A stretch of 64,000 bases of DNA, from positions 11,688-75,687 of IMG/VR virus record IMGVR_UViG_2866474162_000001; one strand, written 5' to 3'. The stretch's first letter is position 1; the number at the start of each line of letters is the position of its first letter. Shown here in pieces: positions 1-64,000 of the stretch. The DNA comes from a virus. Lineage: Duplodnaviria > Caudoviricetes. A model generated the notes under the pieces. The model saw nothing but the letters and a program-made list of their open reading frames with translations. It searched no databases and had not been told where the DNA came from. The position numbers and the translations under genes were made by a program.

Positions 1-1132
1 CGTCAGCGACCGGTGGCTCGGTCAGGACATGGGTTCCGAGTTCCTCGTTTGGGTCTCCAACGCTGGAGACCAACTTGACCGGGAGGCGCTGCTCGCCCAG
101 GTAGATTGGCGTGACCGGCCAGATGGTGGCTCGGACAGTGGCGAGGCCACCAGCGGCTGCCCGGTCGCGTGCGTGGCGGGCAAGGAATCCCAGTGCCGCG
201 CCGACGCCGACGGTGAGCGACGGGGCGTCCACGAGGTCGTAACGCCCGTCCTGGTCTCCCGACATCCGCCGATCGACCGCTTCGGCGAAGACGCCAGTCC
301 CGTTCTCGTGCAGTTCGCACGCCCCACGCGAGTACGGCTTGTTCGGTTCGTAGGACGCGGTGCCGACCAGGCAGCGGCGCCGCACTGTGGACCGGGCGAA
401 GCTGGGCACCGGGATCCCGAACGCGGCCGGCCGCTGGTTGGCATTGCTCAGCTGGAAAGCGTTCAGGGCAGCGGTGTCGATGGTGAAGCTGCCTGGCAGG
501 TCCGGGACCAGGGTGACGACCAGGAACATCTCGTCCGTCGAAAGGCGTTGGAGGAAGTCGGCTTCGATGCGGGCGGTCTCCTCGATACGGTCCGTGAATC
601 CGGCGAACCGTGCCCGGTACGCCTCGGCCACCTCTGCCTCGGACAGCCAGATGGTCTCGGTGCCGATCCGCTTGGGGTAGAGCAGCGACTTGTTCTGGTT
701 GACGTAGGCGTGCGGTGCTGTCGCCGACTGAGCGATCCAAATGATCAGGAAGCCGGTGCCGGGCCGGTCGGGATCCTCGACCGGGATGATGTCGAAGGTC
801 GGCGTCGGGTGGACGTTGGCGACGACGGTCTGTCGGAGCCGGCGCCGCTCGTCGTCGCTGATGGTGACGCCAGTGTCGTTGGCGGCGCGGCCCTGGTTGT
901 CCTCGTCCATGCCGAGGATCAGGATTCCGCCGTTGGCGTTGGCCAGCGCGCCTACGTCGCCGCAGAGGGCCTTCCTGTCCCGGTCGCTGCTGGTGTAGGT
1001 GTCGCGCTTGAAGTCCAGGTCGGGGCCTTCCGTGGTGTCCGGGATGAGCCCCTTGACCTGCGCATAGGTCAGGGTCTCGTCGATCGGTCCGCCGAGGAGC
1101 TGTTCGAGCCTGCGGTTTCGCAGCGTTGGCAT
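1..1132 (-). CDS. Schlafen/AlbA_2-domain protein (runs off left edge)
   Basis: Not in ORF track. Manual translation from ATG 1132: MPTLRNRRLEQLLGGPIDETLTYAQVKGLIPDTTEGPDLDFKRDTY...DVGALANANGGILILGMDE, the AlbA_2 E-x4-[DE]FK and ANxxGGxxxxG signature; I saw no stop before position 1. Confidence 0.8.
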   Translation of the reverse strand, partial: MPTLRNRRLEQLLGGPIDETLTYAQVKGLIPDTTEGPDLDFKRDTYTSSDRDRKALCGDVGALANANGGILILGMDEDNQGRAANDTGVTISDDERRRLRQTVVANVHPTPTFDIIPVEDPDRPGTGFLIIWIAQSATAPHAYVNQNKSLLYPKRIGTETIWLSEAEVAEAYRARFAGFTDRIEETARIEADFLQRLSTDEMFLVVTLVPDLPGSFTIDTAALNAFQLSNANQRPAAFGIPVPSFARSTVRRRCLVGTASYEPNKPYSRGACELHENGTGVFAEAVDRRMSGDQDGRYDLVDAPSLTVGVGAALGFLARHARDRAAAGGLATVRATIWPVTPIYLGEQRLPVKLVSSVGDPNEELGTHVLTEPPVAD

Positions 1133-1217
1133 GCGCTCGATCGTGGACCGCCCCGCCGTCGAGGAGCAAATCGGCAGGTCAGCAGGTTCCTGATTGGACG
1201 CAAGATGATCTTGAATG

Positions 1218-1235
1218 ATACAATGAATATGTACG
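1218..1235 (+). promoter_or_regulatory. Early promoter/operator: ATACAATGAATATGTACG (TACAAT -10 inside RTACA-N7-TGTAY)
   Basis: Exact 18-mer also at 35813 and 37999; lies upstream of the ParB-like gene. Confidence 0.75.
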
Positions 1236-1255
1236 ACCCTTGTCGTACCCGCCTG

Positions 1256-1265
1256 TTCACGTGGA
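1256..1265 (+). promoter_or_regulatory. TTCACGTGGA start-associated box (copy 1 of 7)
   Basis: Identical 10-mer at 36251, 36910, 38027, 38588, 59551 and 62129. Confidence 0.7.
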
Positions 1266-1281
1266 AGAGGAGAGAGCGGAA

Positions 1282-2916
1282 GTGACAGCAGCAGTGAAGG
1301 CGCGGCCCCGGGGCAAGAAGGCCCCCTACCTCGCGCAGATCGACCCGCGGGAGCTGGTCGCGCACCCGACCAACCTCCGCACCCAGCTCGGCGACCTGAC
1401 CGAGCTGCGCGCCTCGATCGCCGCGAGCGGCGTTCTGCAGGCGCTGACCGTCGTCCCCGAGGACGGCGGCATGCGGATCGTCGCAGGGCACCGCCGGGCG
1501 GCGGCGGCCGTCGAGGCGATCGAGGCCGGCGAGTGGCCCGACGGCACGCCGCAGACGGTGCCGTGCCTGGTGCGGCCCGACATGGAGGGGATGGCCCCCG
1601 CGCAGGTCGTCGCCATGCTGATCGAGAACGACCAGCGCGCCGACCTGACCGAGAGCGAGCGGGCCGCCGGATACGCGCAGCTGGAGCTGTTCGGCCTGGA
1701 CGTCGCCGAGATCGCGCGGCGGACCGGCCGCACGCAGAAGCACGTCAACGCGGCGTTGAAGCTGACGAAGCTCGGCGAGGTCGCCACCGGCGCGGCCGAC
1801 GCCGGCAAGCTGACCCTGGAGGACGTCGCCGAGCTGGAGCAGTTCGAGGACGACCCGAAGGCGATGGAGCGCATCCTCAAGGGCGTCGAGAGCGGCTGGG
1901 GCGTCCGGCACCGCGTGCAGGAGGAGAAGCGCAAGCGCGACGACAAGAGCGCGACCGAGACGCTGACCGAGGAGCTGACGGCGGCCGGCGTCCGGGTGTT
2001 GAAGAAGCCGAAGGACTGGCCGTGGAACTGCGCGATGACCAAGGTCGAGGACCTGACCGACGCCGACGACCAACCGATCGACGTCGAGCAGGTCAAGACG
2101 CTGGAGGGGTTCGGCGCGATCATCGAGGGCTCGTACGGGAACATGCGGGCCGTCATCGTGTGCGAGGACCCCGACGCCCACGGGTACAAGCGCACGAAGT
2201 GGACGCAGTACAAGAGCCCCGCGCAGAAGGTCGCCGAGGAGCTGGCGAAGCGGGAGGCCGAGGAGCGGCGGCAGAAGCTGCTGGACGCCGGTGAGGTGCG
2301 CCGCCGGTTCCTCGTCGAGCGGTGGGGCAGCGCGAAGGCGGCGAAGACGCTGCTGGTCGACGCGATGCGCGCCGCCGTGGTGATGCCGGGCTTCTACGAC
2401 CGGGCCGAGGAAGAGCTGGTCGCGGCCCTGGCCGGCGGTGACCCGCGCGACGGGCAGACCGCCGGGATCGACCGGCTGAACCGGCTGCTGGTCGCCCGGT
2501 TCGTCGCCGCGCACGAGGCCAACACGTCGACCGTGGCGGCCGGGCGGTACTCCAACCGGAACCACCTGGTGCTGCCGTGGTTGAACCGCCTGGTGGCCGA
2601 GGGCTACGAGCTGTCGGAGACCGAGAAGACCTGGCACGCCGAGCTGGTCGAGGAGGAGGAAGAGCGGCAGCGGGCGCTGGAGCAGGAAGAGGCCGAGGCG
2701 GCGGCCGAGCTGGAGTACGACGACGCCGAAGGCTACGTGGAGGACGCCGAGGGTGTGCGGCCGATCGAGGACGTGCAGCTGCCCGAGGGCGACGTCGAGC
2801 CGGCGGCCGAGCCGGACGACGACGCCGACGGCGACGGCGAGCCGCAGGCTGAGACGGACCCGTGCCCGGACGCCGACCTGGACGCGGCCGAGCCCGAGGC
2901 CGGCGGCGAGCAGTGA
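1282..2916 (+). CDS. ParB/RepB/Spo0J-family protein with long acidic C-terminus
   Basis: HPTNLR...LRASIAASGVLQALTV...IVAGHRR...LIENDQRADL ParB boxes then HTH (IARRTGRT); GTG 1282 follows a purine-rich RBS. Confidence 0.85.
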   Translation: MTAAVKARPRGKKAPYLAQIDPRELVAHPTNLRTQLGDLTELRASIAASGVLQALTVVPEDGGMRIVAGHRRAAAAVEAIEAGEWPDGTPQTVPCLVRPDMEGMAPAQVVAMLIENDQRADLTESERAAGYAQLELFGLDVAEIARRTGRTQKHVNAALKLTKLGEVATGAADAGKLTLEDVAELEQFEDDPKAMERILKGVESGWGVRHRVQEEKRKRDDKSATETLTEELTAAGVRVLKKPKDWPWNCAMTKVEDLTDADDQPIDVEQVKTLEGFGAIIEGSYGNMRAVIVCEDPDAHGYKRTKWTQYKSPAQKVAEELAKREAEERRQKLLDAGEVRRRFLVERWGSAKAAKTLLVDAMRAAVVMPGFYDRAEEELVAALAGGDPRDGQTAGIDRLNRLLVARFVAAHEANTSTVAAGRYSNRNHLVLPWLNRLVAEGYELSETEKTWHAELVEEEEERQRALEQEEAEAAAELEYDDAEGYVEDAEGVRPIEDVQLPEGDVEPAAEPDDDADGDGEPQAETDPCPDADLDAAEPEAGGEQ

Positions 2917-3674
2917 GCGTGACCCCTGCGGGTCGGCCGGAGGCGCGTACCGAGCTGGTGCGCGCCTCCGGCGCCGGCCCGACCGGCAGCGCGGAGACGC
3001 CCGTGGACGAGGAGCTGCTGCGCGGGACCTGCCCGGCCTGCCAGGCGGTGATGGGCGAAGCGCACCGCGACGACTGCGACGTGGCCGAATGCCTGGCCAC
3101 CGGCCGGAAGCGCATATGGTGCCGGGCGCAGCCCGACACCGCAGGCCACGACTGCGGCCGCGCGGACTGGGCCGGCCGGTGGCCGGCGCACGCGGAGGCC
3201 CGCGAGTTCGGCTGGCACGTGCGCTGGGACACCGAGGCGCGGAAGTTCGTGCGCTGCGCCCCCGACGTGGAGGGCTCCGGGCCGGACCTGTCGCGGCTGT
3301 ACGAGCACGCGCGGTGGGATCCGGCGGCGCGGCGTTGGGCGCGGCGCCGGGCGGTGCTGTTCTCCCGGGCGGTGCGCGGCGGCCGGGCCACATTGGAGGA
3401 GCTGACGAAGCGGGCGCAGCGGTATTGCGCGGAGCAGGGCTACGAGGTGGTCGGCGAGCACGTCGGCACCCGCGGCTGGCGGGCGGCCGTCGCCGACGTC
3501 GACGACGGCAAGGCCGACGTGGTGGTGGTGCCGGCGCTGGACCGGCTGGGCCTCGGCAAGCAGGTGTTCGAGCGGGTCGCGGCGGTACGCCGTGCCGGCG
3601 GCGACATCGCTGGCCCCGGCGTACAGATCGACGCGGACGGCCGGCTGGTCGCCGGCACGACCGGCGAAAAGTGA
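2913..3674 (+). CDS. Cys/His-rich phage protein fused to a degenerate serine-resolvase-like domain
   Basis: GTGA overlap with parB; N-terminal CPAC/HRDDCD; C-terminal AVLFSR...YCAEQGYEVV...DVVVVPALDRLG. Confidence 0.6.
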   Translation: MSVTPAGRPEARTELVRASGAGPTGSAETPVDEELLRGTCPACQAVMGEAHRDDCDVAECLATGRKRIWCRAQPDTAGHDCGRADWAGRWPAHAEAREFGWHVRWDTEARKFVRCAPDVEGSGPDLSRLYEHARWDPAARRWARRRAVLFSRAVRGGRATLEELTKRAQRYCAEQGYEVVGEHVGTRGWRAAVADVDDGKADVVVVPALDRLGLGKQVFERVAAVRRAGGDIAGPGVQIDADGRLVAGTTGEK

Positions 3675-3686
3675 GGAGCGTTCACG

Positions 3687-3983
3687 ATGGAGCGAGAGAC
3701 GCAGGTCATCCTGGCGTGCCCGCCGACGAACATCAACGAGCTGCTGGCCGGCATGGGCGTGCCCGAGTACGTGCCGAGCGTCGACCACAGCCTGGCGCAG
3801 TGCGCGGACTGCGGCACGGACATGTGGGTCGGCCCGAACCAGCAGGCGGCGGCGTCCCGGGCGTCGGGCGTGACCCTGCTGCTGTGCATGACGTGCTCGA
3901 TCGCGGAGACGCACCGGCGCAGCGGCCCGGCGGCGCTCGGGCACCTCGGCGGCGGCGGAGGGAGGCCGCGGCTGCCGAGCTAG
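3687..3983 (+). CDS. Small Zn-finger-like hypothetical protein
   Basis: RBS GAGGAG; CADC and CMTC motifs; GC3-biased codons. Confidence 0.7.
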   Translation: MERETQVILACPPTNINELLAGMGVPEYVPSVDHSLAQCADCGTDMWVGPNQQAAASRASGVTLLLCMTCSIAETHRRSGPAALGHLGGGGGRPRLPS

Positions 3984-4029
3984 TCCGCCAGCCGGACTAG
4001 CGAGTGGGGCTAGTCCGCCGAGCGGACCA
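3981..4029. repeat. Two GTCCG-N5-CGGAC palindromes
   Basis: TAGTCCG-CCAGC-CGGACTA at 3981 and TAGTCCG-CCGAG-CGGACCA at 4011; same motif as the array at 61543-61684. Confidence 0.75.
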
Positions 4030-4136
4030 ACCGGGGCGGGTCACAGCGAGGCCGTGGCCCGCCCTTCGCGTTCTGTCGCCCGCGCGGCTTAGGCTTGCGG
4101 GTCGCATTGCAACGGCGTCCAAAGAGACGGTGAGCC

Positions 4137-5144
4137 ATGAACGCAGTCATCGACCTCGGCAACGGGGACTCCCTTCAGATGGAGCCAGCCCGCCGCGCCT
4201 TTCACCTGTATCCGGGCGCCGGAGGCGCACAGATCGAGGTGACGCTCAGGATCAGCAAGACGCATGACCTGGCGCCGGGCATCGCGTACCGGGTGAGCGC
4301 TCGGATGTACGTCGAGGACAACATGCGCCGGCAGCGGATGCTGTGCACCCTGGACGCCGCGAACCTCGTCACGCCGCTCGTCCGGGCAGGCGATGTGCAG
4401 CTGTCGGGCTTCGTCACCGACGAGCAGTTGCGCGTCGTCGAGCAGCTGCGCGCAGGCGGGGACCTGTGGGTGAACCTGAAGCTGTCGGTCTCGTCGGTGG
4501 AATGGAAGGCGGACTCTGAGGCGGCGGACTCGGACTCGGCGGAGCTGATGCTGACCGCGCGGGGGCGCGCCGAGCAGAAGGCGCGTCTGTCGGGTGAGGT
4601 GGTGTATCGGTCGAACGAAGAACCCCGGCTGACCGCGCTGCCGCCGGCGGGAACCAAGGTGGTGTTCGAGCGCCCGTTGCAGAAGCAGCGGACCGGTGAC
4701 CTGAGGTTTGACATCAATGCCGGCGAGTGGGCGGCGCAGATGGCCGCGGTCGAGGCGGGGACCTTCGTCGAGCTGCTGGTGCCGCTGGCTGGCGGCGCGG
4801 ACTACGCCGGCGCGGTGGCGCTGCTGCGCGAGGCGCGCGAGTTGTTGCGGGAGGGCAACGTCGACGCGTCGATCGGTCAGGCGCGTAAGGCTCTGGAGCA
4901 GGCGCGCAAGGAGTACGGCACGCAGAAGCTGTACGAGGCCGCGACGAAGAAGTCACCGCGGACTCGGGCCCTCCCGGAGCGCTGGGCGATCATGGTCGAG
5001 GACCTGTACTCAACGATGAGCGGCGCTGCGCACAACGATGAGGTGACGAAGGAGTTCACCTACTCGCAGGAGGACGGCGCAATGCTGATCACGGCGACGG
5101 CGGGGATGCTCAAGCGGTTGGCCGCTGACCGCCAGACGCTGTAG
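4137..5144 (+). CDS. Hypothetical protein (helical C-terminus, possibly HEPN-like)
   Basis: 335-aa ORF with coding bias; C-terminal LYSTMSGAAHND. Confidence 0.65.
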   Translation: MNAVIDLGNGDSLQMEPARRAFHLYPGAGGAQIEVTLRISKTHDLAPGIAYRVSARMYVEDNMRRQRMLCTLDAANLVTPLVRAGDVQLSGFVTDEQLRVVEQLRAGGDLWVNLKLSVSSVEWKADSEAADSDSAELMLTARGRAEQKARLSGEVVYRSNEEPRLTALPPAGTKVVFERPLQKQRTGDLRFDINAGEWAAQMAAVEAGTFVELLVPLAGGADYAGAVALLREARELLREGNVDASIGQARKALEQARKEYGTQKLYEAATKKSPRTRALPERWAIMVEDLYSTMSGAAHNDEVTKEFTYSQEDGAMLITATAGMLKRLAADRQTL

Positions 5145-5496
5145 ACGGGTTGCAGTCGGCGCTGACGTCTGGGTCGACTCGGACATCCGGGCACCTGGCG
5201 CAGCGCAGCGCCAGGTGCCCGCCGCACGAGCAGGGCAGCCAGTCGCGCACCGGTCGGGTCGCCGACCCGCCGACGTAGGAGTGCCCGTTGCGGCAGTGCT
5301 GCGGCTCGTCGCCGACCAGCTCGCGCACCCGGCAGTAGGGAAAGGCGACCACGTGCCGGTCGGCGCGGGCCCGCGCGACCAGCTGCCGCAGCTCGGCGGG
5401 GGAGTCCACGACGTGCTCGACGACGGTCACGCCGGCGGGCGAGTTGTCGGCCCGGTCCCAGCGGATCGTGATTTGCCAGCGCGTTCGCCACTCCAC
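5110..5496 (-). CDS. Small Cys/His-rich hypothetical protein, leaderless
   Basis: CRNGH, CSCGGH, CARC motifs; TAGCCT -10 lies 6 nt before the GTG. Confidence 0.65.
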   Translation of the reverse strand: MEWRTRWQITIRWDRADNSPAGVTVVEHVVDSPAELRQLVARARADRHVVAFPYCRVRELVGDEPQHCRNGHSYVGGSATRPVRDWLPCSCGGHLALRCARCPDVRVDPDVSADCNPSTASGGQRPTA

Positions 5497-5509
5497 GGGG
5501 GCAGGCTAC

Positions 5510-5525
5510 TCGTACTACTGTTCGA
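5510..5525. promoter_or_regulatory. LexA (SOS) box
   Basis: TCGTAC-TACT-GTTCGA, one mismatch to the actinobacterial TCGAAC-N4-GTTCGA; adjacent to the -10 of gene 5110-5496. Confidence 0.65.
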
Positions 5526-5785
5526 ATGGAGCGCGAGATCTGTCCTCGCTGTGTGTGCCTCGGACGTGGCTCTTTGGCCTGCGCGGGGACCGCGGTCTGC
5601 GAGCCGCCCTGCAGGGCTGAGACCATCTGTGGGTCGGGCTGGAGGCTGAGACGGGCTCGGGAACGAGCCGATGCCCGTCGCTGGTACTTATTCGTCCACT
5701 AACGAAGCATGTCCTCCGACATGCTCCTCGCCGCATTGAGGTTCCCCCGATAGCGTGGAGGCCAGGCCTTAAGGGATAGAGGGTC

Positions 5786-6085
5786 ATGGCTGAAACGAGA
5801 CGACGGTTCGACCGGGAGTTCCGCGAGGGCGCGGTGCGCATCGTGCGGGAGACCGGCAAGCCCATCGCGCAGATCGCCCGGGACCTGGGGATCAACGAGG
5901 GCACTCTGGGTAACTGGGTCAACCAGGACAAGCGTGCTCGCGGCGAGGCCGCGGCCGGCGGTGGGCTGTCCGAGGACGAGCGTGCCGAGTTGATGCGGCT
6001 GCGGAAGGAGAACGCCGAGCTGGCGATGGAGCGTGACGTGCTCAAGCGATCCGTGGTCCTGTGGGTCAAGGAGGCGACGAAGTGA
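5786..6085 (+). CDS. IS3 transposase OrfA
   Basis: [16 protein letters not shown]...[22 protein letters not shown] plus leucine zipper. Confidence 0.92.
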
Positions 6086-6972
6086 GCGTGGCAGCGTTCG
6101 TGGCTTCCCAGAGGACCGAGCACGGTGTGCCGCACACGGTGACCTGCCGCGCGTTGGGCCTGTCCGAGTCGTGGTTCTACAAGTGGAAGGATCGGCAGCC
6201 CACGCCTGGTCAGCGTCGGCGGGCCGAGCTCGCCGAGAAGATCCGCGAGGTCTTCGACGCCTCGGGCGGCACCTACGGCTCACCTCGGGTGACCCAGGAG
6301 CTGCGGGCGGCCGGCTGGCGGGTCGGGGAGAACACGGTGGCCCGGTTGATGGCCGAGCTCGGCCTGGCCGGACGCGCACCGAAGCGGCGGCGCGGCCTGA
6401 CCAGGCAGGGTAAGCGGCCGGCGGCGCCGGACCTCGTGCGCCGGCAGTTCACCGCACCGGCGCCGAACGTGTTGTGGTGCGGGGACATGACCGAGATCGT
6501 GACCGGGGAGGGCAAGCTGTACCTCGCCACGGTGATCGACCTGTTCTCCCGCCGGCTGCTCGGCTACGCCATGTCCGCCCACCACGACGCCGACCTGGTG
6601 GTGGCGTCGCTGCGCATGGCGACTGCCACTCGTGGTGGCGACGTCGACGGGGTGATCTTCCACTCGGATCGGGGCAGCGAGTACACCTGCGAGGCGTACG
6701 AGACCGCCTGCTCCCGGCTGGGGGTGCTGCAGTCGATGGGCCGCGTCGGTAGCGCGTTGGACAACGCCGCGGCGGAGGCGTTCAACTCCACCATCAAGGT
6801 CGAGTACATCCACCGGCAGCAGTTCCGCACCCGCGCCGAAGCACGGTTAAAGATCTCGACCTGGATTGTGGACTTCTACAACCTCCGTCGCAGGCACAGC
6901 GCCTGCGACGGCATGTCACCCATCGACTACGAGCATTTCATGGCCGAGGCCAGGAGGGCCGAAGCCGCTTAA
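6082..6972 (+). CDS. IS3 transposase OrfB (DDE)
   Basis: [30 protein letters not shown]; GTGA overlap with orfA. Confidence 0.92.
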
Positions 6973-7793
6973 CGGAGTCCTCCACGATTTCGGGGGATTG
7001 ACACATCGTTCCACGGAATTATTGTGCAGGGTAAACGGACGACGAACAATGCCATAGCGGCTTCGCCCGCGCACTCAGTCGCCTGAGCGCTAAATCCCGC
7101 AAGGGAGAAAAAAGCCGTTACGCTGCCCCCGGCCGCTCCAATGAGCTGCTGGACGAGCGGGCGGCCAACCGGTCTATTAGTGTATTTCACCTGTGCTGCT
7201 ATTGTCGAGCCCAAAATGTCCACCCCGCCATCCGGTCCGCTCTCGGTGATGCGGGCGTCGTCAAACCCGAATTGGCGCAGCGCAGACGCGCAGAGGTATT
7301 CCGCTTGTTGCCACGCGGCAGGCGTTACCCGTGCACCCACATTGCTGTCGAGTGTGATCAAGTGAGCCCTGTGACGGGCCGGCCCGTAATCTTCCTCGGC
7401 TTCCTTGACGAGGAACGGGTCACGATCCCTCCAGTTAAGCCTAGCCGGCAACGCTTTCGCTTTATCTCTGATGTAGTCGACGAGCAGTGGATCCTTGCCC
7501 TCACTCTGCTCACTCGTCCACTTTTCATCGAAGGGCGACGCCGACCAGACGTCGTTGCGAAAAAGGTAGAACGAACAATCCTGGAGCGGGCTGCGGTAAT
7601 CGTCATCGCGGTCGTACGTTGTACAAAGATAGAGAATCGCTTTGCGCTCCTGCGCGCGCTTCGTCTCGGCAATATCTCGTGGCTGACACCGAATTCTCTT
7701 GGGAGGGCCGCTGGCGTGTGACACGACTAGCTCCCAGGATGACAAATCTCGCGCAACTTCAATACGTGCTTCTCTCCGCCGCACCACCATCAC
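6969..7793 (-). CDS. Mrr-like PD-(D/E)xK restriction endonuclease, 3' end replaced by IS3
   Basis: AEYLCASALRQFGF...GPDGGVDI...AAQVKY...FFSLAGFS; last codons are read from the IS end; start uncertain. Confidence 0.75.
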   Translation of the reverse strand: MMVVRRREARIEVARDLSSWELVVSHASGPPKRIRCQPRDIAETKRAQERKAILYLCTTYDRDDDYRSPLQDCSFYLFRNDVWSASPFDEKWTSEQSEGKDPLLVDYIRDKAKALPARLNWRDRDPFLVKEAEEDYGPARHRAHLITLDSNVGARVTPAAWQQAEYLCASALRQFGFDDARITESGPDGGVDILGSTIAAQVKYTNRPVGRPLVQQLIGAAGGSVTAFFSLAGFSAQATECAGEAAMALFVVRLPCTIIPWNDVSIPRNRGGLR

Positions 7794-8021
7794 TCGGAGT
7801 GGATCGACGTCGTATGGATTACGGCCCGGTTTGCGGCGCTTTTTGCGATCTCCGCCAGACAGGTGTCTGCCCTCACGTCTGCCATGTATCGAAAGGTATC
7901 TATAGGCATGGTACTCGGCTTCTCCTATGCCGCCACTGCCACGGCCGGCCGAACACCGAGCGTGCCTCGTGCCTCACACCGGACCGCCATAAACATTCCT
8001 AGGCCCGACCGGTAGGGACGC

Positions 8022-8055
8022 CCGTCGAGGCTGGGAGCTCTCCCAGCCTCGACGG
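8022..8055. terminator. Long perfect hairpin downstream of the GIY-YIG gene
   Basis: CCGTCGAGGCTGGGA-GCTC-TCCCAGCCTCGACGG. Confidence 0.55.
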
Positions 8056-8115
8056 CCGAGCGAGCAGCTACGTTGAGAGGCGCCTGAGTTTCGGCTGGTC
8101 CACGCGAAGCGCCAG

Positions 8116-8721
8116 TCATCGCTCCACTGGAAGTAACCGAGCCTGTGCCCGTTGCGCAGCACGGAGCGCGGAGAGTTGGCCGTGGAACGAGCCATGGCGG
8201 TTCTGGTCGAGGTTGAGTGGAAGCACCCAGGATCGGATCAGCCCCTCCTCAAGCTTCCACGGCTGATCCGTCGCGGACCACACGACGTGTGCGTGCCGAG
8301 ACATCCACTCGGTGAGCCGAGGCTCCCCAACTCGACCAAAGGTCATCCGCTTGCCGCTGCCCACGCGCCGTAAACCGATGCCAAGCTCGTCCGCGAGAAG
8401 AGAGCCGAGGGTGAGCCGCAGAGTCGAGCCCTCGGCGTTGCCGCGATAGTGATACCGGACCCTGCTGCGAATCGTCTGTCGGCTGGCAGCACGTCCGTTC
8501 ATCGGCGGCGCCTTCGGCGATATTCCAACGTAGAGCAAGGCAGCCCCATCCCACCTGTGGCAGCCTTCGGTCGGGACACCCGGCGGCGGCGACGTGAAGT
8601 ACCAGGCGTAAACGCCAGCCGACGCAGGTATGGGGCAGCCCCGCCCCCGAACCTCCTCGGCTGAGTAGAGCCGGGCGGGGCGAAGGAGGGCTTCCTCTGG
8701 GACCACAGGCAGGCTGGTCAA
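8116..8721 (-). CDS. GIY-YIG nuclease-domain protein
   Basis: SAGVYAWYF...LLYVGIS...IRSRV...GSTLRLTLG...E...LPLNL. Confidence 0.8.
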   Translation of the reverse strand: MTSLPVVPEEALLRPARLYSAEEVRGRGCPIPASAGVYAWYFTSPPPGVPTEGCHRWDGAALLYVGISPKAPPMNGRAASRQTIRSRVRYHYRGNAEGSTLRLTLGSLLADELGIGLRRVGSGKRMTFGRVGEPRLTEWMSRHAHVVWSATDQPWKLEEGLIRSWVLPLNLDQNRHGSFHGQLSALRAAQRAQARLLPVER

Positions 8722-8725
8722 AACT

Positions 8726-8944
8726 CTAAAGCTTTCCTTCGTACCAAGGGCCGTACCACCAGGCCCAGTCCCCTGAGACGGCTCCGTCCAGGTCTTGGTC
8801 GCGAACGGCCGACCTGGCGGCTCGCTTAACCTCGGTAGCGATCGCCTTTAGCCTGCCAGCGGTCACGTTGCCACCGCCGGTGAGGTCGATGAACAGGCGA
8901 ATCTCCATGCACTTCGCGGTTGGGTTTTGCTCCTCGCTCGGCAT
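8726..8944 (-). CDS. Small hypothetical protein
   Basis: GGAGG RBS before ATG 8944; in line with the GIY-YIG gene. Confidence 0.4.
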   Translation of the reverse strand: MPSEEQNPTAKCMEIRLFIDLTGGGNVTAGRLKAIATEVKRAARSAVRDQDLDGAVSGDWAWWYGPWYEGKL

Positions 8945-9327
8945 CGCGGCCTCCCCTTCGTTGCGCAAACTCTGCGAGATCTCTAAGAATTCTCTAAAAG
9001 ATTCGTGATCATCATCATCGGCCGTTCGGACGATGTCGAGCGTCAGTGGTTGGCGTGGCGGGACGGATCGTCTCAGCAGATGTGGCCCCGTCGGTCCTAG
9101 TCCAGCTCTCAAGAGAACGCTGACCTGGGATCCCAACTGAGGTTTCCGTAGGCGGAGCGGGGTCGGGGCAGGTAGGCCGAGGTCGATACTTGATCTCGTA
9201 ACGTGCAGGCCTCACGCATTCGTTGTGGCTGATTTGCGCCCGGTCCCCGCTTCGGCTGTTCGACGATGGCGGGGGAGGAACGAAGCATGAGCGCCGCTCG
9301 CAATCTCGAAGGGTCGGGCTGGAGGGG

Positions 9328-10401
9328 GTGAGCTCGGACTGGCGGTGGGAGACGTCGCTGGGTGGGCCGGTACTACGCCGGCCTGTCGCCCCGATGCTGG
9401 CCGCGCCGGTCGACGCGGTGCCCGAGGGTCCGAACCTGGTCTATGAGCCGAAGTGGGATGGGTGGCGGGCGCTCGCCTTCCGGGGAGCCTCCGACGTCTA
9501 CTTGCAGTCGCGCGCCGGCAGGAATCTGACGCCGTACTTCCCGGATATCACGCGGGCGGTGCGGGCCTTCGTTCCGCCCGGTGTGGTGCTCGATGGGGAA
9601 CTGGTCGTCTGGGAGCGCGGGCGGACGAACTTCGCCCTGCTGCAGCGGCGGGTCACCGCGGGCCGACAGTTGCTGCGCGAGGCCCGTGAGCACCCGGCCT
9701 ACTACGTCACCTTCGACCTTCTCGTCGACGCTGGCGGGGAGCCGGTGCTCGACGCGCCGCTGGTCGAGCGTCGGGCGCGGCTGGTGCGGCTGCTCGCCGG
9801 CGCCCCGCCGCAGTTGGCGGTCACCCCGCAGAGCGCCGACCTGTCCGAGGTGAGCGGATGGCTGACCACCTGGACCGCGGCGGGCGTCGAAGGGGTTGTG
9901 ATCAAACGCGTCGACAGCCGGTATGAGCCTGGCCGCCGAGGATGGGCGAAGTTCCGGGCACGTGCCACCACGGAGGCGATCATCGGCGGCGTCACCGGCA
10001 GCATCCGCAACCCCGAGACTGCTCTCCTCGGCCGCTTCGACCGGCGGGGTCGACTGCGATACACCGGCCGCACACACCCGCTGGCCACGCCGCAGCGTCT
10101 GGAGCTGGCTTCGCTGCTCGCGCCGCCACGCCCGACCGACCGCCCTGTTGTCATCCATCCCTGGCCCGATCCGCTCCCGGCTTCCTGGTCCGGCCAGTTC
10201 GAGCGGCCCGAGCCGCTGCGCTACACCCAGGTCGAGCCCACCGTGGTGGCTGACATCGAGGTGGACACGGCCTACGAGCACCACCGGTGGCGTCACCGCG
10301 TCCGGTACGCGCGCCCAAGGCCGGACCTGTCGGTGTACGACGTGCCCCTGATCCTCAACGAGGGTGAAGATCCCTTCTCCGGCCACGCGCGCAGCGCCTG
10401 A
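9328..10401 (+). CDS. ATP-dependent DNA ligase (LigC-like)
   Basis: YEPKWDGWR (motif I), VLDGELV, YVTFDLL, EGVVIKR, WAKFR; start uncertain (9328 or about 9393). Confidence 0.88.
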   Translation: MSSDWRWETSLGGPVLRRPVAPMLAAPVDAVPEGPNLVYEPKWDGWRALAFRGASDVYLQSRAGRNLTPYFPDITRAVRAFVPPGVVLDGELVVWERGRTNFALLQRRVTAGRQLLREAREHPAYYVTFDLLVDAGGEPVLDAPLVERRARLVRLLAGAPPQLAVTPQSADLSEVSGWLTTWTAAGVEGVVIKRVDSRYEPGRRGWAKFRARATTEAIIGGVTGSIRNPETALLGRFDRRGRLRYTGRTHPLATPQRLELASLLAPPRPTDRPVVIHPWPDPLPASWSGQFERPEPLRYTQVEPTVVADIEVDTAYEHHRWRHRVRYARPRPDLSVYDVPLILNEGEDPFSGHARSA

Positions 10402-10462
10402 GCTTGATCGTCGCCCCATTGCTCGACAGCCGGCAGGAGCCGGCGTAGGCCTGCGGTTCGGA

Positions 10463-11779
10463 TCAGGCAGCAGGTCGGTCTGATCGAGGGGCCCAGTTGC
10501 TGCGGTCGGCCCACGCGTCAGCCCCTACCTCGGCCTGAGGAAAAGGAGTTGTGTCGTGGCCGCGAGTGCCGAGGTCGGGGCGCTCCTTCCGTTCCTGCTC
10601 GTCGATCTTGATCAGGTCCGACATGGCTTCGACGTGCAGCCGTTCTGCGTCGAGCAGGTAGGAGATGAAGGTGTGCACCGTGTCGAGCAGGGCCTTCTCC
10701 GGATTGCTGCACGAGGAGAACAGGCCGTTGACGGCTTCGATGTAGCTCTTGAGGGCGCCGATGAGCGTGCCGATGTGCTGGTAGCCGAGGCCGGCGTAGG
10801 CGTTGCGCAGGCCCTCAAGCATGCTGGCGGCCTTCTTGCCCTCCTCGGCCAGCCAGCGTGTCTGGGCTTCGAGCTGTGTGAGATAGGCCGCCGCGCGGTC
10901 GGCGTACTGGCTGAAGGCTTGCGAGGCGCTGCCTTCCCAGTAGAGCTTGAGGTTCTTCAGTTCGCCGTCCATCTCGGCGCGGAGCTCCGCGTAGGTGTTG
11001 GCGGCCGAGTGAACCAGGTCGGCGCGGTTACGGATGATCTTGGGTGAGGACCGCCAGGCGTGGACCATAAGGTTGGTCAGGGGAAGGCGCTCGCCCGTGC
11101 CCAGCTCGATCAGGATCGCTTCGAGCTGGAGCAGCGTGTCCCGGTACTCGTGGATGAACGTGTCGAGTTGGTCGCCTTCGCCGTTCTCGTAGTAGGTGGT
11201 GCGGCCGCCGCTGAAGCCGAGGTTGTTGCCGTCGGTGCTGCCGATGGTGATCGGTTCCTCGACCTCGCGGGTTCGTGGCAGCTTCTCGTTGCGGGTGGCG
11301 CCCAAGCGGTCATTGCCATCGGGGATCACCACCACAGGCTGGTCGTCCGGAAGCCTCCTGTCGTGCGGTTGGGCGAGGACGCCGGCTCCGCCGGGGCGGA
11401 CCCGTACGCTGCCGCCGTAGCCGTCTCCGAGTGGCAGATAGGGCAGCAGGTCCCGATTCATCACGTCGAAGTTGGTGGCGACGTCCAGCTCGGTGCCCTC
11501 GTAGTCCGCCGCGATCTGCATGAGCCCGTCGGCCATGCGCTCCATCTCGTTACGGGCAGTGTTCGCCTCGGAGATCCTGCTGCCCAGTGCGGTTGCCCAG
11601 TCCCGGTTCAGCTTCTCCGAGATGCCTTCGAGCGTGCCCCACGCCGCAGCGGGGATAGATCCGACATCGCCGAGGTAGCGCCCGACGGCGCTGTAGGTCA
11701 CGGCGTCTTCGTAGCGCTCCACGCCGAAGGCCACCAGGGCCCGCGACTCGACCCGAAGGGCGGACGTGTCCGTGGTCAT
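10463..11779 (-). CDS. WXG100-like (type VII secretion substrate-like) protein
   Basis: Helical repeats with AWGTL and LYWEGSASQAF; ATGA overlap with the upstream gene. Confidence 0.6.
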   Translation of the reverse strand: MTTDTSALRVESRALVAFGVERYEDAVTYSAVGRYLGDVGSIPAAAWGTLEGISEKLNRDWATALGSRISEANTARNEMERMADGLMQIAADYEGTELDVATNFDVMNRDLLPYLPLGDGYGGSVRVRPGGAGVLAQPHDRRLPDDQPVVVIPDGNDRLGATRNEKLPRTREVEEPITIGSTDGNNLGFSGGRTTYYENGEGDQLDTFIHEYRDTLLQLEAILIELGTGERLPLTNLMVHAWRSSPKIIRNRADLVHSAANTYAELRAEMDGELKNLKLYWEGSASQAFSQYADRAAAYLTQLEAQTRWLAEEGKKAASMLEGLRNAYAGLGYQHIGTLIGALKSYIEAVNGLFSSCSNPEKALLDTVHTFISYLLDAERLHVEAMSDLIKIDEQERKERPDLGTRGHDTTPFPQAEVGADAWADRSNWAPRSDRPAA

Positions 11780-12081
11780 GACTCTTGCCACTCCCCGTGC
11801 TGCAACTCGACGGGCGTGAACGGCTCAGCCCCGACGGGTGAGCCGAAGTAGTCGATGCGAAGCTGGCGGTACTGCCGCCGGTGATCGGCGACCGCGGCAA
11901 GGAGCGCCGTGCGAATCTCGGAAGCCACCTCGTCCGGGCTGCATTGACGCACCATGCCGCGGATGATGACGACATTGATCTCCCCATCGTGGTGCCGGAT
12001 CACCCGCACCCACCGATTGACGGAGACACCTTTGGCCGTGATCCGGCCGACGTCCTCGAAGTAGCGCTCAAGCTTGCCCAC
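11776..12081 (-). CDS. YbaB/EbfC-like small protein
   Basis: ITAKGVSVNRWVRVI...DEVASEIRTALLAA; AGGAG RBS. Confidence 0.55.
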   Translation of the reverse strand: MGKLERYFEDVGRITAKGVSVNRWVRVIRHHDGEINVVIIRGMVRQCSPDEVASEIRTALLAAVADHRRQYRQLRIDYFGSPVGAEPFTPVELQHGEWQES

Positions 12082-12089
12082 GCGTGCTC

Positions 12090-12659
12090 CTAGTCGCTGG
12101 CCTTGAGCGCCATCGCGCGGTCGATGATGCGCTGCGCGCTGCTGTTCGCGTACGCGACGACCTGCTCCGGGGGCCGGCTGGAGCTGCTGAACTCTGCGAG
12201 GGTGTGCGCGTAGCGCTCGTCGGAGGCCACGAACACGCCGGCGAAAGCCTTGTCGTTGATCTTCTGCGAACAGGCGCGAGTCACCTTGTACCTAGCGCCG
12301 CTCGGATTCGGAACTACCTCGCCGTAGCAGGGGCCATCCGTCGCCTTCTTGCGCAGAGCGGCTTCGTCGTCACCTGCGCTGAGATCCAGGACGACCGTGC
12401 CCCAGTAAGCCTGGTCCGCGGACCGAAATCCAAACTCGCACCGGACCAGAGACCTGGTCACCTCACGCGTCGGCTCGGTACGGGTGAGGGTCCAGGAGCC
12501 CTCCACGGCGCTCGGCAGAGCTTCGGCCAAGTCATTGCAGGAGGGAACGACCTGGTCACCAGCTAGGGGCCCCCACCGCCACAGTCCCAAAGAGCCGACG
12601 CTCACAAAGACAACTCCAGCCAGGATGGCCAGCGGCCTCTTGCTCATCCGGATATTCAC
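12090..12659 (-). CDS. Membrane-anchored/secreted hypothetical protein
   Basis: N-terminal hydrophobic segment; extracytoplasmic domain with four Cys; GTGA overlap. Confidence 0.6.
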   Translation of the reverse strand: MNIRMSKRPLAILAGVVFVSVGSLGLWRWGPLAGDQVVPSCNDLAEALPSAVEGSWTLTRTEPTREVTRSLVRCEFGFRSADQAYWGTVVLDLSAGDDEAALRKKATDGPCYGEVVPNPSGARYKVTRACSQKINDKAFAGVFVASDERYAHTLAEFSSSSRPPEQVVAYANSSAQRIIDRAMALKASD

Positions 12660-12916
12660 CCCTCGGGGCGCCGTTCGTCGCGAGGAAACTCGACTTCCCG
12701 CCTCGCCTGTTGTAAGGACGCCAGTGCCAGCCTGGCCGCTGCCCGCACCTGTCGGGCCAGCGAATCGTCGCTGTGGCGATGCAAGCCCTGAACATGCACC
12801 TCCACGTCACCATGCGAGGAGGCGATGATCCGGACTGACCGGTCGGGCGAGTGGACGTCCGCCTGCGGGTCGGCAGGCGCTTCGTCGGAATCTGAAGGCC
12901 GCGGTCCAGGGATCAT
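12656..12916 (-). CDS. Second YbaB/EbfC-like small protein
   Basis: SVRIIASSHGDVEVHV...DDSLARQVRAAARLALASL; GGAGG before ATG 12916. Confidence 0.45.
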   Translation of the reverse strand: MIPGPRPSDSDEAPADPQADVHSPDRSVRIIASSHGDVEVHVQGLHRHSDDSLARQVRAAARLALASLQQARREVEFPRDERRPEG

Positions 12917-13068
12917 TGACCGAGGACCTCCCTGGCCTGTCCGGCACCTGCCACCGGGGCCCGAGACCGCCCGATGCGACTGTCGATCCGCGCGCACATG
13001 CGGCGACATTACCAACGACCGTCATCGCTTCGCTGCCCTGAGTAATCGTCAGGAATGGGCCACCCGAG

Positions 13069-13281
13069 CTACTGGTATTGGTAGACCTCGGTGCCATCGA
13101 GCCTGCCGGCATGGAGGTAGACGTGCTCCACCGCAGGCGCGGCAACGTCGCCTGCCCCGACGTATAAGCCAGTCTGAGGCAGCTTGACCACCGCCGGTGG
13201 GCTTCCGTCGGCGGCGACCTCCACGGGCATCAGTCGCCCGTCGACCGGTCCACCGAGAAACCACGCCTCTACTGCCGCCAT
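13069..13281 (-). CDS. Small hypothetical protein
   Basis: MAAVEAWFLGGPVDGRLM... resembles small phage-type FxGGPxDG proteins. Confidence 0.5.
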   Translation of the reverse strand: MAAVEAWFLGGPVDGRLMPVEVAADGSPPAVVKLPQTGLYVGAGDVAAPAVEHVYLHAGRLDGTEVYQYQ

Positions 13282-13490
13282 CCGGCCATCATGCCGCTGG
13301 CGGTTGGTGGGCATGGACAGCGACATCAATCGCCATGGCCGAGCCTCCGCCTCGGCCATGTGCGGGGGAGCAGCTGCGGTTCCCCGGATGCCGGCGCAGC
13401 CCGCATTGGCTCAACGTCGAGGCGCCGTCGCTGTCAACCGGGTCGTGTTCGGGCGAGCCCTCATCAGGGGCTCAAGGCGCACCTGAGCTG

Positions 13491-13934
13491 CTACGGGCGC
13501 AGGCTTCCGCGTGCTTTCCCGAACAGTGACGCGAGCTCCGGAGTCATCGAGTAGTTGCCGCTTCCGCCTACCGGGCCGTCTTCGAAGCGGAACGGCAGTG
13601 AACGGCCGACCTCGGCGCAGTAGCGGCCCGGCCAGGCCAAGACACCCGCGACCCCGTACTTGCCATTCGGGATGTCCAGGTCGCTCGCGAGCTGCTCGCC
13701 CGAGAACGTTTTCTCAGGCGAGTCGATGAGAACGCCGAACAGGTCCTTGGCGCGTTGGCTGAACTTGGCCCAGACAACCTTGGCGAGTTCCAGGTCGCTG
13801 TCCGTGTCCTGCCAGGCAACCGCGTCCGAGGGGCCGTCCGATACTTCACGGGGCGGCCCGGCGAGCCAGCGACCGAACATCTCGTAGAACTCGGGGATGC
13901 GCTCCTCTGGCACGAGCACCTTGATCTCTTGCAT
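13491..13934 (-). CDS. DUF6416-like wHTH protein
   Basis: AKDLFGVLIDSPEKTFSGEQLASDLDI...GVAGVLAWPGRYC; GGAGG RBS before ATG 13934. Confidence 0.6.
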   Translation of the reverse strand: MQEIKVLVPEERIPEFYEMFGRWLAGPPREVSDGPSDAVAWQDTDSDLELAKVVWAKFSQRAKDLFGVLIDSPEKTFSGEQLASDLDIPNGKYGVAGVLAWPGRYCAEVGRSLPFRFEDGPVGGSGNYSMTPELASLFGKARGSLRP

Positions 13935-13972
13935 CTCTACCTCCAACTTGCTCATTGGACGGAGCCAGGCTA

Positions 13973-13993
13973 TACCTATGTCAGGCATAGGTA
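13973..13993. promoter_or_regulatory. Perfect 8-bp inverted repeat, candidate operator
   Basis: TACCTATG-TCAGG-CATAGGTA between divergent genes 13491-13934 and 14194-14631. Confidence 0.45.
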
Positions 13994-14193
13994 AAGACAG
14001 GTAGGGGCCAGGCGCGGGGCCAGCGGAGGGTGGCGGTGCCCTAAGTGGGAGGTCGGCGGGCTTGCCTTGGCGGATCGTTGCGCACCACCGGGGGTGGGTG
14101 TTGAGGCAGGGCTAGGCGGATATGTTCTTGCTCTTCGATCTGTCGGTCTGGCAGAATCTCTGAGTGCAGAGATTACACAGATTAGGGGGAGGT

Positions 14194-14631
14194 ATGCGGC
14201 GGATCGAGATCGACGACGACGTGTACGCCGAGCTGGAGCGGAACGTCAAGGGCTTCGAGCAGCCGAACGATGTCCTCAGGCGAATGCTCCTAGAGAAGGG
14301 CCACTCCACCGCGGGAAGCCCGGCGGTTCCCAGCCCGGCCGCGCCGTCCATCCCAGGAGCTCTCACCGCCCTCATCGAGAAAGGGTTTGTGAAGCCGGGC
14401 GACGCTCTGAGCCATGTCCAGGTGCGGAAGGGGCGGCGCTTCGCCGCGACCGTCGAGGCCGACGGCTGGATCAGGACCGAACTCGGCCGATACAAGGAGC
14501 CCTCGCCGGCGCTGGGCAAGCTGGTAGGCACGTCGATCGACGGGTGGGCGTACTGGATTCATGACCCGACGGGGAAGTCCCTTCGACAACTGCGCGCGGA
14601 GAGCGGCGCTACCGGCCGGGGAGGCCGCTGA
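14194..14631 (+). CDS. SeqA-N-like/RHH plus RAMA-domain protein
   Basis: MRRIEIDDDVYAEL...PNDVLRRML N-terminus; ATVEADGWI...YKEPSPA...IDGWAYW C-terminus; GGAGG RBS. Confidence 0.65.
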   Translation: MRRIEIDDDVYAELERNVKGFEQPNDVLRRMLLEKGHSTAGSPAVPSPAAPSIPGALTALIEKGFVKPGDALSHVQVRKGRRFAATVEADGWIRTELGRYKEPSPALGKLVGTSIDGWAYWIHDPTGKSLRQLRAESGATGRGGR

Positions 14632-14831
14632 ACCAGTACCGATCGGCTCAGGGCATCGGATGTGGTCGTGCGGGGTGGGCGTAGGCGTAGCTGGTCGTTG
14701 GGGTCCCGTCGATGTGCCCTGAGCGATCAGTTACCGCCGCGGGCAGCCAGCCGGCAAATGGAGCACTGTCGCGCCCGCTGCTTCAGCAGGCGTTCGGATC
14801 AATCATAGGAAGGAAGCAAGGAGTGGCTTCC

Positions 14832-15857
14832 GTGCCTACGCCGGCCAAGGATCCGCAGCGGGCGGTCATCCAGGCCCTGTACGACCACTTCCGCAGCCAT
14901 GCTGTGTGGCCGGAGTTCGATCGCGTAGACCGCCAGCTCTGGCGAACGGCGAAGATTGACGTCGCCCAGGTGGCCGTCAGCATTCCCGAAGTGTTTCTGG
15001 TGACGCACGGACCGCGCGGCGTCGCACCCAGAGGCCACGACATGATGCGGCTTACGCTAGCCGGCATCGAGCGCTGCGACGGAGGCCAGGACGACGTCGA
15101 ACTCTTCCTCCGCGCCCTGCGCTGGCTAGCGCGATACGAAGACAAGCATGACCCGGAGCCGGGTGAGACGACAGTGATAGTCACCCGCGCCATGCTCGCC
15201 AAGGGCCTCCGCGTGCCCTTGCGTGAGGCTGGCCGGCTCCGTCGGCTCTTCGAACTGCTCTATTGGGAGCGCTGGGGCGGTGAGGGAAATTCGCGCAATC
15301 CCGATATAGACGACTGGCGCGTGAAGGTCGGGCGGGATGTCAGGCACTTCTTGCGTGTGAGGAGCGTCGAGGACTTCCTCGAGGCGACAGCGGGCTGGCT
15401 CGGGCCTCATGCGCCCATCGGTGTTGAATCCCGTTCTGAGCCGTCGACGGCCTCCCAGGAGGAAGCAGGCAGCTACATCGATGAGCGCATCTTCGACCTC
15501 ATCAAGCAGGCACACGGAGGCCGATGGGACTGCACAAAGCTCCTCGTTCTTCTGCGTGAGCTCGATGACAACTACCGTGGCGGCAATGCATACGCAGCGC
15601 ATGCCTTGCTACGTGCCCTGCTGGATCACGTGCCACCGCTGTTTGGTCAGTCGTCGTTCGCGCAGGTCGCCAACAACCATCCATGGGGCCGAACCGATGG
15701 CAAGTACGTCAAGCGTCTCGTAGCCTTTCGCGACCAAGCTGACGATGTGATGCACCGCCAGATCGCTAGGATCCCATGTCTGCTGTCCATGGAGGACATG
15801 CCGCCCCGTGCCGTGGTCAACCGCTTCCTGGCGGGTTGCGCGGATCAACTCGGCTGA
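14832..15857 (+). CDS. Hypothetical protein with Abi/HEPN-like C-terminus
   Basis: LLRALLDHVPPLFG...RDQADDVMHRQI; AAGGAG RBS. Confidence 0.55.
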   Translation: MPTPAKDPQRAVIQALYDHFRSHAVWPEFDRVDRQLWRTAKIDVAQVAVSIPEVFLVTHGPRGVAPRGHDMMRLTLAGIERCDGGQDDVELFLRALRWLARYEDKHDPEPGETTVIVTRAMLAKGLRVPLREAGRLRRLFELLYWERWGGEGNSRNPDIDDWRVKVGRDVRHFLRVRSVEDFLEATAGWLGPHAPIGVESRSEPSTASQEEAGSYIDERIFDLIKQAHGGRWDCTKLLVLLRELDDNYRGGNAYAAHALLRALLDHVPPLFGQSSFAQVANNHPWGRTDGKYVKRLVAFRDQADDVMHRQIARIPCLLSMEDMPPRAVVNRFLAGCADQLG

Positions 15858-16099
15858 CGCCCGGATCGATGTTGAAGAGGAGGCGTGAGGCGGCCGGTGG
15901 AGTGGAGTCGCCGGGCAACCACCAGGACCGGGACAGGCGGAGTGCGGAGCCTGGCGGAGAGGCAGGCGTTTGTGGTCGAGGACCTACACGCCGCGCTCAG
16001 TGGACCGCACGACGGCGAGACGACAAAGGAGGCGGAGGTGATCCCGCGGCATCGGGCGGCGGGGCTGACTTCGCGAGTGACTGCCCATAGGGTGCCCTG

Positions 16100-16684
16100 A
16101 TGGCAACCGATGACGAGTACCCGGTTCCCGGGGTTGACCAGACTCGCGCGGAGCTGGAGGCGCACGAGGAAGGCCCAGCCGGCTATGGCATGGTGTGGGT
16201 CGAGTGCGTGCTGACCGGTGACCTGCTTAGCGCGTGGGCGTTGCTGGACGACCCGTTTCGCTTGGCATTGGTGCAGCAGTGGATCTACGCCAACCGGGAG
16301 GACGCCGACGTTGCCCGGTTCGACCGCGACGGCCTGGCGCACGATCTGTCGAGCCCGCAGTGTGTGCAGCATCCGCTATGGCCGCGCGTGCACGACGCGG
16401 TGCTTGCCGAGCTGCGGCGGGATCTGGCCGGATGGGATGCGGACCGGCTCGGCTTTCTGAGCCGGCCCCGCCCGGTCAGTCCAGGCTATGAGGTGGTGGT
16501 GCTGGGGCAGGGCACAGAGATCAGAGTGATTGATCATTCGCGGCCGATGGTTGCCTACCCGATGCTGATGCATCTGACCGAGCGGGGTTGGCTGATTGCC
16601 CGCGCTGGTGCCGACACTGCCCCGGTTCCTGGCTGGCCGCCCACCTTCCCGCCCGGCCGGCTCATTACCCGGCTCGACTCCTGA
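16100..16684 (+). CDS. Hypothetical protein
   Basis: 194-aa ORF with natural composition. Confidence 0.5.
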   Translation: MATDDEYPVPGVDQTRAELEAHEEGPAGYGMVWVECVLTGDLLSAWALLDDPFRLALVQQWIYANREDADVARFDRDGLAHDLSSPQCVQHPLWPRVHDAVLAELRRDLAGWDADRLGFLSRPRPVSPGYEVVVLGQGTEIRVIDHSRPMVAYPMLMHLTERGWLIARAGADTAPVPGWPPTFPPGRLITRLDS

Positions 16685-16883
16685 CACCGCGACGCCGTGC
16701 ATAGCCACGCCGGTCACACCGGCCTCAGCGGGTGCTATGGATGTTCGTCCAAGGGCTGCGGCCGTTGGCCTCGTTGGATGCGGGGTGCGCCGTAGTGGAT
16801 GGTGTCCACATGGGGGGGCCAGGGCGTAGCCTCACGTTCGGTTCGTGCTGTATCGGCTAGCGTTGTCTTGAGTTCAGCAGGAG

Positions 16884-19800
16884 TTGTCGTCGACCATGAC
16901 GAGTGGTGGAAGCGCAAGGTCTGAGCGTTACCTGTACGAGCGGTTGTCGGAAAAGCTGTTTCAGCAACTGTGCAACGCCCTGCTGGTGTTGCAGTTCCCC
17001 GACGTTTCGTGCTTCCCCGTTGGGCAGAAGGACGGCGGCCGGGACGCGGTGCGCAAGGAAGGCCAGAAGCCTGGGGTGATCTACCAGGTCAAGTGGTCCA
17101 AAGACGCGGTCAAGAACCCGGTGACGTGGCTGGCTGCCACCATCAAGGAAGAGACGAAGAACATCGAGCGTCTCGTGGCCGAGGGTGCGACGGCGTACGT
17201 GCTGATGACCTGCATCGCGGGCACGAGCGCGCCCGGCACGGGCAGAATGGACAAACTCGACGCGGAGCTCGCCGAGTACTCGAAACAGTTCGGCATCCCG
17301 ATGACGTGCTGGTGGCGCGCAGACATCGACGCCCGAGTGGAAAGCGCGCCCCGGGAACTGGTCTGGTCGTTCTCGGAGATGCTGGCCGGCCAAGACGCGG
17401 TGCGGTACGTCATTGAAGCCGACAAGATCGCCGCACATGAGCAGACTCTCCGCCGGTTGCTGCTCAGTCTGATCGCAACACAATGGGAAGAGGACGCAAA
17501 AGTCAAGTTTCGGCAGGTCGAGATGGACACCTATAACCTCCTCGACCTATATGTGGACGTCGAAGCCGTCCGCATCGCTAAACCCCGGAACGCGGCGCCG
17601 AAACCAGCAGTTACGACCATCCACATTCCCGATGATGACGACCCTCTGCCGCGTCCTCCAGTGCACCAATATCTCGTCGACGGGACCTTGACGCCCGAGG
17701 AGGAGCAGGCGCTCGGTGGGGCCGCCCAGTACCTCCTCAACGCGACCCAGCCGTTGATCCTCGTGCGCGGCGAGCCAGGCCAGGGCAAGTCGACCCTTGC
17801 TCAGTACTTGTGTCAACTCCACCGTGCAGCCTTCCTGCCTGAAGGGGAGTACTTCGCTGGCCCGCGCCCCAAACGTGCCGTGAGCGCACCGAGGCTTCCG
17901 CTGCGAGTTGACCTGCGTGACTACGCCCGGTGGTGTTCTGGAGAGGATCCATTCGCAGAGGACGAGGCGCGATCGCCGCGCCGACGACGCCCGAGGCCGC
18001 AGCCAACGCTTGAGAAGTTCCTCGCTCACCTGATAGCGGCACGCAGCAACGGCGCTGATGTCGGAGTGGACGCCGTGATCGATGTGATTAGCCGTTTCCC
18101 GATGTTGGTCGTCCTAGATGGGTTGGACGAGGTGGCCCATCAGGACGCCCGGAAACGTATTGTGAGGGAGATCGACGAGTTCGCCGCACGACTGGGTGCC
18201 GGCGCAACCGCGCCGCAATTGATCGTGACCACTCGTCCCAACGCCTCGGGCTTGGCGGAACCTTCTGCCGACAAGTTCGAGACCATCGCGCTCGTCCCGC
18301 TCAGTCCCGATCTGCGCGCCGCCTACCTACGCAAATGGGCTGACGCGCGGGGACTGCGCGGCATGGCCCGCAGAGCGCTGGAGGGAACCTTCCGACACCG
18401 ATCGATCGAACCTCACATCGCGCAACTGGCCGATAACCCCATGCAGTTGACAATCCTGCTCTATCTAATTCAAAAGCGCGGGGACTCGGTACCTGATGGA
18501 CGCACTCAGCTCTTCCGTGCGTATATGGAGACGTTCCTGGACCGAGAGTCCGAGAAGAGCCGGTCCGTACATGAGCACCGCGACGACCTGGAGGAGGTCA
18601 CCGCCTACCTCGGCTGGCACTTGCAGGCCTCCGCCGAGACGGACCCAGCGGCTGGCCGAGTGCCGACGAGGGCGGTCCGTAAGGCCATTTTGAACTACCT
18701 GGATGACGTAGAGAAGGACACGACACTCGTCGACGACCTCTTCACGGCGGTGACTGACCGCGTGTGGGCGTTGACCAGCAAGGTACAAGGCACCTTCGAG
18801 TTCGATATCCAGACGATGCGCGAGTACTTCGCCGCCTCGTACCTCTGGGGATACGCTGGAGCGGACCTGCGTGGCTTTGACAAATCGACGATCCTGGGAG
18901 AACTTGTCCGACGCGCCTACTGGCTGAACACGTGCCGCTTCTTCGCAGGGTTCGCTAACCCGAACGAACTCTCCGGCCTGGTTGACGTGCTGGAGGAGGA
19001 GTTCGATGGACGCCAACGGCCGATGCAGGTCCGGCTTGCCGCCTGGACTCTGCTACAAGACGGCGTTTTCGCCAGGCAAACACGCGCCCAAAAACGTGCC
19101 ACAAGGCTATTCGCTGACGACCTCAGTGTCCGCCTTATCGACGACGCCCTACGCGACAAACGCGCCTTCACCTATCCAAACCGTGCCGTCAGGGCGTTGG
19201 CTGAAGATCGCGGCGCCGGACATCTGGTCTCTCTGCTCTTGGAGAAGACCAAGGCGGACCCGAACCACAACTTAGGCCCAACCCGTATTAGTCTGGCTAC
19301 ACAGATCGGCGCGGATATCCATGAGTGGTGGTTGCCGCACATGGCCGCGGCTGCGGGTAGCCAAAATGAACTAGCCTGGCTCCGCTGCGGTATACCGTTC
19401 CGGGGAGCCGCCCGCCTGAAGCCGGATGAGGTGGCCCGGCTACGACTCAACTCTACAGAAGCCGCTGAAGTTGCAATCAGTTGCGGCTTGAAGGCCCCCA
19501 CTGGCTCGCCACTGGAGCAGAAACTCATCCGCGCCGTCCTTGACGGGCATTGCTCCGAAGCAAGCCTTACGGCTGCCACCGGAGTGGCTGGCGACCTGAT
19601 CAAGGTGCTCGCGCCGTGGCGCTTCCTGAGCAGAGCCAGGAAGCACCCAGATGGCGCACACCGAGTGAGCGTCGGTCATCGCTTCGTCGTCGGCATCTCC
19701 GACCAGTCCCGCGAGGTGGCACAGCGTCGCCTACGTGACTACGAACCCAGCTTCGACCGGGTGCTGTCCGCGATGCGGGTCGGCCGAGGCCAAGCCGGAA

Positions 19801-20642
19801 CCACCTCCATGTGGAGCGACACCGCGCGGGAGCTCGCCACGCTGTACGGCCCGTGCTGGCTCGCTACCGAGATCGCGGTGATCGGCGCGGCGAGCCCCGA
19901 CAGCCTCTGGACCACAGGTGGCACCATCACCCGAGGTGCAGAACCGTTCGGGCCGGACCCCGACTACGGCAAGCTCCTCCAAGAGTCGCGCTTCAACAGA
20001 TCCAACGCCGATTGGTGGAAGCACCATTTCGATACCTACGCTGACGCGCTGTCTCGGGCGAGCTGGTGCCTCGCTCTGATTGCCGTCGCCTCTGAGCCGG
20101 TCGTGCTGAGCAACCTCGAAAGACTCGATGCGGCAGTGACTGCGATGCCGGCAGAAATGCAACGTGCTCTTAGCCTAAGTTCCAGCCGCCTAGGCGTAGC
20201 GCGCCTCGGCAGGCGCATCCGCCCTGATGTGCTACGGCGTGCTGGCTCCTTCTCCACCCTCACGGCCATGCTCGTCGCGCACCACTCTCTCGAGACCAAT
20301 CGAAAACTGGACGAGCTCCAAGGCCTTACTGACCAGCAGCTCGCCGAAATGGGTCGATTCGGTGTCGCCGGTTGGCCCGGCCTGCGCGGGCTTAGCGCAC
20401 GTATGTTCAAGCTTCCGTCAGCGGAGCTACTTGACGGCCTTCGTGCTCACGGCCACGATGCTGTAGTTGGCTTGGAAGGGCAGCGGGGGCCTCTGCCTCA
20501 ATCGCTGCTTTTGTCGATATTGGAATCACCTGCCGACTACCCGATGGCGTGGGTTCTTGCCGCGGAGCAGCGGGTCGCGTTCAGTTTCCGGGACCGGCCG
20601 CTCGCGCAAGTAGCCGAGGCGTGGTTTCCCAGGCTCGGTTAG
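16884..20642 (+). CDS. NACHT (STAND) NTPase with N-terminal PD-(D/E)xK-like nuclease domain
   Basis: N-terminal FQQLCNALL...DGGRDA...YQVKW; Walker A GEPGQGKST; Walker B VVLDGLDE; IVTTRP; NPMQLTILL; long helical C-terminus. Confidence 0.85.
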   Translation: MSSTMTSGGSARSERYLYERLSEKLFQQLCNALLVLQFPDVSCFPVGQKDGGRDAVRKEGQKPGVIYQVKWSKDAVKNPVTWLAATIKEETKNIERLVAEGATAYVLMTCIAGTSAPGTGRMDKLDAELAEYSKQFGIPMTCWWRADIDARVESAPRELVWSFSEMLAGQDAVRYVIEADKIAAHEQTLRRLLLSLIATQWEEDAKVKFRQVEMDTYNLLDLYVDVEAVRIAKPRNAAPKPAVTTIHIPDDDDPLPRPPVHQYLVDGTLTPEEEQALGGAAQYLLNATQPLILVRGEPGQGKSTLAQYLCQLHRAAFLPEGEYFAGPRPKRAVSAPRLPLRVDLRDYARWCSGEDPFAEDEARSPRRRRPRPQPTLEKFLAHLIAARSNGADVGVDAVIDVISRFPMLVVLDGLDEVAHQDARKRIVREIDEFAARLGAGATAPQLIVTTRPNASGLAEPSADKFETIALVPLSPDLRAAYLRKWADARGLRGMARRALEGTFRHRSIEPHIAQLADNPMQLTILLYLIQKRGDSVPDGRTQLFRAYMETFLDRESEKSRSVHEHRDDLEEVTAYLGWHLQASAETDPAAGRVPTRAVRKAILNYLDDVEKDTTLVDDLFTAVTDRVWALTSKVQGTFEFDIQTMREYFAASYLWGYAGADLRGFDKSTILGELVRRAYWLNTCRFFAGFANPNELSGLVDVLEEEFDGRQRPMQVRLAAWTLLQDGVFARQTRAQKRATRLFADDLSVRLIDDALRDKRAFTYPNRAVRALAEDRGAGHLVSLLLEKTKADPNHNLGPTRISLATQIGADIHEWWLPHMAAAAGSQNELAWLRCGIPFRGAARLKPDEVARLRLNSTEAAEVAISCGLKAPTGSPLEQKLIRAVLDGHCSEASLTAATGVAGDLIKVLAPWRFLSRARKHPDGAHRVSVGHRFVVGISDQSREVAQRRLRDYEPSFDRVLSAMRVGRGQAGTTSMWSDTARELATLYGPCWLATEIAVIGAASPDSLWTTGGTITRGAEPFGPDPDYGKLLQESRFNRSNADWWKHHFDTYADALSRASWCLALIAVASEPVVLSNLERLDAAVTAMPAEMQRALSLSSSRLGVARLGRRIRPDVLRRAGSFSTLTAMLVAHHSLETNRKLDELQGLTDQQLAEMGRFGVAGWPGLRGLSARMFKLPSAELLDGLRAHGHDAVVGLEGQRGPLPQSLLLSILESPADYPMAWVLAAEQRVAFSFRDRPLAQVAEAWFPRLG

Positions 20643-20865
20643 GCAGGACCCATCACGAGCGCCTGGCGCTTGGGGGCACCGGGCGGGGTGACCAGCACAG
20701 GTAGAAGGCCAGCTCACCCGTGCGGCGGATGCGGCGGATGCGCAGCCACGGGTCTCAGCGCGCGGTTTGCAGTACCCGCCGTACCTGCCTCTGCAGTTGG
20801 GCGTGCACGTCGACATCTTTGGTGCTTGTGGGCGACACACAGGTTGCCGAGACTTCGTGCATTCG

Positions 20866-23800
20866 TCAGTCAACGAGGTAGTGGGCTTCGATGTAGGCGA
20901 CGGTGGAGTCATACGGCTCTCCCACCGGCTTCAGCATGTACCGGCGGAAGACGGCGGCGGTGGCGCGGCGGACGCCTCGGTTGCGAGCGTCTGCGTTGTC
21001 CCATGACTGGGCGAGGGTCCGGGTGACGACCTGGTCGATCTCCTCGGCCAGGTTTCTCTCCGTGACAGTGAGGCCGGACGGTGCGTGGTCGTGGATGATC
21101 CGTGACAGGACGCCTACGTGGTCGTCGTCCAGCACGACGACGGCTTCGTCGGGGTGCTTCTCGGCGTTCACGATGGCGCGGGCGATCCGAAGGGCTTCGG
21201 ACAGGAACTCCAGCGCGTCCTGGGCGTTCTGGATGATTCGGTCCCGCAGCAGCCTGATCCGCTCGGCGAGGGCGGTGTACTTCGCGGACCCTGGTTCGAC
21301 GCCCTTTTCGAGGGCGGCCTTGATGTGGTCCAGGATCTCCGCCGCGGACGGGGGCGTCTTGTCCTCGCCGTCGTCCTTGCCGGGCTTGGGGCGGACGAGG
21401 GACATCAGCTCTTTGAGGATGGCGATGCCCTGGGCGTCCAGGACGAGGGCTTCCTCCTGGGAGGCGACCACCGAGAAGGAGTGGACGTGGGCGTTGATGA
21501 TCTCCAGGACCATCGGCCCCAGCTCGCCCAGCCGTTCCTTCCTCTCCTCGTCGGAGGACTTCTTGAACAGGGTCGTGTACACGGACCCGAACAGCCCGAA
21601 GCCGTCCCGGTACTTGGCGACCCGCTTGTCGCTGTTGATGAGCGGGTACAGACGGGCCAGGAGCCGGTAGTCCTTGCTGAACACCTCGGCGGCGCCGGGG
21701 TTGGCGTCCAGGAAGACGTTGATGGCTCGCACGGACTCGTAGCCGTGGACCGTGAGGTCCAGGCCGTCGACGTCCGCGAGGAGGTCTTCGATGCGGGCGA
21801 AGGTGGTGCGGAACTCGGCGACCAGCTCGGTCAGGTCGGTGACGAACCCGCCGCCCTTCGTGCCTGCCCCTTCAGAGGTCGGGTCGACGACGGCCCGCTG
21901 GACCTCTTCGGCCAGGCCGATGTAGTCCACGACCACACCGGAGGTCTTCACGAATCCGGTCGGGGACACCCAGGTGCGGTTTGGGCGGGTGATCGTTTGG
22001 AACAAGGTGTGGGCCTTCAGCGGCTTGTCCAGGTAGAGGACGCCCTCGTTGGGGGCGTCGAACCCGGTCATCAGCTTCGCGGTCACCACCAGGAAGCACA
22101 GCGGGTCGTCCGCGGTGAGGAACCGCCGCTTCTGTTCCTCCTCTTCGGCCTCCGAGAGGCGGAACGGCCGCATGGCGGGGTCTTCGTCCTTGGAGTCCGA
22201 GACGGAGATGTTCACCTCGGCGGTGATGCGGTCGTGCTTCCCAACCTCGGCGAGCACCTGTGAGGCCTCGAAGCCGGCCAGCAGCTCGTTGATCTTGTCC
22301 GTGTACGCCACGGCCAGCTCGCGGTTGTAGGCGACGACCTGGGCCTTGAGGCCGTTGCGGTAGGCGCCGGCCAGGTAGTGGTCCACGATGTCCTGGCAAA
22401 CCGTGTGGATACGGTCGGGGTTGGCGAACACCGACGTGAGGCGTCCGAACTTGCGGGACAGGGCCTCACGGTCGGGGTCGTCGAGGTCGAAGTCGTCGGC
22501 GAACTGGTCGAACTCGGCCTGCAACTCCTGGTCGTTCATTTCGAAGGAGACCGGGTGCGGGTCCAGCATGACTGGGACGGTCGCCTCGTCCCGCAGAGAC
22601 CGGGACACCGAGTACCGGTGCAGCACCCTGCCCGGGTCGGTCTCCTCGCCGAAGAGGGCGAAGGTGTCGGTGGCGAGGTTCCTGAGGGGGGTGCCGGTCA
22701 TGCCGAAGAACTTCGCGTGCGGCAATGCTGCGCGCATTTGCCCGGCCAGGGACTTCTCTTTGTCGGACTGGGTGCGGTGTGCCTCGTCGACCAGCACGAT
22801 GATGTTGTCCCGGGTCGACAGGTTCTTGCCGGCGTCGGCGAACTTGTGGACGGTCGTGGAGATGACGCCGCGCACGTCGTCGGCCAGCAGGGAACGCAAC
22901 TCCTGGCTGGTGGCGGGCTGATGGAAGTAGGCGCGTCCCATCGCCGAGGTGAACACCCCGGAGGTCTGCCGGACGAGTTGGGTCCGGTCCGAGAGCAGGA
23001 TGATCGTGGGCGACTCGGTGCGGGTGTCGGCCAGCAGCAGCGAGGCGGCGAACACCATCAGCAGTGTCTTCCCGCTGCCTTGGTGGTGCCAGATCAGGCC
23101 CTTTTGGCCGCCGGCCAGCACTCGCTCGTGGATCAGGTGGGCGGCTTCCATCTGGGGGTAGCGGGGCAGGTACTTCTTGTCCACCCCGCCTCCGGCGGTA
23201 TCGAAGAGGGCGAAGTTCGCCAGCATGTCCAGGACGGTCGCCGGGTTGAGCAGCAGCTCCACGGAGCGCTGAACGTCAGCCTGCCCGGACAGGTTCTCGT
23301 CGTCGGCGGTGGACCGAAACGGCTGCCACAGGTTCAGGGGCGCGCCAACGGCACCGAATCGCAGCTTCAGCCCGTCGGAGGCGACCGCGAAGACGTTGGG
23401 GGTGAAGAACCACGGGTACTCGGCGGCGTACACGTCGTTGATCTCGCGGGCGGCGTTAGCCCACCCGGACTTCGCGGTCGGTGACTTCACCTCGACCACG
23501 ACCAGGGGCAGCCCGTTGACCCAGTACACGAGGTCGAACCGGCGGGAGGTCTTGCCGGGGACGGTGATGGTCACCTCGTCCGAGACGACAAGCGTGTTGG
23601 CGGTCGGGTGCTCGAAGTCGATGATCTTCAGGGTGTGCCACGCGCCGTCGGCGTCCCGGAACTCCTTATGCCCGCGCAGCAGGCGTAGCACCTGCTCGTT
23701 GGCCCGCACCAGCCCGCCTTCAACAGCGTTGACCGTTGCGATGATCTCCTCGACCACCGCGTCCACGTCGAACTTGTCGATCACCCCAGGGTTGAGTCGG

Positions 23801-23946
23801 ACGATGGCGTCCCGCAGCTGGCCGGCGACTACCGTCTGCGTCGTCTCACGCGGCAGCGACCTGCCCGCTGTGAAACGCCAGCCCATCGGGAGGGACCACT
23901 GGATCATCAGGTTCTGGAACTCGCGCTCTCGAATGCCCTTCGCCAT
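20866..23946 (-). CDS. hsdR: Type I restriction enzyme R subunit
   Basis: DLVYWVNGLPLVVVEVK nuclease motif; HHQGSGKT, DEAHR, MTGTP, LMTGFDAP, QTITRPNR. Confidence 0.93.
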   Translation of the reverse strand: MAKGIREREFQNLMIQWSLPMGWRFTAGRSLPRETTQTVVAGQLRDAIVRLNPGVIDKFDVDAVVEEIIATVNAVEGGLVRANEQVLRLLRGHKEFRDADGAWHTLKIIDFEHPTANTLVVSDEVTITVPGKTSRRFDLVYWVNGLPLVVVEVKSPTAKSGWANAAREINDVYAAEYPWFFTPNVFAVASDGLKLRFGAVGAPLNLWQPFRSTADDENLSGQADVQRSVELLLNPATVLDMLANFALFDTAGGGVDKKYLPRYPQMEAAHLIHERVLAGGQKGLIWHHQGSGKTLLMVFAASLLLADTRTESPTIILLSDRTQLVRQTSGVFTSAMGRAYFHQPATSQELRSLLADDVRGVISTTVHKFADAGKNLSTRDNIIVLVDEAHRTQSDKEKSLAGQMRAALPHAKFFGMTGTPLRNLATDTFALFGEETDPGRVLHRYSVSRSLRDEATVPVMLDPHPVSFEMNDQELQAEFDQFADDFDLDDPDREALSRKFGRLTSVFANPDRIHTVCQDIVDHYLAGAYRNGLKAQVVAYNRELAVAYTDKINELLAGFEASQVLAEVGKHDRITAEVNISVSDSKDEDPAMRPFRLSEAEEEEQKRRFLTADDPLCFLVVTAKLMTGFDAPNEGVLYLDKPLKAHTLFQTITRPNRTWVSPTGFVKTSGVVVDYIGLAEEVQRAVVDPTSEGAGTKGGGFVTDLTELVAEFRTTFARIEDLLADVDGLDLTVHGYESVRAINVFLDANPGAAEVFSKDYRLLARLYPLINSDKRVAKYRDGFGLFGSVYTTLFKKSSDEERKERLGELGPMVLEIINAHVHSFSVVASQEEALVLDAQGIAILKELMSLVRPKPGKDDGEDKTPPSAAEILDHIKAALEKGVEPGSAKYTALAERIRLLRDRIIQNAQDALEFLSEALRIARAIVNAEKHPDEAVVVLDDDHVGVLSRIIHDHAPSGLTVTERNLAEEIDQVVTRTLAQSWDNADARNRGVRRATAAVFRRYMLKPVGEPYDSTVAYIEAHYLVD

Positions 23947-23949
23947 GGC

Positions 23950-25083
23950 TCAGACCTTCCGCTCGGCGGACTCGATGTCGATGGTGCGGTCCAGCAAACC
24001 CGAGAGCAGTGCCACGCGTGCCTGACGGAGACGTGCCGCCTCAGCACGGAGGGCGGCCACCTGCACGTCCATCGCGTCAGCCATTCCTGAGATGCGCTCC
24101 TGCTCATCGCGAGGCGGCACGGGCATAACGATCTTATTGAGGTTCGCGGCGGAGATGCGAACCACCTTGGTCTCGCTCGTGAACCGGCGCTTCTGGTGCT
24201 GAAACAGGGGTGAAGCGAAGAAGTACGAGACGAACTTTGGGTCAAGATCATGGTGGAAGATGAAACAGTCATCGTGAACCGCCACATCGTCATCACCCAA
24301 CCAAGCAACAGCCTTGCCGACGTCCTCGACGTTCTCGCTCGTCCCAGCGATTACCACATCGCCGGGTTGTGCCAGGCGCATCGAGTCGCGGAAGCTCTCG
24401 GGCAGGTACGTCACCGTGTGTGTAGCCGACGCTCCGTAGTCCGTGTAGATCTGGCCGTAGTGGATGCATCCCAGGCCGGACTGCACATAGTCGCTCTTCA
24501 CGAACCGGCGGCCGCGGGTGAGGGTTCCAGCGTTCGACAACGGAGCAGACGACCATCCTTCACCGCCCCGGGTGAGTACGTGTCCCAGAGCAGCGTTACG
24601 GACTCGAAGGAGGCTGTCTGCCTCAGCCTCGAGCGCGGTGATCTGGTCATCGACGGCACCGATGATCTCGACGATCCGCTCCTGCAACGGCACCGGCGGC
24701 AAGGCGACACGAATCTCGTAAGCCCGGCTGCGGGTCAGACCAGGAACTCCGGTCTGGGTGGCGAGCTCCGTCAGCTTCGCATTGACGAGTAGGTGGTAGG
24801 CGAACTCCATTCCTATCTGGGCGGAGTCCTTGATCAGCACATAGAAGGCGGTGTCGATGGGGGAAAAATCGCCCTCGCTGAAGGTGACGGTCCCTGAGGA
24901 ACCGGTCCCCTTCCGTCCAACGATAACGCCGGGTCCCTTCACCATTGCCCGAGAGTGATAACCGACGATGCCGTTGCTCCCGTAAACGGGGAATCCTTGA
25001 CCGTCCCGAGCGTTCTCAGGTAGCGGCTTGCCGTACTCAAGGGTCAGCAACTCACCGACGGTCGTCTGCCGCCACTCACTCAT
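23950..25083 (-). CDS. hsdS: Type I RM specificity subunit
   Basis: Two TRDs each followed by a conserved PP(V/R)xxQxRI helix; lies between hsdM and hsdR. Confidence 0.9.
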   Translation of the reverse strand: MSEWRQTTVGELLTLEYGKPLPENARDGQGFPVYGSNGIVGYHSRAMVKGPGVIVGRKGTGSSGTVTFSEGDFSPIDTAFYVLIKDSAQIGMEFAYHLLVNAKLTELATQTGVPGLTRSRAYEIRVALPPVPLQERIVEIIGAVDDQITALEAEADSLLRVRNAALGHVLTRGGEGWSSAPLSNAGTLTRGRRFVKSDYVQSGLGCIHYGQIYTDYGASATHTVTYLPESFRDSMRLAQPGDVVIAGTSENVEDVGKAVAWLGDDDVAVHDDCFIFHHDLDPKFVSYFFASPLFQHQKRRFTSETKVVRISAANLNKIVMPVPPRDEQERISGMADAMDVQVAALRAEAARLRQARVALLSGLLDRTIDIESAERKV

Positions 25084-26649
25084 CGAAGCCGTCGATTCCG
25101 GCGGCCGCCAGGGCGTCGAGCATCCGCTTTTCGGTCTTCTGGCGCTCGGCGCGGGCGAGGTTGTAGGTGTTGATCAGAGTGTCCAGATTCTCCTGCTTTG
25201 CGGCGCTCTGCTTAATGTACCGGCCGATGTTGAGGTCGTACCCGGCCTGAACGATCTCCGTGATGGGGACGAACCGTGCAGCCAGCCCGCCATCGCCATC
25301 CGGGTCCGCCGGGTGCCCGTCTGTGTCGAAGCTCGTGTGGTAGGCGGTCACGACGTCGGCGATGTCTGCGTCGGTGAGGATGTTGCGGTTCTTGGCCTTG
25401 GTGAACCGCTTGGAGGCGTCGATGAACAGCACCCCGTTCTTGCGCTCGTCGGTCTTGGTGCCGGGAGCGCGGAACACGAGGATGCAGGTCGGGATCGTTG
25501 TGCTGTAGAAGAGGTTCGCAGGCAGCCCGATCACGGCTTCCAGGAGGTCGTCGTCCAGGACGCGCTTACGGATCGAACCTTCCTGGCCGCTGCGGAAGAG
25601 GACTCCGTGAGGCAGGACAACGCCAGCGCGCCCCTTCTTCGGGTCCATGCTGGCGATCATGTGCTGCACGAACGCCCAGTCTGCCGCCGACTGCGGCGCG
25701 ATACCGCCGATGGCGCGCGGGTCCTTTGTCCAGGGCTTCCACTTCAGGCTGTAGGGCGGATTAGCGACGATCACATCGAACTGCGCGATAGACCCGTCCG
25801 GCTTCTTGAAGCGTGGTCCTTCAGGGTGTCGCCGACCTCGACCTGGAACTGGGTGAGGTTGTGCATGAAGAGGTTCATGCGTGCCACACCCGCGGTGTCC
25901 GGTACGGCCTCCTGCCCGTACAGGCGGAGCGTGTAGCCACGCCCGCCGTGAGTCTTCAGGAGGTTCGCGGAGGCGATGAGCATGCCGCCCGACCCGCAGG
26001 TCGGGTCGTACACCGACTCGAAGCCCTTCGGGTCTAGGACCTCGACGATCAGCTCGACGACCTCGCGCGGGGTGAAAAACTGGCCGGCGCGGGTGCCGGA
26101 CCCATCGGAGAACCGCTTCAGCAGGTACTCGTACGCCCCACCGAGCACGTCGTGGGACACGTTGCCCTCGTGCATTTTCGGGGTGCGGTCCATCGCCTGC
26201 ATGACCGCCGCCAAAACCTCCCCCGACAGCACCTCTTCAGAGGTCCAGGTCATGGACCCGAACAGGCGGGAGAACTTGTCAGGGTTCGCCGTCTCGATTG
26301 CTTGCAGGGAGGCGCGGACCCGCTGGCCGAGGCCGGGCTGGGTGATGGTGGCGAGGATGGACGACCAGGAGGCGCGACGCTGCTGGACGGTGCCGGGGTG
26401 GATGAACGGGATCTCGAACGATTGGTAGTCGCGGTACTCGATCTCGTGGGCTTCCTCGGCGGAGAGGCCGTCCAGGCCCTCGTTGTCGGCCAGGAACTCC
26501 TGGTGGTGGTGCTCCCAGGTGTCCGACAGGTACTTCCAGAACATCAGCGGGAAGACGACCGAGGAGTATTGCGCTTCGGGCATCGCCACGCGCAGCTCGT
26601 CGGCGGCGTCCCACAACCGGTTCTCGATCTCCTGCTGCGTCACTGCCAT
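25076..26649 (-). pseudogene. hsdM: Type I RM methyltransferase split by a 1-nt frameshift at about 25815
   Basis: 5' ORF 25771-26649 has GQFFTP and YDPTCGSGG; 3' ORF 25076-25774 has ANPPY and GVLFR; adding one G to GG 25815-25816 gives a continuous GDTLKDPRFKKPDGSIAQFDVIVANPPY. Confidence 0.88.
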
Positions 26650-27061
26650 CAGTCGGGGTGTCCTTGTTCGTCAAAGGGTGGCGACCCGAAGGCCGCAGCA
26701 TTCCTGCTGGCCAGCCTATTTCGGTCGGGTCCAGCACTTACACGCCGGGCGTGTCCTGCCGGGTGAGGACGCGGGGCGCTTCGCGGCGGCGTGCTTGTAG
26801 CCATCCGTGGGGACCATCTTGTCGGTATTGGCCCTGCCCCGACCCACCATCAGGTTCCTCCCCGCGTCGGGCCCTGCGGCTGCCGCTCTCGTCGCCATCG
26901 GCCGTACGGGAGCGTCGGCCGATGGGGACGTTACAGCCGCGCCGATGAGATTGCCGCCCCGCGGTCGTCGTTTACGTTGAGCTACTTCGATTTGCGTAAG
27001 TTGCGGCAGCGGGCGACGCGACTGGTATGCGGCCGCATTGCCATTGCTTATGCTCGTATGC

Positions 27062-27376
27062 GTGACGGGGCTGATCGAGATCGTGGTGATGCTGCTCTTC
27101 GTCGCGCGGGTGACCCGGCTGATCGTCGCCGACGAGATCACCCGCCGACCCCGGGAAGCCATCGTCCGCCGGCTGCCTGACGGCAGCCCGCTGGCGTACC
27201 TGCTGTTCTGCCGCTGGTGCCTATCGGTGTGGATCGCCACGCCGGCCGCCGCGGCTTGGTGGCTGCTGTCCGACGTCCCCCGCTGGTCCCGCCTGTGGTG
27301 GGCGGACGTGCCGACCGTCGCGCTGGCCCTGTCCTACGCGACGGGCCTATTGGTGCGCGCCGAGCCGGAGGAGTAG
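27062..27376 (+). CDS. DUF1360-like membrane protein, first gene of head operon
   Basis: ARVTRLIVADEI...LLFCRWCLSVW; TATGCT -10 at 27049, 7 nt before GTG 27062 (leaderless start inferred). Confidence 0.7.
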   Translation: MTGLIEIVVMLLFVARVTRLIVADEITRRPREAIVRRLPDGSPLAYLLFCRWCLSVWIATPAAAAWWLLSDVPRWSRLWWADVPTVALALSYATGLLVRAEPEE

Positions 27377-27379
27377 CGG

Positions 27380-29260
27380 ATGGCGTGGTGGGGCACGAAG
27401 CCCAACGTCGACAGCGCGGTCGGCCAGGCGACCGCTGTCGTGGCGTCGGCGGCGAAGATGCGCTACGACTCCAGCGGCAGCCTGCGCAAGGTCAGCAAGC
27501 AGCAGTGGCAGGACGAGGCGTGGCGGCACTACGAGGAGTGCGGCGAGTTCGCGTTCCTGGTCGACCTGATCGCCAAGGCGATGGGCCGCGCCCGGCTGTA
27601 CATCACGCAGGTCGACGACGAGGGCCGTCCGATGGAGACGCCCGACCAGGCGCCGGCCGGCGTCAACGAGACGTTCCTCGGCGGCCCCAGCACCCAGGCC
27701 GAGCTGCTGCGCGATGCCGGCATTCAGCTCGGCGTGCCCGGCGAGTGCTATCTGATCGGCGAGCCGGAACGCGACGCCGAAGGCAAGGCCACCGACCGGG
27801 AACGGTGGTTCATCGCGTCGGTGGAGGAGCTGACCGAGCGGGCCGGGAAGTACGTCCTCGACCAGGGCGACGGGGCGCGCGAGCTGGAGTCCGACGAGAC
27901 GGTCATCGTGCGGATCTGGGTGCCGAGCCCCCGCAAGCACGCGCTGCCGTCCAGCCAGGTGCAGTCCAACCGGCGGGTGCTGCGGCTGATCGAGCGGCTG
28001 ACGCAATACGTCCAGTCGCAGATCGACTCACGGCTGGCCGGGGCGGGCATTCTGCTGCTGCCCAACGAGCTGAGCTTCGTCGCGCCCGAGCAGGAGGAGG
28101 ACGCCGAGGACGGGGTGTCGTCGTTCCTGTCGACGCTTACCGAGGCAATGACCACCGCGGTGAAGGACCGCGACAGCGTGGCCGCCCTCGTCCCGATCGT
28201 GGTGCAGGGCCCCGCCGAGCACCTGGAGAAGGCCCGGCTGCTCAGCTTCGCCACGGAGCTGAGCAGCGCAGTGCCGGCGATGCTGGACGGGGCGATCCGG
28301 CGGCTCGCGCTGGGCCTGGACGCCCCGCCGGAGATGCTGCTCGGCATGACCCAGGCCAACCACTGGGGTGCCTGGATGACCGACGAGGCGACGATCAAGT
28401 ACCACGTCGAGTCGAAGCTGGAGCTGTTCTGCGCGGCGCTAACCGAGCAGATGCTGTGGCCGGCGCTGGAAGGCGCGCAGGGCGTGGCCGACCCGCGCCG
28501 GTGGATCGTCTGGTACGACACCAGCGAGCTGACGCAGACGCCGGACAAGGGCGCCGACGCGAAGGACCTGTACGGGCTGGGCGAGCTGTCCGGGGACGCG
28601 CTGCGCCGGGAGACCGGGTTCGGCGATGGCGACAAGCCGACTGACGAGGAGCGGGAGCTGCGGCGGCTGCTTGAGATCATCCGCACGGTGCCGGCGGCCG
28701 GGCCGCTGTTGGTGACCCGGCTGCTGGAGGTCGCCGGGGTGAGCGTGCAGCTCGACCCGGAGGCGTTGAAGCCGCAGCCGGCCCCCGCCGAGCTGGCCGG
28801 CGGAGGCGAGCCGCCCGCCGACGAGGAGCCGGCGACGGAGCCGCCGCCGCCCGGCGACACCGAGGACCGCGGCCCGCCCGAGCAGAATGCGATCGCCGCC
28901 GCGGCGGCCGGGCCGATGAGTGCGCCGTTCGTCGCCGCGTGCGAGGTGCTGGCGCTGCGGGCGCTGGAGATCGCCGGCAAGCGCGCGCTGGGCCGGGAGA
29001 GGTACCGGCACCAGGGGTTGAAGGCGTGGGAGTACCACACGGTGCGCCCGGCCACGCCGGCGTCGGTGCCCCGGCTCCTCGAGGGAGCGTGGACGGCGGT
29101 GCCGGCCGTCGCGGCGAAGCTCGACGTCGACGACGAGAAGCTGACGGCGGCGCTGACCGCGTACGTCGGCGGGCTGCTCGTCACTGGCGCGCGGCACGAC
29201 GTCGATGAGCTGCGCGAGCACCTGGCCGCCACCGTCGCCGGGGAGCTGGTGCCGGCATGA
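27380..29260 (+). CDS. Phage portal protein
   Basis: 626 aa; WQDEAWRHY, GECYLIGE, GAGILLLPNE, LALGLDAPPEMLLG, NHWGAW; first large gene of the head module. Confidence 0.8.
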   Translation: MAWWGTKPNVDSAVGQATAVVASAAKMRYDSSGSLRKVSKQQWQDEAWRHYEECGEFAFLVDLIAKAMGRARLYITQVDDEGRPMETPDQAPAGVNETFLGGPSTQAELLRDAGIQLGVPGECYLIGEPERDAEGKATDRERWFIASVEELTERAGKYVLDQGDGARELESDETVIVRIWVPSPRKHALPSSQVQSNRRVLRLIERLTQYVQSQIDSRLAGAGILLLPNELSFVAPEQEEDAEDGVSSFLSTLTEAMTTAVKDRDSVAALVPIVVQGPAEHLEKARLLSFATELSSAVPAMLDGAIRRLALGLDAPPEMLLGMTQANHWGAWMTDEATIKYHVESKLELFCAALTEQMLWPALEGAQGVADPRRWIVWYDTSELTQTPDKGADAKDLYGLGELSGDALRRETGFGDGDKPTDEERELRRLLEIIRTVPAAGPLLVTRLLEVAGVSVQLDPEALKPQPAPAELAGGGEPPADEEPATEPPPPGDTEDRGPPEQNAIAAAAAGPMSAPFVAACEVLALRALEIAGKRALGRERYRHQGLKAWEYHTVRPATPASVPRLLEGAWTAVPAVAAKLDVDDEKLTAALTAYVGGLLVTGARHDVDELREHLAATVAGELVPA

Positions 29261-29487
29261 GCGTGACGATCCTCGCGCCGGGCCTGGTGGCCGCCCACGG
29301 GTACGCCTGCCGGCGATCCGGGCGCGGGAAGGGCTGCGAGCGGCTGCGGTGGACGATCTGCCGCACCTGCGGATGGTGGGGCGACCTGTGGGAGGGCGAC
29401 CAGCCGCCGCTGACCGACGCCGGCCACGTATGTGACCCGGACGCGGTGGCGCGGCGCAACGAGGCGAGGAGGAGAACCGATGGCTGA
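29257..29487 (+). CDS. Small Cys-rich phage protein
   Basis: ATGA overlap; CxxC/HxC motifs. Confidence 0.55.
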   Translation: MSVTILAPGLVAAHGYACRRSGRGKGCERLRWTICRTCGWWGDLWEGDQPPLTDAGHVCDPDAVARRNEARRRTDG

Positions 29488-29707
29488 CCCGGAGAGCGTG
29501 ACCCTGACCCAGCTGCGCGAGTGTTTCGCGTCGGTGGGCATCGACCTCGGCGGCGACTTCGTGAAGCTGGAGCTGCACGACGACGTGCTGATCGTCCAGC
29601 GGCTCATCCGCAGCCCGGCCGGCCTGCCGGTGTCCCGCCCCGACGGCGGTGTGCAGGTCCAGGGCGTGCAGGTCGCGGTGGTCCCCGAGCCACCGGCGGG
29701 AGGCTGA
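29480..29707 (+). CDS. Small phage hypothetical protein
   Basis: AGGAG RBS; overlaps the upstream stop. Confidence 0.6.
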   Translation: MADPESVTLTQLRECFASVGIDLGGDFVKLELHDDVLIVQRLIRSPAGLPVSRPDGGVQVQGVQVAVVPEPPAGG

Positions 29708-29750
29708 GCCGGACCCGTGGCTGCCGCTGCGCCTCGACCAGGAGGCGCGG

Positions 29751-31901
29751 GTGGTGGCCGCCGAGCGGCGGATGCTGCGGGCCGCCCGGGCGGCGCTGCG
29801 CGCCTGGCTGGCCGACGCGCGGGCGGTGACGCTGCCGGTCACCGCGGCGGCGCTGCCGCCGGACCCGAGCGCGCTCGCCGGCGCCGGGCAGGCGTGGTTC
29901 GAGGCGATGACGGTGCACCTGCTGCCGGCCGCCGAGCAGACGTTCCTGGCGGGCGTGCGCGACGCGGGCGGCGACCTGGAGCTGCTGCGGGTCGGGCAGA
30001 TGAAGGACGAGTACCTGGCGGCGCTGCCGAACCGGCTGGTCGGCGTGCCCGACAGCGCGTGGCAGCAGGTGACGGGGGCCGTCGCCAAGCTCACCGCCGA
30101 GGGTGCGAGCGTGCCGCGCATCCGCGACGCGATCGAGGCGATCCTGGGCGAGCGGTCGTTGGAGGACCGGGCGGTGACGATCGCCCGGACGGAGACGATC
30201 GGCGCGTACAACGCGGGCACGTTGACCGCGTGGCTGACCGCCGAGGACGTCCTCGACGAGAAGCTGGACAAGGTGTGGGTGGCCACGCACGACGAGCGGA
30301 CCCGGCACGACCACCGGGACGCGGACGGGCAGCGGGTCGCCCTGGACGGCGTGTTCATGGTCGGCGGGGTGCCGATGCGGTACCCGGGCGACCCGGCCGC
30401 GCCGCCCGGGCAGACGGTGAACTGCCGCTGCACGATGATCGAGGTGGAGGCCGACGAGCCCCTGCCTGTGGTCCCGAAGCACCCGTGGCCCCGGCGTGAC
30501 CGGGCCACCGGGCTGGATATCACGGTGACGGCGGCGGCAGCCGCGAAGGGTGGCAAGCAGATGGCGACGTGGAAGGGTGTGCTGGCGCCGCTGGGTGCCA
30601 AGTCGGGCGACCGGCGGATCTTCGCGGCGGACGGTGACTGGTCGTTCCGCGACCTGCCGCTGCCGCTGCGGTGGGCGCGGGAGGACGCCCCCGGGCACGA
30701 GGGCGCGGTGACGATCGGCCGGATCACGGCCGGCGAGGTGCAGAAGAGCCGGCTGTCCGGGGCGGGCGACTTCATCGACGCGGTGCCGGAGCTGGGCGAG
30801 GCCCTGGAGCTGCTGCGCGCCGGGGTGCTGTTCCCGAGCGTGGACCTGGACGACTTCGAGTTCATGTTCACCGACGAGAAGGGCACCCCGATCGAGGACA
30901 TGTCCGACGAGGAGTGGGAAGCCTTCATGGAGGCCGGCGAGGAGCCGTACATCACGGTGACCAAGGGCCGGGTCATGGCGGTGACGCTCGTCGGCACGCA
31001 GGCGTTCCCCGACGCGAAGCTGGAGCTCGTCGCCGACGAGCCGGCCGACGGCGAGCCCGCAGACGAGGAGCCGAAGGAGGAAGAGGCGGTCGCGGCCTCG
31101 GGCGCGGCGGCGAAGAAGCAGGTCGCGCCGCTGTACCCGCCGCGCGCCTGGTTCGACGACCCGGGCCTGGCCGAGCTGACGCCGATCACCGTCACCGCGG
31201 ACGGCCGGGTGTTCGGGCACCTGGCGGACAAGGACTGCCACCTGTCGTTCCTGACCGGCGGGCAGTGCGTGATGCCGCCGGAGGAGGGCGGCTTCGACTG
31301 GTTCCACCGGCCGGAGATCCAGACCGCCGAGGGGGACCTGGTCGCGGTCGGGCACATCACGGCCGGCACCGGGCACGCCGACCTGCAGGCGAGCGCGGCG
31401 TCCGCCGTCGCGCACTACGACGACACGGGCACGCAGGTGGCAGTGGTCCGGGCCGGCCGGGACGCGCACGGCACGTGGGTGGCCGGGGCGCTGGTGCCGG
31501 AGGCGACGGAGGAGCAGGTGCAGCTGCTGCGCCGTTCGCCGCTGTCGGGGGACTGGCGGTGGATCGGCGGGGCCCGGCAGCTCGTCGCGGCGCTGTGCGT
31601 GAACGTCGGCGGGTTCCCGGTGGTGCGGGGCCGGTCGTCGGGCGGCCGGGCGTACGCGATGGTCGCCTCCGGGTGGGCGGGCTGGAAGCCGTCCGACCCG
31701 GACGCCGGCCGGAGCCGCGAGCTGGGCGCGCTATCTCCGGCGGCGTTCGAGGCGGCGGTGCGCCGCGCCGTGGCGGCCGGCTTCGCGGCCGAGCGGCAGC
31801 GGGTGGCCACCGCGGCGCAGGCGGAGCGGATCGCCGCGACGATCGGGCGGGACCGCAAGGCGCTGGTGGCGGCGATGACCGCCACGGTGCACGGTGAGTA
31901 G
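29751..31901 (+). CDS. MuF-like minor head protein fused to capsid maturation protease
   Basis: KVWVATHDERTRHDH...PGDP...NCRC (MuF) followed by LPLPLRW...GHEGAVTIGRI and YPPRAWFDDP...GRVFGHLA; start uncertain (AGGAGG before GTG 29751). Confidence 0.8.
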   Translation: MVAAERRMLRAARAALRAWLADARAVTLPVTAAALPPDPSALAGAGQAWFEAMTVHLLPAAEQTFLAGVRDAGGDLELLRVGQMKDEYLAALPNRLVGVPDSAWQQVTGAVAKLTAEGASVPRIRDAIEAILGERSLEDRAVTIARTETIGAYNAGTLTAWLTAEDVLDEKLDKVWVATHDERTRHDHRDADGQRVALDGVFMVGGVPMRYPGDPAAPPGQTVNCRCTMIEVEADEPLPVVPKHPWPRRDRATGLDITVTAAAAAKGGKQMATWKGVLAPLGAKSGDRRIFAADGDWSFRDLPLPLRWAREDAPGHEGAVTIGRITAGEVQKSRLSGAGDFIDAVPELGEALELLRAGVLFPSVDLDDFEFMFTDEKGTPIEDMSDEEWEAFMEAGEEPYITVTKGRVMAVTLVGTQAFPDAKLELVADEPADGEPADEEPKEEEAVAASGAAAKKQVAPLYPPRAWFDDPGLAELTPITVTADGRVFGHLADKDCHLSFLTGGQCVMPPEEGGFDWFHRPEIQTAEGDLVAVGHITAGTGHADLQASAASAVAHYDDTGTQVAVVRAGRDAHGTWVAGALVPEATEEQVQLLRRSPLSGDWRWIGGARQLVAALCVNVGGFPVVRGRSSGGRAYAMVASGWAGWKPSDPDAGRSRELGALSPAAFEAAVRRAVAAGFAAERQRVATAAQAERIAATIGRDRKALVAAMTATVHGE

Positions 31902-31911
31902 GGAGGAAGCG

Positions 31912-32070
31912 ATGGGCTGCAAGTGCGGCGGGAAGAAGCGGAGCAGCATCATGTTTGTGCTGAGCTACGGGGACGGTCGGCAGGGCGGCGAGTTCGCGTC
32001 GAAGACGGACGCGGAGATCGCCGACGTGAAGAGGGGCGGCGGCGGCACAATCCGACAGGTGCAGAGGTGA
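31912..32070 (+). CDS. Small phage protein (MGCKCG...)
   Basis: Not in track; 52 aa; GGAGG RBS; followed by a hairpin. Confidence 0.7.
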   Translation: MGCKCGGKKRSSIMFVLSYGDGRQGGEFASKTDAEIADVKRGGGGTIRQVQR

Positions 32071-32073
32071 CAC

Positions 32074-32097
32074 GGGGCGGTGCTGTTGCACCGCCCC
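32074..32097. terminator. Hairpin between convergent genes
   Basis: GGGGCGGTGC-TGTT-GCACCGCCCC. Confidence 0.55.
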
Positions 32098-32109
32098 GGC
32101 ACGTTTAAG

Positions 32110-32400
32110 TCATGGGCCGCCACCTCCGCTCGGAGGTTCGGCGGGGCCCTCGATGGCCTGCGGCGCACTCGCCGCAGTCGTCACCTCGGGTTGAGCTCGC
32201 TGCTCCTGGGCCTCAGCACTCCCGCTGCTGCCCTCTCGCTGCAATGTGATTTTGATGCGGAACGCAACGGCTTTCCAGTCGATCTCGATGGACCCGCCGT
32301 TCTTCTCGACCCGCCTCACCAGCAGGAACGCGAGAAGAATGAGCAGGATCGGGATCACCAGGGGAGTGACCGCGGCGTACGCGCTCGCGGCGACTCCCAC
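32110..32400 (-). CDS. Small membrane protein (moron-like)
   Basis: One hydrophobic helix; opposite strand to the head operon. Confidence 0.45.
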   Translation of the reverse strand: MGVAASAYAAVTPLVIPILLILLAFLLVRRVEKNGGSIEIDWKAVAFRIKITLQREGSSGSAEAQEQRAQPEVTTAASAPQAIEGPAEPPSGGGGP

Positions 32401-32734
32401 AGTTGCGGACCTAGCTGACCGTCATGGGCATGTCCAGAGGCCCACCTTTCGTCGCTCGAAGGGGCTGCCTTGGCAGGGCAGGGGGATTGGCCGGCGATAC
32501 CTCCCGGGTGAGTGCTTTGAGTTGTCTATCGGTAGGCGTCGATGGTGAGCTGCGCCCGCCCAGAGCAATGCGCATTCCGGTTCGCAGCCGGGATGCCTTG
32601 CATCGCGCCCCCATCGTGCAGCGCTCGCAGCCTTGATCGGAACTGGCCGCCGTTGCGTTACGCTGTGCGCTGAACCGCCGATGCTGGCTGCGGGCCGGTC
32701 GGGATGAGATCCCTACCGTGCTGAGGAGCCGACG

Positions 32735-34444
32735 GTGGACTTTCAGATCCCTCCGAGCCTCGACGGGCTCGACCTGGACGCGCTGACCGAGCTGGAGAAC
32801 CAGGCTGTCGCGGCGTTCGACGCCCTCCGCGACGACCCGGCCCTCGACGCCGATGGCCTCGCCCGGCTGCGGGAGCTGGCCACCTTCGTCCAGTCCGTGC
32901 GTGCTGAGCAGGCGCGGATCGAGCAGGCGGCCGAGCAGGTCGCCTCCGAGCTGGACGACCTGACCGCGACGGTGCACGGCGCTCCGGAGGGCGGCGATGG
33001 CGACGGTGACGAGGGCGACGGCGGCGAAGCCGAGGAGGAGCCGGCCGAGGAGGAACCGGCCGAGGAGACGCCTGCCGAGGAGCCGGCGGCCGAGGAGCCG
33101 GCGCCGCAGCAGCCGACGCCGGTCGTCGCGTCGCTGGCCCGCCGGGCGGCCCGACGCCAGTCGAAGCCGAAGGTGACCAGCGCCGGCAAGTCGGCGGTCA
33201 TCAAGGCGGCGGCCGACGTGCCAAACGTGCCGCACGGTCACGTGTTCTCCTCGGTGTCGGAGGTCGCGTCGGCGTTCGACGACAAGTTCGCCGGCTTCCC
33301 CCGTGGGGTGGGAGTCGCGACCCGCATCAAGCAGAACGTGGCCCGGGTGGAGCTGCCCGTCGACCAGGCGCTCGTCGCCGGGGGCAGGGGCCTGACCGAC
33401 ATGGAGCTGGTGGATCTGGCCGCGTCGGAGTCGCGGCTGTCGGGCGGCAACCTCGTCGCGGCCGGCGGTTGGGGTGCCCCGTCGGAGACGCTGTGGGAGC
33501 TGTGCGAGGGCCTGGAGACGACGGAGGGCCTGCTGGACCTTCCGGGCATCACGATCCCCCGCGGCGGCGGTATTAAGGTCCCCGCCAACCTGGACTTCCG
33601 CGACCTGTACTCGGGGATCGGCTTCGTGCAGACCGAGGCCGACAGCACCGCGGGCGTGGAGAAGTCCTCGTACCGGGTGCCGACGGTGAACTGGGCCGAG
33701 ACGCGCCTCGAGGTGGACGGGGTGCAGATCGAGCAGGACATCGTGCAGAACGCGGTGTGGCCGGAGCTGACCCGGGACGTGGTGCGGCGGACGCTGACCG
33801 CCCACGAGCACAAGATCAACGCGCGGCTGATCCAGCGGATGGCCGCCGCCCCGGGGCAGTCGACGCAGTTCGCGCTGACCCTCGGCGGCGACGTCGACGG
33901 CGACGAGACGACGACCGCGCTGCTGGGCGCAATCTCCCTCGCGGCGACGGACTACCGGTACCGGTACCGGCTGGGGCGCCGGCAGCTGCTGGAGTGCGTG
34001 GTGCCGCTGTGGCTGATCGACTGGATCCGGGCGGACATGTCGCGGCGGGCCGGGGTGAACTACCTCGACGTGACCGACGAGCAGATCACGGCGTGGTTCA
34101 CCCGGAGGCACCTGCGGCCGCAGTTCGTCTACGACTGGCAGGACGGGTACGCCGACGCGGCCGGCAACGGCTTCGGCGGCACCGCAGCCCCGGGCCAGTG
34201 GCCGGGCACGGTGGACCTGCTGATCTACGCGCCGGGCACGTGGGTGAAGGGCACCAAGCCGATCATCGACCTGTCGGCGGTCTACGACTCGACGAAGCTG
34301 AAGGACAACGAGTACATCGCGCTGTTCACCGAGCAGGCGACGCTGCTGGTGAAGCGGTGCTTCGTGTCCTACAAGGTGAGCGTGCCGCTGTGCCCGACGG
34401 GCGTCACCGGCAGCACCGTGCCGTTCGACTGCTCGGCGGTCTGA
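32735..34444 (+). CDS. Major capsid (hexamer-type) protein with N-terminal scaffold-like domain
   Basis: Acidic coiled-coil N-terminus, then LVAAGGWGAPSETLWELC and HK97-like core; GAGGAG RBS; TACCGT -10 at 32714. Confidence 0.82.
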   Translation: MDFQIPPSLDGLDLDALTELENQAVAAFDALRDDPALDADGLARLRELATFVQSVRAEQARIEQAAEQVASELDDLTATVHGAPEGGDGDGDEGDGGEAEEEPAEEEPAEETPAEEPAAEEPAPQQPTPVVASLARRAARRQSKPKVTSAGKSAVIKAAADVPNVPHGHVFSSVSEVASAFDDKFAGFPRGVGVATRIKQNVARVELPVDQALVAGGRGLTDMELVDLAASESRLSGGNLVAAGGWGAPSETLWELCEGLETTEGLLDLPGITIPRGGGIKVPANLDFRDLYSGIGFVQTEADSTAGVEKSSYRVPTVNWAETRLEVDGVQIEQDIVQNAVWPELTRDVVRRTLTAHEHKINARLIQRMAAAPGQSTQFALTLGGDVDGDETTTALLGAISLAATDYRYRYRLGRRQLLECVVPLWLIDWIRADMSRRAGVNYLDVTDEQITAWFTRRHLRPQFVYDWQDGYADAAGNGFGGTAAPGQWPGTVDLLIYAPGTWVKGTKPIIDLSAVYDSTKLKDNEYIALFTEQATLLVKRCFVSYKVSVPLCPTGVTGSTVPFDCSAV

Positions 34445-34507
34445 GCTACCCGTTTGACGGGGCCGCGCCCAGCTCGGGCGCGGTCCCCAGCCGTGAGGAG
34501 ATGACGG

Positions 34508-35335
34508 GTGGCGCAGCCCCTGATGTATGTGGACGCCCCGGCGACGACGCCGTACCGCTTCGGGCTGTTCGCGGCGGCGGTCGTGGTCGACCCGGCCGAC
34601 CAGCGCGAGTTCCAGGCCGGGGTGGAGTGGGAGCCGCAGTGCGTCGACGCGCCCGCGCCGACGAACGCGGCGGCGGCCTCGGACGCGAACCGCGCGGCGA
34701 TGGCCCTGCCGGATGGGGTGCCGAGCGTGAAGTCCGGGGTGATCCGGCTGTACGCCGGCCTGACCGGCCGGTCGGTGGCCCGGCCGGACCTGATCGACCG
34801 GGCGCGGCGGGCTATGGGCCAGGTCGAGCAGCAGTCGCTGGAGCACTACGTGTGGACCGGCGAGGCCGGCACGGAGGAGTTCCTGGCGGCGGCCGACACG
34901 GAGGTGCTGGTCGGCTCGGACGTGGCGCCGTTGCCGTTGGAGGAGGGCGTCGGCCGGCTGGAGGCGCACATCGCCGACCGGGCCGGGGTGCTCGGCGCGG
35001 TGTGGGCTCCACGGTGGACGGCCGGGTGGTTCGTGGGCAAGGGCCTGACGCGGATCGAGGGTCCGCGCATGGTAGCCCCGCTCGGCGACCCGATCGTGTT
35101 CGCGCAGACCAGCGGCGTCGGGCCGGGTGGCGCCGCGCCGGGCGACGGCGAGGCGTGGCTGTACGCGACGGGGCCGGTGATGGTGCGGCGGTCGGTGGTG
35201 TTCCTGCCGAAGCTGCCGGAGGCCCTGGACCGCAATGACAACGAGGTGTTCGCCGTCGCGGAGCGGTTCTACACGGTGGGGTGGAGCTGCGCGACGGCGG
35301 CGGTGAAGGTCAAGCTGCCGGCCGTGCCGGCGTAG
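34508..35335 (+). CDS. Second capsid protein (pentamer-type)
   Basis: PYRFGLF...GVEWEP...EQQSLEHYVW...WLYATGPVMVRR...AERFYTVGWSC; directly follows the MCP. Confidence 0.62.
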   Translation: MAQPLMYVDAPATTPYRFGLFAAAVVVDPADQREFQAGVEWEPQCVDAPAPTNAAAASDANRAAMALPDGVPSVKSGVIRLYAGLTGRSVARPDLIDRARRAMGQVEQQSLEHYVWTGEAGTEEFLAAADTEVLVGSDVAPLPLEEGVGRLEAHIADRAGVLGAVWAPRWTAGWFVGKGLTRIEGPRMVAPLGDPIVFAQTSGVGPGGAAPGDGEAWLYATGPVMVRRSVVFLPKLPEALDRNDNEVFAVAERFYTVGWSCATAAVKVKLPAVPA

Positions 35336-35344
35336 GAGGGTGAC

Positions 35345-35680
35345 ATGCCGCTGTTCTACCCGAAGGACCGCGGGGACGCGCAGGTCCTCGCGAAGCAGCT
35401 GCTGGAGGCGGCCGGCGAGGAGCGCCGCTTCGAGGTGCGGACGACGACGGACGGCCCAGCGGGGTTGGCGTTCGACGTGCCCGACGACGTGGCGGACAAG
35501 GTGCTGAGCTCCGGCGACGGCCGGCAGCGTGTGGAGGCTCCCGTGGAGGCCGAGGCCACCGCGCAGGGCACGTCGGCTGACGCCGGGGCCGACGGGTCCG
35601 GGGCGGACGCCGAGCCGGCGGACGGTTCCTCCCAGCCGCCGGCGAAGGCGTCCCGGTCGTCGCGCAGCTCGCGGAGCTGA
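35345..35680 (+). CDS. Phage hypothetical protein (head region)
   Basis: GGAGG RBS; low-complexity tail. Confidence 0.65.
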   Translation: MPLFYPKDRGDAQVLAKQLLEAAGEERRFEVRTTTDGPAGLAFDVPDDVADKVLSSGDGRQRVEAPVEAEATAQGTSADAGADGSGADAEPADGSSQPPAKASRSSRSSRS

Positions 35681-35702
35681 CCGGTACCCCTCGCCCTGGG
35701 CC

Positions 35703-35747
35703 GCGCCGCCCCACCTGGTCCCTTTCCCGTGCCAGGTGGGGCGGCGC
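35703..35747 (+). terminator. Terminator ending the head operon
   Basis: 16-bp stem GCGCCGCCCCACCTGG / CCAGGTGGGGCGGCGC followed by TTGTTG. Confidence 0.7.
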
Positions 35748-35778
35748 TTGTTGTGTGACTCGCTCCACGGACCAAGGC

Positions 35779-35830
35779 GTACATAAAAGTTGTATGGGGG
35801 AGTGAAATTCGCATACAATGAATATGTACG
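35779..35830 (+). promoter_or_regulatory. Early promoter with tandem RTACA-N7-TGTAY operators
   Basis: GTACA-TAAAAGT-TGTAT and ATACA-ATGAATA-TGTAC, 34 bp apart; TTGTAT-N18-TACAAT. Confidence 0.78.
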
Positions 35831-35860
35831 CAACGCGCTACCCCTGCAGGAGGGTTTGAG

Positions 35861-36370
35861 ATGGAGAAGCGGGTCAACGAGCTGGTCGCCGAGTTCGGTG
35901 TCGAGGCCGAGGGTGCCGACCGGTACGGGCTGGTCGCCCAGCTGGCGGCGCGGGTGGCGGAGGCCGAGCGGGAGCTGGAGCGGGCGGGCGCCGAGCTCAC
36001 CGGGGCGACCGAGGACGCGATGGTCAGCGCGAAGGCGGGCGACCTGCGCACCGCGGTGCGCGGCGACCTGCTGGCCGCCGTGAGCGACAAGGCGGCGGCG
36101 TTCGACGCGGCGCTGATGAAGGTGGCCGAGCGGCGGACCGCCCTGGCGTACGTCGCCGAGAGCGTGAAGGCCAGCCGGGCGAACTTGAGCAAGCCGATGC
36201 GCGCCGGCCGGGGGAGGCCCGGCCGGCGCGGCCGTTTGAGACGAGGGAGATTCACGTGGAGATCGCCGAGCAGCAGGTCGCAGAGGTTGCCGCAGCGCCG
36301 GAGCTGGCCGAGAAGGACCGGGTGCGCTGGGAGGCCCCGTGGGAGCCGACCGAGCGGACCGGCACCGTGA
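35861..36370 (+). CDS. Coiled-coil hypothetical protein (3' end doubtful)
   Basis: AGGAGG RBS; plausible coding to about 36185, after which it reads through a hairpin into the next gene. Confidence 0.55.
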   Translation: MEKRVNELVAEFGVEAEGADRYGLVAQLAARVAEAERELERAGAELTGATEDAMVSAKAGDLRTAVRGDLLAAVSDKAAAFDAALMKVAERRTALAYVAESVKASRANLSKPMRAGRGRPGRRGRLRRGRFTWRSPSSRSQRLPQRRSWPRRTGCAGRPRGSRPSGPAP

Positions 36371-36522
36371 TCCAGGTCCGCGACGGCATGGTGTGGATCC
36401 AGCAGGACGACGCCGACAGCACGTGGGTGACCGCGCGGGAGGTGGCGGCGGTGCGCAAGCGGCTGTGCGGCAGCTGCTTCTGCGAGCTGCCGGCGTCGGG
36501 CGTGTGCGGCAACTGCTGCTGA
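36256..36522 (+). CDS. Small protein with C-terminal Cys cluster
   Basis: CGSCFCELPASGVCGNCC; start GTG lies inside a TTCACGTGGA box. Confidence 0.65.
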   Translation: MEIAEQQVAEVAAAPELAEKDRVRWEAPWEPTERTGTVIQVRDGMVWIQQDDADSTWVTAREVAAVRKRLCGSCFCELPASGVCGNCC

Positions 36523-36552
36523 CCGAGAGAGACGAGAGAGAGGGAGCTGACC

Positions 36553-36834
36553 GTGAGCATCGAGCTGTTGGAGACCGAGCCGACCGCCGACCAGTGGGAG
36601 GTCGTCGCGCTGTCCGAGGTGGAGGACGGCGACGTCCTGTCGTTCGACTTGGCGGCGTTGGCCGAGCGGCGACACGAGAGCGTGCCGCGCGTCGACTGGA
36701 CGCGGGTGATGGAGGAGGCCGCCGCCGTGGAGAGCATGGACGAGCTGGGCGAGAGCGTGCGGGTCGACTTCTACGACCTGGCCTACCCGACGGTGGTGGG
36801 CGTGCCCGAGATGCAGGTGTTGCGGCTGGTCTGA
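36553..36834 (+). CDS. Hypothetical protein
   Basis: AGGGAG RBS; GC3 bias. Confidence 0.65.
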   Translation: MSIELLETEPTADQWEVVALSEVEDGDVLSFDLAALAERRHESVPRVDWTRVMEEAAAVESMDELGESVRVDFYDLAYPTVVGVPEMQVLRLV

Positions 36835-36927
36835 GCCGCACCGAGCGCCCCCGCAGCCGACGTGGCTGCGGGGGCGCTGCCGTTCCCGCCGGCGGGTAGC
36901 CGCCGGCAGTTCACGTGGAGGAAGAGC

Positions 36928-37929
36928 ATGACGACAACGACGGTGGCCCGGCGCGCGAACGCCGTGCCGTCCGATCCGCGCGAGCACGCGCGGGCGATCG
37001 CGGAGGCGGTCGACGAGGCGTGGCACAGCCGGTACGGCGGCTCGCGGATCGAGGTGCCGATGTCGGTGGTGGCCGTCCTGGCGGTGCTGGCGCGGGAGGC
37101 GCCGGACCCCGACCAGCTCGACCGGGTAGGCGAGATGGCGGAGCGCCTGGACCACGAGGGGTTCTGGCTGCTGATCCAGCGGCTGTGGTGCGAGTTCGCG
37201 GCGCTGAGGCCCGACCTGAACCCGCGGACGAAGCACCTGTGGTCGTGGATCGACGACGAGCCGGACGAGACGACGCAGCGGGCGATCCACGCGGTCGGCC
37301 AGGCGGCGTTGCGGCGCGGGGTGCTCGGCCGGTTCGGGCCGGACGGGTGGGGCGACTACGACCTGCTGGGGGTGCTGCTCCAGCAGATGAAGAGCCACGG
37401 CGGGCGGAAGGGCATCGGGCAGTTCCTGACGCCGGTGGACGTGACGGAGCTGATGGGCCGGATCGGGGGGCCGAAGGAGGGCGACCGGATCCTGGAGCCG
37501 TGCGCCGGCACGGGCACGATGCTGCTCGGCGCGGCCCGGTCCATGCGGGAGAAGGGCCTCGACCCGACGGCGTGCGAGTGGTGGGCGAACGACCTGGATC
37601 CACTCGCGGCGGCGCTGTGCGCGGTGAACGTGCACCTGTGGGGGCTGGGCTGGCGGGTGGTCGTCGGCTGCGGCGACGGGCTGCTCGACCAGTGGATGCA
37701 CGAGGCCCTGGAGCACCGGCAGATCGCGATCGACGAGATGCGGCGGGCGTGGCAGGTGGCCATGCAGATCCGCGCGGTGCGGACGGTGCTGGAGCTGCCG
37801 TGGCCGGAGAGCCCGCTGGAGCGGCACATGCGGAAGGCGCGGCCGAAGCCGCCGCCCCCGCCGCCGCCTGCGCCGGACTCGTCCACGTTCGACGCGGACG
37901 CGGTGTTCCGGCAGGGCCAGCTGTTCTGA
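36928..37929 (+). CDS. HsdM-like N6-methyltransferase-family protein lacking NPPY
   Basis: GIGQFLTP and ILEPCAGTGTML present; no (N/D)PP(Y/F); ends QGQLF. Confidence 0.75.
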   Translation: MTTTTVARRANAVPSDPREHARAIAEAVDEAWHSRYGGSRIEVPMSVVAVLAVLAREAPDPDQLDRVGEMAERLDHEGFWLLIQRLWCEFAALRPDLNPRTKHLWSWIDDEPDETTQRAIHAVGQAALRRGVLGRFGPDGWGDYDLLGVLLQQMKSHGGRKGIGQFLTPVDVTELMGRIGGPKEGDRILEPCAGTGTMLLGAARSMREKGLDPTACEWWANDLDPLAAALCAVNVHLWGLGWRVVVGCGDGLLDQWMHEALEHRQIAIDEMRRAWQVAMQIRAVRTVLELPWPESPLERHMRKARPKPPPPPPPAPDSSTFDADAVFRQGQLF

Positions 37930-37964
37930 CTGCCGGTTGTGTGACGCGCTACACGGCCCCCCGC

Positions 37965-38016
37965 GTACATAGAACCTGTACGCAGAAGAGTCGATCACAT
38001 ACAATGAATATGTACG
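37965..38016 (+). promoter_or_regulatory. Early promoter with tandem RTACA-N7-TGTAY operators
   Basis: GTACA-TAGAACC-TGTAC and ATACA-ATGAATA-TGTAC, 34 bp apart. Confidence 0.78.
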
Positions 38017-38043
38017 TCCTGCCTTGTTCACGTGGAGGTTGAG

Positions 38044-38460
38044 ATGGCAGAGAGCACGGTGCAGCCCGGCAAGAGCGCCGCGAGCGGCGACGACTGCGGG
38101 TGGTTCAGCTGCCGCGACGAGAACGACTGCTGCAAGCACTGCGGCGCGCACATCGCGGACCCGTGCGACCCGACCTGCAAGCACTACGACGGCGGGCCGG
38201 CCGACGAGCGCGACGCCAGGCCGGACGAGGAGGAGCCGCCGGTGACCATCATCGTCACGAGCTGGAGCGGCGGGAGCGTGCGGGTGCTGGGGACGCGCGA
38301 GGCCCTGGAGGAGTACGCGGCGGCGAGGGTCGCGTGGCGGTACCGGGAGCAGGTCGTGGAGAAGATGCTCGCCTGGCTGGCCGACGGCGCGCCGTCGCCG
38401 TACGCGTACGCGGCCTGGCACGGCGAGACGGAGTTCTGGTCGGTGGACGCGGCCGCCTAG
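38044..38460 (+). CDS. Cys-rich hypothetical protein
   Basis: GGAGG RBS after a TTCACGTGGA box; CCKHCGAH...CDPTC. Confidence 0.65.
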   Translation: MAESTVQPGKSAASGDDCGWFSCRDENDCCKHCGAHIADPCDPTCKHYDGGPADERDARPDEEEPPVTIIVTSWSGGSVRVLGTREALEEYAAARVAWRYREQVVEKMLAWLADGAPSPYAYAAWHGETEFWSVDAAA

Positions 38461-38605
38461 TGGCTGCGCAGGCGGGGCTGGGCGGGTGCCCGGCCCCGGT
38501 GCGGAGTTCCTAGCGGGCTCTGGCTGTCAGGTCGCTATTGACGATTGCGGCCGGACAGAGCAAGGTAACTGTCCGAGTAAGACCCGGTTCACGTGGAGGT
38601 AAACC

Positions 38606-39154
38606 ATGGGTCTACGCGCGCTGGTCGGCACCGAGGGTGCCGACGGTGTGTACCTGGCACGGCACGTGCAGCACGACGGCTGCCCGACGATGGTCGTCCC
38701 GGCCCTGTCGGTGCTGCTGCACGAGCTGTGCGGCCACAGCCCGGAGCGGGCGGCGGCGGTGCTGCTGCAAACCGACTGGTCGCGGCTGTACGCCGTGCCG
38801 GGCACCGGGCCGACCGGTCACGCGGTCGGCGTGCCGTCCGAGGGCTACCCGGTGCAGACCGGCCGGATCGCCGAGGCCCGCGCGGGCGACCGCGAGTGGG
38901 CGTACCTGTTCGGCGGCCACCGGCTGCACGTCTACCTGGGGGTGTTCCCCGAGCGCGGCCCGAAGCGCTGGGAGGCGTGGGCGTGCTGGTCGCTGCACGA
39001 GCTGGGCGACCTGTCGCAGCTGGACCTGCTGGAGGTCCAGAAGGCGGGCTACGCGGCGCAGTGGCGGGCGTCCGACTACCGCGGCTACATGGAGGCCGTC
39101 CGCGAGGCGGCCCGCGACTCGACCCGCATCCAGCTGATGGAGGCGGGCCGGTGA
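38606..39154 (+). CDS. Phage hypothetical protein (paralogue A)
   Basis: RALVG...QHDGCP...REWAYLF...LHVY. Confidence 0.7.
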   Translation: MGLRALVGTEGADGVYLARHVQHDGCPTMVVPALSVLLHELCGHSPERAAAVLLQTDWSRLYAVPGTGPTGHAVGVPSEGYPVQTGRIAEARAGDREWAYLFGGHRLHVYLGVFPERGPKRWEAWACWSLHELGDLSQLDLLEVQKAGYAAQWRASDYRGYMEAVREAARDSTRIQLMEAGR

Positions 39155-39657
39155 GGGCGCTGGTGGGGCAGTTTGCCCCGGGCAGCCAGTGGTACCGGGC
39201 CCGGCTCGTCGAGCTGGAGGGCCAGCCCAGCTGGACCCTCGCGCAGATGCGGGCGATGTGGGACCGCAGCTTCCAGCGGAACACGGCGGCGATGGTCGAG
39301 GTGCTGATGCACCGGCACTGGTCGGTGCTGGCGAACACGCACTGGCCGGCGCAGGCGGTGTCCGAGCGGCGGCCCGACTGGACGTACGTCTGCGGCGTCG
39401 GGCGCGGCTACAAGGACGAGATCAGCAGCCCGGCGGCGGTCGGGCTGATGGGCGCCGACCAGCCGTTCGAGGACGAGGGCTGGGCGTACCTGTGGGGGCA
39501 CAAGCTGGGCGCGCTGCATGTCTACGCGGCGCACGGCGGCCGGTGGCACCACCTGGCGACGCTGCCCGCCGACGTGTGGGCGGGCCTGACGGAGCAACTG
39601 GTGGTCGATGTGGAGGCCAGGTTCTGCTGGCTGGAGCGAGAGGAGAAGGCGGCGTGA
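39151..39657 (+). CDS. Phage hypothetical protein (paralogue B)
   Basis: GTGA overlap; RALVG...EGWAYLW...LHVY. Confidence 0.7.
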   Translation: MRALVGQFAPGSQWYRARLVELEGQPSWTLAQMRAMWDRSFQRNTAAMVEVLMHRHWSVLANTHWPAQAVSERRPDWTYVCGVGRGYKDEISSPAAVGLMGADQPFEDEGWAYLWGHKLGALHVYAAHGGRWHHLATLPADVWAGLTEQLVVDVEARFCWLEREEKAA

Positions 39658-40040
39658 CCGTCGAGACGAGGAAGCCGGCGAACCCGACGATCCGGACCGA
39701 GGAGTTGCGGCGCCGGGACGAGGTGCTGCTGTTCGGTCAGCTGGTGGAGATCGCCGACGTGCAGTCGGTCAAGGACTTCCCGAGCTGCGTCAACCTGGTG
39801 ATCCTGCCGCGCAACGGCGGGCAGCCGAGGGAGACGCTGGTGCCTCGGGACATGCTGCTGCTCGGGATGCGGCTGCCCCGGCTGCTGCCGATGCGCTGCC
39901 AGGGCTGCGACGGGCCGATGCAGGTGCCGGTCGACCTGGCGCAGGGCAGGCCGACGCGTGTGGTGTGCGGCCGGTGCCGTGGCCGCATCGTCGAGGGCAC
40001 GGCGCAGGTGAGGCCGTCCGCCCCGGTCGGGAGGTACTGA
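39654..40040 (+). CDS. Hypothetical protein with C-terminal Zn ribbon
   Basis: GTGA overlap; CQGC...CGRC. Confidence 0.6.
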   Translation: MTVETRKPANPTIRTEELRRRDEVLLFGQLVEIADVQSVKDFPSCVNLVILPRNGGQPRETLVPRDMLLLGMRLPRLLPMRCQGCDGPMQVPVDLAQGRPTRVVCGRCRGRIVEGTAQVRPSAPVGRY

Positions 40041-40324
40041 TGGAGAACGTGCTGGCGGCCCTGATGGCCGACAACGACGCCGACCGGGAGAATTTCCTGA
40101 ACCGGGAGGTGCTGCGGCACGCGGTGATGCGGCAGATCACCTGCGAGCGGACGGGCCAGGTCCTCGACGTCCGCACGGCGGTGATGGTGACGTGGATCCG
40201 GGGCGACAACCGGAGCGCCGTGGTGGTGACCGGTGAGGCCTGGGACGAGGTTGGCGAGAGCGTGCGGGCCAAGGTCGCGGAGCTCGGCGCGGAGCTGGAG
40301 GTGATCGACGGCCGGCAGCTGTAA
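40040..40324 (+). CDS. Hypothetical protein
   Basis: TGATG overlap; followed by the hairpin 40364-40389. Confidence 0.6.
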   Translation: MENVLAALMADNDADRENFLNREVLRHAVMRQITCERTGQVLDVRTAVMVTWIRGDNRSAVVVTGEAWDEVGESVRAKVAELGAELEVIDGRQL

Positions 40325-40363
40325 CCGGCCGAGCTGCGAAAGCCGCCAGCCGTTGGCAGTATC

Positions 40364-40389
40364 GGGGCCGTGCCTTCGGGCACGGCCCC
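40364..40389 (+). terminator. Hairpin
   Basis: GGGGCCGTGCC-TTCG-GGCACGGCCCC. Confidence 0.6.
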
Positions 40390-40410
40390 GTTCACTGTGG
40401 AGGCAGAACT

Positions 40411-40791
40411 ATGGAGCCGTTGGCGCAGTTCGAGAGCCATGTCGCAGGACGAAACGCGCGGGTGAGGATCTGGCCCGACCGGATCGAGTGGAGCAAGCCG
40501 GGACGCACGACGGTGGCGAACGTGCTGCTGGTGATCCTGGCGGTCTACACGGTGGCGCTGTCGCTGCTGATCCCGGCGTGCCGCCCCCGGTTCAAGGAGC
40601 AGGGCCGGCAGATGCTCGCCATGCGGGCGGTGCAGTCGGTGGCGTCCCAGCGGGACGGCCTGCACACGGCGGTGGCGGTGGTGGCCGGCGCGACGACGAT
40701 CGCGTTCCGGGTGCCGCACGGCCAGGCCGAGCAGATCGAAACGCTGATCCGCGACCTGGTGCTGGGCAACCACCCGGCGGCGCAGAAGTAG
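40411..40791 (+). CDS. Membrane-anchored PH-like small protein
   Basis: One TM helix within a beta-rich domain; GGAGG RBS. Confidence 0.55.
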   Translation: MEPLAQFESHVAGRNARVRIWPDRIEWSKPGRTTVANVLLVILAVYTVALSLLIPACRPRFKEQGRQMLAMRAVQSVASQRDGLHTAVAVVAGATTIAFRVPHGQAEQIETLIRDLVLGNHPAAQK

Positions 40792-40917
40792 CGGCCGCCA
40801 GCTCGTCAACGAGGGCGCTGTGTCCCACCCGGGGCCAGCGCCCTCTCGGCTACGCTGGCGGGGTATTCGCCGCTGGCTGCGGGCCGGGCATGGACCTTCG
40901 CTGTTGAGGGATGCCTG

Positions 40918-41862
40918 ATGACCGCAGTGTGCGACACCCCGGTGAAGGGGAAGATGCTCCGGGCCACGAAGCTCGGGGTGTGCGGTGACCCGATCGTGGG
41001 CGCCGGAGGATGGCCGGTCCACGTCACGTCGAAGGGCTTCGTGAGCGTCGAGTACGCGGCCGAGGTCGACGACGGCGAGGAGATCGACCAGAAGGACGCC
41101 AACGGGGATCCGCTGGTCTACGAGCCGGCCCGGCGGCGGATCAAGCTGTACAACGTGACGGTCACCTGCGGGCGGGTCGACCCGGAGCTGTACACGCTGT
41201 TCACCGGGATGCCTGTGGTGCTCGACGAGGACGGCAACGCGACCGGCATGAGGGTCACGTCGGCGGTGAACCTCGACTCGGCGGTGGCGCTGGAGGTGTG
41301 GTCGGGCACGCAGCTGAAGAAGTGCGTGGCCGGGGCGATCCAGCGGCCGAGGTTCGGGTACTTCCTGCTCCCGCAGATCATCGACGGGCAGGTCGGGGAC
41401 TTCACGATCGAGAACGGGGCGGCGAGCTTCACGCTGACCGGCAAGGCGATCGAGAACCCGGGCTGGGGTGTCGGGCCGTACGACGTCTACCTGCGCAAGG
41501 CGGGCGTCGAGGCGCTGATGGACCCGATGGGCGACCAGGACCTGCTGCACCTCGACTGGACGTACCTGCCGCCGCCGGCGCCGACGTGCGGCCTGACCGC
41601 GCGGCCGCCGGACGGCACGGTGGTGGCGGACCCGACGGACGCGACGAACATGACGGCGCAGTTCACCGCGACGTACGTGCCGGCCGCGCCGAACGAGGCG
41701 TTCTCGGTGGATTGGGGCGACGGGGCGTCGTCGGCCGGGCCGGCGGCGGACGCGACGGTCAGCCACCAGTACGCGGCCGCCGGCACGTACCTCATCACGG
41801 TCACGCACACGGCGAGCGGCGCTCAGCGGTTCAAGTCGTTCGTCGCCCCGGCCGGCGGCTGA
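40918..41862 (+). CDS. Major tail protein with C-terminal PKD/Ig-like domain
   Basis: MLRATKLGVCG...VELEVW-like core; VDWGDG...VSHQYAAAGTYLITVT PKD motif. Confidence 0.8.
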   Translation: MTAVCDTPVKGKMLRATKLGVCGDPIVGAGGWPVHVTSKGFVSVEYAAEVDDGEEIDQKDANGDPLVYEPARRRIKLYNVTVTCGRVDPELYTLFTGMPVVLDEDGNATGMRVTSAVNLDSAVALEVWSGTQLKKCVAGAIQRPRFGYFLLPQIIDGQVGDFTIENGAASFTLTGKAIENPGWGVGPYDVYLRKAGVEALMDPMGDQDLLHLDWTYLPPPAPTCGLTARPPDGTVVADPTDATNMTAQFTATYVPAAPNEAFSVDWGDGASSAGPAADATVSHQYAAAGTYLITVTHTASGAQRFKSFVAPAGG

Positions 41863-41869
41863 GGCGGCG

Positions 41870-42652
41870 GTGGCGCAGCCGGCGCGGATCGGCCCGTGCG
41901 ACTGGCCGCTGAACACGGCGTACTGCAAGGGCTGGGACCAGCACGACGAGGCGGTCCGGAAGGCGGCCACGGATCTCGCGACGGAGGTCCTGTGGGCGCT
42001 GTCCGGCCGCCGGTTCGGCGTGTGCTCCTCGACGGTGCGGCCGGTGCGGCGCGGCGACGGCGAGGCGTGGCGGCGGTGGGAGTCGTGGCTGGACCTGCCG
42101 TACGGCGGCAGCTTCGCGGTGACGTTTTGCGGCTGCCAGGTGGGGGCGTGCGCGTGCGGGCCGGTCGGGCGGGAGCTGAGCCTGCCCGGCCCGATCCACG
42201 CGGTAACCCGGGTTGTCATCGACGGCCAGGAGCTGCCGGCCGAGGCGTACGTGGTCTACGACCGGCGGTGGCTGGCGCGGATCGACGGCGGCACCTGGCC
42301 GGCCCGGCAGGACCTGACGAAGGCGGACGACCAGCTGGGCGCGTGGGCGGTCACCTACGAGCGGGGCGTGCCGGTGCCGGGCGGCGGGATGGTGGCGGCC
42401 GGCGCGTACGCCTGCGAGGTGGCGAAGGCGATGGTCGCCGACACGACGTGCCGGCTGCCGAGGCGTGTGCAGTCGCTGGTGCGCCAAGGCGTGCAGCAGC
42501 GGTTCGTCGACCCGGCGCAGCTCGCCCGGGACGGCATGACCGGGCTGCCCGAGGTCGACCAGTGGCTGCGGGTGGTGAACCCGAACCGGCTGCCCCGCGA
42601 CACGGTGGTGTGGTCGCCGGACCTGGACCGTGGACGAAGGAGGACATCGTGA
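41870..42652 (+). CDS. Head-to-tail adaptor
   Basis: LWALSGRRFG, CRLPRRVQSLVRQGV, TGLPEVDQWL; position after the major tail gene. Confidence 0.72.
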   Translation: MAQPARIGPCDWPLNTAYCKGWDQHDEAVRKAATDLATEVLWALSGRRFGVCSSTVRPVRRGDGEAWRRWESWLDLPYGGSFAVTFCGCQVGACACGPVGRELSLPGPIHAVTRVVIDGQELPAEAYVVYDRRWLARIDGGTWPARQDLTKADDQLGAWAVTYERGVPVPGGGMVAAGAYACEVAKAMVADTTCRLPRRVQSLVRQGVQQRFVDPAQLARDGMTGLPEVDQWLRVVNPNRLPRDTVVWSPDLDRGRRRTS

Positions 42653-43191
42653 CCGAGCCGGTGGTGGAGCCGCAGGACGACGTGGCGTGGCCGGTGGCGG
42701 TGAAGCTGCGCGAGCTGATCGGCGGCGCGCTGGACGGGGCGCTCGGCGGCACGCCCGCCGTGGTGGCGGTGGTGCCCGGCCGGGACGTGGCGATCGACTC
42801 GTGCTGCGAAGGCCAGGCGTGGGTGCGGATCGTGCGGACGTACCCGGTGCTGCCGGAGGAGTTCCCCGGCGGGCGGGGCACGCCGCTCGATGAGGGCGCG
42901 GACCCGGGGGCGTTCTGGGCGGTGGAGCTGGGCGCGGGCACCGCCCGGTGCGCGCCGAGCCCCGACGACGCCGGGAACCCGCCGACGGCGGAACAGCTCG
43001 AGCGCAGCGCGGCGGAGCTGGCCGACGACGCCGGCCGGATCCGCCGGACGGTCCTGTGCGAGCTGCAGAAGCCCCCGCAGGTCGAGTCGGTGTGGATCGG
43101 GGAGCAGTCCAGCGTCGGCCCGTCCGGCGGCTGCGTCGGCCAGGAGGTCCTGGTCGCGGTGATGACCAACGTGTGCGTGTGCGAGGAGTGA
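42649..43191 (+). CDS. Tail completion/terminator-like protein
   Basis: AIDSCCEGQAWVRI...GPSGGCVG; GTGA overlap. Confidence 0.6.
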   Translation: MTEPVVEPQDDVAWPVAVKLRELIGGALDGALGGTPAVVAVVPGRDVAIDSCCEGQAWVRIVRTYPVLPEEFPGGRGTPLDEGADPGAFWAVELGAGTARCAPSPDDAGNPPTAEQLERSAAELADDAGRIRRTVLCELQKPPQVESVWIGEQSSVGPSGGCVGQEVLVAVMTNVCVCEE

Positions 43192-43196
43192 GGGCG

Positions 43197-43451
43197 ATGC
43201 GCAAGGGCCAGAAGGTGACGGTGCGGGCGCTGACGGCGATGCCTGGCGTGCCGGACGGGTCGGTGCAGCACGTCGAGTGGGGGCCGCGGCTGGCCACGCT
43301 CGTGGAGGCCGGCCGGTACGAGGTGCTGGAGGGCGAGGAGGCCGAGCGGGCGGCCACCGCGGACCTGGAGCCGCCGGACGCCAGCCAGCCGACCCCGGCG
43401 CCGACAACGGACGCCGACGGCGACGGCAAGACGCGGAGAGCGCGCCGCTGA
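43197..43451 (+). CDS. Small phage protein
   Basis: Coupled to both neighbours. Confidence 0.55.
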   Translation: MRKGQKVTVRALTAMPGVPDGSVQHVEWGPRLATLVEAGRYEVLEGEEAERAATADLEPPDASQPTPAPTTDADGDGKTRRARR

Positions 43452-43882
43452 TGGCGGTGGTGGTCCGGGCGCGCGTCGACCTGTTCGCCGGCGAGATGCG
43501 CCAGCTGCTCACCGGCTCGACCGGGCAGGTGGTGTCGTTCATCCGCAGCGTCACCCGGAAGGTGCGGACCCGGGCGGTGCTCAAGTGCCCGGTGGACACC
43601 GGCCGGTTGCGGGCGGCGCACCGCGAGGAGGTCGGCGTGCGGGCGGGCCATGTGTACGGGTTCGTGGAGAACGACGTCGAGTACGCGGCGGCCGTGCACG
43701 ACGGCACCGGCGCGCACGTCATCCGGCCCCGGCGGCCGGGCGGGATGCTGCGGTTCGAGACGGGCGGCCAGGTGGTGTTCACGACGCTGGTGAACCACCC
43801 GGGGACAAGGCCGCAGCCGTGGCTGCGGGAGGCGATGGAAGAGGTGGCGGGCCCGGAGGGGTTCCGGCTCGTCCACAGGTAG
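43451..43882 (+). CDS. HK97-gp10-like neck/minor tail protein
   Basis: CPVDTGRLRAA...YAAAVHDGT...HPGTRPQPWLREA. Confidence 0.8.
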   Translation: MAVVVRARVDLFAGEMRQLLTGSTGQVVSFIRSVTRKVRTRAVLKCPVDTGRLRAAHREEVGVRAGHVYGFVENDVEYAAAVHDGTGAHVIRPRRPGGMLRFETGGQVVFTTLVNHPGTRPQPWLREAMEEVAGPEGFRLVHR

Positions 43883-43894
43883 GGAGGAAGCAGG

Positions 43895-44245
43895 ATGCGG
43901 GAGTTCACGACCAGCGCCAACGTGGCGAAGCAGGACGGCGGCGAGAAGAAGCTGCCGGACGTGCCCTTCAAGCTGGACGGGGTGGAGATGGTGTGCCGGG
44001 CGCCGAAGGACGCTCAGCTGGCGTACCTGATGGCGGCGGCCTCGTCGAGCCGCACGGAGGCCGACCAGGTGGCGGCGGTGCTCGACTTCTTCGAGCAGAC
44101 GCTGGACCGAAAGAGCCTGGCGGTGTTCCGGAAGCGGCTGCTGAACACGGAGGACGAGTTCGACTTCACCGACGCCATGGGGATCTTCACGCACGTGTGC
44201 GAGGAGTGGTCCGGCCGCCCTATTGGGTCGGGCAGCGCCTCCTGA
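43895..44245 (+). CDS. Tail assembly chaperone (short form)
   Basis: Follows the neck genes; ends WSGRPIGSGSAS. Confidence 0.75.
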   Translation: MREFTTSANVAKQDGGEKKLPDVPFKLDGVEMVCRAPKDAQLAYLMAAASSSRTEADQVAAVLDFFEQTLDRKSLAVFRKRLLNTEDEFDFTDAMGIFTHVCEEWSGRPIGSGSAS

Positions 44246-44535
44246 CCCTGGCGGTCAAGCGCTGGCCCGAGTTCCACGGGACGCTGCTGATGCGGACCGG
44301 CCGGGAGCCGCTGGACTTGCCGCTGCCGTCGCTGCTGGACGTGATCTACGCCTGGTGGGTGGAGGGCGGCACGGAGAAGGACGTGGCGAAGTTTCAGCAG
44401 CAGCTGGAGTCGCCGCCGGTCGACGCGGAACTGGATGGTCGCGAGGAATGGTCCGACGAGGCGACCGACGAGAGCTTCGCCCGGGCGCTCTCAGACAGGC
44501 GCGTCCGCCGGGTCGAGCACCGGCATCAGTGGTAG
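44218..44535 (+). CDS. Tail assembly chaperone -1 frame extension
   Basis: Overlapping -1 frame PYWVGQRLLTLA...LLDVIYAWW has no evident start of its own. Confidence 0.65.
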   Translation, partial: PYWVGQRLLTLAVKRWPEFHGTLLMRTGREPLDLPLPSLLDVIYAWWVEGGTEKDVAKFQQQLESPPVDAELDGREEWSDEATDESFARALSDRRVRRVEHRHQW

Positions 44536-45539
44536 ACGAGCCGGTCAATCGCCTCTGTCACGGTCCCGTACGCCTCCTGGTCCAGGCCCTCCGGCAGGAA
44601 CTGCACCATGTCCGGCAGCGGCTGCTGCCCGCCGCCAGCAATCTGCGCCAGACGGCCGTTCGGCGACCGTCCCCGCTGATGCGTCACCCTGACCAGCCCG
44701 AATGCCTGCAACGTGCGGTGCGCCTCGTACGTCTCCGGCCCGATCCCGAGCATCCGGGACCGCACCCCCGCCGGCAGGATGAAACCCTCCGGGTCCCGCT
44801 TGTGCATGAACGCGGCCATGAGCAGAAACGCCAGCTCGGCGTCGGTGAGCACGCTGATCCAGCCGCGGGTGAACAGCCCCGTCGGCAGCACGAATGTATT
44901 CGCGTCCTGGTACGCCGGCACGGTGTACGGCACGTTCGACCCCGGCTGCCCGTGCTCGACGAGCAACTCGAACCCGCGCTGCTTGTTGCGCGCGTCGTCC
45001 CAATGCGGGAACGTCACCAGCCCATGGCGGCCCAGCGCGCCGAGGGCCGTGGCCAGGTGCCGGCGGTGCTTGTCTTGCCGCGTCATCGCCGTCTGGCCGT
45101 CGAGGGCGTCCTCGGCGCCGCTGGCGAACAGATCTGTCCAGGCGATCTGCCCGGCGCCGGCGTGCGACAACGGCCGGGTGTTCGGGCCCGGCTGCTTACC
45201 GTCGTCGGTACGGGTCTGCACCTCGAACAGCGCGGTCAGCAGCAGCCGCAGCGCCACGCCCTTGCGGCCCATGATCCGCGTTGCCGGCGGCCGGTCCGCC
45301 GGGGCGAGCCCGCGCCGGTCCGAGCCCTCCGCCGGCGCGGTGAGGCAAACGAACCCGTTGCGCACTCGTACCCCGTCGTTGCCCTTGATCGTGTACGCGG
45401 TCCGCGCCAGGGCGCGCAGGTTGCGCATCGCGTCCGCGACCGACATCTCCATCGAGGGCTTGTACAACCGTTCCAGTCGGTCGACCAGACGCAGCCGGTC
45501 GGGCTCGGCCGGGATCCAGGAAAGATCGACTCGGCTCAT
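44526..45539 (-). CDS. Hypothetical tandem winged-helix-like protein (moron)
   Basis: ALRLLLTALFEVQ, LATALGALGRHGLV, FVLPTGLFTRGWISVL, HRTLQAFGLV; AT-richer upstream region. Confidence 0.65.
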   Translation of the reverse strand: MSRVDLSWIPAEPDRLRLVDRLERLYKPSMEMSVADAMRNLRALARTAYTIKGNDGVRVRNGFVCLTAPAEGSDRRGLAPADRPPATRIMGRKGVALRLLLTALFEVQTRTDDGKQPGPNTRPLSHAGAGQIAWTDLFASGAEDALDGQTAMTRQDKHRRHLATALGALGRHGLVTFPHWDDARNKQRGFELLVEHGQPGSNVPYTVPAYQDANTFVLPTGLFTRGWISVLTDAELAFLLMAAFMHKRDPEGFILPAGVRSRMLGIGPETYEAHRTLQAFGLVRVTHQRGRSPNGRLAQIAGGGQQPLPDMVQFLPEGLDQEAYGTVTEAIDRLVYH

Positions 45540-45828
45540 CACGGCCAATCTAGACGCTGCTGAATGAACGTTTTTGACCGACCTTGACGCAGATTCGCGG
45601 CAAAGGTCGGTCAGAAGCGTATTGAGCATACCTCAAGATCGACTTTACGGCCCGCCCCGACTCGCCATCATGGAACCCGGGCACCCCGCCGGCACCCAGC
45701 CGGCCCAAGGCTGCCCCACCCCGAACGCGCGGCCACCGGCCCACCCGCACACGCGGGCGGCCTCCGGAGGCACCCGGAGGCCGCGTGAACGGAGCCCTCC
45801 CACCTTGGACAAGCAGAGGAGCAACCGT

Positions 45829-46213
45829 GAAGCACACCATACGGCGCACCCAGCGCCCGCGGCCAGACGCCACCACCACCGGGCCTACCCAGGCGCCCGC
45901 CCGGAACACCGCGCCGGCACCCGCCCGCACGCCTGTTCGGCGCAACCGCCACCACCGCACCAACGGCCGGGTCACCAGGCAGGACATCGCGCAGAACGCC
46001 GGCCGGGAGAACGGGCGGGAAGTCGGCCAGCCAGCCAACCAGCCCGTCAACGAACCCGCCACCCGCGAGAAGCCCGGCCTGCCCCTGCGCTGGGCCGTCA
46101 TCGGCCTCGCCGCCCTCCTCGCCGGTACCGTCGGCTACCTCTTCGGCGGCCCCATCGCCGCCATCACCACGGCTGCGGCCGTCGCCGTCGCCGCCCATCG
46201 CCTCCTCGACTAA
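45829..46213 (+). CDS. Small membrane protein with disordered N-terminus
   Basis: AGGAG RBS before GTG; two C-terminal TM helices. Confidence 0.55.
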
Positions 46214-46376
46214 CCACCGAGCCGGAATAAGACGCGAACACGAAGGGAGGCCGGCAGGCCACACAGCCACCGGCCTCCCAAACCAGGCACACCGACCAGC
46301 GCAACGATCCAGGCCGAACAACCTGCTGAGCACTCTGGTCGATCAGCGGACACACCGCCGCCGACATCTGCGGCAT

Positions 46377-46691
46377 TTAGCTGCGGAAGCCGTCGCCCCG
46401 GAACAGGGTGCTGCCGGGCTCACGCCGGGGCATCGGCGGCGGCACCTCGCCATCCGGCGCCGCCGCCAGGAACGGCAGGTACCTGCGGAGGAAGTCGTCG
46501 ACGCCGGGGATCGCGAGGACGCGGGTCACCGCGGCGGCGACGGCGAGGGCCTGGGCGACGAGAGGCGCGGCCTCGATGCCGGCGGCGACGGCGATGGTCG
46601 GCAGCAGCGACAGCAGTGCGACGACAGCTGCGAAGATCGTGCGGGCGACGGCCCGCCACGGGTAGCGGGTCTGCGTGGTGCTGGCGGTCAC
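46377..46691 (-). CDS. Holin
   Basis: TQTRYPWRAVARTIF...AVTRVLAIPGV, actinophage holin type with two TM helices; in the endolysin operon. Confidence 0.75.
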   Translation of the reverse strand: MTASTTQTRYPWRAVARTIFAAVVALLSLLPTIAVAAGIEAAPLVAQALAVAAAVTRVLAIPGVDDFLRRYLPFLAAAPDGEVPPPMPRREPGSTLFRGDGFRS

Positions 46692-47080
46692 GGGAGCTTC
46701 CCTCCTAGTTGCTGGATGAGGGCCTTGAGCTGGACGTTCTCGATGAGGAGCTTGTCCCGCTCGGCGGCCAGTGTTTGCCGAGCGGCCAGCTCGGCGCGGA
46801 GCTGCGCGACCTCGGCCTTAGTGATGGCCAGCTCCTCGTGGAGCTGGTGAATGGTCAGGTTGGCCGCCGCCATCTGCGTCTCGGCGAGGCTGAGCTTCGT
46901 CTCGGCCCCGGAGAGCTGGGCGTCCATGCGGCCGAGCAGCCGCTCGGCGATCTGCGTCTCGTAGTCGGCGAGGCTGGTGCGCTCCTTGCGCCGCCCGAGG
47001 ATCGCCGTGAGCACGCGGTCGACGACGGCGCCCGCGATCGACCCGCCGCCGACGAGCGCGGCGATGAGCACGGGCTCCAT
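46688..47080 (-). CDS. Membrane-anchored coiled-coil lysis-cassette protein
   Basis: N-terminal TM helix followed by heptad repeats; lies between endolysin and holin. Confidence 0.65.
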   Translation of the reverse strand: MEPVLIAALVGGGSIAGAVVDRVLTAILGRRKERTSLADYETQIAERLLGRMDAQLSGAETKLSLAETQMAAANLTIHQLHEELAITKAEVAQLRAELAARQTLAAERDKLLIENVQLKALIQQLGGKLP

Positions 47081-47090
47081 CGTCGCCGCC

Positions 47091-47945
47091 TCAGGTGACC
47101 GGGTTCTTGAAGGCGGCGTCCCAGGTGGCGACGGCGATCAGCCCGTCGACGCGCAGCCGCTGGTCGCGCTGGAACGCTTCGGCGAGGGCCTTGTACTCGG
47201 GGCCGTAGATGCCGTCGTTGCCGGCGCCGCCGAGCCACGTCTTGCCCTTGCCGATCGACCAGCCTCGGCGGTCGAGCTGGGTGGCCCACTCGCGCAGCCA
47301 CGCCCGGTCGGTGCGGCCCTTGAAGTAGCGCTCGTACTTGCCGGAGACGCTGTAGTCGGGGCCGGACGCCGGGCCGAAGTACCAGCTGGCGGGCAACGGG
47401 AAGGCGATCGGCGTGCCGGGCGCGGGCTTCCCGGCGGCCGGCGGCTTGGCCGGCGCGGGCGTGGATCCGCCGACGATGGGCAGGCCGGCGTGCAGCCAGG
47501 CGTAGATCTCGTCGCCGGGGCAGGAGGTGTTCCCGCGGTCGCGGTGGCCGAGCAGTTGGAGCCGCTTGCCCTTGCGGTCGTTGGCTTGCTCGTAGAGCCA
47601 TTTGAAGGCGCGGCGGGCGGCGTCGGAGACGTCCTGGCGGCCGGGCTGGTCCTTGCCGATGATGCAGACGCCGATGGCCTCGGTGTTGTGGCCGGAGCAG
47701 TGGGCGCCGAGCGTCGTCCACCCGCGGCCCTCGTAGATGACGCCGCTGATGGAGTTGATGAGGAAGTTGTAGCCGATGTCCGCCCAGCCCTTGACCCGCA
47801 TGTGGTAGTCCTGGATCTGGCGCGGGGTTTGCGTCGCCGTCGCGGCGGAGTAGTGGCCCATGAAGACGGTCCGCTTCGACCAGGGCACGGTCGAGCGGGA
47901 CTCGGGTGGGCGGGCGCCCCATTCGGCGCGGCTGATGATGTCCAC
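47091..47945 (-). CDS. Endolysin: N-acetylmuramoyl-L-alanine amidase plus peptidoglycan-binding domain
   Basis: IISRAEWGA, GHYSA, GWADIGYNFLI, GAHC, GHRD...TSCPG; C-terminal DGIYGP...FQRDQRLRVDG. Confidence 0.9.
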   Translation of the reverse strand: MDIISRAEWGARPPESRSTVPWSKRTVFMGHYSAATATQTPRQIQDYHMRVKGWADIGYNFLINSISGVIYEGRGWTTLGAHCSGHNTEAIGVCIIGKDQPGRQDVSDAARRAFKWLYEQANDRKGKRLQLLGHRDRGNTSCPGDEIYAWLHAGLPIVGGSTPAPAKPPAAGKPAPGTPIAFPLPASWYFGPASGPDYSVSGKYERYFKGRTDRAWLREWATQLDRRGWSIGKGKTWLGGAGNDGIYGPEYKALAEAFQRDQRLRVDGLIAVATWDAAFKNPVT

Positions 47946-48228
47946 TGGTTGTCCTCCCGGCAGCAGTGATCGTCTGTCGGGGGACAGCGGCTCTACGGTA
48001 GCGGCCCGGGGTGACTGGCGCGGGTCGGCTGGGAGGTGGGCGGGCGCGCCGGTTGCTGTCCTGGGACGGCGCGCCCGCCCGGGTGAGCGGATCCGGGCTG
48101 CCGCCGCACCAGTTGGAGGACAGCCGGTCCGCTCGCCGCGCGACGAGCACGGGGGGAACCGCGTCGCGCGGTGGTTCAGGCCCGCCGGTCACCGCGTGGA
48201 CTGCGCGGGTGCGGTGACCGGCGGGGGT

Positions 48229-48585
48229 CTACATGCGCCAGGTGTAGGTGACGTCGGCCTCGGTGGGGCCGATGACGACCTTGGCGAGCAGCATCTCCAG
48301 CACGGACTGGCGGTAGGCGAGCTGGACGTCGGTGAGGGTGGCTCGTCGTTCGGCGGCGCTCCAGGTCTTCGACTCGATGGCGGCGGCGTCGATGAGCTGC
48401 TTGTGGCAGCCGAGCCCGCACTTGTAGTTGCGCTGCGGGGCGTGGGTCTGCTGCTCCTCGTCGAACTCGGTGGTGTTGACGGGCACGAGGCGCAGGTCGC
48501 AGCGCCAGCAGTGGAGCAGCAGGCGCAGCAGGTACGGGTCGGCGCTGGCGGCCATGCGGGACCGCGGCGTCGGTGGCCTCACCAC
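48229..48585 (-). CDS. Recombinase Zn-ribbon-like small protein
   Basis: LHCWRCD...YKCGLGC...IDAAAIE...LLAKVVIG; no catalytic domain. Confidence 0.5.
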   Translation of the reverse strand: MVRPPTPRSRMAASADPYLLRLLLHCWRCDLRLVPVNTTEFDEEQQTHAPQRNYKCGLGCHKQLIDAAAIESKTWSAAERRATLTDVQLAYRQSVLEMLLAKVVIGPTEADVTYTWRM

Positions 48586-48983
48586 GGTCCGTGCGCCGGG
48601 GGGCGGCGGTATTCACCCCCCGCCTGCCCCCCGGCCAGTGCCGGCCGGGCCACGCCGGGTGCTGACGCGACGCCCGTCGGGTTTGCCGGCCACTGCGCCG
48701 CCCCGGCACCCCCTGCGGGGACGGCGGACGGAACGGGCCGCTCGTGCCACGGTTTCGGCGCGGCGTCGGCGGCCGTGACCGACGACGGCTCGACCCCTGC
48801 CGCCTCGATCACCCGGGATGCGTTGGAGCGGCACCGGCAGCCGAGCTGCCCGCAGGAGCAGACACCGTTCGGTCCGGGCCGGTGGCGCAGGTAGCTGTCG
48901 ACGGCGGCGCGGTAGAGCACGCTGCCGGGCAGGGTAGTGATGACGTCGGCGCGCATCCGGGTCGCGGTGCGGAGGCGGCTCAC
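48579..48983 (-). CDS. Cys/His-rich hypothetical protein
   Basis: GTGA overlap; HRPG...CSCGQLGCRC. Confidence 0.45.
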   Translation of the reverse strand: MSRLRTATRMRADVITTLPGSVLYRAAVDSYLRHRPGPNGVCSCGQLGCRCRSNASRVIEAAGVEPSSVTAADAAPKPWHERPVPSAVPAGGAGAAQWPANPTGVASAPGVARPALAGGQAGGEYRRPPAHGPW

Positions 48984-49423
48984 CGGCGGCCTCCCTTGCC
49001 GCGGAGCCGCTGGGCGGGGGTGGTGAGCAGCCCGGTGTCCGGCCAGATGATCTCGGTCGGCGCGTTCCAGTCGGGCTGGTCGGTGTTGCGCGGAGGGGCC
49101 GGGGTTGCCGGGTCCGCCGGCCCCTCCGGGTTCAGGGCACCGTTGGCCCACTGTACGGCGGTGCAGGGGAACGGCGAGCTGCACCAGGTGCAGCGGCGGT
49201 GGACCTTGACCTTGGGCGGCCAGGCCCGCACCTCGATCTGCGACGAGCCGGGCAGATGGATGGCGAGGACGTAGCCGGCGAAGGCTTCGCGGTGGTCCCG
49301 GCCGGTGAAGACGATGTAGCCCTCGTGGGGGACGAGCTCGCCCGGCGGCGGCGGTGGGACGTCGCCGGCAACCAGCGTGGACGGTGGTGGTGCCGCGTGT
49401 GGCATGTGTCCTGACTGGACCAT
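48980..49423 (-). CDS. Hypothetical protein (H...CxxC...PC motif)
   Basis: HRRCTWCSSPFPCTAVQWA; start uncertain. Confidence 0.5.
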   Translation of the reverse strand: MVQSGHMPHAAPPPSTLVAGDVPPPPPGELVPHEGYIVFTGRDHREAFAGYVLAIHLPGSSQIEVRAWPPKVKVHRRCTWCSSPFPCTAVQWANGALNPEGPADPATPAPPRNTDQPDWNAPTEIIWPDTGLLTTPAQRLRGKGGRR

Positions 49424-49631
49424 GAGCTGCCCCCAGGGGTGCGGTTCTCGATGGTGGTCGGTTGCCGCACAGTGCCGTTCCGGCACCGTGCTGTTTAGCA
49501 CGGTGCCAGCATGGCACGGAGCCGGTCTATGTCACAAGGGGAACCCGGAAGTTGACTCGGCGTGTCGGTCGTGGACGTGGCGAGGGGCCGGCACCGTGCG
49601 GTGCCGGCCCCTCTCTGGGTGCTGCGGTCGG

Positions 49632-49838
49632 TCAGGCCAGGTCGAACTGGCCGTTCCTCGCGCCGGCGATGAACGCGGTCCAGCCGGCGCTGTTGAAGGT
49701 CAGGACGGGGCCAGAGCGGTCCTTGCTGTCGCGGACCAGCATGGTGCTGCCGTCAACGGCGTCGGACACCTCGACGCAGTTCTGGCCTCCATCGGACTTG
49801 GTGGACTTCCGCCAGGGGCGGAAGGCGAGATCACTCAT
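49632..49838 (-). CDS. DUF397 protein
   Basis: WRKSTKSDGGQNCVEV...VRDSKDRSGPVLTF...W. Confidence 0.92.
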   Translation of the reverse strand: MSDLAFRPWRKSTKSDGGQNCVEVSDAVDGSTMLVRDSKDRSGPVLTFNSAGWTAFIAGARNGQFDLA

Positions 49839-49852
49839 GGTGACTCCCTGGG

Positions 49853-50722
49853 TCAGGCGTCGGCGGCCACCAGGTCGGCCGCCTTCTGGATGAGGTCCGC
49901 GCTGGCCTCGGGGGACAGCGCGGCGTCACGCAGCTGGTCGAACAGCCGCGCGTACCGCTGCGCCTCCTGGGCCTCGGTGACCAGCAGGTCGGTCGTCACG
50001 GTGTCGACGGCGACCAGCGTCAGGTCCTCGGGGTCCGGGTAGGCGTACAGAGAGAACGGCGAGCGTGGGACGTACCCGCGTCCCAGCCGGGCGTCAACCG
50101 GCAGTATGCGGACGCTGACGTTCTCCCTGGTCGTGGCCAGATCGAGCAGGTGGTGCAGCTGCTCCCGCATGACGGCGGGCGGCACGGGCAGCCGCTCGAT
50201 CGCCTGCGGTTCCAGCACGACGTCGTACTCCGACCCGTCGGGGCCGGAAACCTGGAGCTGCCGGCGCATCCGGCCGGCGACGGTGCCGCTGAGGTCGAAG
50301 TCGGCTCCGTCGTCGAGCGCGACCTGGCCCCGGTGGCGGGCGTACGCCTCGGTCTGGAGCAGGCCGGGCAGCAGCGAGTTCTGGTACTCGCGGATCGCGC
50401 GGGCGCCGGCCTCGATGTCGGCGGTGCGGGCCTGCCGGTCGCCCATGGCGGCGTACTTGGCCTCGGTCCACCAGCCCTTGGCCAGGCCATCCCGGGCGAC
50501 CCGCTGGAGCGCCCGGTAGCGGTCATCGCTTTCGGGCAGCAGCACGTCGAGGATCCGCAGGATCGTGTCGAGCGGCCGACGTTCGCCGTTCTCCACCTTC
50601 GACACCGCGGTGCGGTCCAGGCCGGCCTCGCGGCCGAGCACCGCGCCGGTCATGCCGGACGCCTCCCGCAGCTCGCGGATGGCGCGCCCGAGACGAAGAC
50701 GTCGGGCAAGGGGGCTGATCAC
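49853..50722 (-). CDS. XRE-family HTH regulator with DUF5753 domain
   Basis: LGRAIRELRE...VSKVENG; LLPGLLQTEAYA, RMRRQ, VMREQLHHL. Confidence 0.9.
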   Translation of the reverse strand: MISPLARRLRLGRAIRELREASGMTGAVLGREAGLDRTAVSKVENGERRPLDTILRILDVLLPESDDRYRALQRVARDGLAKGWWTEAKYAAMGDRQARTADIEAGARAIREYQNSLLPGLLQTEAYARHRGQVALDDGADFDLSGTVAGRMRRQLQVSGPDGSEYDVVLEPQAIERLPVPPAVMREQLHHLLDLATTRENVSVRILPVDARLGRGYVPRSPFSLYAYPDPEDLTLVAVDTVTTDLLVTEAQEAQRYARLFDQLRDAALSPEASADLIQKAADLVAADA

Positions 50723-51001
50723 GTGTGCTGCACCTCCGGGCGTTGGCACCGTGCCAGGTTGGCACGCGGCCTGCCGTGAGGGTACGCGGCGACGGAAGCG
50801 GGCGGTATGCGTGAGGCTTTCGGCTGGCCTGGCGTGGTGGCTACGCTGTGCGGCAAGACTCGGCGCGCGGGACGGGTCGGGCTCGCTGGATGAGCGCCCG
50901 CGAAGGGCTCCGGTTGCGTCACCGGAGCCCTTCGTCTGTCCGCGTAGCTATCCGGTCGCAGTAGACGACTGCGACCGTCGAAACTGGCCTACGCTGGGTG
51001 C

Positions 51002-53734
51002 GTGGCGCTGGGGCGTGCGTACATCGAGATCATCGGCGACGTAAAGAAGTTCGCGCCGGACCTGAAACGCGGGCTGAAGTCGGCGCTGAAGATCGGCGCG
51101 CTGAGCGGGGTGGCCGTCCAAGCGACGGGCAGCCTGGTCACCCTGGCCGGTGCGCTGGCGCAGGTCAGCGGCGCGGCGTTCGCCGTACCCGCCGCGGCAG
51201 GTGTCTACGGTGCGGCGATGGGCGCGCTGAAGATCGCGACGGCGGGCTTCGGCGACGCGATGAGCGCGGTCGTCGAGGGTGACGCGAAGGCGTTCGAGAA
51301 GGCGCTGGAGAACCTGTCGCCGCAGGCGCAGAAGCTGGCCCGCGAGTTCAAGGCGGTGGGTCCGGCGATCGAGGGCCTCCGCACGGCGACGCAGGACGCG
51401 TTCGCCGCGCCGATGGTCGGGCAGATCCAGGCAACCGCCTCGGTGCTGGCGGGGCCGCTGCGCACCGGCCTGGCCGGCGTCGCCGCCGAGTACGGCAACG
51501 TGGCGCGGCGGGCGCTGGAGTTCGCCCGGGAGGGCGCCACCGTGTCGGTGCTGCGCGGGGTGCTGATGAGCGCGCGGGAGGCGGTGGCGAACCTCGGCGT
51601 GGCGGTCGGGCCGGTGCTGGCCGGGTTCCGCGACCTGGCCGTGGTGGGCCTCCCTACGGTGAGCCAGCTGTCCACCGTGGCCGGCGGGCTAGGCGCGAAG
51701 TTCGGCGCGTGGCTCTCGGCGATGGCGCAGAGCGGCGCGGCCACGGCGGCGATCGAGACGGCGCTGGGCGTCCTGCGGCAGCTCGGGCAGATCGCGACGA
51801 ACGTCGGTGCGATCCTCAGCTCGGTCTTCCAGGCGGCCAGTGCGTCGGCCGGCGGCGGGCTGCTCGGGACGCTGACGACGCTGACCGGCACGCTGCGGGA
51901 GTTCTTCGCGTCGGCGGAGGGTAGCGCGGCGCTGACCGGGATCTTCGAGACGCTGGGCGCACTCGCGTCGGGCTTGAAGCCGGTCATCGGGGGGCTGCTC
52001 AGCGCCATCGGGCAGACGCTGGTGCCGGCGCTCATGCCGATCGCGCAGGCGCTGATCCCGGGGTTGCAGGCCCTCGTCCCGGCGCTGGCCCCAATCGGTC
52101 AGGTGATCGCGTCGATAGCCCTGGCCATCGCCCCACTCCTGCCGGTCGTCGGCCAGCTCATCGCGATGCTGGTCGGGCCGCTGGCGCAGGCGCTTGGCGC
52201 GCTGGGCCCGCTGCTCGGCCCGATCGTGTCCGCGCTCGGGCCGGTACTGCTCCAGATCGGTCAGACGCTCACCGCGGTCCTCGCCCCGATCGCCGGGCTC
52301 CTCGCCGACCTGTTCACGCAGCTGGGGCCGCCGCTCGGCCAGATCGTCGCCGCCCTGGGCACCGCCCTCGCCCCGGTCCTCACGGCGGTCGGGCCGCTGA
52401 TCGGGACGCTGGTGCAGGCGCTGATGCCGCTGATCCCGACGATCGTGTCGCTGCTGCCGCCGCTGGTCGACATCGTGGTGGCGTTGACGCCGCTGATCGA
52501 GCTGGTGGCGCAGCTCGCCGGCGTAGCGGTCGCGCTGGCGGCGCCGCTCATCAAGGTGGCGGCGCTGCTGTTGCAGCTTCTCGCCGCGCAGGCCGTCGCC
52601 CCGCTGGTCGAGGCGATCGCCAACGGGCTGACGTGGCTGCTGTCGCCGCTGACGGGCGTGGCCGAGTGGCTGGGCAAGGTCGCCGCCTGGCTGAACGGCA
52701 TCGACTGGGCCGGCGTCGGGTCTGCGATCGGCGGCGCGTTCTCGTCGGCGTGGGACGCGGTGGTCGGGTTCTTCCAGTCGCTCGGGCAGTGGTTCGCGGA
52801 GCTGCCGGGGAAGATCGGCTCGTTCCTGGCGAGCCTGCCGGGGATGCTGTGGAACCTGTTCACGTCGGCGCTGGGCCTGGCTCTGCAGGCGGTCGGCGTC
52901 GGGATCGGCCTGCTGATCTTCTCGGTGACGCAGCTGCCCGGGATGATCCTGCGCGGCATCCAGGTGCTGCCGGGCCTGCTGGCGGGGTTCTTCACCCGGC
53001 TGTGGGCGAGCGCGAAGGCGCTGACGACCGCTGGCATCAGCGCGGTGGTGTCGTTCGTGACGGCGCTGCCGGGCCGGATCATGTCGGGGCTGTCGCGGCT
53101 GCCGGGGATCATGGCCAGCGCCCTGTCGTCGGCGTGGAACGCGGCGAAGAGCGCGGCGTCGAGCGGCGCGAGTTCCCTGGTGTCGTTCATCAGCAGCGTG
53201 CCGTCGCGGCTCGCGGGCCTGGCCGGGAAGTTCCTGTCGGCGGGCCGGAGCCTCATCAGCGGGTTCATGAACGGGCTGAAGAGCGTCGGCGGGTTCATTG
53301 GCGACGTGGCCGGGTCGATCACGTCGGCGATCAAGGGGTTCATCAACAAGGTCATCGGCAAGATCAACTCGGGTATCGCGTCGATCGACGCGAAGCTCCC
53401 CGGAGGGCTGCCCCGGATCCCGATGCTGGCCAACGGCGCGATCCTGCGGCGGCCGACGCTGTTCGTCGGCGGTGAGGCCGGCGACGAGGTGGTGGTGCCG
53501 CTGACCCGGCCGCGCCGGGCGCGGGAGCTGGCCGAGCAGTCCGGGCTGATGCGGCTGCTCGGCGAGGGCGGCGGCGGCGCGTCCGTGGTGTTCGGGCGCG
53601 ACGCGATCCGCGTGACCTTCGAGGGTGTCCTGCCGACCCGGCAGGAGGCGCTGGACACCGGCCGCGCGGTCGGCGAAGGCGTGCTGGAGACGTTGGCCCG
53701 CAGGGACGTGGCCACGACCGTGAGGACGATCTGA
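51002..53734 (+). CDS. Tape measure protein
   Basis: MALGRAYIEI start; long Ala/Leu/Gly amphipathic repeats; IPMLANG C-terminal motif; TACGCT -10 six nt before the GTG. Confidence 0.88.
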   Translation: MALGRAYIEIIGDVKKFAPDLKRGLKSALKIGALSGVAVQATGSLVTLAGALAQVSGAAFAVPAAAGVYGAAMGALKIATAGFGDAMSAVVEGDAKAFEKALENLSPQAQKLAREFKAVGPAIEGLRTATQDAFAAPMVGQIQATASVLAGPLRTGLAGVAAEYGNVARRALEFAREGATVSVLRGVLMSAREAVANLGVAVGPVLAGFRDLAVVGLPTVSQLSTVAGGLGAKFGAWLSAMAQSGAATAAIETALGVLRQLGQIATNVGAILSSVFQAASASAGGGLLGTLTTLTGTLREFFASAEGSAALTGIFETLGALASGLKPVIGGLLSAIGQTLVPALMPIAQALIPGLQALVPALAPIGQVIASIALAIAPLLPVVGQLIAMLVGPLAQALGALGPLLGPIVSALGPVLLQIGQTLTAVLAPIAGLLADLFTQLGPPLGQIVAALGTALAPVLTAVGPLIGTLVQALMPLIPTIVSLLPPLVDIVVALTPLIELVAQLAGVAVALAAPLIKVAALLLQLLAAQAVAPLVEAIANGLTWLLSPLTGVAEWLGKVAAWLNGIDWAGVGSAIGGAFSSAWDAVVGFFQSLGQWFAELPGKIGSFLASLPGMLWNLFTSALGLALQAVGVGIGLLIFSVTQLPGMILRGIQVLPGLLAGFFTRLWASAKALTTAGISAVVSFVTALPGRIMSGLSRLPGIMASALSSAWNAAKSAASSGASSLVSFISSVPSRLAGLAGKFLSAGRSLISGFMNGLKSVGGFIGDVAGSITSAIKGFINKVIGKINSGIASIDAKLPGGLPRIPMLANGAILRRPTLFVGGEAGDEVVVPLTRPRRARELAEQSGLMRLLGEGGGGASVVFGRDAIRVTFEGVLPTRQEALDTGRAVGEGVLETLARRDVATTVRTI

Positions 53735-56700
53735 GTGGGCGAGTACAACCCTGACCGGCCCTACGTGATGGGCATGCAGTGGGCGCCGCTGGTGGCCGAC
53801 ACGGTGCTGCTCGACACGGGCAGCGAGGTGGGCTACACGTTCCGGGCCCAGGCCAGCCACGCCGCCGGAACCGGGCTGCGGCGGGTGCGGCTGCACGTTG
53901 CGTCGCCGCCGCCGGGCCTGCCGAACCGCAAGGAGATGCTGGTCAACCTGTACCCAGCGGGCCAGGTCGCCGGCACCGGGCCGGTCCGCAAGCTGACCAT
54001 CCCGGTGCGGGACGGCGCGCTGGTCACCGGCGCGGCCCTGGCCGGCGGGTCGGCGACGCCGCCGGACGCGGTGAGCAACCCGTCCGACCCGCGGCACATC
54101 ACGCTGACCGGGCCGAACGCGGCAGCCCGGTTCTGGTTCGACACGAACTCGTCGCTGACCCATGCGAAGCTGGACGGCCGGCGGATCCTCGACGTGTCGG
54201 TGCTGTACGTCATCAGCGGGCCGTTCGCCGACCTGGCCCCGGCGGTGACCCTCGGCCTCGAGCGCCCGTCGGCCGGGGTGAACTGGCTGATGGACGAGAC
54301 GCTGAACGGGCCGGCCGTCCACAACGGGGTGACGGCGGTCGGCCGGTCGCGCCTCGGCGAGCTGAACCCGTGGTGGAACACGGCGGCGGCGCCGACGACG
54401 GAGAAGGGCCGGGTGCCGTGGCGGGCGCGGAACCTCGTCAGCACCGGCAACCCGCCGGCAGGCCTGTCGGCGCTGTCGGCGTCGGGCGGGACGAACATCA
54501 ACGTGCGGCTCCAGGTCGCCGCCAACGCGGCGGCCACCGCGGTGTTCCAGGTGCACTACCTGGCGCTGGAGGTGTCGTACGGGGAGGAAAACCGGGTCGG
54601 CGGCGGCGGCCTCAACCTGTCCGAGGGGGCCAGCTACATCGGCGGCTACTACTACGAGGTGCCGATCTGGGACGCGGTGAACTTCTCCGGCACGGTGGAC
54701 CTCACCGCCGGGCGGGAGTACGCGGTGACCGTCGGGCAGGCGTACGCGGGGCAGCTGTCGGTGGCGTCGCCGGTGCCGGTGAAGGCGGACCGGCTCGGGC
54801 CGGTCGAGCCGTACCCGGCGCACCGCGGGGTGCTGCTGCGCAAGACGCTGCGGGCCGGGCAGACGCCGACCCTGGAGACGGTCGACGAGCTGCCGTCGGT
54901 GGTGCTTTTCACCGGGATCAGCGCGCCAGGCAACCCGGACCTCAGCTCGCACAGCTACGTGACGCAGGCCGTGGCCACGGTGTCGGAGCTGACCCCGGCG
55001 GGCTGGACGATGCAGCAGCTCGTCGAGGACGTGGCGGCGGATTGGGTGTGGGCGCGGTTCTACGCCCGGCACCTGCCGGGCACCCGGGCCCCACTGGAGC
55101 TGGCCCAGGTGTCCGAGCTGGACACGACGAGGCGGCTGGGCCCGGTCGCGCGGGTCACGGTGGAGGAGTTCGACGCGCTGCCGGAGATCGCGGACGGCTG
55201 GCGTGAGGTGACGGTGCGCCTCGACACGCCGTACCTGTCCGACGGGGTGGGCGAGACGACGTACTGGACGTTCACCAGCAGCGCGGGCGGGCAGTCGCCG
55301 TGGCAGGTCCTCGGCGTCGACGCGAACCCGTGGAGCACCCAGCCGGCCGGGTGGGAGGCGGACCCCGGGTACGGCGGCCGCACGGCGTGGGCGGTGGTGG
55401 ACGGGCAGTCCGACGAGTCGGCGGACCTGACGCTGATGTTCGCGCAGGAGATGGACGCCGTCCTGGGCCTCGACGTCGAGCCGGCGGTGCAGCCGCTGAC
55501 CGTCGTCGACGACCAGTGCGACTGGCCGGCGAGCAGGATCCCGACCGGCATCCGCTACCACCGGCTGTCGTGGCTGGCGGTCAACTCGTCGGTGGTGGCC
55601 GGCTGGAGCTGCTACGAGGTGCAGCGCCAGGACGACACGATGGCCGCCGACGAGTGGGAGACCATCGCGAAGGTGGTCGAGCCGTCCGTGACGGCGGTCG
55701 ACGACTACGAGGCGCGGGTGGGCGTCGAGTCGCGGTACCGGATCAGGATGGTGCACCGCCTCGGGATCGCCGGGCCGTGGTCGCCTCCGGTGGCGGCGAC
55801 GATCGCCGCGCCGGGCGTGGAGGGCCGCAACGTCGACACCGGGGTGCTGATCCTGACCAGCAACCACAACCCGGCCGCGAACCTGGCGTACGTGGAGAAC
55901 TTCGACCGGTCGTCGGTGGAGGACTTCACGTTCCCCGAGGCGGAGCAGGTCGAGCTGCAGGAGATGTTCGACCGGGACTTCCGGACGGCGTTCCGGCCGC
56001 TGGAGCGCGGCGGCGTCGAGTTCACCCGGACGGTGCTGGTCAACCAGGCGGCGGTGCCGCCGGCCACGATGGACCGCGGCTTCACCGACCTCCGGGACCT
56101 GGCGTGGGACACGGTGCCGTACGTGTGCGTGCGCGACGAGCTACGCAACCGGTGGCTGTCGACGCTGCTGGTGCCGTCGGCGTCGGTGAAGCGCCGCAAG
56201 GCGGGGCAGCTCCAGCTGGCGCAGGTGCAGGTGGTGGAGGTGACGGCGACGCCGGCCCCGCTGGACGGCGGCCCGGCCGCGTGTGAGGGCCTGCGGCCGG
56301 AGGGCCAGGTGCCAGCGGTGACGGCGGGCACGCCGGTGCCTGCGGCCGGCCTCGCCCCCGGCGTGTTCGAGGACCTGTTCAACCGGAACGTGTCGGGCGG
56401 CCTGGGCAACGGCTGGACGATCGCCGAGGGCGCGGCGGTGGACTACTCGGTGGCCGCCGAGGCGGCGACGATCAACCTGGCCGGCGGCGGCTCCCGCACG
56501 GCGGTGGTTGGCGCGGGCTGGGAGGACGTCGACGTCCAGGCGCGGTTCCAGTTCAGCGCGGTGGCGACGGGCCAGCCGATCAACGCGTACCTGGTCGGCC
56601 GGTACCAGGCCCTCGGCACGCACTACCGGGCGCGGCTGGCCGCGCAGACCGACGGCAAGCTGGGCGTGGCGATCGAGCGGGTCGTGAACGGCGTGCTGGG

Positions 56701-57514
56701 CAATGTCACGGCGCTGGCGACGGTGCGGGCCACCAACGGCGTCGACCTACTCGGCTACCAGGCGGGGCCGTGGTACTGGATGCGGTTGCAGGTCCGCGAC
56801 GGGGCGGTCCGGGTGGCGGTGTGGCCGGACGGTCAGCGCATGGCCCGGTGGGAGCAGTCGGCGAAGGACACCACCATCGCCGGCGCCGGGCAGATCGGTG
56901 TGCGGGGCGTGCTGACTGCCGGCAACACGAACGCGGCCCCGACGGTCAAGGTCGCCGAGCTGACGGTGTGGCAGCCGGCGACGAACGACCTGGACGTGCG
57001 GGTGGAGCTGCGGCCGACCGGGGACGAGTGGACGGCGGAGCTGTCGCGCACCGACGACAACGGCGGCACGACCGGCTGGAAGCTGACCGCCGACCCGGTG
57101 CAGACCTGCCTCAACCTGTGGGGCGGCGCCGGGTTCACCGCCTGCCACGGGCTCGCGCCGAGCACGCGGGCGCTGGTGGTGACCCGGCAGCGGCGGTGGC
57201 TGCGGGTGACGTACCGCAACGACGTGTTCGGGCAGGGCACCGCGGACTACTGGTCGTCGGAGGACGGGCTGAACTGGACGCAGGAGTCGATGGTGCAGGC
57301 GCCGCCGGAGCCGCCGACCGTCGACCCCGGCCAGCTGGCGCTGGTGCTGACCGGCGACGTGACCGTGGCGCGGGCCGAGGTGCGCCAGGGCGTCGACGGG
57401 CCGGTGCTGGCCGCCCCCGACTTCGAGAGCCAGGCGGCCGGCACGACGCGGTTCGCCGACGCGCAGGGCAACACGTGGGAGGTGGATGGTCGTGGCATCT
57501 GCGCCCCCGCCTGA
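53735..57514 (+). CDS. Large minor tail protein (FN3-like and lectin-like domains)
   Basis: 1259 aa directly after the TMP; DDYEA...YRIR FN3-like part; C-terminal beta-rich ConA/LamG-like segments. Confidence 0.75.
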   Translation: MGEYNPDRPYVMGMQWAPLVADTVLLDTGSEVGYTFRAQASHAAGTGLRRVRLHVASPPPGLPNRKEMLVNLYPAGQVAGTGPVRKLTIPVRDGALVTGAALAGGSATPPDAVSNPSDPRHITLTGPNAAARFWFDTNSSLTHAKLDGRRILDVSVLYVISGPFADLAPAVTLGLERPSAGVNWLMDETLNGPAVHNGVTAVGRSRLGELNPWWNTAAAPTTEKGRVPWRARNLVSTGNPPAGLSALSASGGTNINVRLQVAANAAATAVFQVHYLALEVSYGEENRVGGGGLNLSEGASYIGGYYYEVPIWDAVNFSGTVDLTAGREYAVTVGQAYAGQLSVASPVPVKADRLGPVEPYPAHRGVLLRKTLRAGQTPTLETVDELPSVVLFTGISAPGNPDLSSHSYVTQAVATVSELTPAGWTMQQLVEDVAADWVWARFYARHLPGTRAPLELAQVSELDTTRRLGPVARVTVEEFDALPEIADGWREVTVRLDTPYLSDGVGETTYWTFTSSAGGQSPWQVLGVDANPWSTQPAGWEADPGYGGRTAWAVVDGQSDESADLTLMFAQEMDAVLGLDVEPAVQPLTVVDDQCDWPASRIPTGIRYHRLSWLAVNSSVVAGWSCYEVQRQDDTMAADEWETIAKVVEPSVTAVDDYEARVGVESRYRIRMVHRLGIAGPWSPPVAATIAAPGVEGRNVDTGVLILTSNHNPAANLAYVENFDRSSVEDFTFPEAEQVELQEMFDRDFRTAFRPLERGGVEFTRTVLVNQAAVPPATMDRGFTDLRDLAWDTVPYVCVRDELRNRWLSTLLVPSASVKRRKAGQLQLAQVQVVEVTATPAPLDGGPAACEGLRPEGQVPAVTAGTPVPAAGLAPGVFEDLFNRNVSGGLGNGWTIAEGAAVDYSVAAEAATINLAGGGSRTAVVGAGWEDVDVQARFQFSAVATGQPINAYLVGRYQALGTHYRARLAAQTDGKLGVAIERVVNGVLGNVTALATVRATNGVDLLGYQAGPWYWMRLQVRDGAVRVAVWPDGQRMARWEQSAKDTTIAGAGQIGVRGVLTAGNTNAAPTVKVAELTVWQPATNDLDVRVELRPTGDEWTAELSRTDDNGGTTGWKLTADPVQTCLNLWGGAGFTACHGLAPSTRALVVTRQRRWLRVTYRNDVFGQGTADYWSSEDGLNWTQESMVQAPPEPPTVDPGQLALVLTGDVTVARAEVRQGVDGPVLAAPDFESQAAGTTRFADAQGNTWEVDGRGICAPA

Positions 57515-58574
57515 CCTGCTCGACCTGCCCGCGTGGCGGGGGCAGCGGTCGGCGTCGTTCCGGTTCGACCTGATCGACGGGCGGACCGGCGTGCGGCGGG
57601 GTGAGCTCACGCCGCTGCGGGACAGCTCGCCGAGCCTGAGCCACGACAGCACGTCGACGATCCCCCGGCGGCTGTCCGGGGTGACCCTCGGCGTGGACGA
57701 CGCGAAGCGGATCAACCAGCTGACCGACCGGATCGCGCCCCGCATGGTGCTGGGCGACGGCAGCGAGTACCGGCTGGGCCGCTACCTGGTGTCGGACTCG
57801 TCGGACCTTGTGACCAGCGCCGGGTCGACGGCACCGCTGACGCTGCTGGACGAGATGTTCGTGGTCGACCAGGAGCTGGACGTCGGCTTCGACGCGGGCG
57901 GGCAGCTCGTCGACCAGGTGGCCGCGCGGCTGGTCGACGGGCTGCCGATCGGGCCGCTGGTGGTCGACGCGACGGAGTTCACGTCGGTGGCGGCCTGGTC
58001 GCCGGGCACGTCGCGGGCGAACGCGCTGCGGGATCTGGCCGCGTCGGGCGGGTACCTCATGCCGTGGTTCGACCATCGGGGCTGGCTGCGGCTGCGGCGG
58101 GCGTTCGACCCTGCCGACGAGGCGGTGACGATCGACCTGGACGCCTCCCGGCGGGTGATCCGAGGGTCGATCTCGCGGGGCACGGACCTGCTGACCGCGC
58201 CGAACCGCTTCGTGGTGGTGTCGAACGATCCCGGCGAGGACGCGGAGCCGGTCGTCGGGGTGTACGACGTGCCGGCGTCGGCGCCGCACTCGATCGCGCA
58301 GCGCGGGTTCGTGCTGCCGAAGACGGTCGACGTGCAGGTGCGATCGCAGGCGCAGGCGACGGTGTACGCGCGGACGCTGGGGCTCCAGCAAACGGTGTAC
58401 GAGGTGGTGGAGCTGAGCACCCCGGTGGACCCGCGGCACGACGCGTACGAGGTGGTGCGCTGGGACGGGGTGCAGTGGTTGGAGGTGGCCTGGGCGATGC
58501 CGCTGGCGCCGGGCGGGGAGATGCGGCACACGCTGCGGCGGGCGTACTCGGAGACGGAAGGCGGGGAGGCATGA
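57486..58574 (+). CDS. Minor tail (Tal/hub-like) protein
   Basis: FRFDLID, LLDEMFVVDQ, WFDHRGWL, PNRFVVV, HDAYEVV. Confidence 0.72.
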   Translation: MVVASAPPPDLLDLPAWRGQRSASFRFDLIDGRTGVRRGELTPLRDSSPSLSHDSTSTIPRRLSGVTLGVDDAKRINQLTDRIAPRMVLGDGSEYRLGRYLVSDSSDLVTSAGSTAPLTLLDEMFVVDQELDVGFDAGGQLVDQVAARLVDGLPIGPLVVDATEFTSVAAWSPGTSRANALRDLAASGGYLMPWFDHRGWLRLRRAFDPADEAVTIDLDASRRVIRGSISRGTDLLTAPNRFVVVSNDPGEDAEPVVGVYDVPASAPHSIAQRGFVLPKTVDVQVRSQAQATVYARTLGLQQTVYEVVELSTPVDPRHDAYEVVRWDGVQWLEVAWAMPLAPGGEMRHTLRRAYSETEGGEA

Positions 58575-59488
58575 GCGAGGGCGGGAGGCCGGGCCTGGCG
58601 GTGCCGGTGAAGGCGCTCGCCGAGGCGGTGCTGGAGAAGGCGGTCCGGCTCGGGCTGACGTGGCGGCTGCGGCCGGCGACGGTGACGAGCGTGGCCAGCG
58701 ACGGGACAATCCGGGCGCTGCACGACGGCGACACCCAGGCGATCCGGGTGACGTCGATGATCGGCGCGGTGCCGGTGCGCTCCCGGGTGATGGTGATGAA
58801 GTCGCCGCCGGCCGGGAACCACATCGTCGGCCTGGTCGGCTCGCCGGGTACGGGCGCGCCGACGGGGCCGGTGCAGGCGTTCACGCAGAGCGGGACGTTC
58901 AAGGTGCCGGCCGGCGCGCGGTGGATCCGGGCGTACGGGGTCGGCGGCGGCGGTGGTGGCGGCGGGGTGACCGGCGTGTCCGGCGGCAACGGCGCGGCTG
59001 GTGGCGGCGGTGGCGGCGGCTACTGCGAGAGCGTGTGGTCGGCGGCCGAGCTGCCCGCCGAGGTGCAGGTGACGGTCGGCATCGGCGGCGCTGGCGGGGC
59101 GTTCGGGGCCGGCGGCACGGGCGGGGACACGAGCTTCGGGGGGCTGTGGACGGCTGGCGGCGGCGGCTCCGCCCCCGGGGTGAGCGCGATCGTCGGCGAC
59201 CAGGCCGGCGGGCGCGGCAGTGGCGGCAGCGCGGTGGGCGGGAACGTGCTGAACTCGCCTGGCGAGTACGGCGACTACAACCGGACCCTCGACTCCCGGC
59301 ACACGTTCCGGGGCAAGGGCGGCAACTCGCTGCTCGGGTTCGGGGCGAACTCGTCCGGGTCGGTCAGCGGTGACGCGCCGAGCGCCCTCGGCTGGGGTGG
59401 TGGCGGGGCCGGCGCGATCGGCCAGGCGACGTCGCGGCGTGGTGGCAGCGGCAAGGGCGGCCTGGTGATCGTGGAGGTCGTCTACTGA
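58571..59488 (+). CDS. Glycine-rich tail fibre/minor tail protein
   Basis: FTQSGTFKVPAGARWIRAYGVGGGGGGG...GGKGGLVIVE. Confidence 0.78.
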   Translation: MSEGGRPGLAVPVKALAEAVLEKAVRLGLTWRLRPATVTSVASDGTIRALHDGDTQAIRVTSMIGAVPVRSRVMVMKSPPAGNHIVGLVGSPGTGAPTGPVQAFTQSGTFKVPAGARWIRAYGVGGGGGGGGVTGVSGGNGAAGGGGGGGYCESVWSAAELPAEVQVTVGIGGAGGAFGAGGTGGDTSFGGLWTAGGGGSAPGVSAIVGDQAGGRGSGGSAVGGNVLNSPGEYGDYNRTLDSRHTFRGKGGNSLLGFGANSSGSVSGDAPSALGWGGGGAGAIGQATSRRGGSGKGGLVIVEVVY

Positions 59489-59510
59489 CCGCCTGACTTG
59501 GCCTTGGAAA

Positions 59511-59548
59511 CAGCGCAGCCCCGGATCGCGAAATCCGGGGCTGTGCTG
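59511..59548 (+). terminator. Terminator ending the tail operon
   Basis: CAGCGCAGCCCCGGAT-CGCGAA-ATCCGGGGCTGTGCTG. Confidence 0.7.
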
Positions 59549-59610
59549 CGTTCACGTGGAGACACCAGCATAGCGGCCCGCGTCGACGGCGAGCAAAGCG
59601 CCGCGCCGCC

Positions 59611-59661
59611 GTACATACAATATTGACGCATGGGCCCGATTTCGATACAATGTCTTTGTAC
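59611..59661 (+). promoter_or_regulatory. Strong sigma70-type promoter TTGACG-N17-TACAAT with overlapping operators
   Basis: -35 at 59623, -10 at 59646; ATACA-ATGTCTT-TGTAC plus a degenerate box 34 bp upstream. Confidence 0.8.
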
Positions 59662-59690
59662 GTATCGCCGCCCCTATCAGGAGGTTTGGA

Positions 59691-60617
59691 GTGGGCAAGG
59701 CATTGGTCGTGGCCTGGGGTCACGAGTTCGTGGACGAAGTGGTGGACGCCCTCGGCGACGCCGAAGTGGACGTCGTGGTCGGCAAGCCGACCGTCGCGCA
59801 GTGGCGCAGAGCGCCGCTGGTGCTGATCGACGCCCGCGTGCTGACGCTGGCGGCCGGGATGCCGGCGCACCCGCGGATGGTGGTCGTCGCTCCGGAGAAG
59901 CTGGACGGTGACCGGCTGGTCGCCGCCGCCCGCGGCTGGCAGGCCGAGTACCCGGACGTGCCGGTGTACCACCTGCCGACCGGCGCGCAGGCCGTCCGGC
60001 AGTTGGTCGCCGAGGCGGCCAACGGCCAGGCGGCCGAGGTGCGGATCGGCGTGGTCGGCGGCCACGGTGGCGCCGGGGCGACGACCCTGGCGGTGGCGCT
60101 GGGGCTGGTCGCGGCCGAGGAGGGGCGGCGCACGCTGCTCGTCGACGCGGCCGGGCGTGCCGGCGTGGACGACCGGCTGGGCACGCCGGCCGACGAGCTG
60201 CGCGTGGTCGACGAGTCGTTCCAGCCGCTGCGGGCGGTCGAGCGGCACGCCGCCGAGGTGAAGGTGGTCGACCTGGACCGGGCGCTGGACGCCGGCCAGG
60301 TCGAGGTCGCCCGGCAGTGCGACATGGTGCTGCTGGTCGCCAACGCGGGGCGCAACCCGATGGCCAGCCGGCGGGTCGCCGCGAAGCTGTCCGAGCAGGG
60401 CGTGCGGTGGGCGCTGGTGCCGACGTGGATGCACGACACGGTGGCGCAGGAGATCGCCCGGGAGTTCGCGGTGCGGCTGCTGGACGAGGTGCCGCTGGAG
60501 CCGCCGTCGATCTTCTCGGACGGGCGGGTGCACCTGCTGGACCGCTGCCCTCTCCTCGACCTGGCGCGGGACCTGCTGCGCAGCGCGCCGTACGCCGCCG
60601 CCCGGGTGGCGGCCTGA
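59691..60617 (+). CDS. Ssd/CpaE-like MinD-ParA superfamily protein
   Basis: Receiver-like N-terminus; IGVVGGHGGAGATTLAVALG; TLLVDA; VVDLDR. Confidence 0.7.
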   Translation: MGKALVVAWGHEFVDEVVDALGDAEVDVVVGKPTVAQWRRAPLVLIDARVLTLAAGMPAHPRMVVVAPEKLDGDRLVAAARGWQAEYPDVPVYHLPTGAQAVRQLVAEAANGQAAEVRIGVVGGHGGAGATTLAVALGLVAAEEGRRTLLVDAAGRAGVDDRLGTPADELRVVDESFQPLRAVERHAAEVKVVDLDRALDAGQVEVARQCDMVLLVANAGRNPMASRRVAAKLSEQGVRWALVPTWMHDTVAQEIAREFAVRLLDEVPLEPPSIFSDGRVHLLDRCPLLDLARDLLRSAPYAAARVAA

Positions 60618-60634
60618 CCATCCCCGGCGGTGCC

Positions 60635-60651
60635 GTACATTGACGTTGTAC
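60635..60651. promoter_or_regulatory. Single RTACA-N7-TGTAY operator upstream of the HTH gene
   Basis: GTACA-TTGACGT-TGTAC. Confidence 0.7.
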
Positions 60652-60679
60652 GGAAACCGGCCGTGGGAGGAGAGGAACA

Positions 60680-60982
60680 GTGAAGGTGAACCAGGCGAAG
60701 TTGAAGGCGGTCACACGGCGGATCGCGGCCGACCTGATGACGCCGGGCCCGGTGGAGATCCCCTCGATGGTGGGGCTCAAGGAGCTGGTTCGCATGTTCG
60801 GCGTGAAGGACAACACGCCGTACCAGTGGCGGTCCAAGGGCCAGCTGCCCAAGGAGGACGGCGAGGTCAGCAACAACCCACAGTGGAAGCTCATGACAAT
60901 CTACGCCTGGGCCGAGAAGACCAACCGGAAGATCGTGTGGGACCCGTGGGACGTCCTCGAAGCCGACGGCGAGGCGGCGTAG
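60680..60982 (+). CDS. AlpA/MerR/Xis-like HTH DNA-binding protein
   Basis: MVGLKELVRMFGVKDNTPYQWRSKGQLP...PQW...IYAWA. Confidence 0.72.
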   Translation: MKVNQAKLKAVTRRIAADLMTPGPVEIPSMVGLKELVRMFGVKDNTPYQWRSKGQLPKEDGEVSNNPQWKLMTIYAWAEKTNRKIVWDPWDVLEADGEAA

Positions 60983-61174
60983 AGATGAGCAGCGCCGATC
61001 CCATTGCGGCCCTACACATCCGGTGTAGGGTGCCGGAAAACGCACCGACCCCGCCAGGCGGTCATCTGGCGGGGCCGAAGGTGAACCCGGAACGGAGAAG
61101 AACGGGTCGCAAGCGCATCGTACGCCAGTTCGGGCGACGGTGCGCTGGCGGCGCTGCACAGAGAGGCCGCCTGC

Positions 61175-61864
61175 ATGGTGGACCGGTGGACGGTCGAGCG
61201 CGCGGTCAGGAGCAAGGAGTGCGACCTGGAGCCTCCTGGTCGGCACCTCGTCCTGACGCTGCTCACCTGGTGCGACCCCAAGACGGCGATGATCCCCGAG
61301 CGGTTCACGCCGAGCCTGACCGATCTCCAGCACGCGACGGGCATGGTCCGGTCGACGGTCACGAAGTGGCTCAACCGACTGGAGGGCAAGGGCGGGGAGG
61401 ACGGCGAGGAGCGCCCGGAGCGCAAGTGGGTGTGGCGCGAGCGGCCGACGGTCGCGGACGCCCGGCGCAAGAAAGCGAAGACGTGCTATCGGCTGGACGT
61501 GCCGCCGGACCTTCTGCGCGTGCTCCTCGAGAAGGGGGTAGTTGGTCCGCGTGCCGGACCAGCCGCGCCCGAATCGCCCGGGTCTGGTAGTCCGGTGGAC
61601 GGACCAGTGAAGGGCCAAGTTGGTCCGGCACGCGGACTAGAGCTAGTCCGCCAGACGGACCGAGTTAGTCCGCCACGCGGACTCAATACATACAGAGAAC
61701 CAATGGAACCGGTTGGGGGCCGTACCGCGAGCGGTGTCGACCACCGGTACGTCGAGGGGCCGAACGGCGCATGTGCCCATCCCGGGTGCAGGAAGTCGGC
61801 TCCGCTGCACGGGCCCGCGCTGCGGGCCGTGCCCGAGAAGGGAAGGAGAGTGATCGGGGAGTGA
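61175..61864 (+). CDS. Winged-helix replication-initiator-like protein
   Basis: RHLVLTLL...TPSLTDLQHATGMVRSTVTKWLNRLE; an internal repeat array follows the HTH. Confidence 0.65.
   Translation: MVDRWTVERAVRSKECDLEPPGRHLVLTLLTWCDPKTAMIPERFTPSLTDLQHATGMVRSTVTKWLNRLEGKGGEDGEERPERKWVWRERPTVADARRKKAKTCYRLDVPPDLLRVLLEKGVVGPRAGPAAPESPGSGSPVDGPVKGQVGPARGLELVRQTDRVSPPRGLNTYREPMEPVGGRTASGVDHRYVEGPNGACAHPGCRKSAPLHGPALRAVPEKGRRVIGE
61543..61684. repeat. Five GTCCG-N5-CGGAC palindromes (candidate origin iterons)
   Basis: 7-bp half-sites T(A/G)GTCCG start at 61543, 61588, 61621, 61644 and 61666. Confidence 0.8.
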
Positions 61865-62109
61865 GGGTGTACCTCGCGCCGGTCGACGTCGCGCAGTGCG
61901 CGACGTGCAGCGGCGTGCTCGTGGCCGCCGGAGACGACTGGCGGCACCGCGAGGGCACGGGTTGCACCGAGCTGGCCGAGCCGGTGATCTGCCGGTACCC
62001 GGACTGCGGCCTGCCGGCCGCTGTCGGGAGCGAGGCTTGCGCGGGCTGCGCGGGTGCTTTTTCGTCGGTCGTAGGTGTCGGGTCGCAGTGCTCGGCGGCG
62101 ACCGTATAG
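61861..62109 (+). CDS. Small Cys-rich protein
   Basis: GTGA overlap; CATC, CRYPDC, CAGC. Confidence 0.55.
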   Translation: MRVYLAPVDVAQCATCSGVLVAAGDDWRHREGTGCTELAEPVICRYPDCGLPAAVGSEACAGCAGAFSSVVGVGSQCSAATV

Positions 62110-62148
62110 AATCTATGTAGGACGTTCGTTCACGTGGAAAGGAACGAC

Positions 62149-63237
62149 ATGAGTTCGAGGTTCATGCCAGCCAGCCGGAAGCAGGCGAAGGCGCGGATCG
62201 CCCTCGCCGGGCCGAGCGGTGCCGGCAAGACCCTGACCGGGTTGAAGCTGCTCTACACGCTGACCGGCGCGCAGACCGTCGCCGACGGCATCGAGCGGAT
62301 CGCGTTCGTCGACACCGAGCGGGACTCGGCGGACAAGTACGCGGTCAACCCGGAGCTGCCGGGCGTCGGCGACATGACGCCGGACGAGGCGGGCGGCTAC
62401 GGGTTCTCGAAGATCAGCCCGGTGCGGTACGACCCGCGGCAGCTCGTGGAGCTGATCGACGAGGCGGCCCTGGCCGGGTTCACGGGCTTCATGCTCGACT
62501 CGGCGTCGCACTACTGGTTCGGGCCGGGCGGCATCCTGGAGCTGGTCGACCTGTTCGCCCGCAACCACGGCGGCCGGTCGATGGACGGCTGGAAGGACGT
62601 GCGCCCGATCGAGCGGGCGTACATCGAGGCGCTGATGAGCTTCCCCGGGCACGTCGTGGTGTGCCTGCGGTCGAAGCAGAAGTACGAGATCACCGAGGGC
62701 AGCGACGGCAAGAAGCAGGTGTCCAAGCTGGGCATGCAGCCCGACCAGCGCGACGGGCTGGAGTACGAGTTCGACCTGGTGGGCGACCTCGACCAGGACC
62801 ACTACCTGCGGGTGACGAAGAGCCGGTGCGTGGCGCTGTCCAACCAGGTGATCCACAAGCCGGACGCGGAGCTGGGCCACCAGCTGCTCGACTGGCTGGA
62901 CAACGGCGAACCGCCGAAGGACCTCGACTGGCCGAAGGTCCTGGCGGCATGCGCGTCGCGGGAGGACCTGTCCGTGCTGTGGCAGCGGGCGCAGCGCCTC
63001 GGCAAGACGCAGAAGCTGCGGGACGCCTTCAACGCGCGGGGCGCGGAGATCGCCGCCGCGCGGCGAGCGGCCGAGGCCCCGGGCACCCAGCTCGACAACG
63101 CGCTGACCGAGGCGGCCGGCGCGCGCAGGTCCGACCCCGACGAGTCGGAGGAGGCTGGCGCGCAGCAGTCCCGCGACGCGGCGCGGATGGCGCGGGCCAA
63201 CGGCCGGCAGCCCGAGACGGCGGGAGCGGCCCGGTGA
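62149..63237 (+). CDS. AAA ATPase (AAA_24/Sak4-like recombination protein)
   Basis: IALAGPSGAGKT, AFVDTE, LDSASHYW, VVCLRSK, QRDGLEYEFD. Confidence 0.82.
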   Translation: MSSRFMPASRKQAKARIALAGPSGAGKTLTGLKLLYTLTGAQTVADGIERIAFVDTERDSADKYAVNPELPGVGDMTPDEAGGYGFSKISPVRYDPRQLVELIDEAALAGFTGFMLDSASHYWFGPGGILELVDLFARNHGGRSMDGWKDVRPIERAYIEALMSFPGHVVVCLRSKQKYEITEGSDGKKQVSKLGMQPDQRDGLEYEFDLVGDLDQDHYLRVTKSRCVALSNQVIHKPDAELGHQLLDWLDNGEPPKDLDWPKVLAACASREDLSVLWQRAQRLGKTQKLRDAFNARGAEIAAARRAAEAPGTQLDNALTEAAGARRSDPDESEEAGAQQSRDAARMARANGRQPETAGAAR

Positions 63238-63770
63238 GCGCCGTGCAGCAGCAGGCCATGCGGGCAGCGGTGTTGAAGGCCCTGATGGACGAGGTGCGCA
63301 AGGCGTACGACGCCGCGCGGGCCGACGCCGACAGCAGCCTGGTCGAGCTGAACGGCGAGCTGGGCGTGACGACGATCGAGGTCCGGCTGCCGGGCTACGG
63401 CGCGGCCGTGGCGCAGGTGACGCTGACCGAGCCGAAGACCGGCTTCGTGGTCGACGAGGGCAAGTTCGTCGACTGGTGCAGGTTGGAGCACCCGACCGAG
63501 GTGCAGACGACCGTCCCGGCGCCCGTCGACACCGTGCGGCCGGCGTTCCGCAAGGCGCTGCTAGGCCGGATGCGGGTCGAGCGGGACGGCACGGTGGTCG
63601 ACGGCGAGACGGGCCGGGTCCTCGACTTCGTGGAGGTCGCGGAGCCGCCGCCGCCGTCGACGACGCTGACCTTCAAGAAGGGCGGCCGGGAGGAGGTGGC
63701 GGCAGCCTACCGGGACGGTCGGCTGGCGCTACCGGAGCTGCTGGCGCTGCCGGCGGCCGAGCAGGAGTGA
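63234..63770 (+). CDS. Phage hypothetical protein (recombination region)
   Basis: GTGA overlap; VVDGETGRVLDFVEV. Confidence 0.65.
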   Translation: MSAVQQQAMRAAVLKALMDEVRKAYDAARADADSSLVELNGELGVTTIEVRLPGYGAAVAQVTLTEPKTGFVVDEGKFVDWCRLEHPTEVQTTVPAPVDTVRPAFRKALLGRMRVERDGTVVDGETGRVLDFVEVAEPPPPSTTLTFKKGGREEVAAAYRDGRLALPELLALPAAEQE

Positions 63771-63841
63771 GCGGGTGCGGGGCCGGGCGGAGGGCGACCT
63801 TCGCCCGGCCCCGCGCCACATCGGAGCCGGGGAGGTGGGCG

Positions 63842-64000
63842 GTGACGATCGACGCGCGGCTGGTCCGTGACAGCCTGGTCGACGTGGAGGCGTTCGCCGC
63901 CGCCGCCGAGGCCGGCCCGGTCGGGGTGTGCGACTCCTGCGGCGGGCTGCTCGACGGCTCGGTGCCGGAGGGCGGCGGCCTGGTGTGGCTGACGACCAGC
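63842..64000 (+). CDS. Hypothetical protein (runs off right edge)
   Basis: GGAGG RBS, GTG 63842; CDSC motif. Confidence 0.5.
   Translation, partial: MTIDARLVRDSLVDVEAFAAAAEAGPVGVCDSCGGLLDGSVPEGGGLVWLTTS

Follow-up and report, generated by a model that had tools for sequence, protein, structure and literature searches.

What could be the function of a short sequence word that recurs on one strand of a prophage, mostly against the starts of its genes? The window, the whole stretch of 64,000 nucleotides that was analysed, is part of a ~83-kb Micromonospora prophage inserted in a tRNA-Leu gene. The original prediction described seven exact co-oriented copies of a box within it, and all seven copies of TTCACGTGGA are present on the + strand with none on the − strand, against an expectation of 0.04 from shuffles of the window (maximum 1). 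The described flanks, G before six copies and a purine after all of them, were borne out (6/7 and 7/7), as was a one-base-insertion variant at 40390, where GTTCACTGTGGA begins. Across the whole prophage there are 10 exact copies (8 on contig C184 and 2 on contig C220) and 4 one-base-insertion variants, again all on the + strand. The host genome including the prophage contains 13 exact copies, and the three that lie outside the prophage, in 5.9 Mb, look like chance matches because they fall inside coding sequence with T after each. The 5.5–27 kb cargo, a defence island with a Type I R-M system, a NACHT protein, an IS3 transposase and a ligase, contains no copies as had been claimed, and none were found in the minus-strand lysis/regulator block.

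Comparison with related prophages gave a consensus of gTTCACGTGGAr with a conserved core of 12 nt. Genomes of the lineage carry 11–14 sites each, all co-oriented, and nine related prophages (643 kb) contain 70 forward and 0 reverse copies; the clusters in other genomes are each confined to a single strand. The box had been expected to be conserved in homologous phages, and copies were found at homologous positions in every related prophage examined. Of the distinct orthologous sites 65/67 are exact, and column identity is 0.97–1.00 within the box versus ~0.83 in the flanks. Site F is the best-conserved site, box D is exact in 11/11 distinct orthologues and box E is the most degenerate site among relatives. 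Box clusters occur in 12/201 Micromonospora species genomes (about 6%) and in none of 147 genomes of 68 other genera, and belong to one phage lineage. Searching the literature for the box word returned only parS oligonucleotides and unrelated primers. A k-mer search for alternative boxes, run on 75 distant head-protein relatives, gave mostly GC-rich coding words. A few other multi-copy words were also present in these distant relatives.

About 14 genes or cistrons carry a box in front, and it lies within the ribosome-binding window of about 12 of them (Table 1). One boxed protein of 163 aa had no usable match in the ESM Atlas. In the usual register the GGA of the box continues into a GGAGG-like SD, and the gap from the end of the box to the start is 6–10 nt at int, B, C, D, E, G, H and J. 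The exceptions are F, I (~60 nt from the next start) and L, and three more sites overlap the start itself. Sites A, K and M have an additional SD directly next to the box, and the GTG within the box serves as start codon, replaced here by ATG at M; the orthologue of box M in genome G302 is a canonical box with GTG as the start, the ATG being made by a one-base insertion. Either register, SD or start codon, is predicted to place the box within the 30S footprint. In the intergenic gaps of 86–257 nt (int, B, C, D, E and J) the box is always found in the last ~20 nt. The claim that six copies sit at the ribosome-binding site or start of early genes was only partly upheld: most sites do, but the copy at 59551 has no gene start, and 'early' does not fit the five sites A–E (36251–40391), which fall between the major head and major tail genes.

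Table 1 Box sites and neighbouring features of the prophage (window positions unless a contig is named)
Feature	Position	Strand	Context
Promoter/operator word TACAATGAATATGTAC	1219–1234	+	Ends 21 nt before box L; TACAAT 31 nt before box L
Box L	1256–1265	+	16 nt before GTG (1282) of 544-aa ParB-like gene
Box M, variant TTCACGATGGA	3681–3691	+	Internal ATG at 3687 starts 98-aa gene
Major head gene	32735–34444		
GC hairpin, 13-bp	36200–36230	+	Upstream of box A
Box A	36251–36260	+	SD GGGAGA abuts; internal GTG at 36256 starts 88-aa gene (GC3 0.96)
Two GC hairpins	36845–36877, 36888–36907	+	Second ends 2 nt before box B
Box B	36910–36919	+	Box GGA + GG = SD; ATG 36928 (N6-methylase-like, 333 aa)
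Second palindrome near box C	37966–37980		
Promoter/operator word TACAATGAATATGTAC	38000–38015	+	Ends 11 nt, and its TACAAT 21 nt, before box C
Box C	38027–38036	+	ATG 38044, 138-aa protein
Box D	38588–38597	+	ATG 38606, 182 aa
GC hairpin, 12-bp	40363–40390	+	Last base adjoins box E
Box E, variant TTCACTGTGGA	40391–40401	+	ATG 40411, 126 aa, just before major tail gene
Major tail gene	40918–41862		
Hairpin, 16-bp	59511–59548	+	End of tail-gene block; stops 2 nt before box F
Box F	59551–59560	+	Not at gene start; then conserved 5-codon frame ending TAG, then promoter
Sigma-70-type promoter TTGACG-17-TACAAT	59623–59651	+	Downstream of box F (~60 nt); serves gene 59691–60617
T-tract terminator	62035–62055		Upstream of box G
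Box G	62129–62138	+	ATG 62149 (AAA_24 / Sak4-like ATPase, 362 aa); TATAGA 18 nt upstream
ParB2	C220:4205–5293		ParB_N (1.8e-26), HTH_ParB (3e-15), GERRWRA

We tentatively propose, with a little less than even confidence, that the box is an operator on the sense strand, probably at the mRNA level, through which a phage-specific factor acts at translation starts, comparable to the SAS of cluster K mycobacteriophages. The box would act in cis and be read on the sense strand, most likely as mRNA, and one phage-specific trans-acting factor (a protein, possibly an RNA) would dock at it to co-ordinately gate translation initiation, and perhaps also 5′-end fate, of the first cistron of each separately controlled + strand gene unit. 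We infer that RNA rather than DNA is read, that the trans-factor exists and that its output is translational. An RNA-level element had been suggested originally, and such an element, or one otherwise read on the sense strand, is favoured by the strict co-orientation and the placement against the SD, including in gaps of up to ~250 nt. Its rRNA-pairing enhancer version found no support, 16S rRNA pairing of the box being not above chance. The 16S 3′ tail pairs no further than GGAGG, and the best internal pairing, 9/10 with two G-U pairs, compares with about 1.5 such matches expected by chance. We found no shared RNA fold around the box, which is paired at some sites and free at others.

The asymmetric word is the one under selection: the perfect palindromes TTCACGTGAA and TCCACGTGGA occur once each in the nine prophages versus 70 occurrences of the asymmetric word, which argues against a symmetric DNA-binding dimer. 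Either of two single changes in the box, T2>C or G9>A, would yield a perfect palindrome in the DNA. We counted in favour of a translational operator the 70:0 orientation, the SD/start position, exact conservation, asymmetry and promoter independence, the absence of the box from host genes, the minus-strand lysis/regulator block and the cargo, and the cluster K precedent with the same logic (PMC3203893). Counted against it were site F, which is off any gene start, with a 16-bp hairpin before it and a promoter ~60 nt further on, and site I, which is also remote. The near-dyad symmetry of the box (4/5 pairs) and its identity to the chromosomal parS core are both more typical of double-stranded DNA sites, and the failure to identify an RNA-binding protein among the phage genes also weighs against this reading, as do the lack of a common RNA fold and the chance-level 16S pairing. 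HTH proteins are encoded at 49853–50749 and 60680–60982.

A directional roadblock, in which a monomeric or otherwise asymmetric phage DNA-binding protein on the double-stranded box blocks RNA polymerase in an orientation-dependent manner, silencing the lytic units in the lysogen or timing them during infection, is an unlikely alternative. An asymmetric intergenic word in ~14 copies co-oriented with transcription is what cluster A and R4-type phages possess (PMC6550527, PMC10276819); at int, L, C, G and J a −10 element lies 18–45 nt before the box, at B, E and F a hairpin directly precedes it, and site F would suit a block at the end of the late block. A roadblock gives no reason, however, for the box abutting the SD in 9/9 long intergenic gaps, and no box overlaps a −35 or −10 as the true operator of stoperator systems does. 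The promoters moreover carry their own palindromic TACA-N7-TGTA operators, and a box follows 3 of the ~9 promoter/operator cassettes and is missing after 6; the box is therefore independent of the cassettes and adds a separate control layer. The gene at 59691–60617 has no box of its own. The promoter word was found in IMG/VR only in the same lineage and as chance matches in AT-rich contigs. Known stoperator words are unrelated to the box (PMC5559632), and no recognisable L5 gp71-like repressor was detected among the ORFs tested, searches of the minus-strand ORFs against PHROGs, NCBIfam and PDB sequences giving no match to a gp71-type repressor.

The hairpins suggest an RNA processing or termination site, at which the box, often 3′ of a strong hairpin, would mark where polycistronic transcripts are cut or end, the upstream RNA keeping a protective hairpin and the downstream cistron gaining a defined 5′ end by the SD. 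The original prediction had noted hairpins directly before several copies, and they indeed end 0–2 nt upstream at B, E and F and lie within ~20–35 nt at A and D, all box-linked hairpins being without a T tract. Site F, without a downstream cistron, also fits. Most copies contain GGAG, the kind of target that is cut by T4 RegB. We nevertheless consider processing distinctly unlikely, as five sites (int, L, C, G and J) come after promoters and not hairpins, and at some sites a cut inside the box would part the SD from the start codon. Alternatively the box could reload an antitermination factor, but a site 3′ of a hairpin cannot help polymerase through that hairpin.

The box matches the middle 10 bp of the B. 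subtilis parS exactly and 9/10 of the host parS core, raising the question of whether a ParB-family protein reads it. It is not the host parS itself, of which six perfect GTTTCACGTGAAAC sites are found on contig C177 and none in the phage. We consider it highly unlikely that a partition-type protein, a ParB-family CTPase of the integrated prophage, has taken on a new role in which it reads an asymmetric word, derived from parS, at translation starts and acts as a directional genome-wide expression switch, the box being a degenerate, half-symmetric parS. Loading of one of the three prophage ParB-family proteins at the box, so as to regulate or organise the genome in the manner of KorB, is likewise highly improbable. 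Because the prophage is integrated its ParBs need a role beyond plasmid partition; two ParB-family genes are themselves boxed (L and J), and ParB2, with ParB_N and HTH_ParB domains and GERRWRA, is 40% identical to the host ParB. Against such loading stand the ratio of the asymmetric word to the two perfect palindromes (70:1:1), the orientation bias and flanks without symmetry. The recognition helix and GHAR region of ParB2 are unlike those of chromosomal ParBs, and a protein of ParB type would more naturally read the palindromic TACA-N7-TGTA family. Outside the lineage, the nearest ParB2 homologues (48–49% identity, genome G679) belong to an element that lacks the box and has a different promoter word; at that distance co-variation of ParB2 and box is uninformative.

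The boxes had also been suggested as boundaries for the shuffling of gene cassettes. Gene content does swap at or next to C and E and in the A–B interval, whose content varies, but most breakpoints are elsewhere, and shuffling looks like a by-product at most because replacements are bounded by intergenic DNA in any case. There is only a very slight chance that the shared 10–12 nt are nothing but microhomology for cassette exchange and do nothing for expression. In G002, L010 and L011 alignments break within ~25 nt of boxes C and E; the box has stayed next to the downstream gene in L011, whereas in G002 it has stayed next to the upstream hairpin. However, 10 nt is very short for homologous exchange, and a linker role leaves the SD/start register, the strand bias and the exactness at sites syntenic on both sides in all relatives (D and G) unexplained. 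A promoter element for a phage-specific RNA polymerase holoenzyme, which would be useful before first genes after hairpins, is scarcely credible and was rejected on geometry: the box overlaps the SD or start codon so that a start site 6–8 nt downstream would remove the SD, and its distance to the start varies between −5 and +17 nt, with two sites beyond 60 nt. The sites share no conserved upstream sequence, and there was no sign of a sigma-like gene. Inspection by eye for an ECF-type −35/−10 that includes the cGTT at the box's 5′ edge found no GGAAC-like −35 at a fixed distance.

If one factor does read the box, it would jointly control the integrase, two ParB-type genes, a recombinase-type ATPase and several virion-region genes, and would be a compact entry point to the lytic programme of this prophage, present in about 6% of sampled Micromonospora species. 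The system has advantages for study in its two registers, natural one-base-insertion alleles and one cistron-less site (F), and the same promoter cassette with and without a box provides natural controls.

The box shares with chromosomal parS (GTTTCACGTGAAAC) a CACGTG-centred core, with 9–10 of the central 10 bp in common, and the presence of ParB-family CTPase-type genes in the element, and with KorB-OB of RK2 multiple dispersed sites near regulated genes. Unlike parS, a 14–16 bp palindrome that is bound by a ParB dimer in either orientation, it is strict in both asymmetry and orientation; conservation does not extend to the outer parS positions, and the host parS sites are elsewhere (contig C177). 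T4 RegA is a single factor that targets the translation initiation regions of numerous phage mRNAs, at loosely conserved sites that always cover the AUG. The proposed one-factor logic is the same, but the box is exactly conserved without constant cover of the AUG, and no RegA-like gene was detected in the prophage. With its 12-nt core and 11–14 sites per genome the box resembles the stoperators that cluster A mycobacteriophages and R4-like Streptomyces phages carry (e.g. GGTGGCTGTCAAG and TGTGCAAGTGTNGC; PMC6550527, PMC9283540, PMC10276819), which are likewise asymmetric intergenic multi-copy words of temperate actinophages, 13–14 bp long, in 20–30 copies per genome and predominantly co-oriented with transcription. 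The box is unrelated to them in sequence, has no copy on an early promoter as operator, is accompanied by a separate palindromic operator family and sits far tighter against the SD.

The closest parallel is the SAS/ESAS system of cluster K mycobacteriophages, with the consensus GGGATAGGAGCCC, from which a copy departs at no more than 2 positions (PMC3203893, PMC12699233); SAS was described in 2011, and according to a 2025 survey that covered 188 cluster K genomes its role is still unverified (PMC12699233). Both are short exact asymmetric words with partial outer symmetry in one orientation, conserved (SAS across subclusters) before unrelated genes, absent from the host genome and often preceded by inverted repeats. 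SAS occurs in 7–19 copies per genome, 3–7 nt upstream of start codons and overlapping the SD, and the box is comparable at 6–10 nt. The box differs in length (10–12 nt versus 13), in host genus and in having no resemblance to GGGATAGGAGCCC beyond GGAG. SAS is limited to the non-structural right arm, whereas the box is also found in the structural region (A–E), uses two registers (SD or start codon) and has two sites off starts. ESAS are 17-bp imperfect inverted repeats before about half of the SAS, while the upstream partners of the box are GC hairpins or TACA-N7-TGTA promoter palindromes that differ by site and are not one box-tied family. The box is a second SAS-type example, unrelated to the first and from another actinobacterial genus, and probably serves as the place where a phage-specific regulator docks.

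The exact 10-letter word TTCACGTGGA (the box) is a genuine start-associated sequence, under strong selection and specific to one lineage. We recovered all seven copies originally placed in the window, each at its stated coordinate and on the + strand; the - strand has no copy, and dinucleotide-preserving shuffles give a chance expectation of 0.04. The accompanying description also held, with G before six of the seven copies, a purine after all seven, a one-base-insertion form GTTCACTGTGGA starting at window 40390 and no box within the cargo (5.5-27 kb). Allowing one mismatch added a single window site, unrelated and on the minus strand. The whole genome (G000) contains 13 exact copies, 10 of them in the prophage, while the three elsewhere lie within coding sequence with T as the next base. 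Once the forms with a one-base insertion are counted too, the total for the prophage is 14 sites, every one on the + strand.

Box sites and other features of the prophage (L106 is contig C220; L107 2062-2148 is C184:37062-37148)
Feature	Location	Strand	Remark
Box int	C184:37390	+	exact
Box L	window 1256	+	exact
Box M	window 3681	+	variant TTCACGATGGA
Box A	window 36251	+	exact
Box B	window 36910	+	exact
Box C	window 38027	+	exact
Box D	window 38588	+	exact
Box E	window 40391	+	variant TTCACTGTGGA
Box F	window 59551	+	exact
Box G	window 62129	+	exact
Box H	C220:926	+	exact
Box I	C220:3708	+	+T variant
Box J	C220:4187	+	+T variant
Box K	C220:7611	+	exact
TACA-N7-TGTA family	window 1219-1234, 35780-35829, 37966-38015, 59646-59660, 60636-60650	+	
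TACA-N7-TGTA family	L106 85-134, 4159-4174, 5668-5683	+	
ParB-family gene	window 1282-2916		
ParB-family gene	L106 4205-5293		ParB2
ParB-family gene	L107 7957-9468		
tRNA-Leu	C184:37062-37148 (L107 2062-2148)		tyrosine integrase gene next
27-nt att repeat	L107 2120-2146 and C220:8283-8309		attL/attR, tRNA-Leu 3′ end
Major head protein	window 32735-34444		
Major tail protein	window 40918-41862		

The element is a prophage. The window (G000:C184:47768-111767) reaches the contig end. Because the 3′ end of the tRNA-Leu is directly repeated on C184 and C220, the prophage extends over ~83 kb, made up of C184 from 37120 onwards and C220:1-8309. Other products include a Mu-F-like head protein, an endolysin and tail proteins, and just upstream of the window lie the large terminase gene and, near it, an Acb2/Tad1-like gene (L107 9660-9950), a sponge for anti-CBASS/Thoeris signals. 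A tRNA-Gly (L107 6625-6698) and a short-chain dehydrogenase gene are also present. The low-GC, box-free cargo (window 5500-27000) is a defence island encoding an IS3-family transposase, an ATP-dependent DNA ligase, a WXG100-domain protein, a 1252-aa NACHT NTPase and a Type I R-M system whose HsdM is split over two ORFs (25771-26649 and 25076-25774); the relative G004 lacks the island. Two ORFs ~70 kb apart (window 2862-3674 and L106 2670-3635) carry parts of a large serine recombinase: one has a weak Resolvase catalytic-domain match at its C-terminal end, the other Recombinase and zinc-ribbon domains and no catalytic domain.

The box is kept at homologous places in relatives whose head proteins are 78-99 % identical. 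Five IMG/VR proviruses carry 4-8 copies each (30 forward, 0 reverse in total), and four prophages present at full length in other Micromonospora genomes carry 10-14 sites in unchanged order, including that at the integrase. Across nine prophages (643 kb) we counted 70 forward and 0 reverse boxes, and one occurrence each of the perfect palindromes TTCACGTGAA and TCCACGTGGA. Distinct orthologues of canonical sites were exact in 65 of 67 cases, and when orthologous sites were aligned by anchoring on the downstream gene, column identity was 0.97-1.00 within the box, 0.93 at position -1, 0.96 at position +1 and ~0.83 in the flanks. Decayed forms were rare and came chiefly from the most divergent relative. 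Of 201 Micromonospora species genomes, 12 carry 7-10 copies of the 12-mer clustered on a single strand; the 147 genomes sampled from 68 further genera of the family have no such cluster. The copies are thus conserved in homologous phages, where the original prediction had named lack of conservation as refuting it.

Boxes occupy three registers relative to the start codon. In class 1 (int, B, C, D, E, G, H, J) the box's GGA continues into the purine-rich ribosome-binding stretch (SD), the start codon lies 6-10 nt beyond, and the box occupies the 3′ edge of an 86-257-nt intergenic gap. In class 2 (A, K, M) the SD is a distinct stretch directly adjoining the box, whose own GTG serves as start codon; site M starts with GTG in G302 and, through a one-base insertion, with ATG in three other prophages including the present one, the remainder of the word being retained. 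Class 3 comprises L, with 16 nt between box and start, I, whose next gene is ~60 nt away, and F, preceded by a 16-bp hairpin ending the tail block; a sigma-70-type promoter ~60 nt downstream of F (59623-59651) serves the next gene. From the GTG of box F runs a 5-codon frame (59556-59573) whose terminal TAG is kept in all six aligned prophages while its codons vary. Strong GC hairpins without a T tract lie upstream of the box at A, B, D, E and F, and a promoter cassette at int, L, C, G and J. The gene from 35861 ends before the hairpin at a TGA in relatives (aacTGAgc); here an extra T (aacTTGAgc, window 36181-36190), which is either a true frameshift or an error in the sequencing, removes the stop, so that the frame crosses the hairpin and box A and ends at 36370.

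Every ORF downstream of a box has a GC3 of at least 0.95. Boxed genes include those for the integrase, a 544-aa ParB-like protein, a true ParB (ParB_N and HTH_ParB), an AAA_24 ATPase, a DUF2637 protein, an N6-methylase-like protein and several small proteins encoded between head and tail genes; given these last, the earlier description of them as early genes is too simple. Minus-strand genes, including the lysis genes, the XRE-DUF5753 regulator and the cargo, have no box.

A second repeat family, by which the promoter cassettes are defined, consists of TACA-N7-TGTA palindromes, often as TACAATGAATATGTAC overlapping the -10 element, with 12 copies on the + strand versus 0.1 expected. A ~70-bp tandem cassette opening with GTGACnCGCTnCACGG occurs three times, and a more distant contig, L022, carries the same cassette. 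These are probably repressor-controlled early promoters. Only three of ~9 promoter cassettes are followed by a box, so promoter and box are independent modules.

Strict orientation, an asymmetric word, its fixed position at the SD in long gaps and its use as SD or start codon point to a function tied to the sense strand and to translation start. On these grounds the reading we favour, at somewhat short of an even chance, is that the box may act as an mRNA-level operator that would be read by a phage-specific factor, an unproven candidate mechanism; site F counts against it, as does the word's near-dyad symmetry. Complementarity of the box to 16S rRNA was not above chance, and a search for a common RNA fold around boxes found none. 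Read as sense-strand RNA, the word can pair with itself over its whole length if a U2-G9 wobble is allowed (-11.5 kcal/mol), a curiosity without demonstrated meaning.

A directional, stoperator-like DNA roadblock at the box would account for site F and for orientation, but it leaves the SD register unexplained, the operator-at-promoter copy that defines stoperators is missing, no recognisable repressor turned up among the ORFs searched, and known stoperator words differ. An RNA processing or termination-linked signal suits site F and the hairpin sites and fails at the promoter sites. The boxes had also been proposed as boundaries for cassette shuffling: alignment breakpoints between relatives at C and E in three genomes, together with a variable A-B interval, indicate that exchange beside boxes happens, but most breakpoints fall elsewhere. 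A ParB/parS-like role is very unlikely: the box agrees with the host parS core (six perfect copies on contig C177) at 9 of 10 positions, is presumably identical to the central 10 bp of B. subtilis parS, a link that a literature search brought up, and accompanies three ParB-family genes in a prophage that is nonetheless integrated, but the word is used solely in its asymmetric, oriented form rather than as a parS-type palindrome, the ParB2 recognition helix is unlike those of chromosomal ParBs, the nearest ParB2 homologues outside the lineage lack the box, and the palindromic promoter word is the better ParB-type candidate. ParB2 also has a Cys/His-rich C-terminal tail (CTWEGH...CPVCQH), unusual for ParB. 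An element in G679 (C4:545001-625000; L162-L165) encodes two ParB2 homologues (48-49 % identity) and has its own promoter word, TATGATTTAGATATAA, in seven co-oriented copies, with a loosely conserved TCACCnCCAC motif between promoter and SD. Nothing stated here draws on the unpublished genomes G382, G386, G365, G720, G357, G652, G612 and G393.

Three relatives that are distant by head protein carry repeats of their own: TTTAGTSACTAAA (six copies in L031), a palindrome similar to the KorB operator; GAAGTGTCAAG (five in L065), ending like the cluster A stoperator; and GAGGAGCCCA (four in L063), with an ending like the start-associated sequences (SAS) of cluster K mycobacteriophages. The features of the box that point to a sense-strand function are also those of the cluster K SAS. 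The box belongs to the SAS/stoperator class of actinophage repeats as a new variant.
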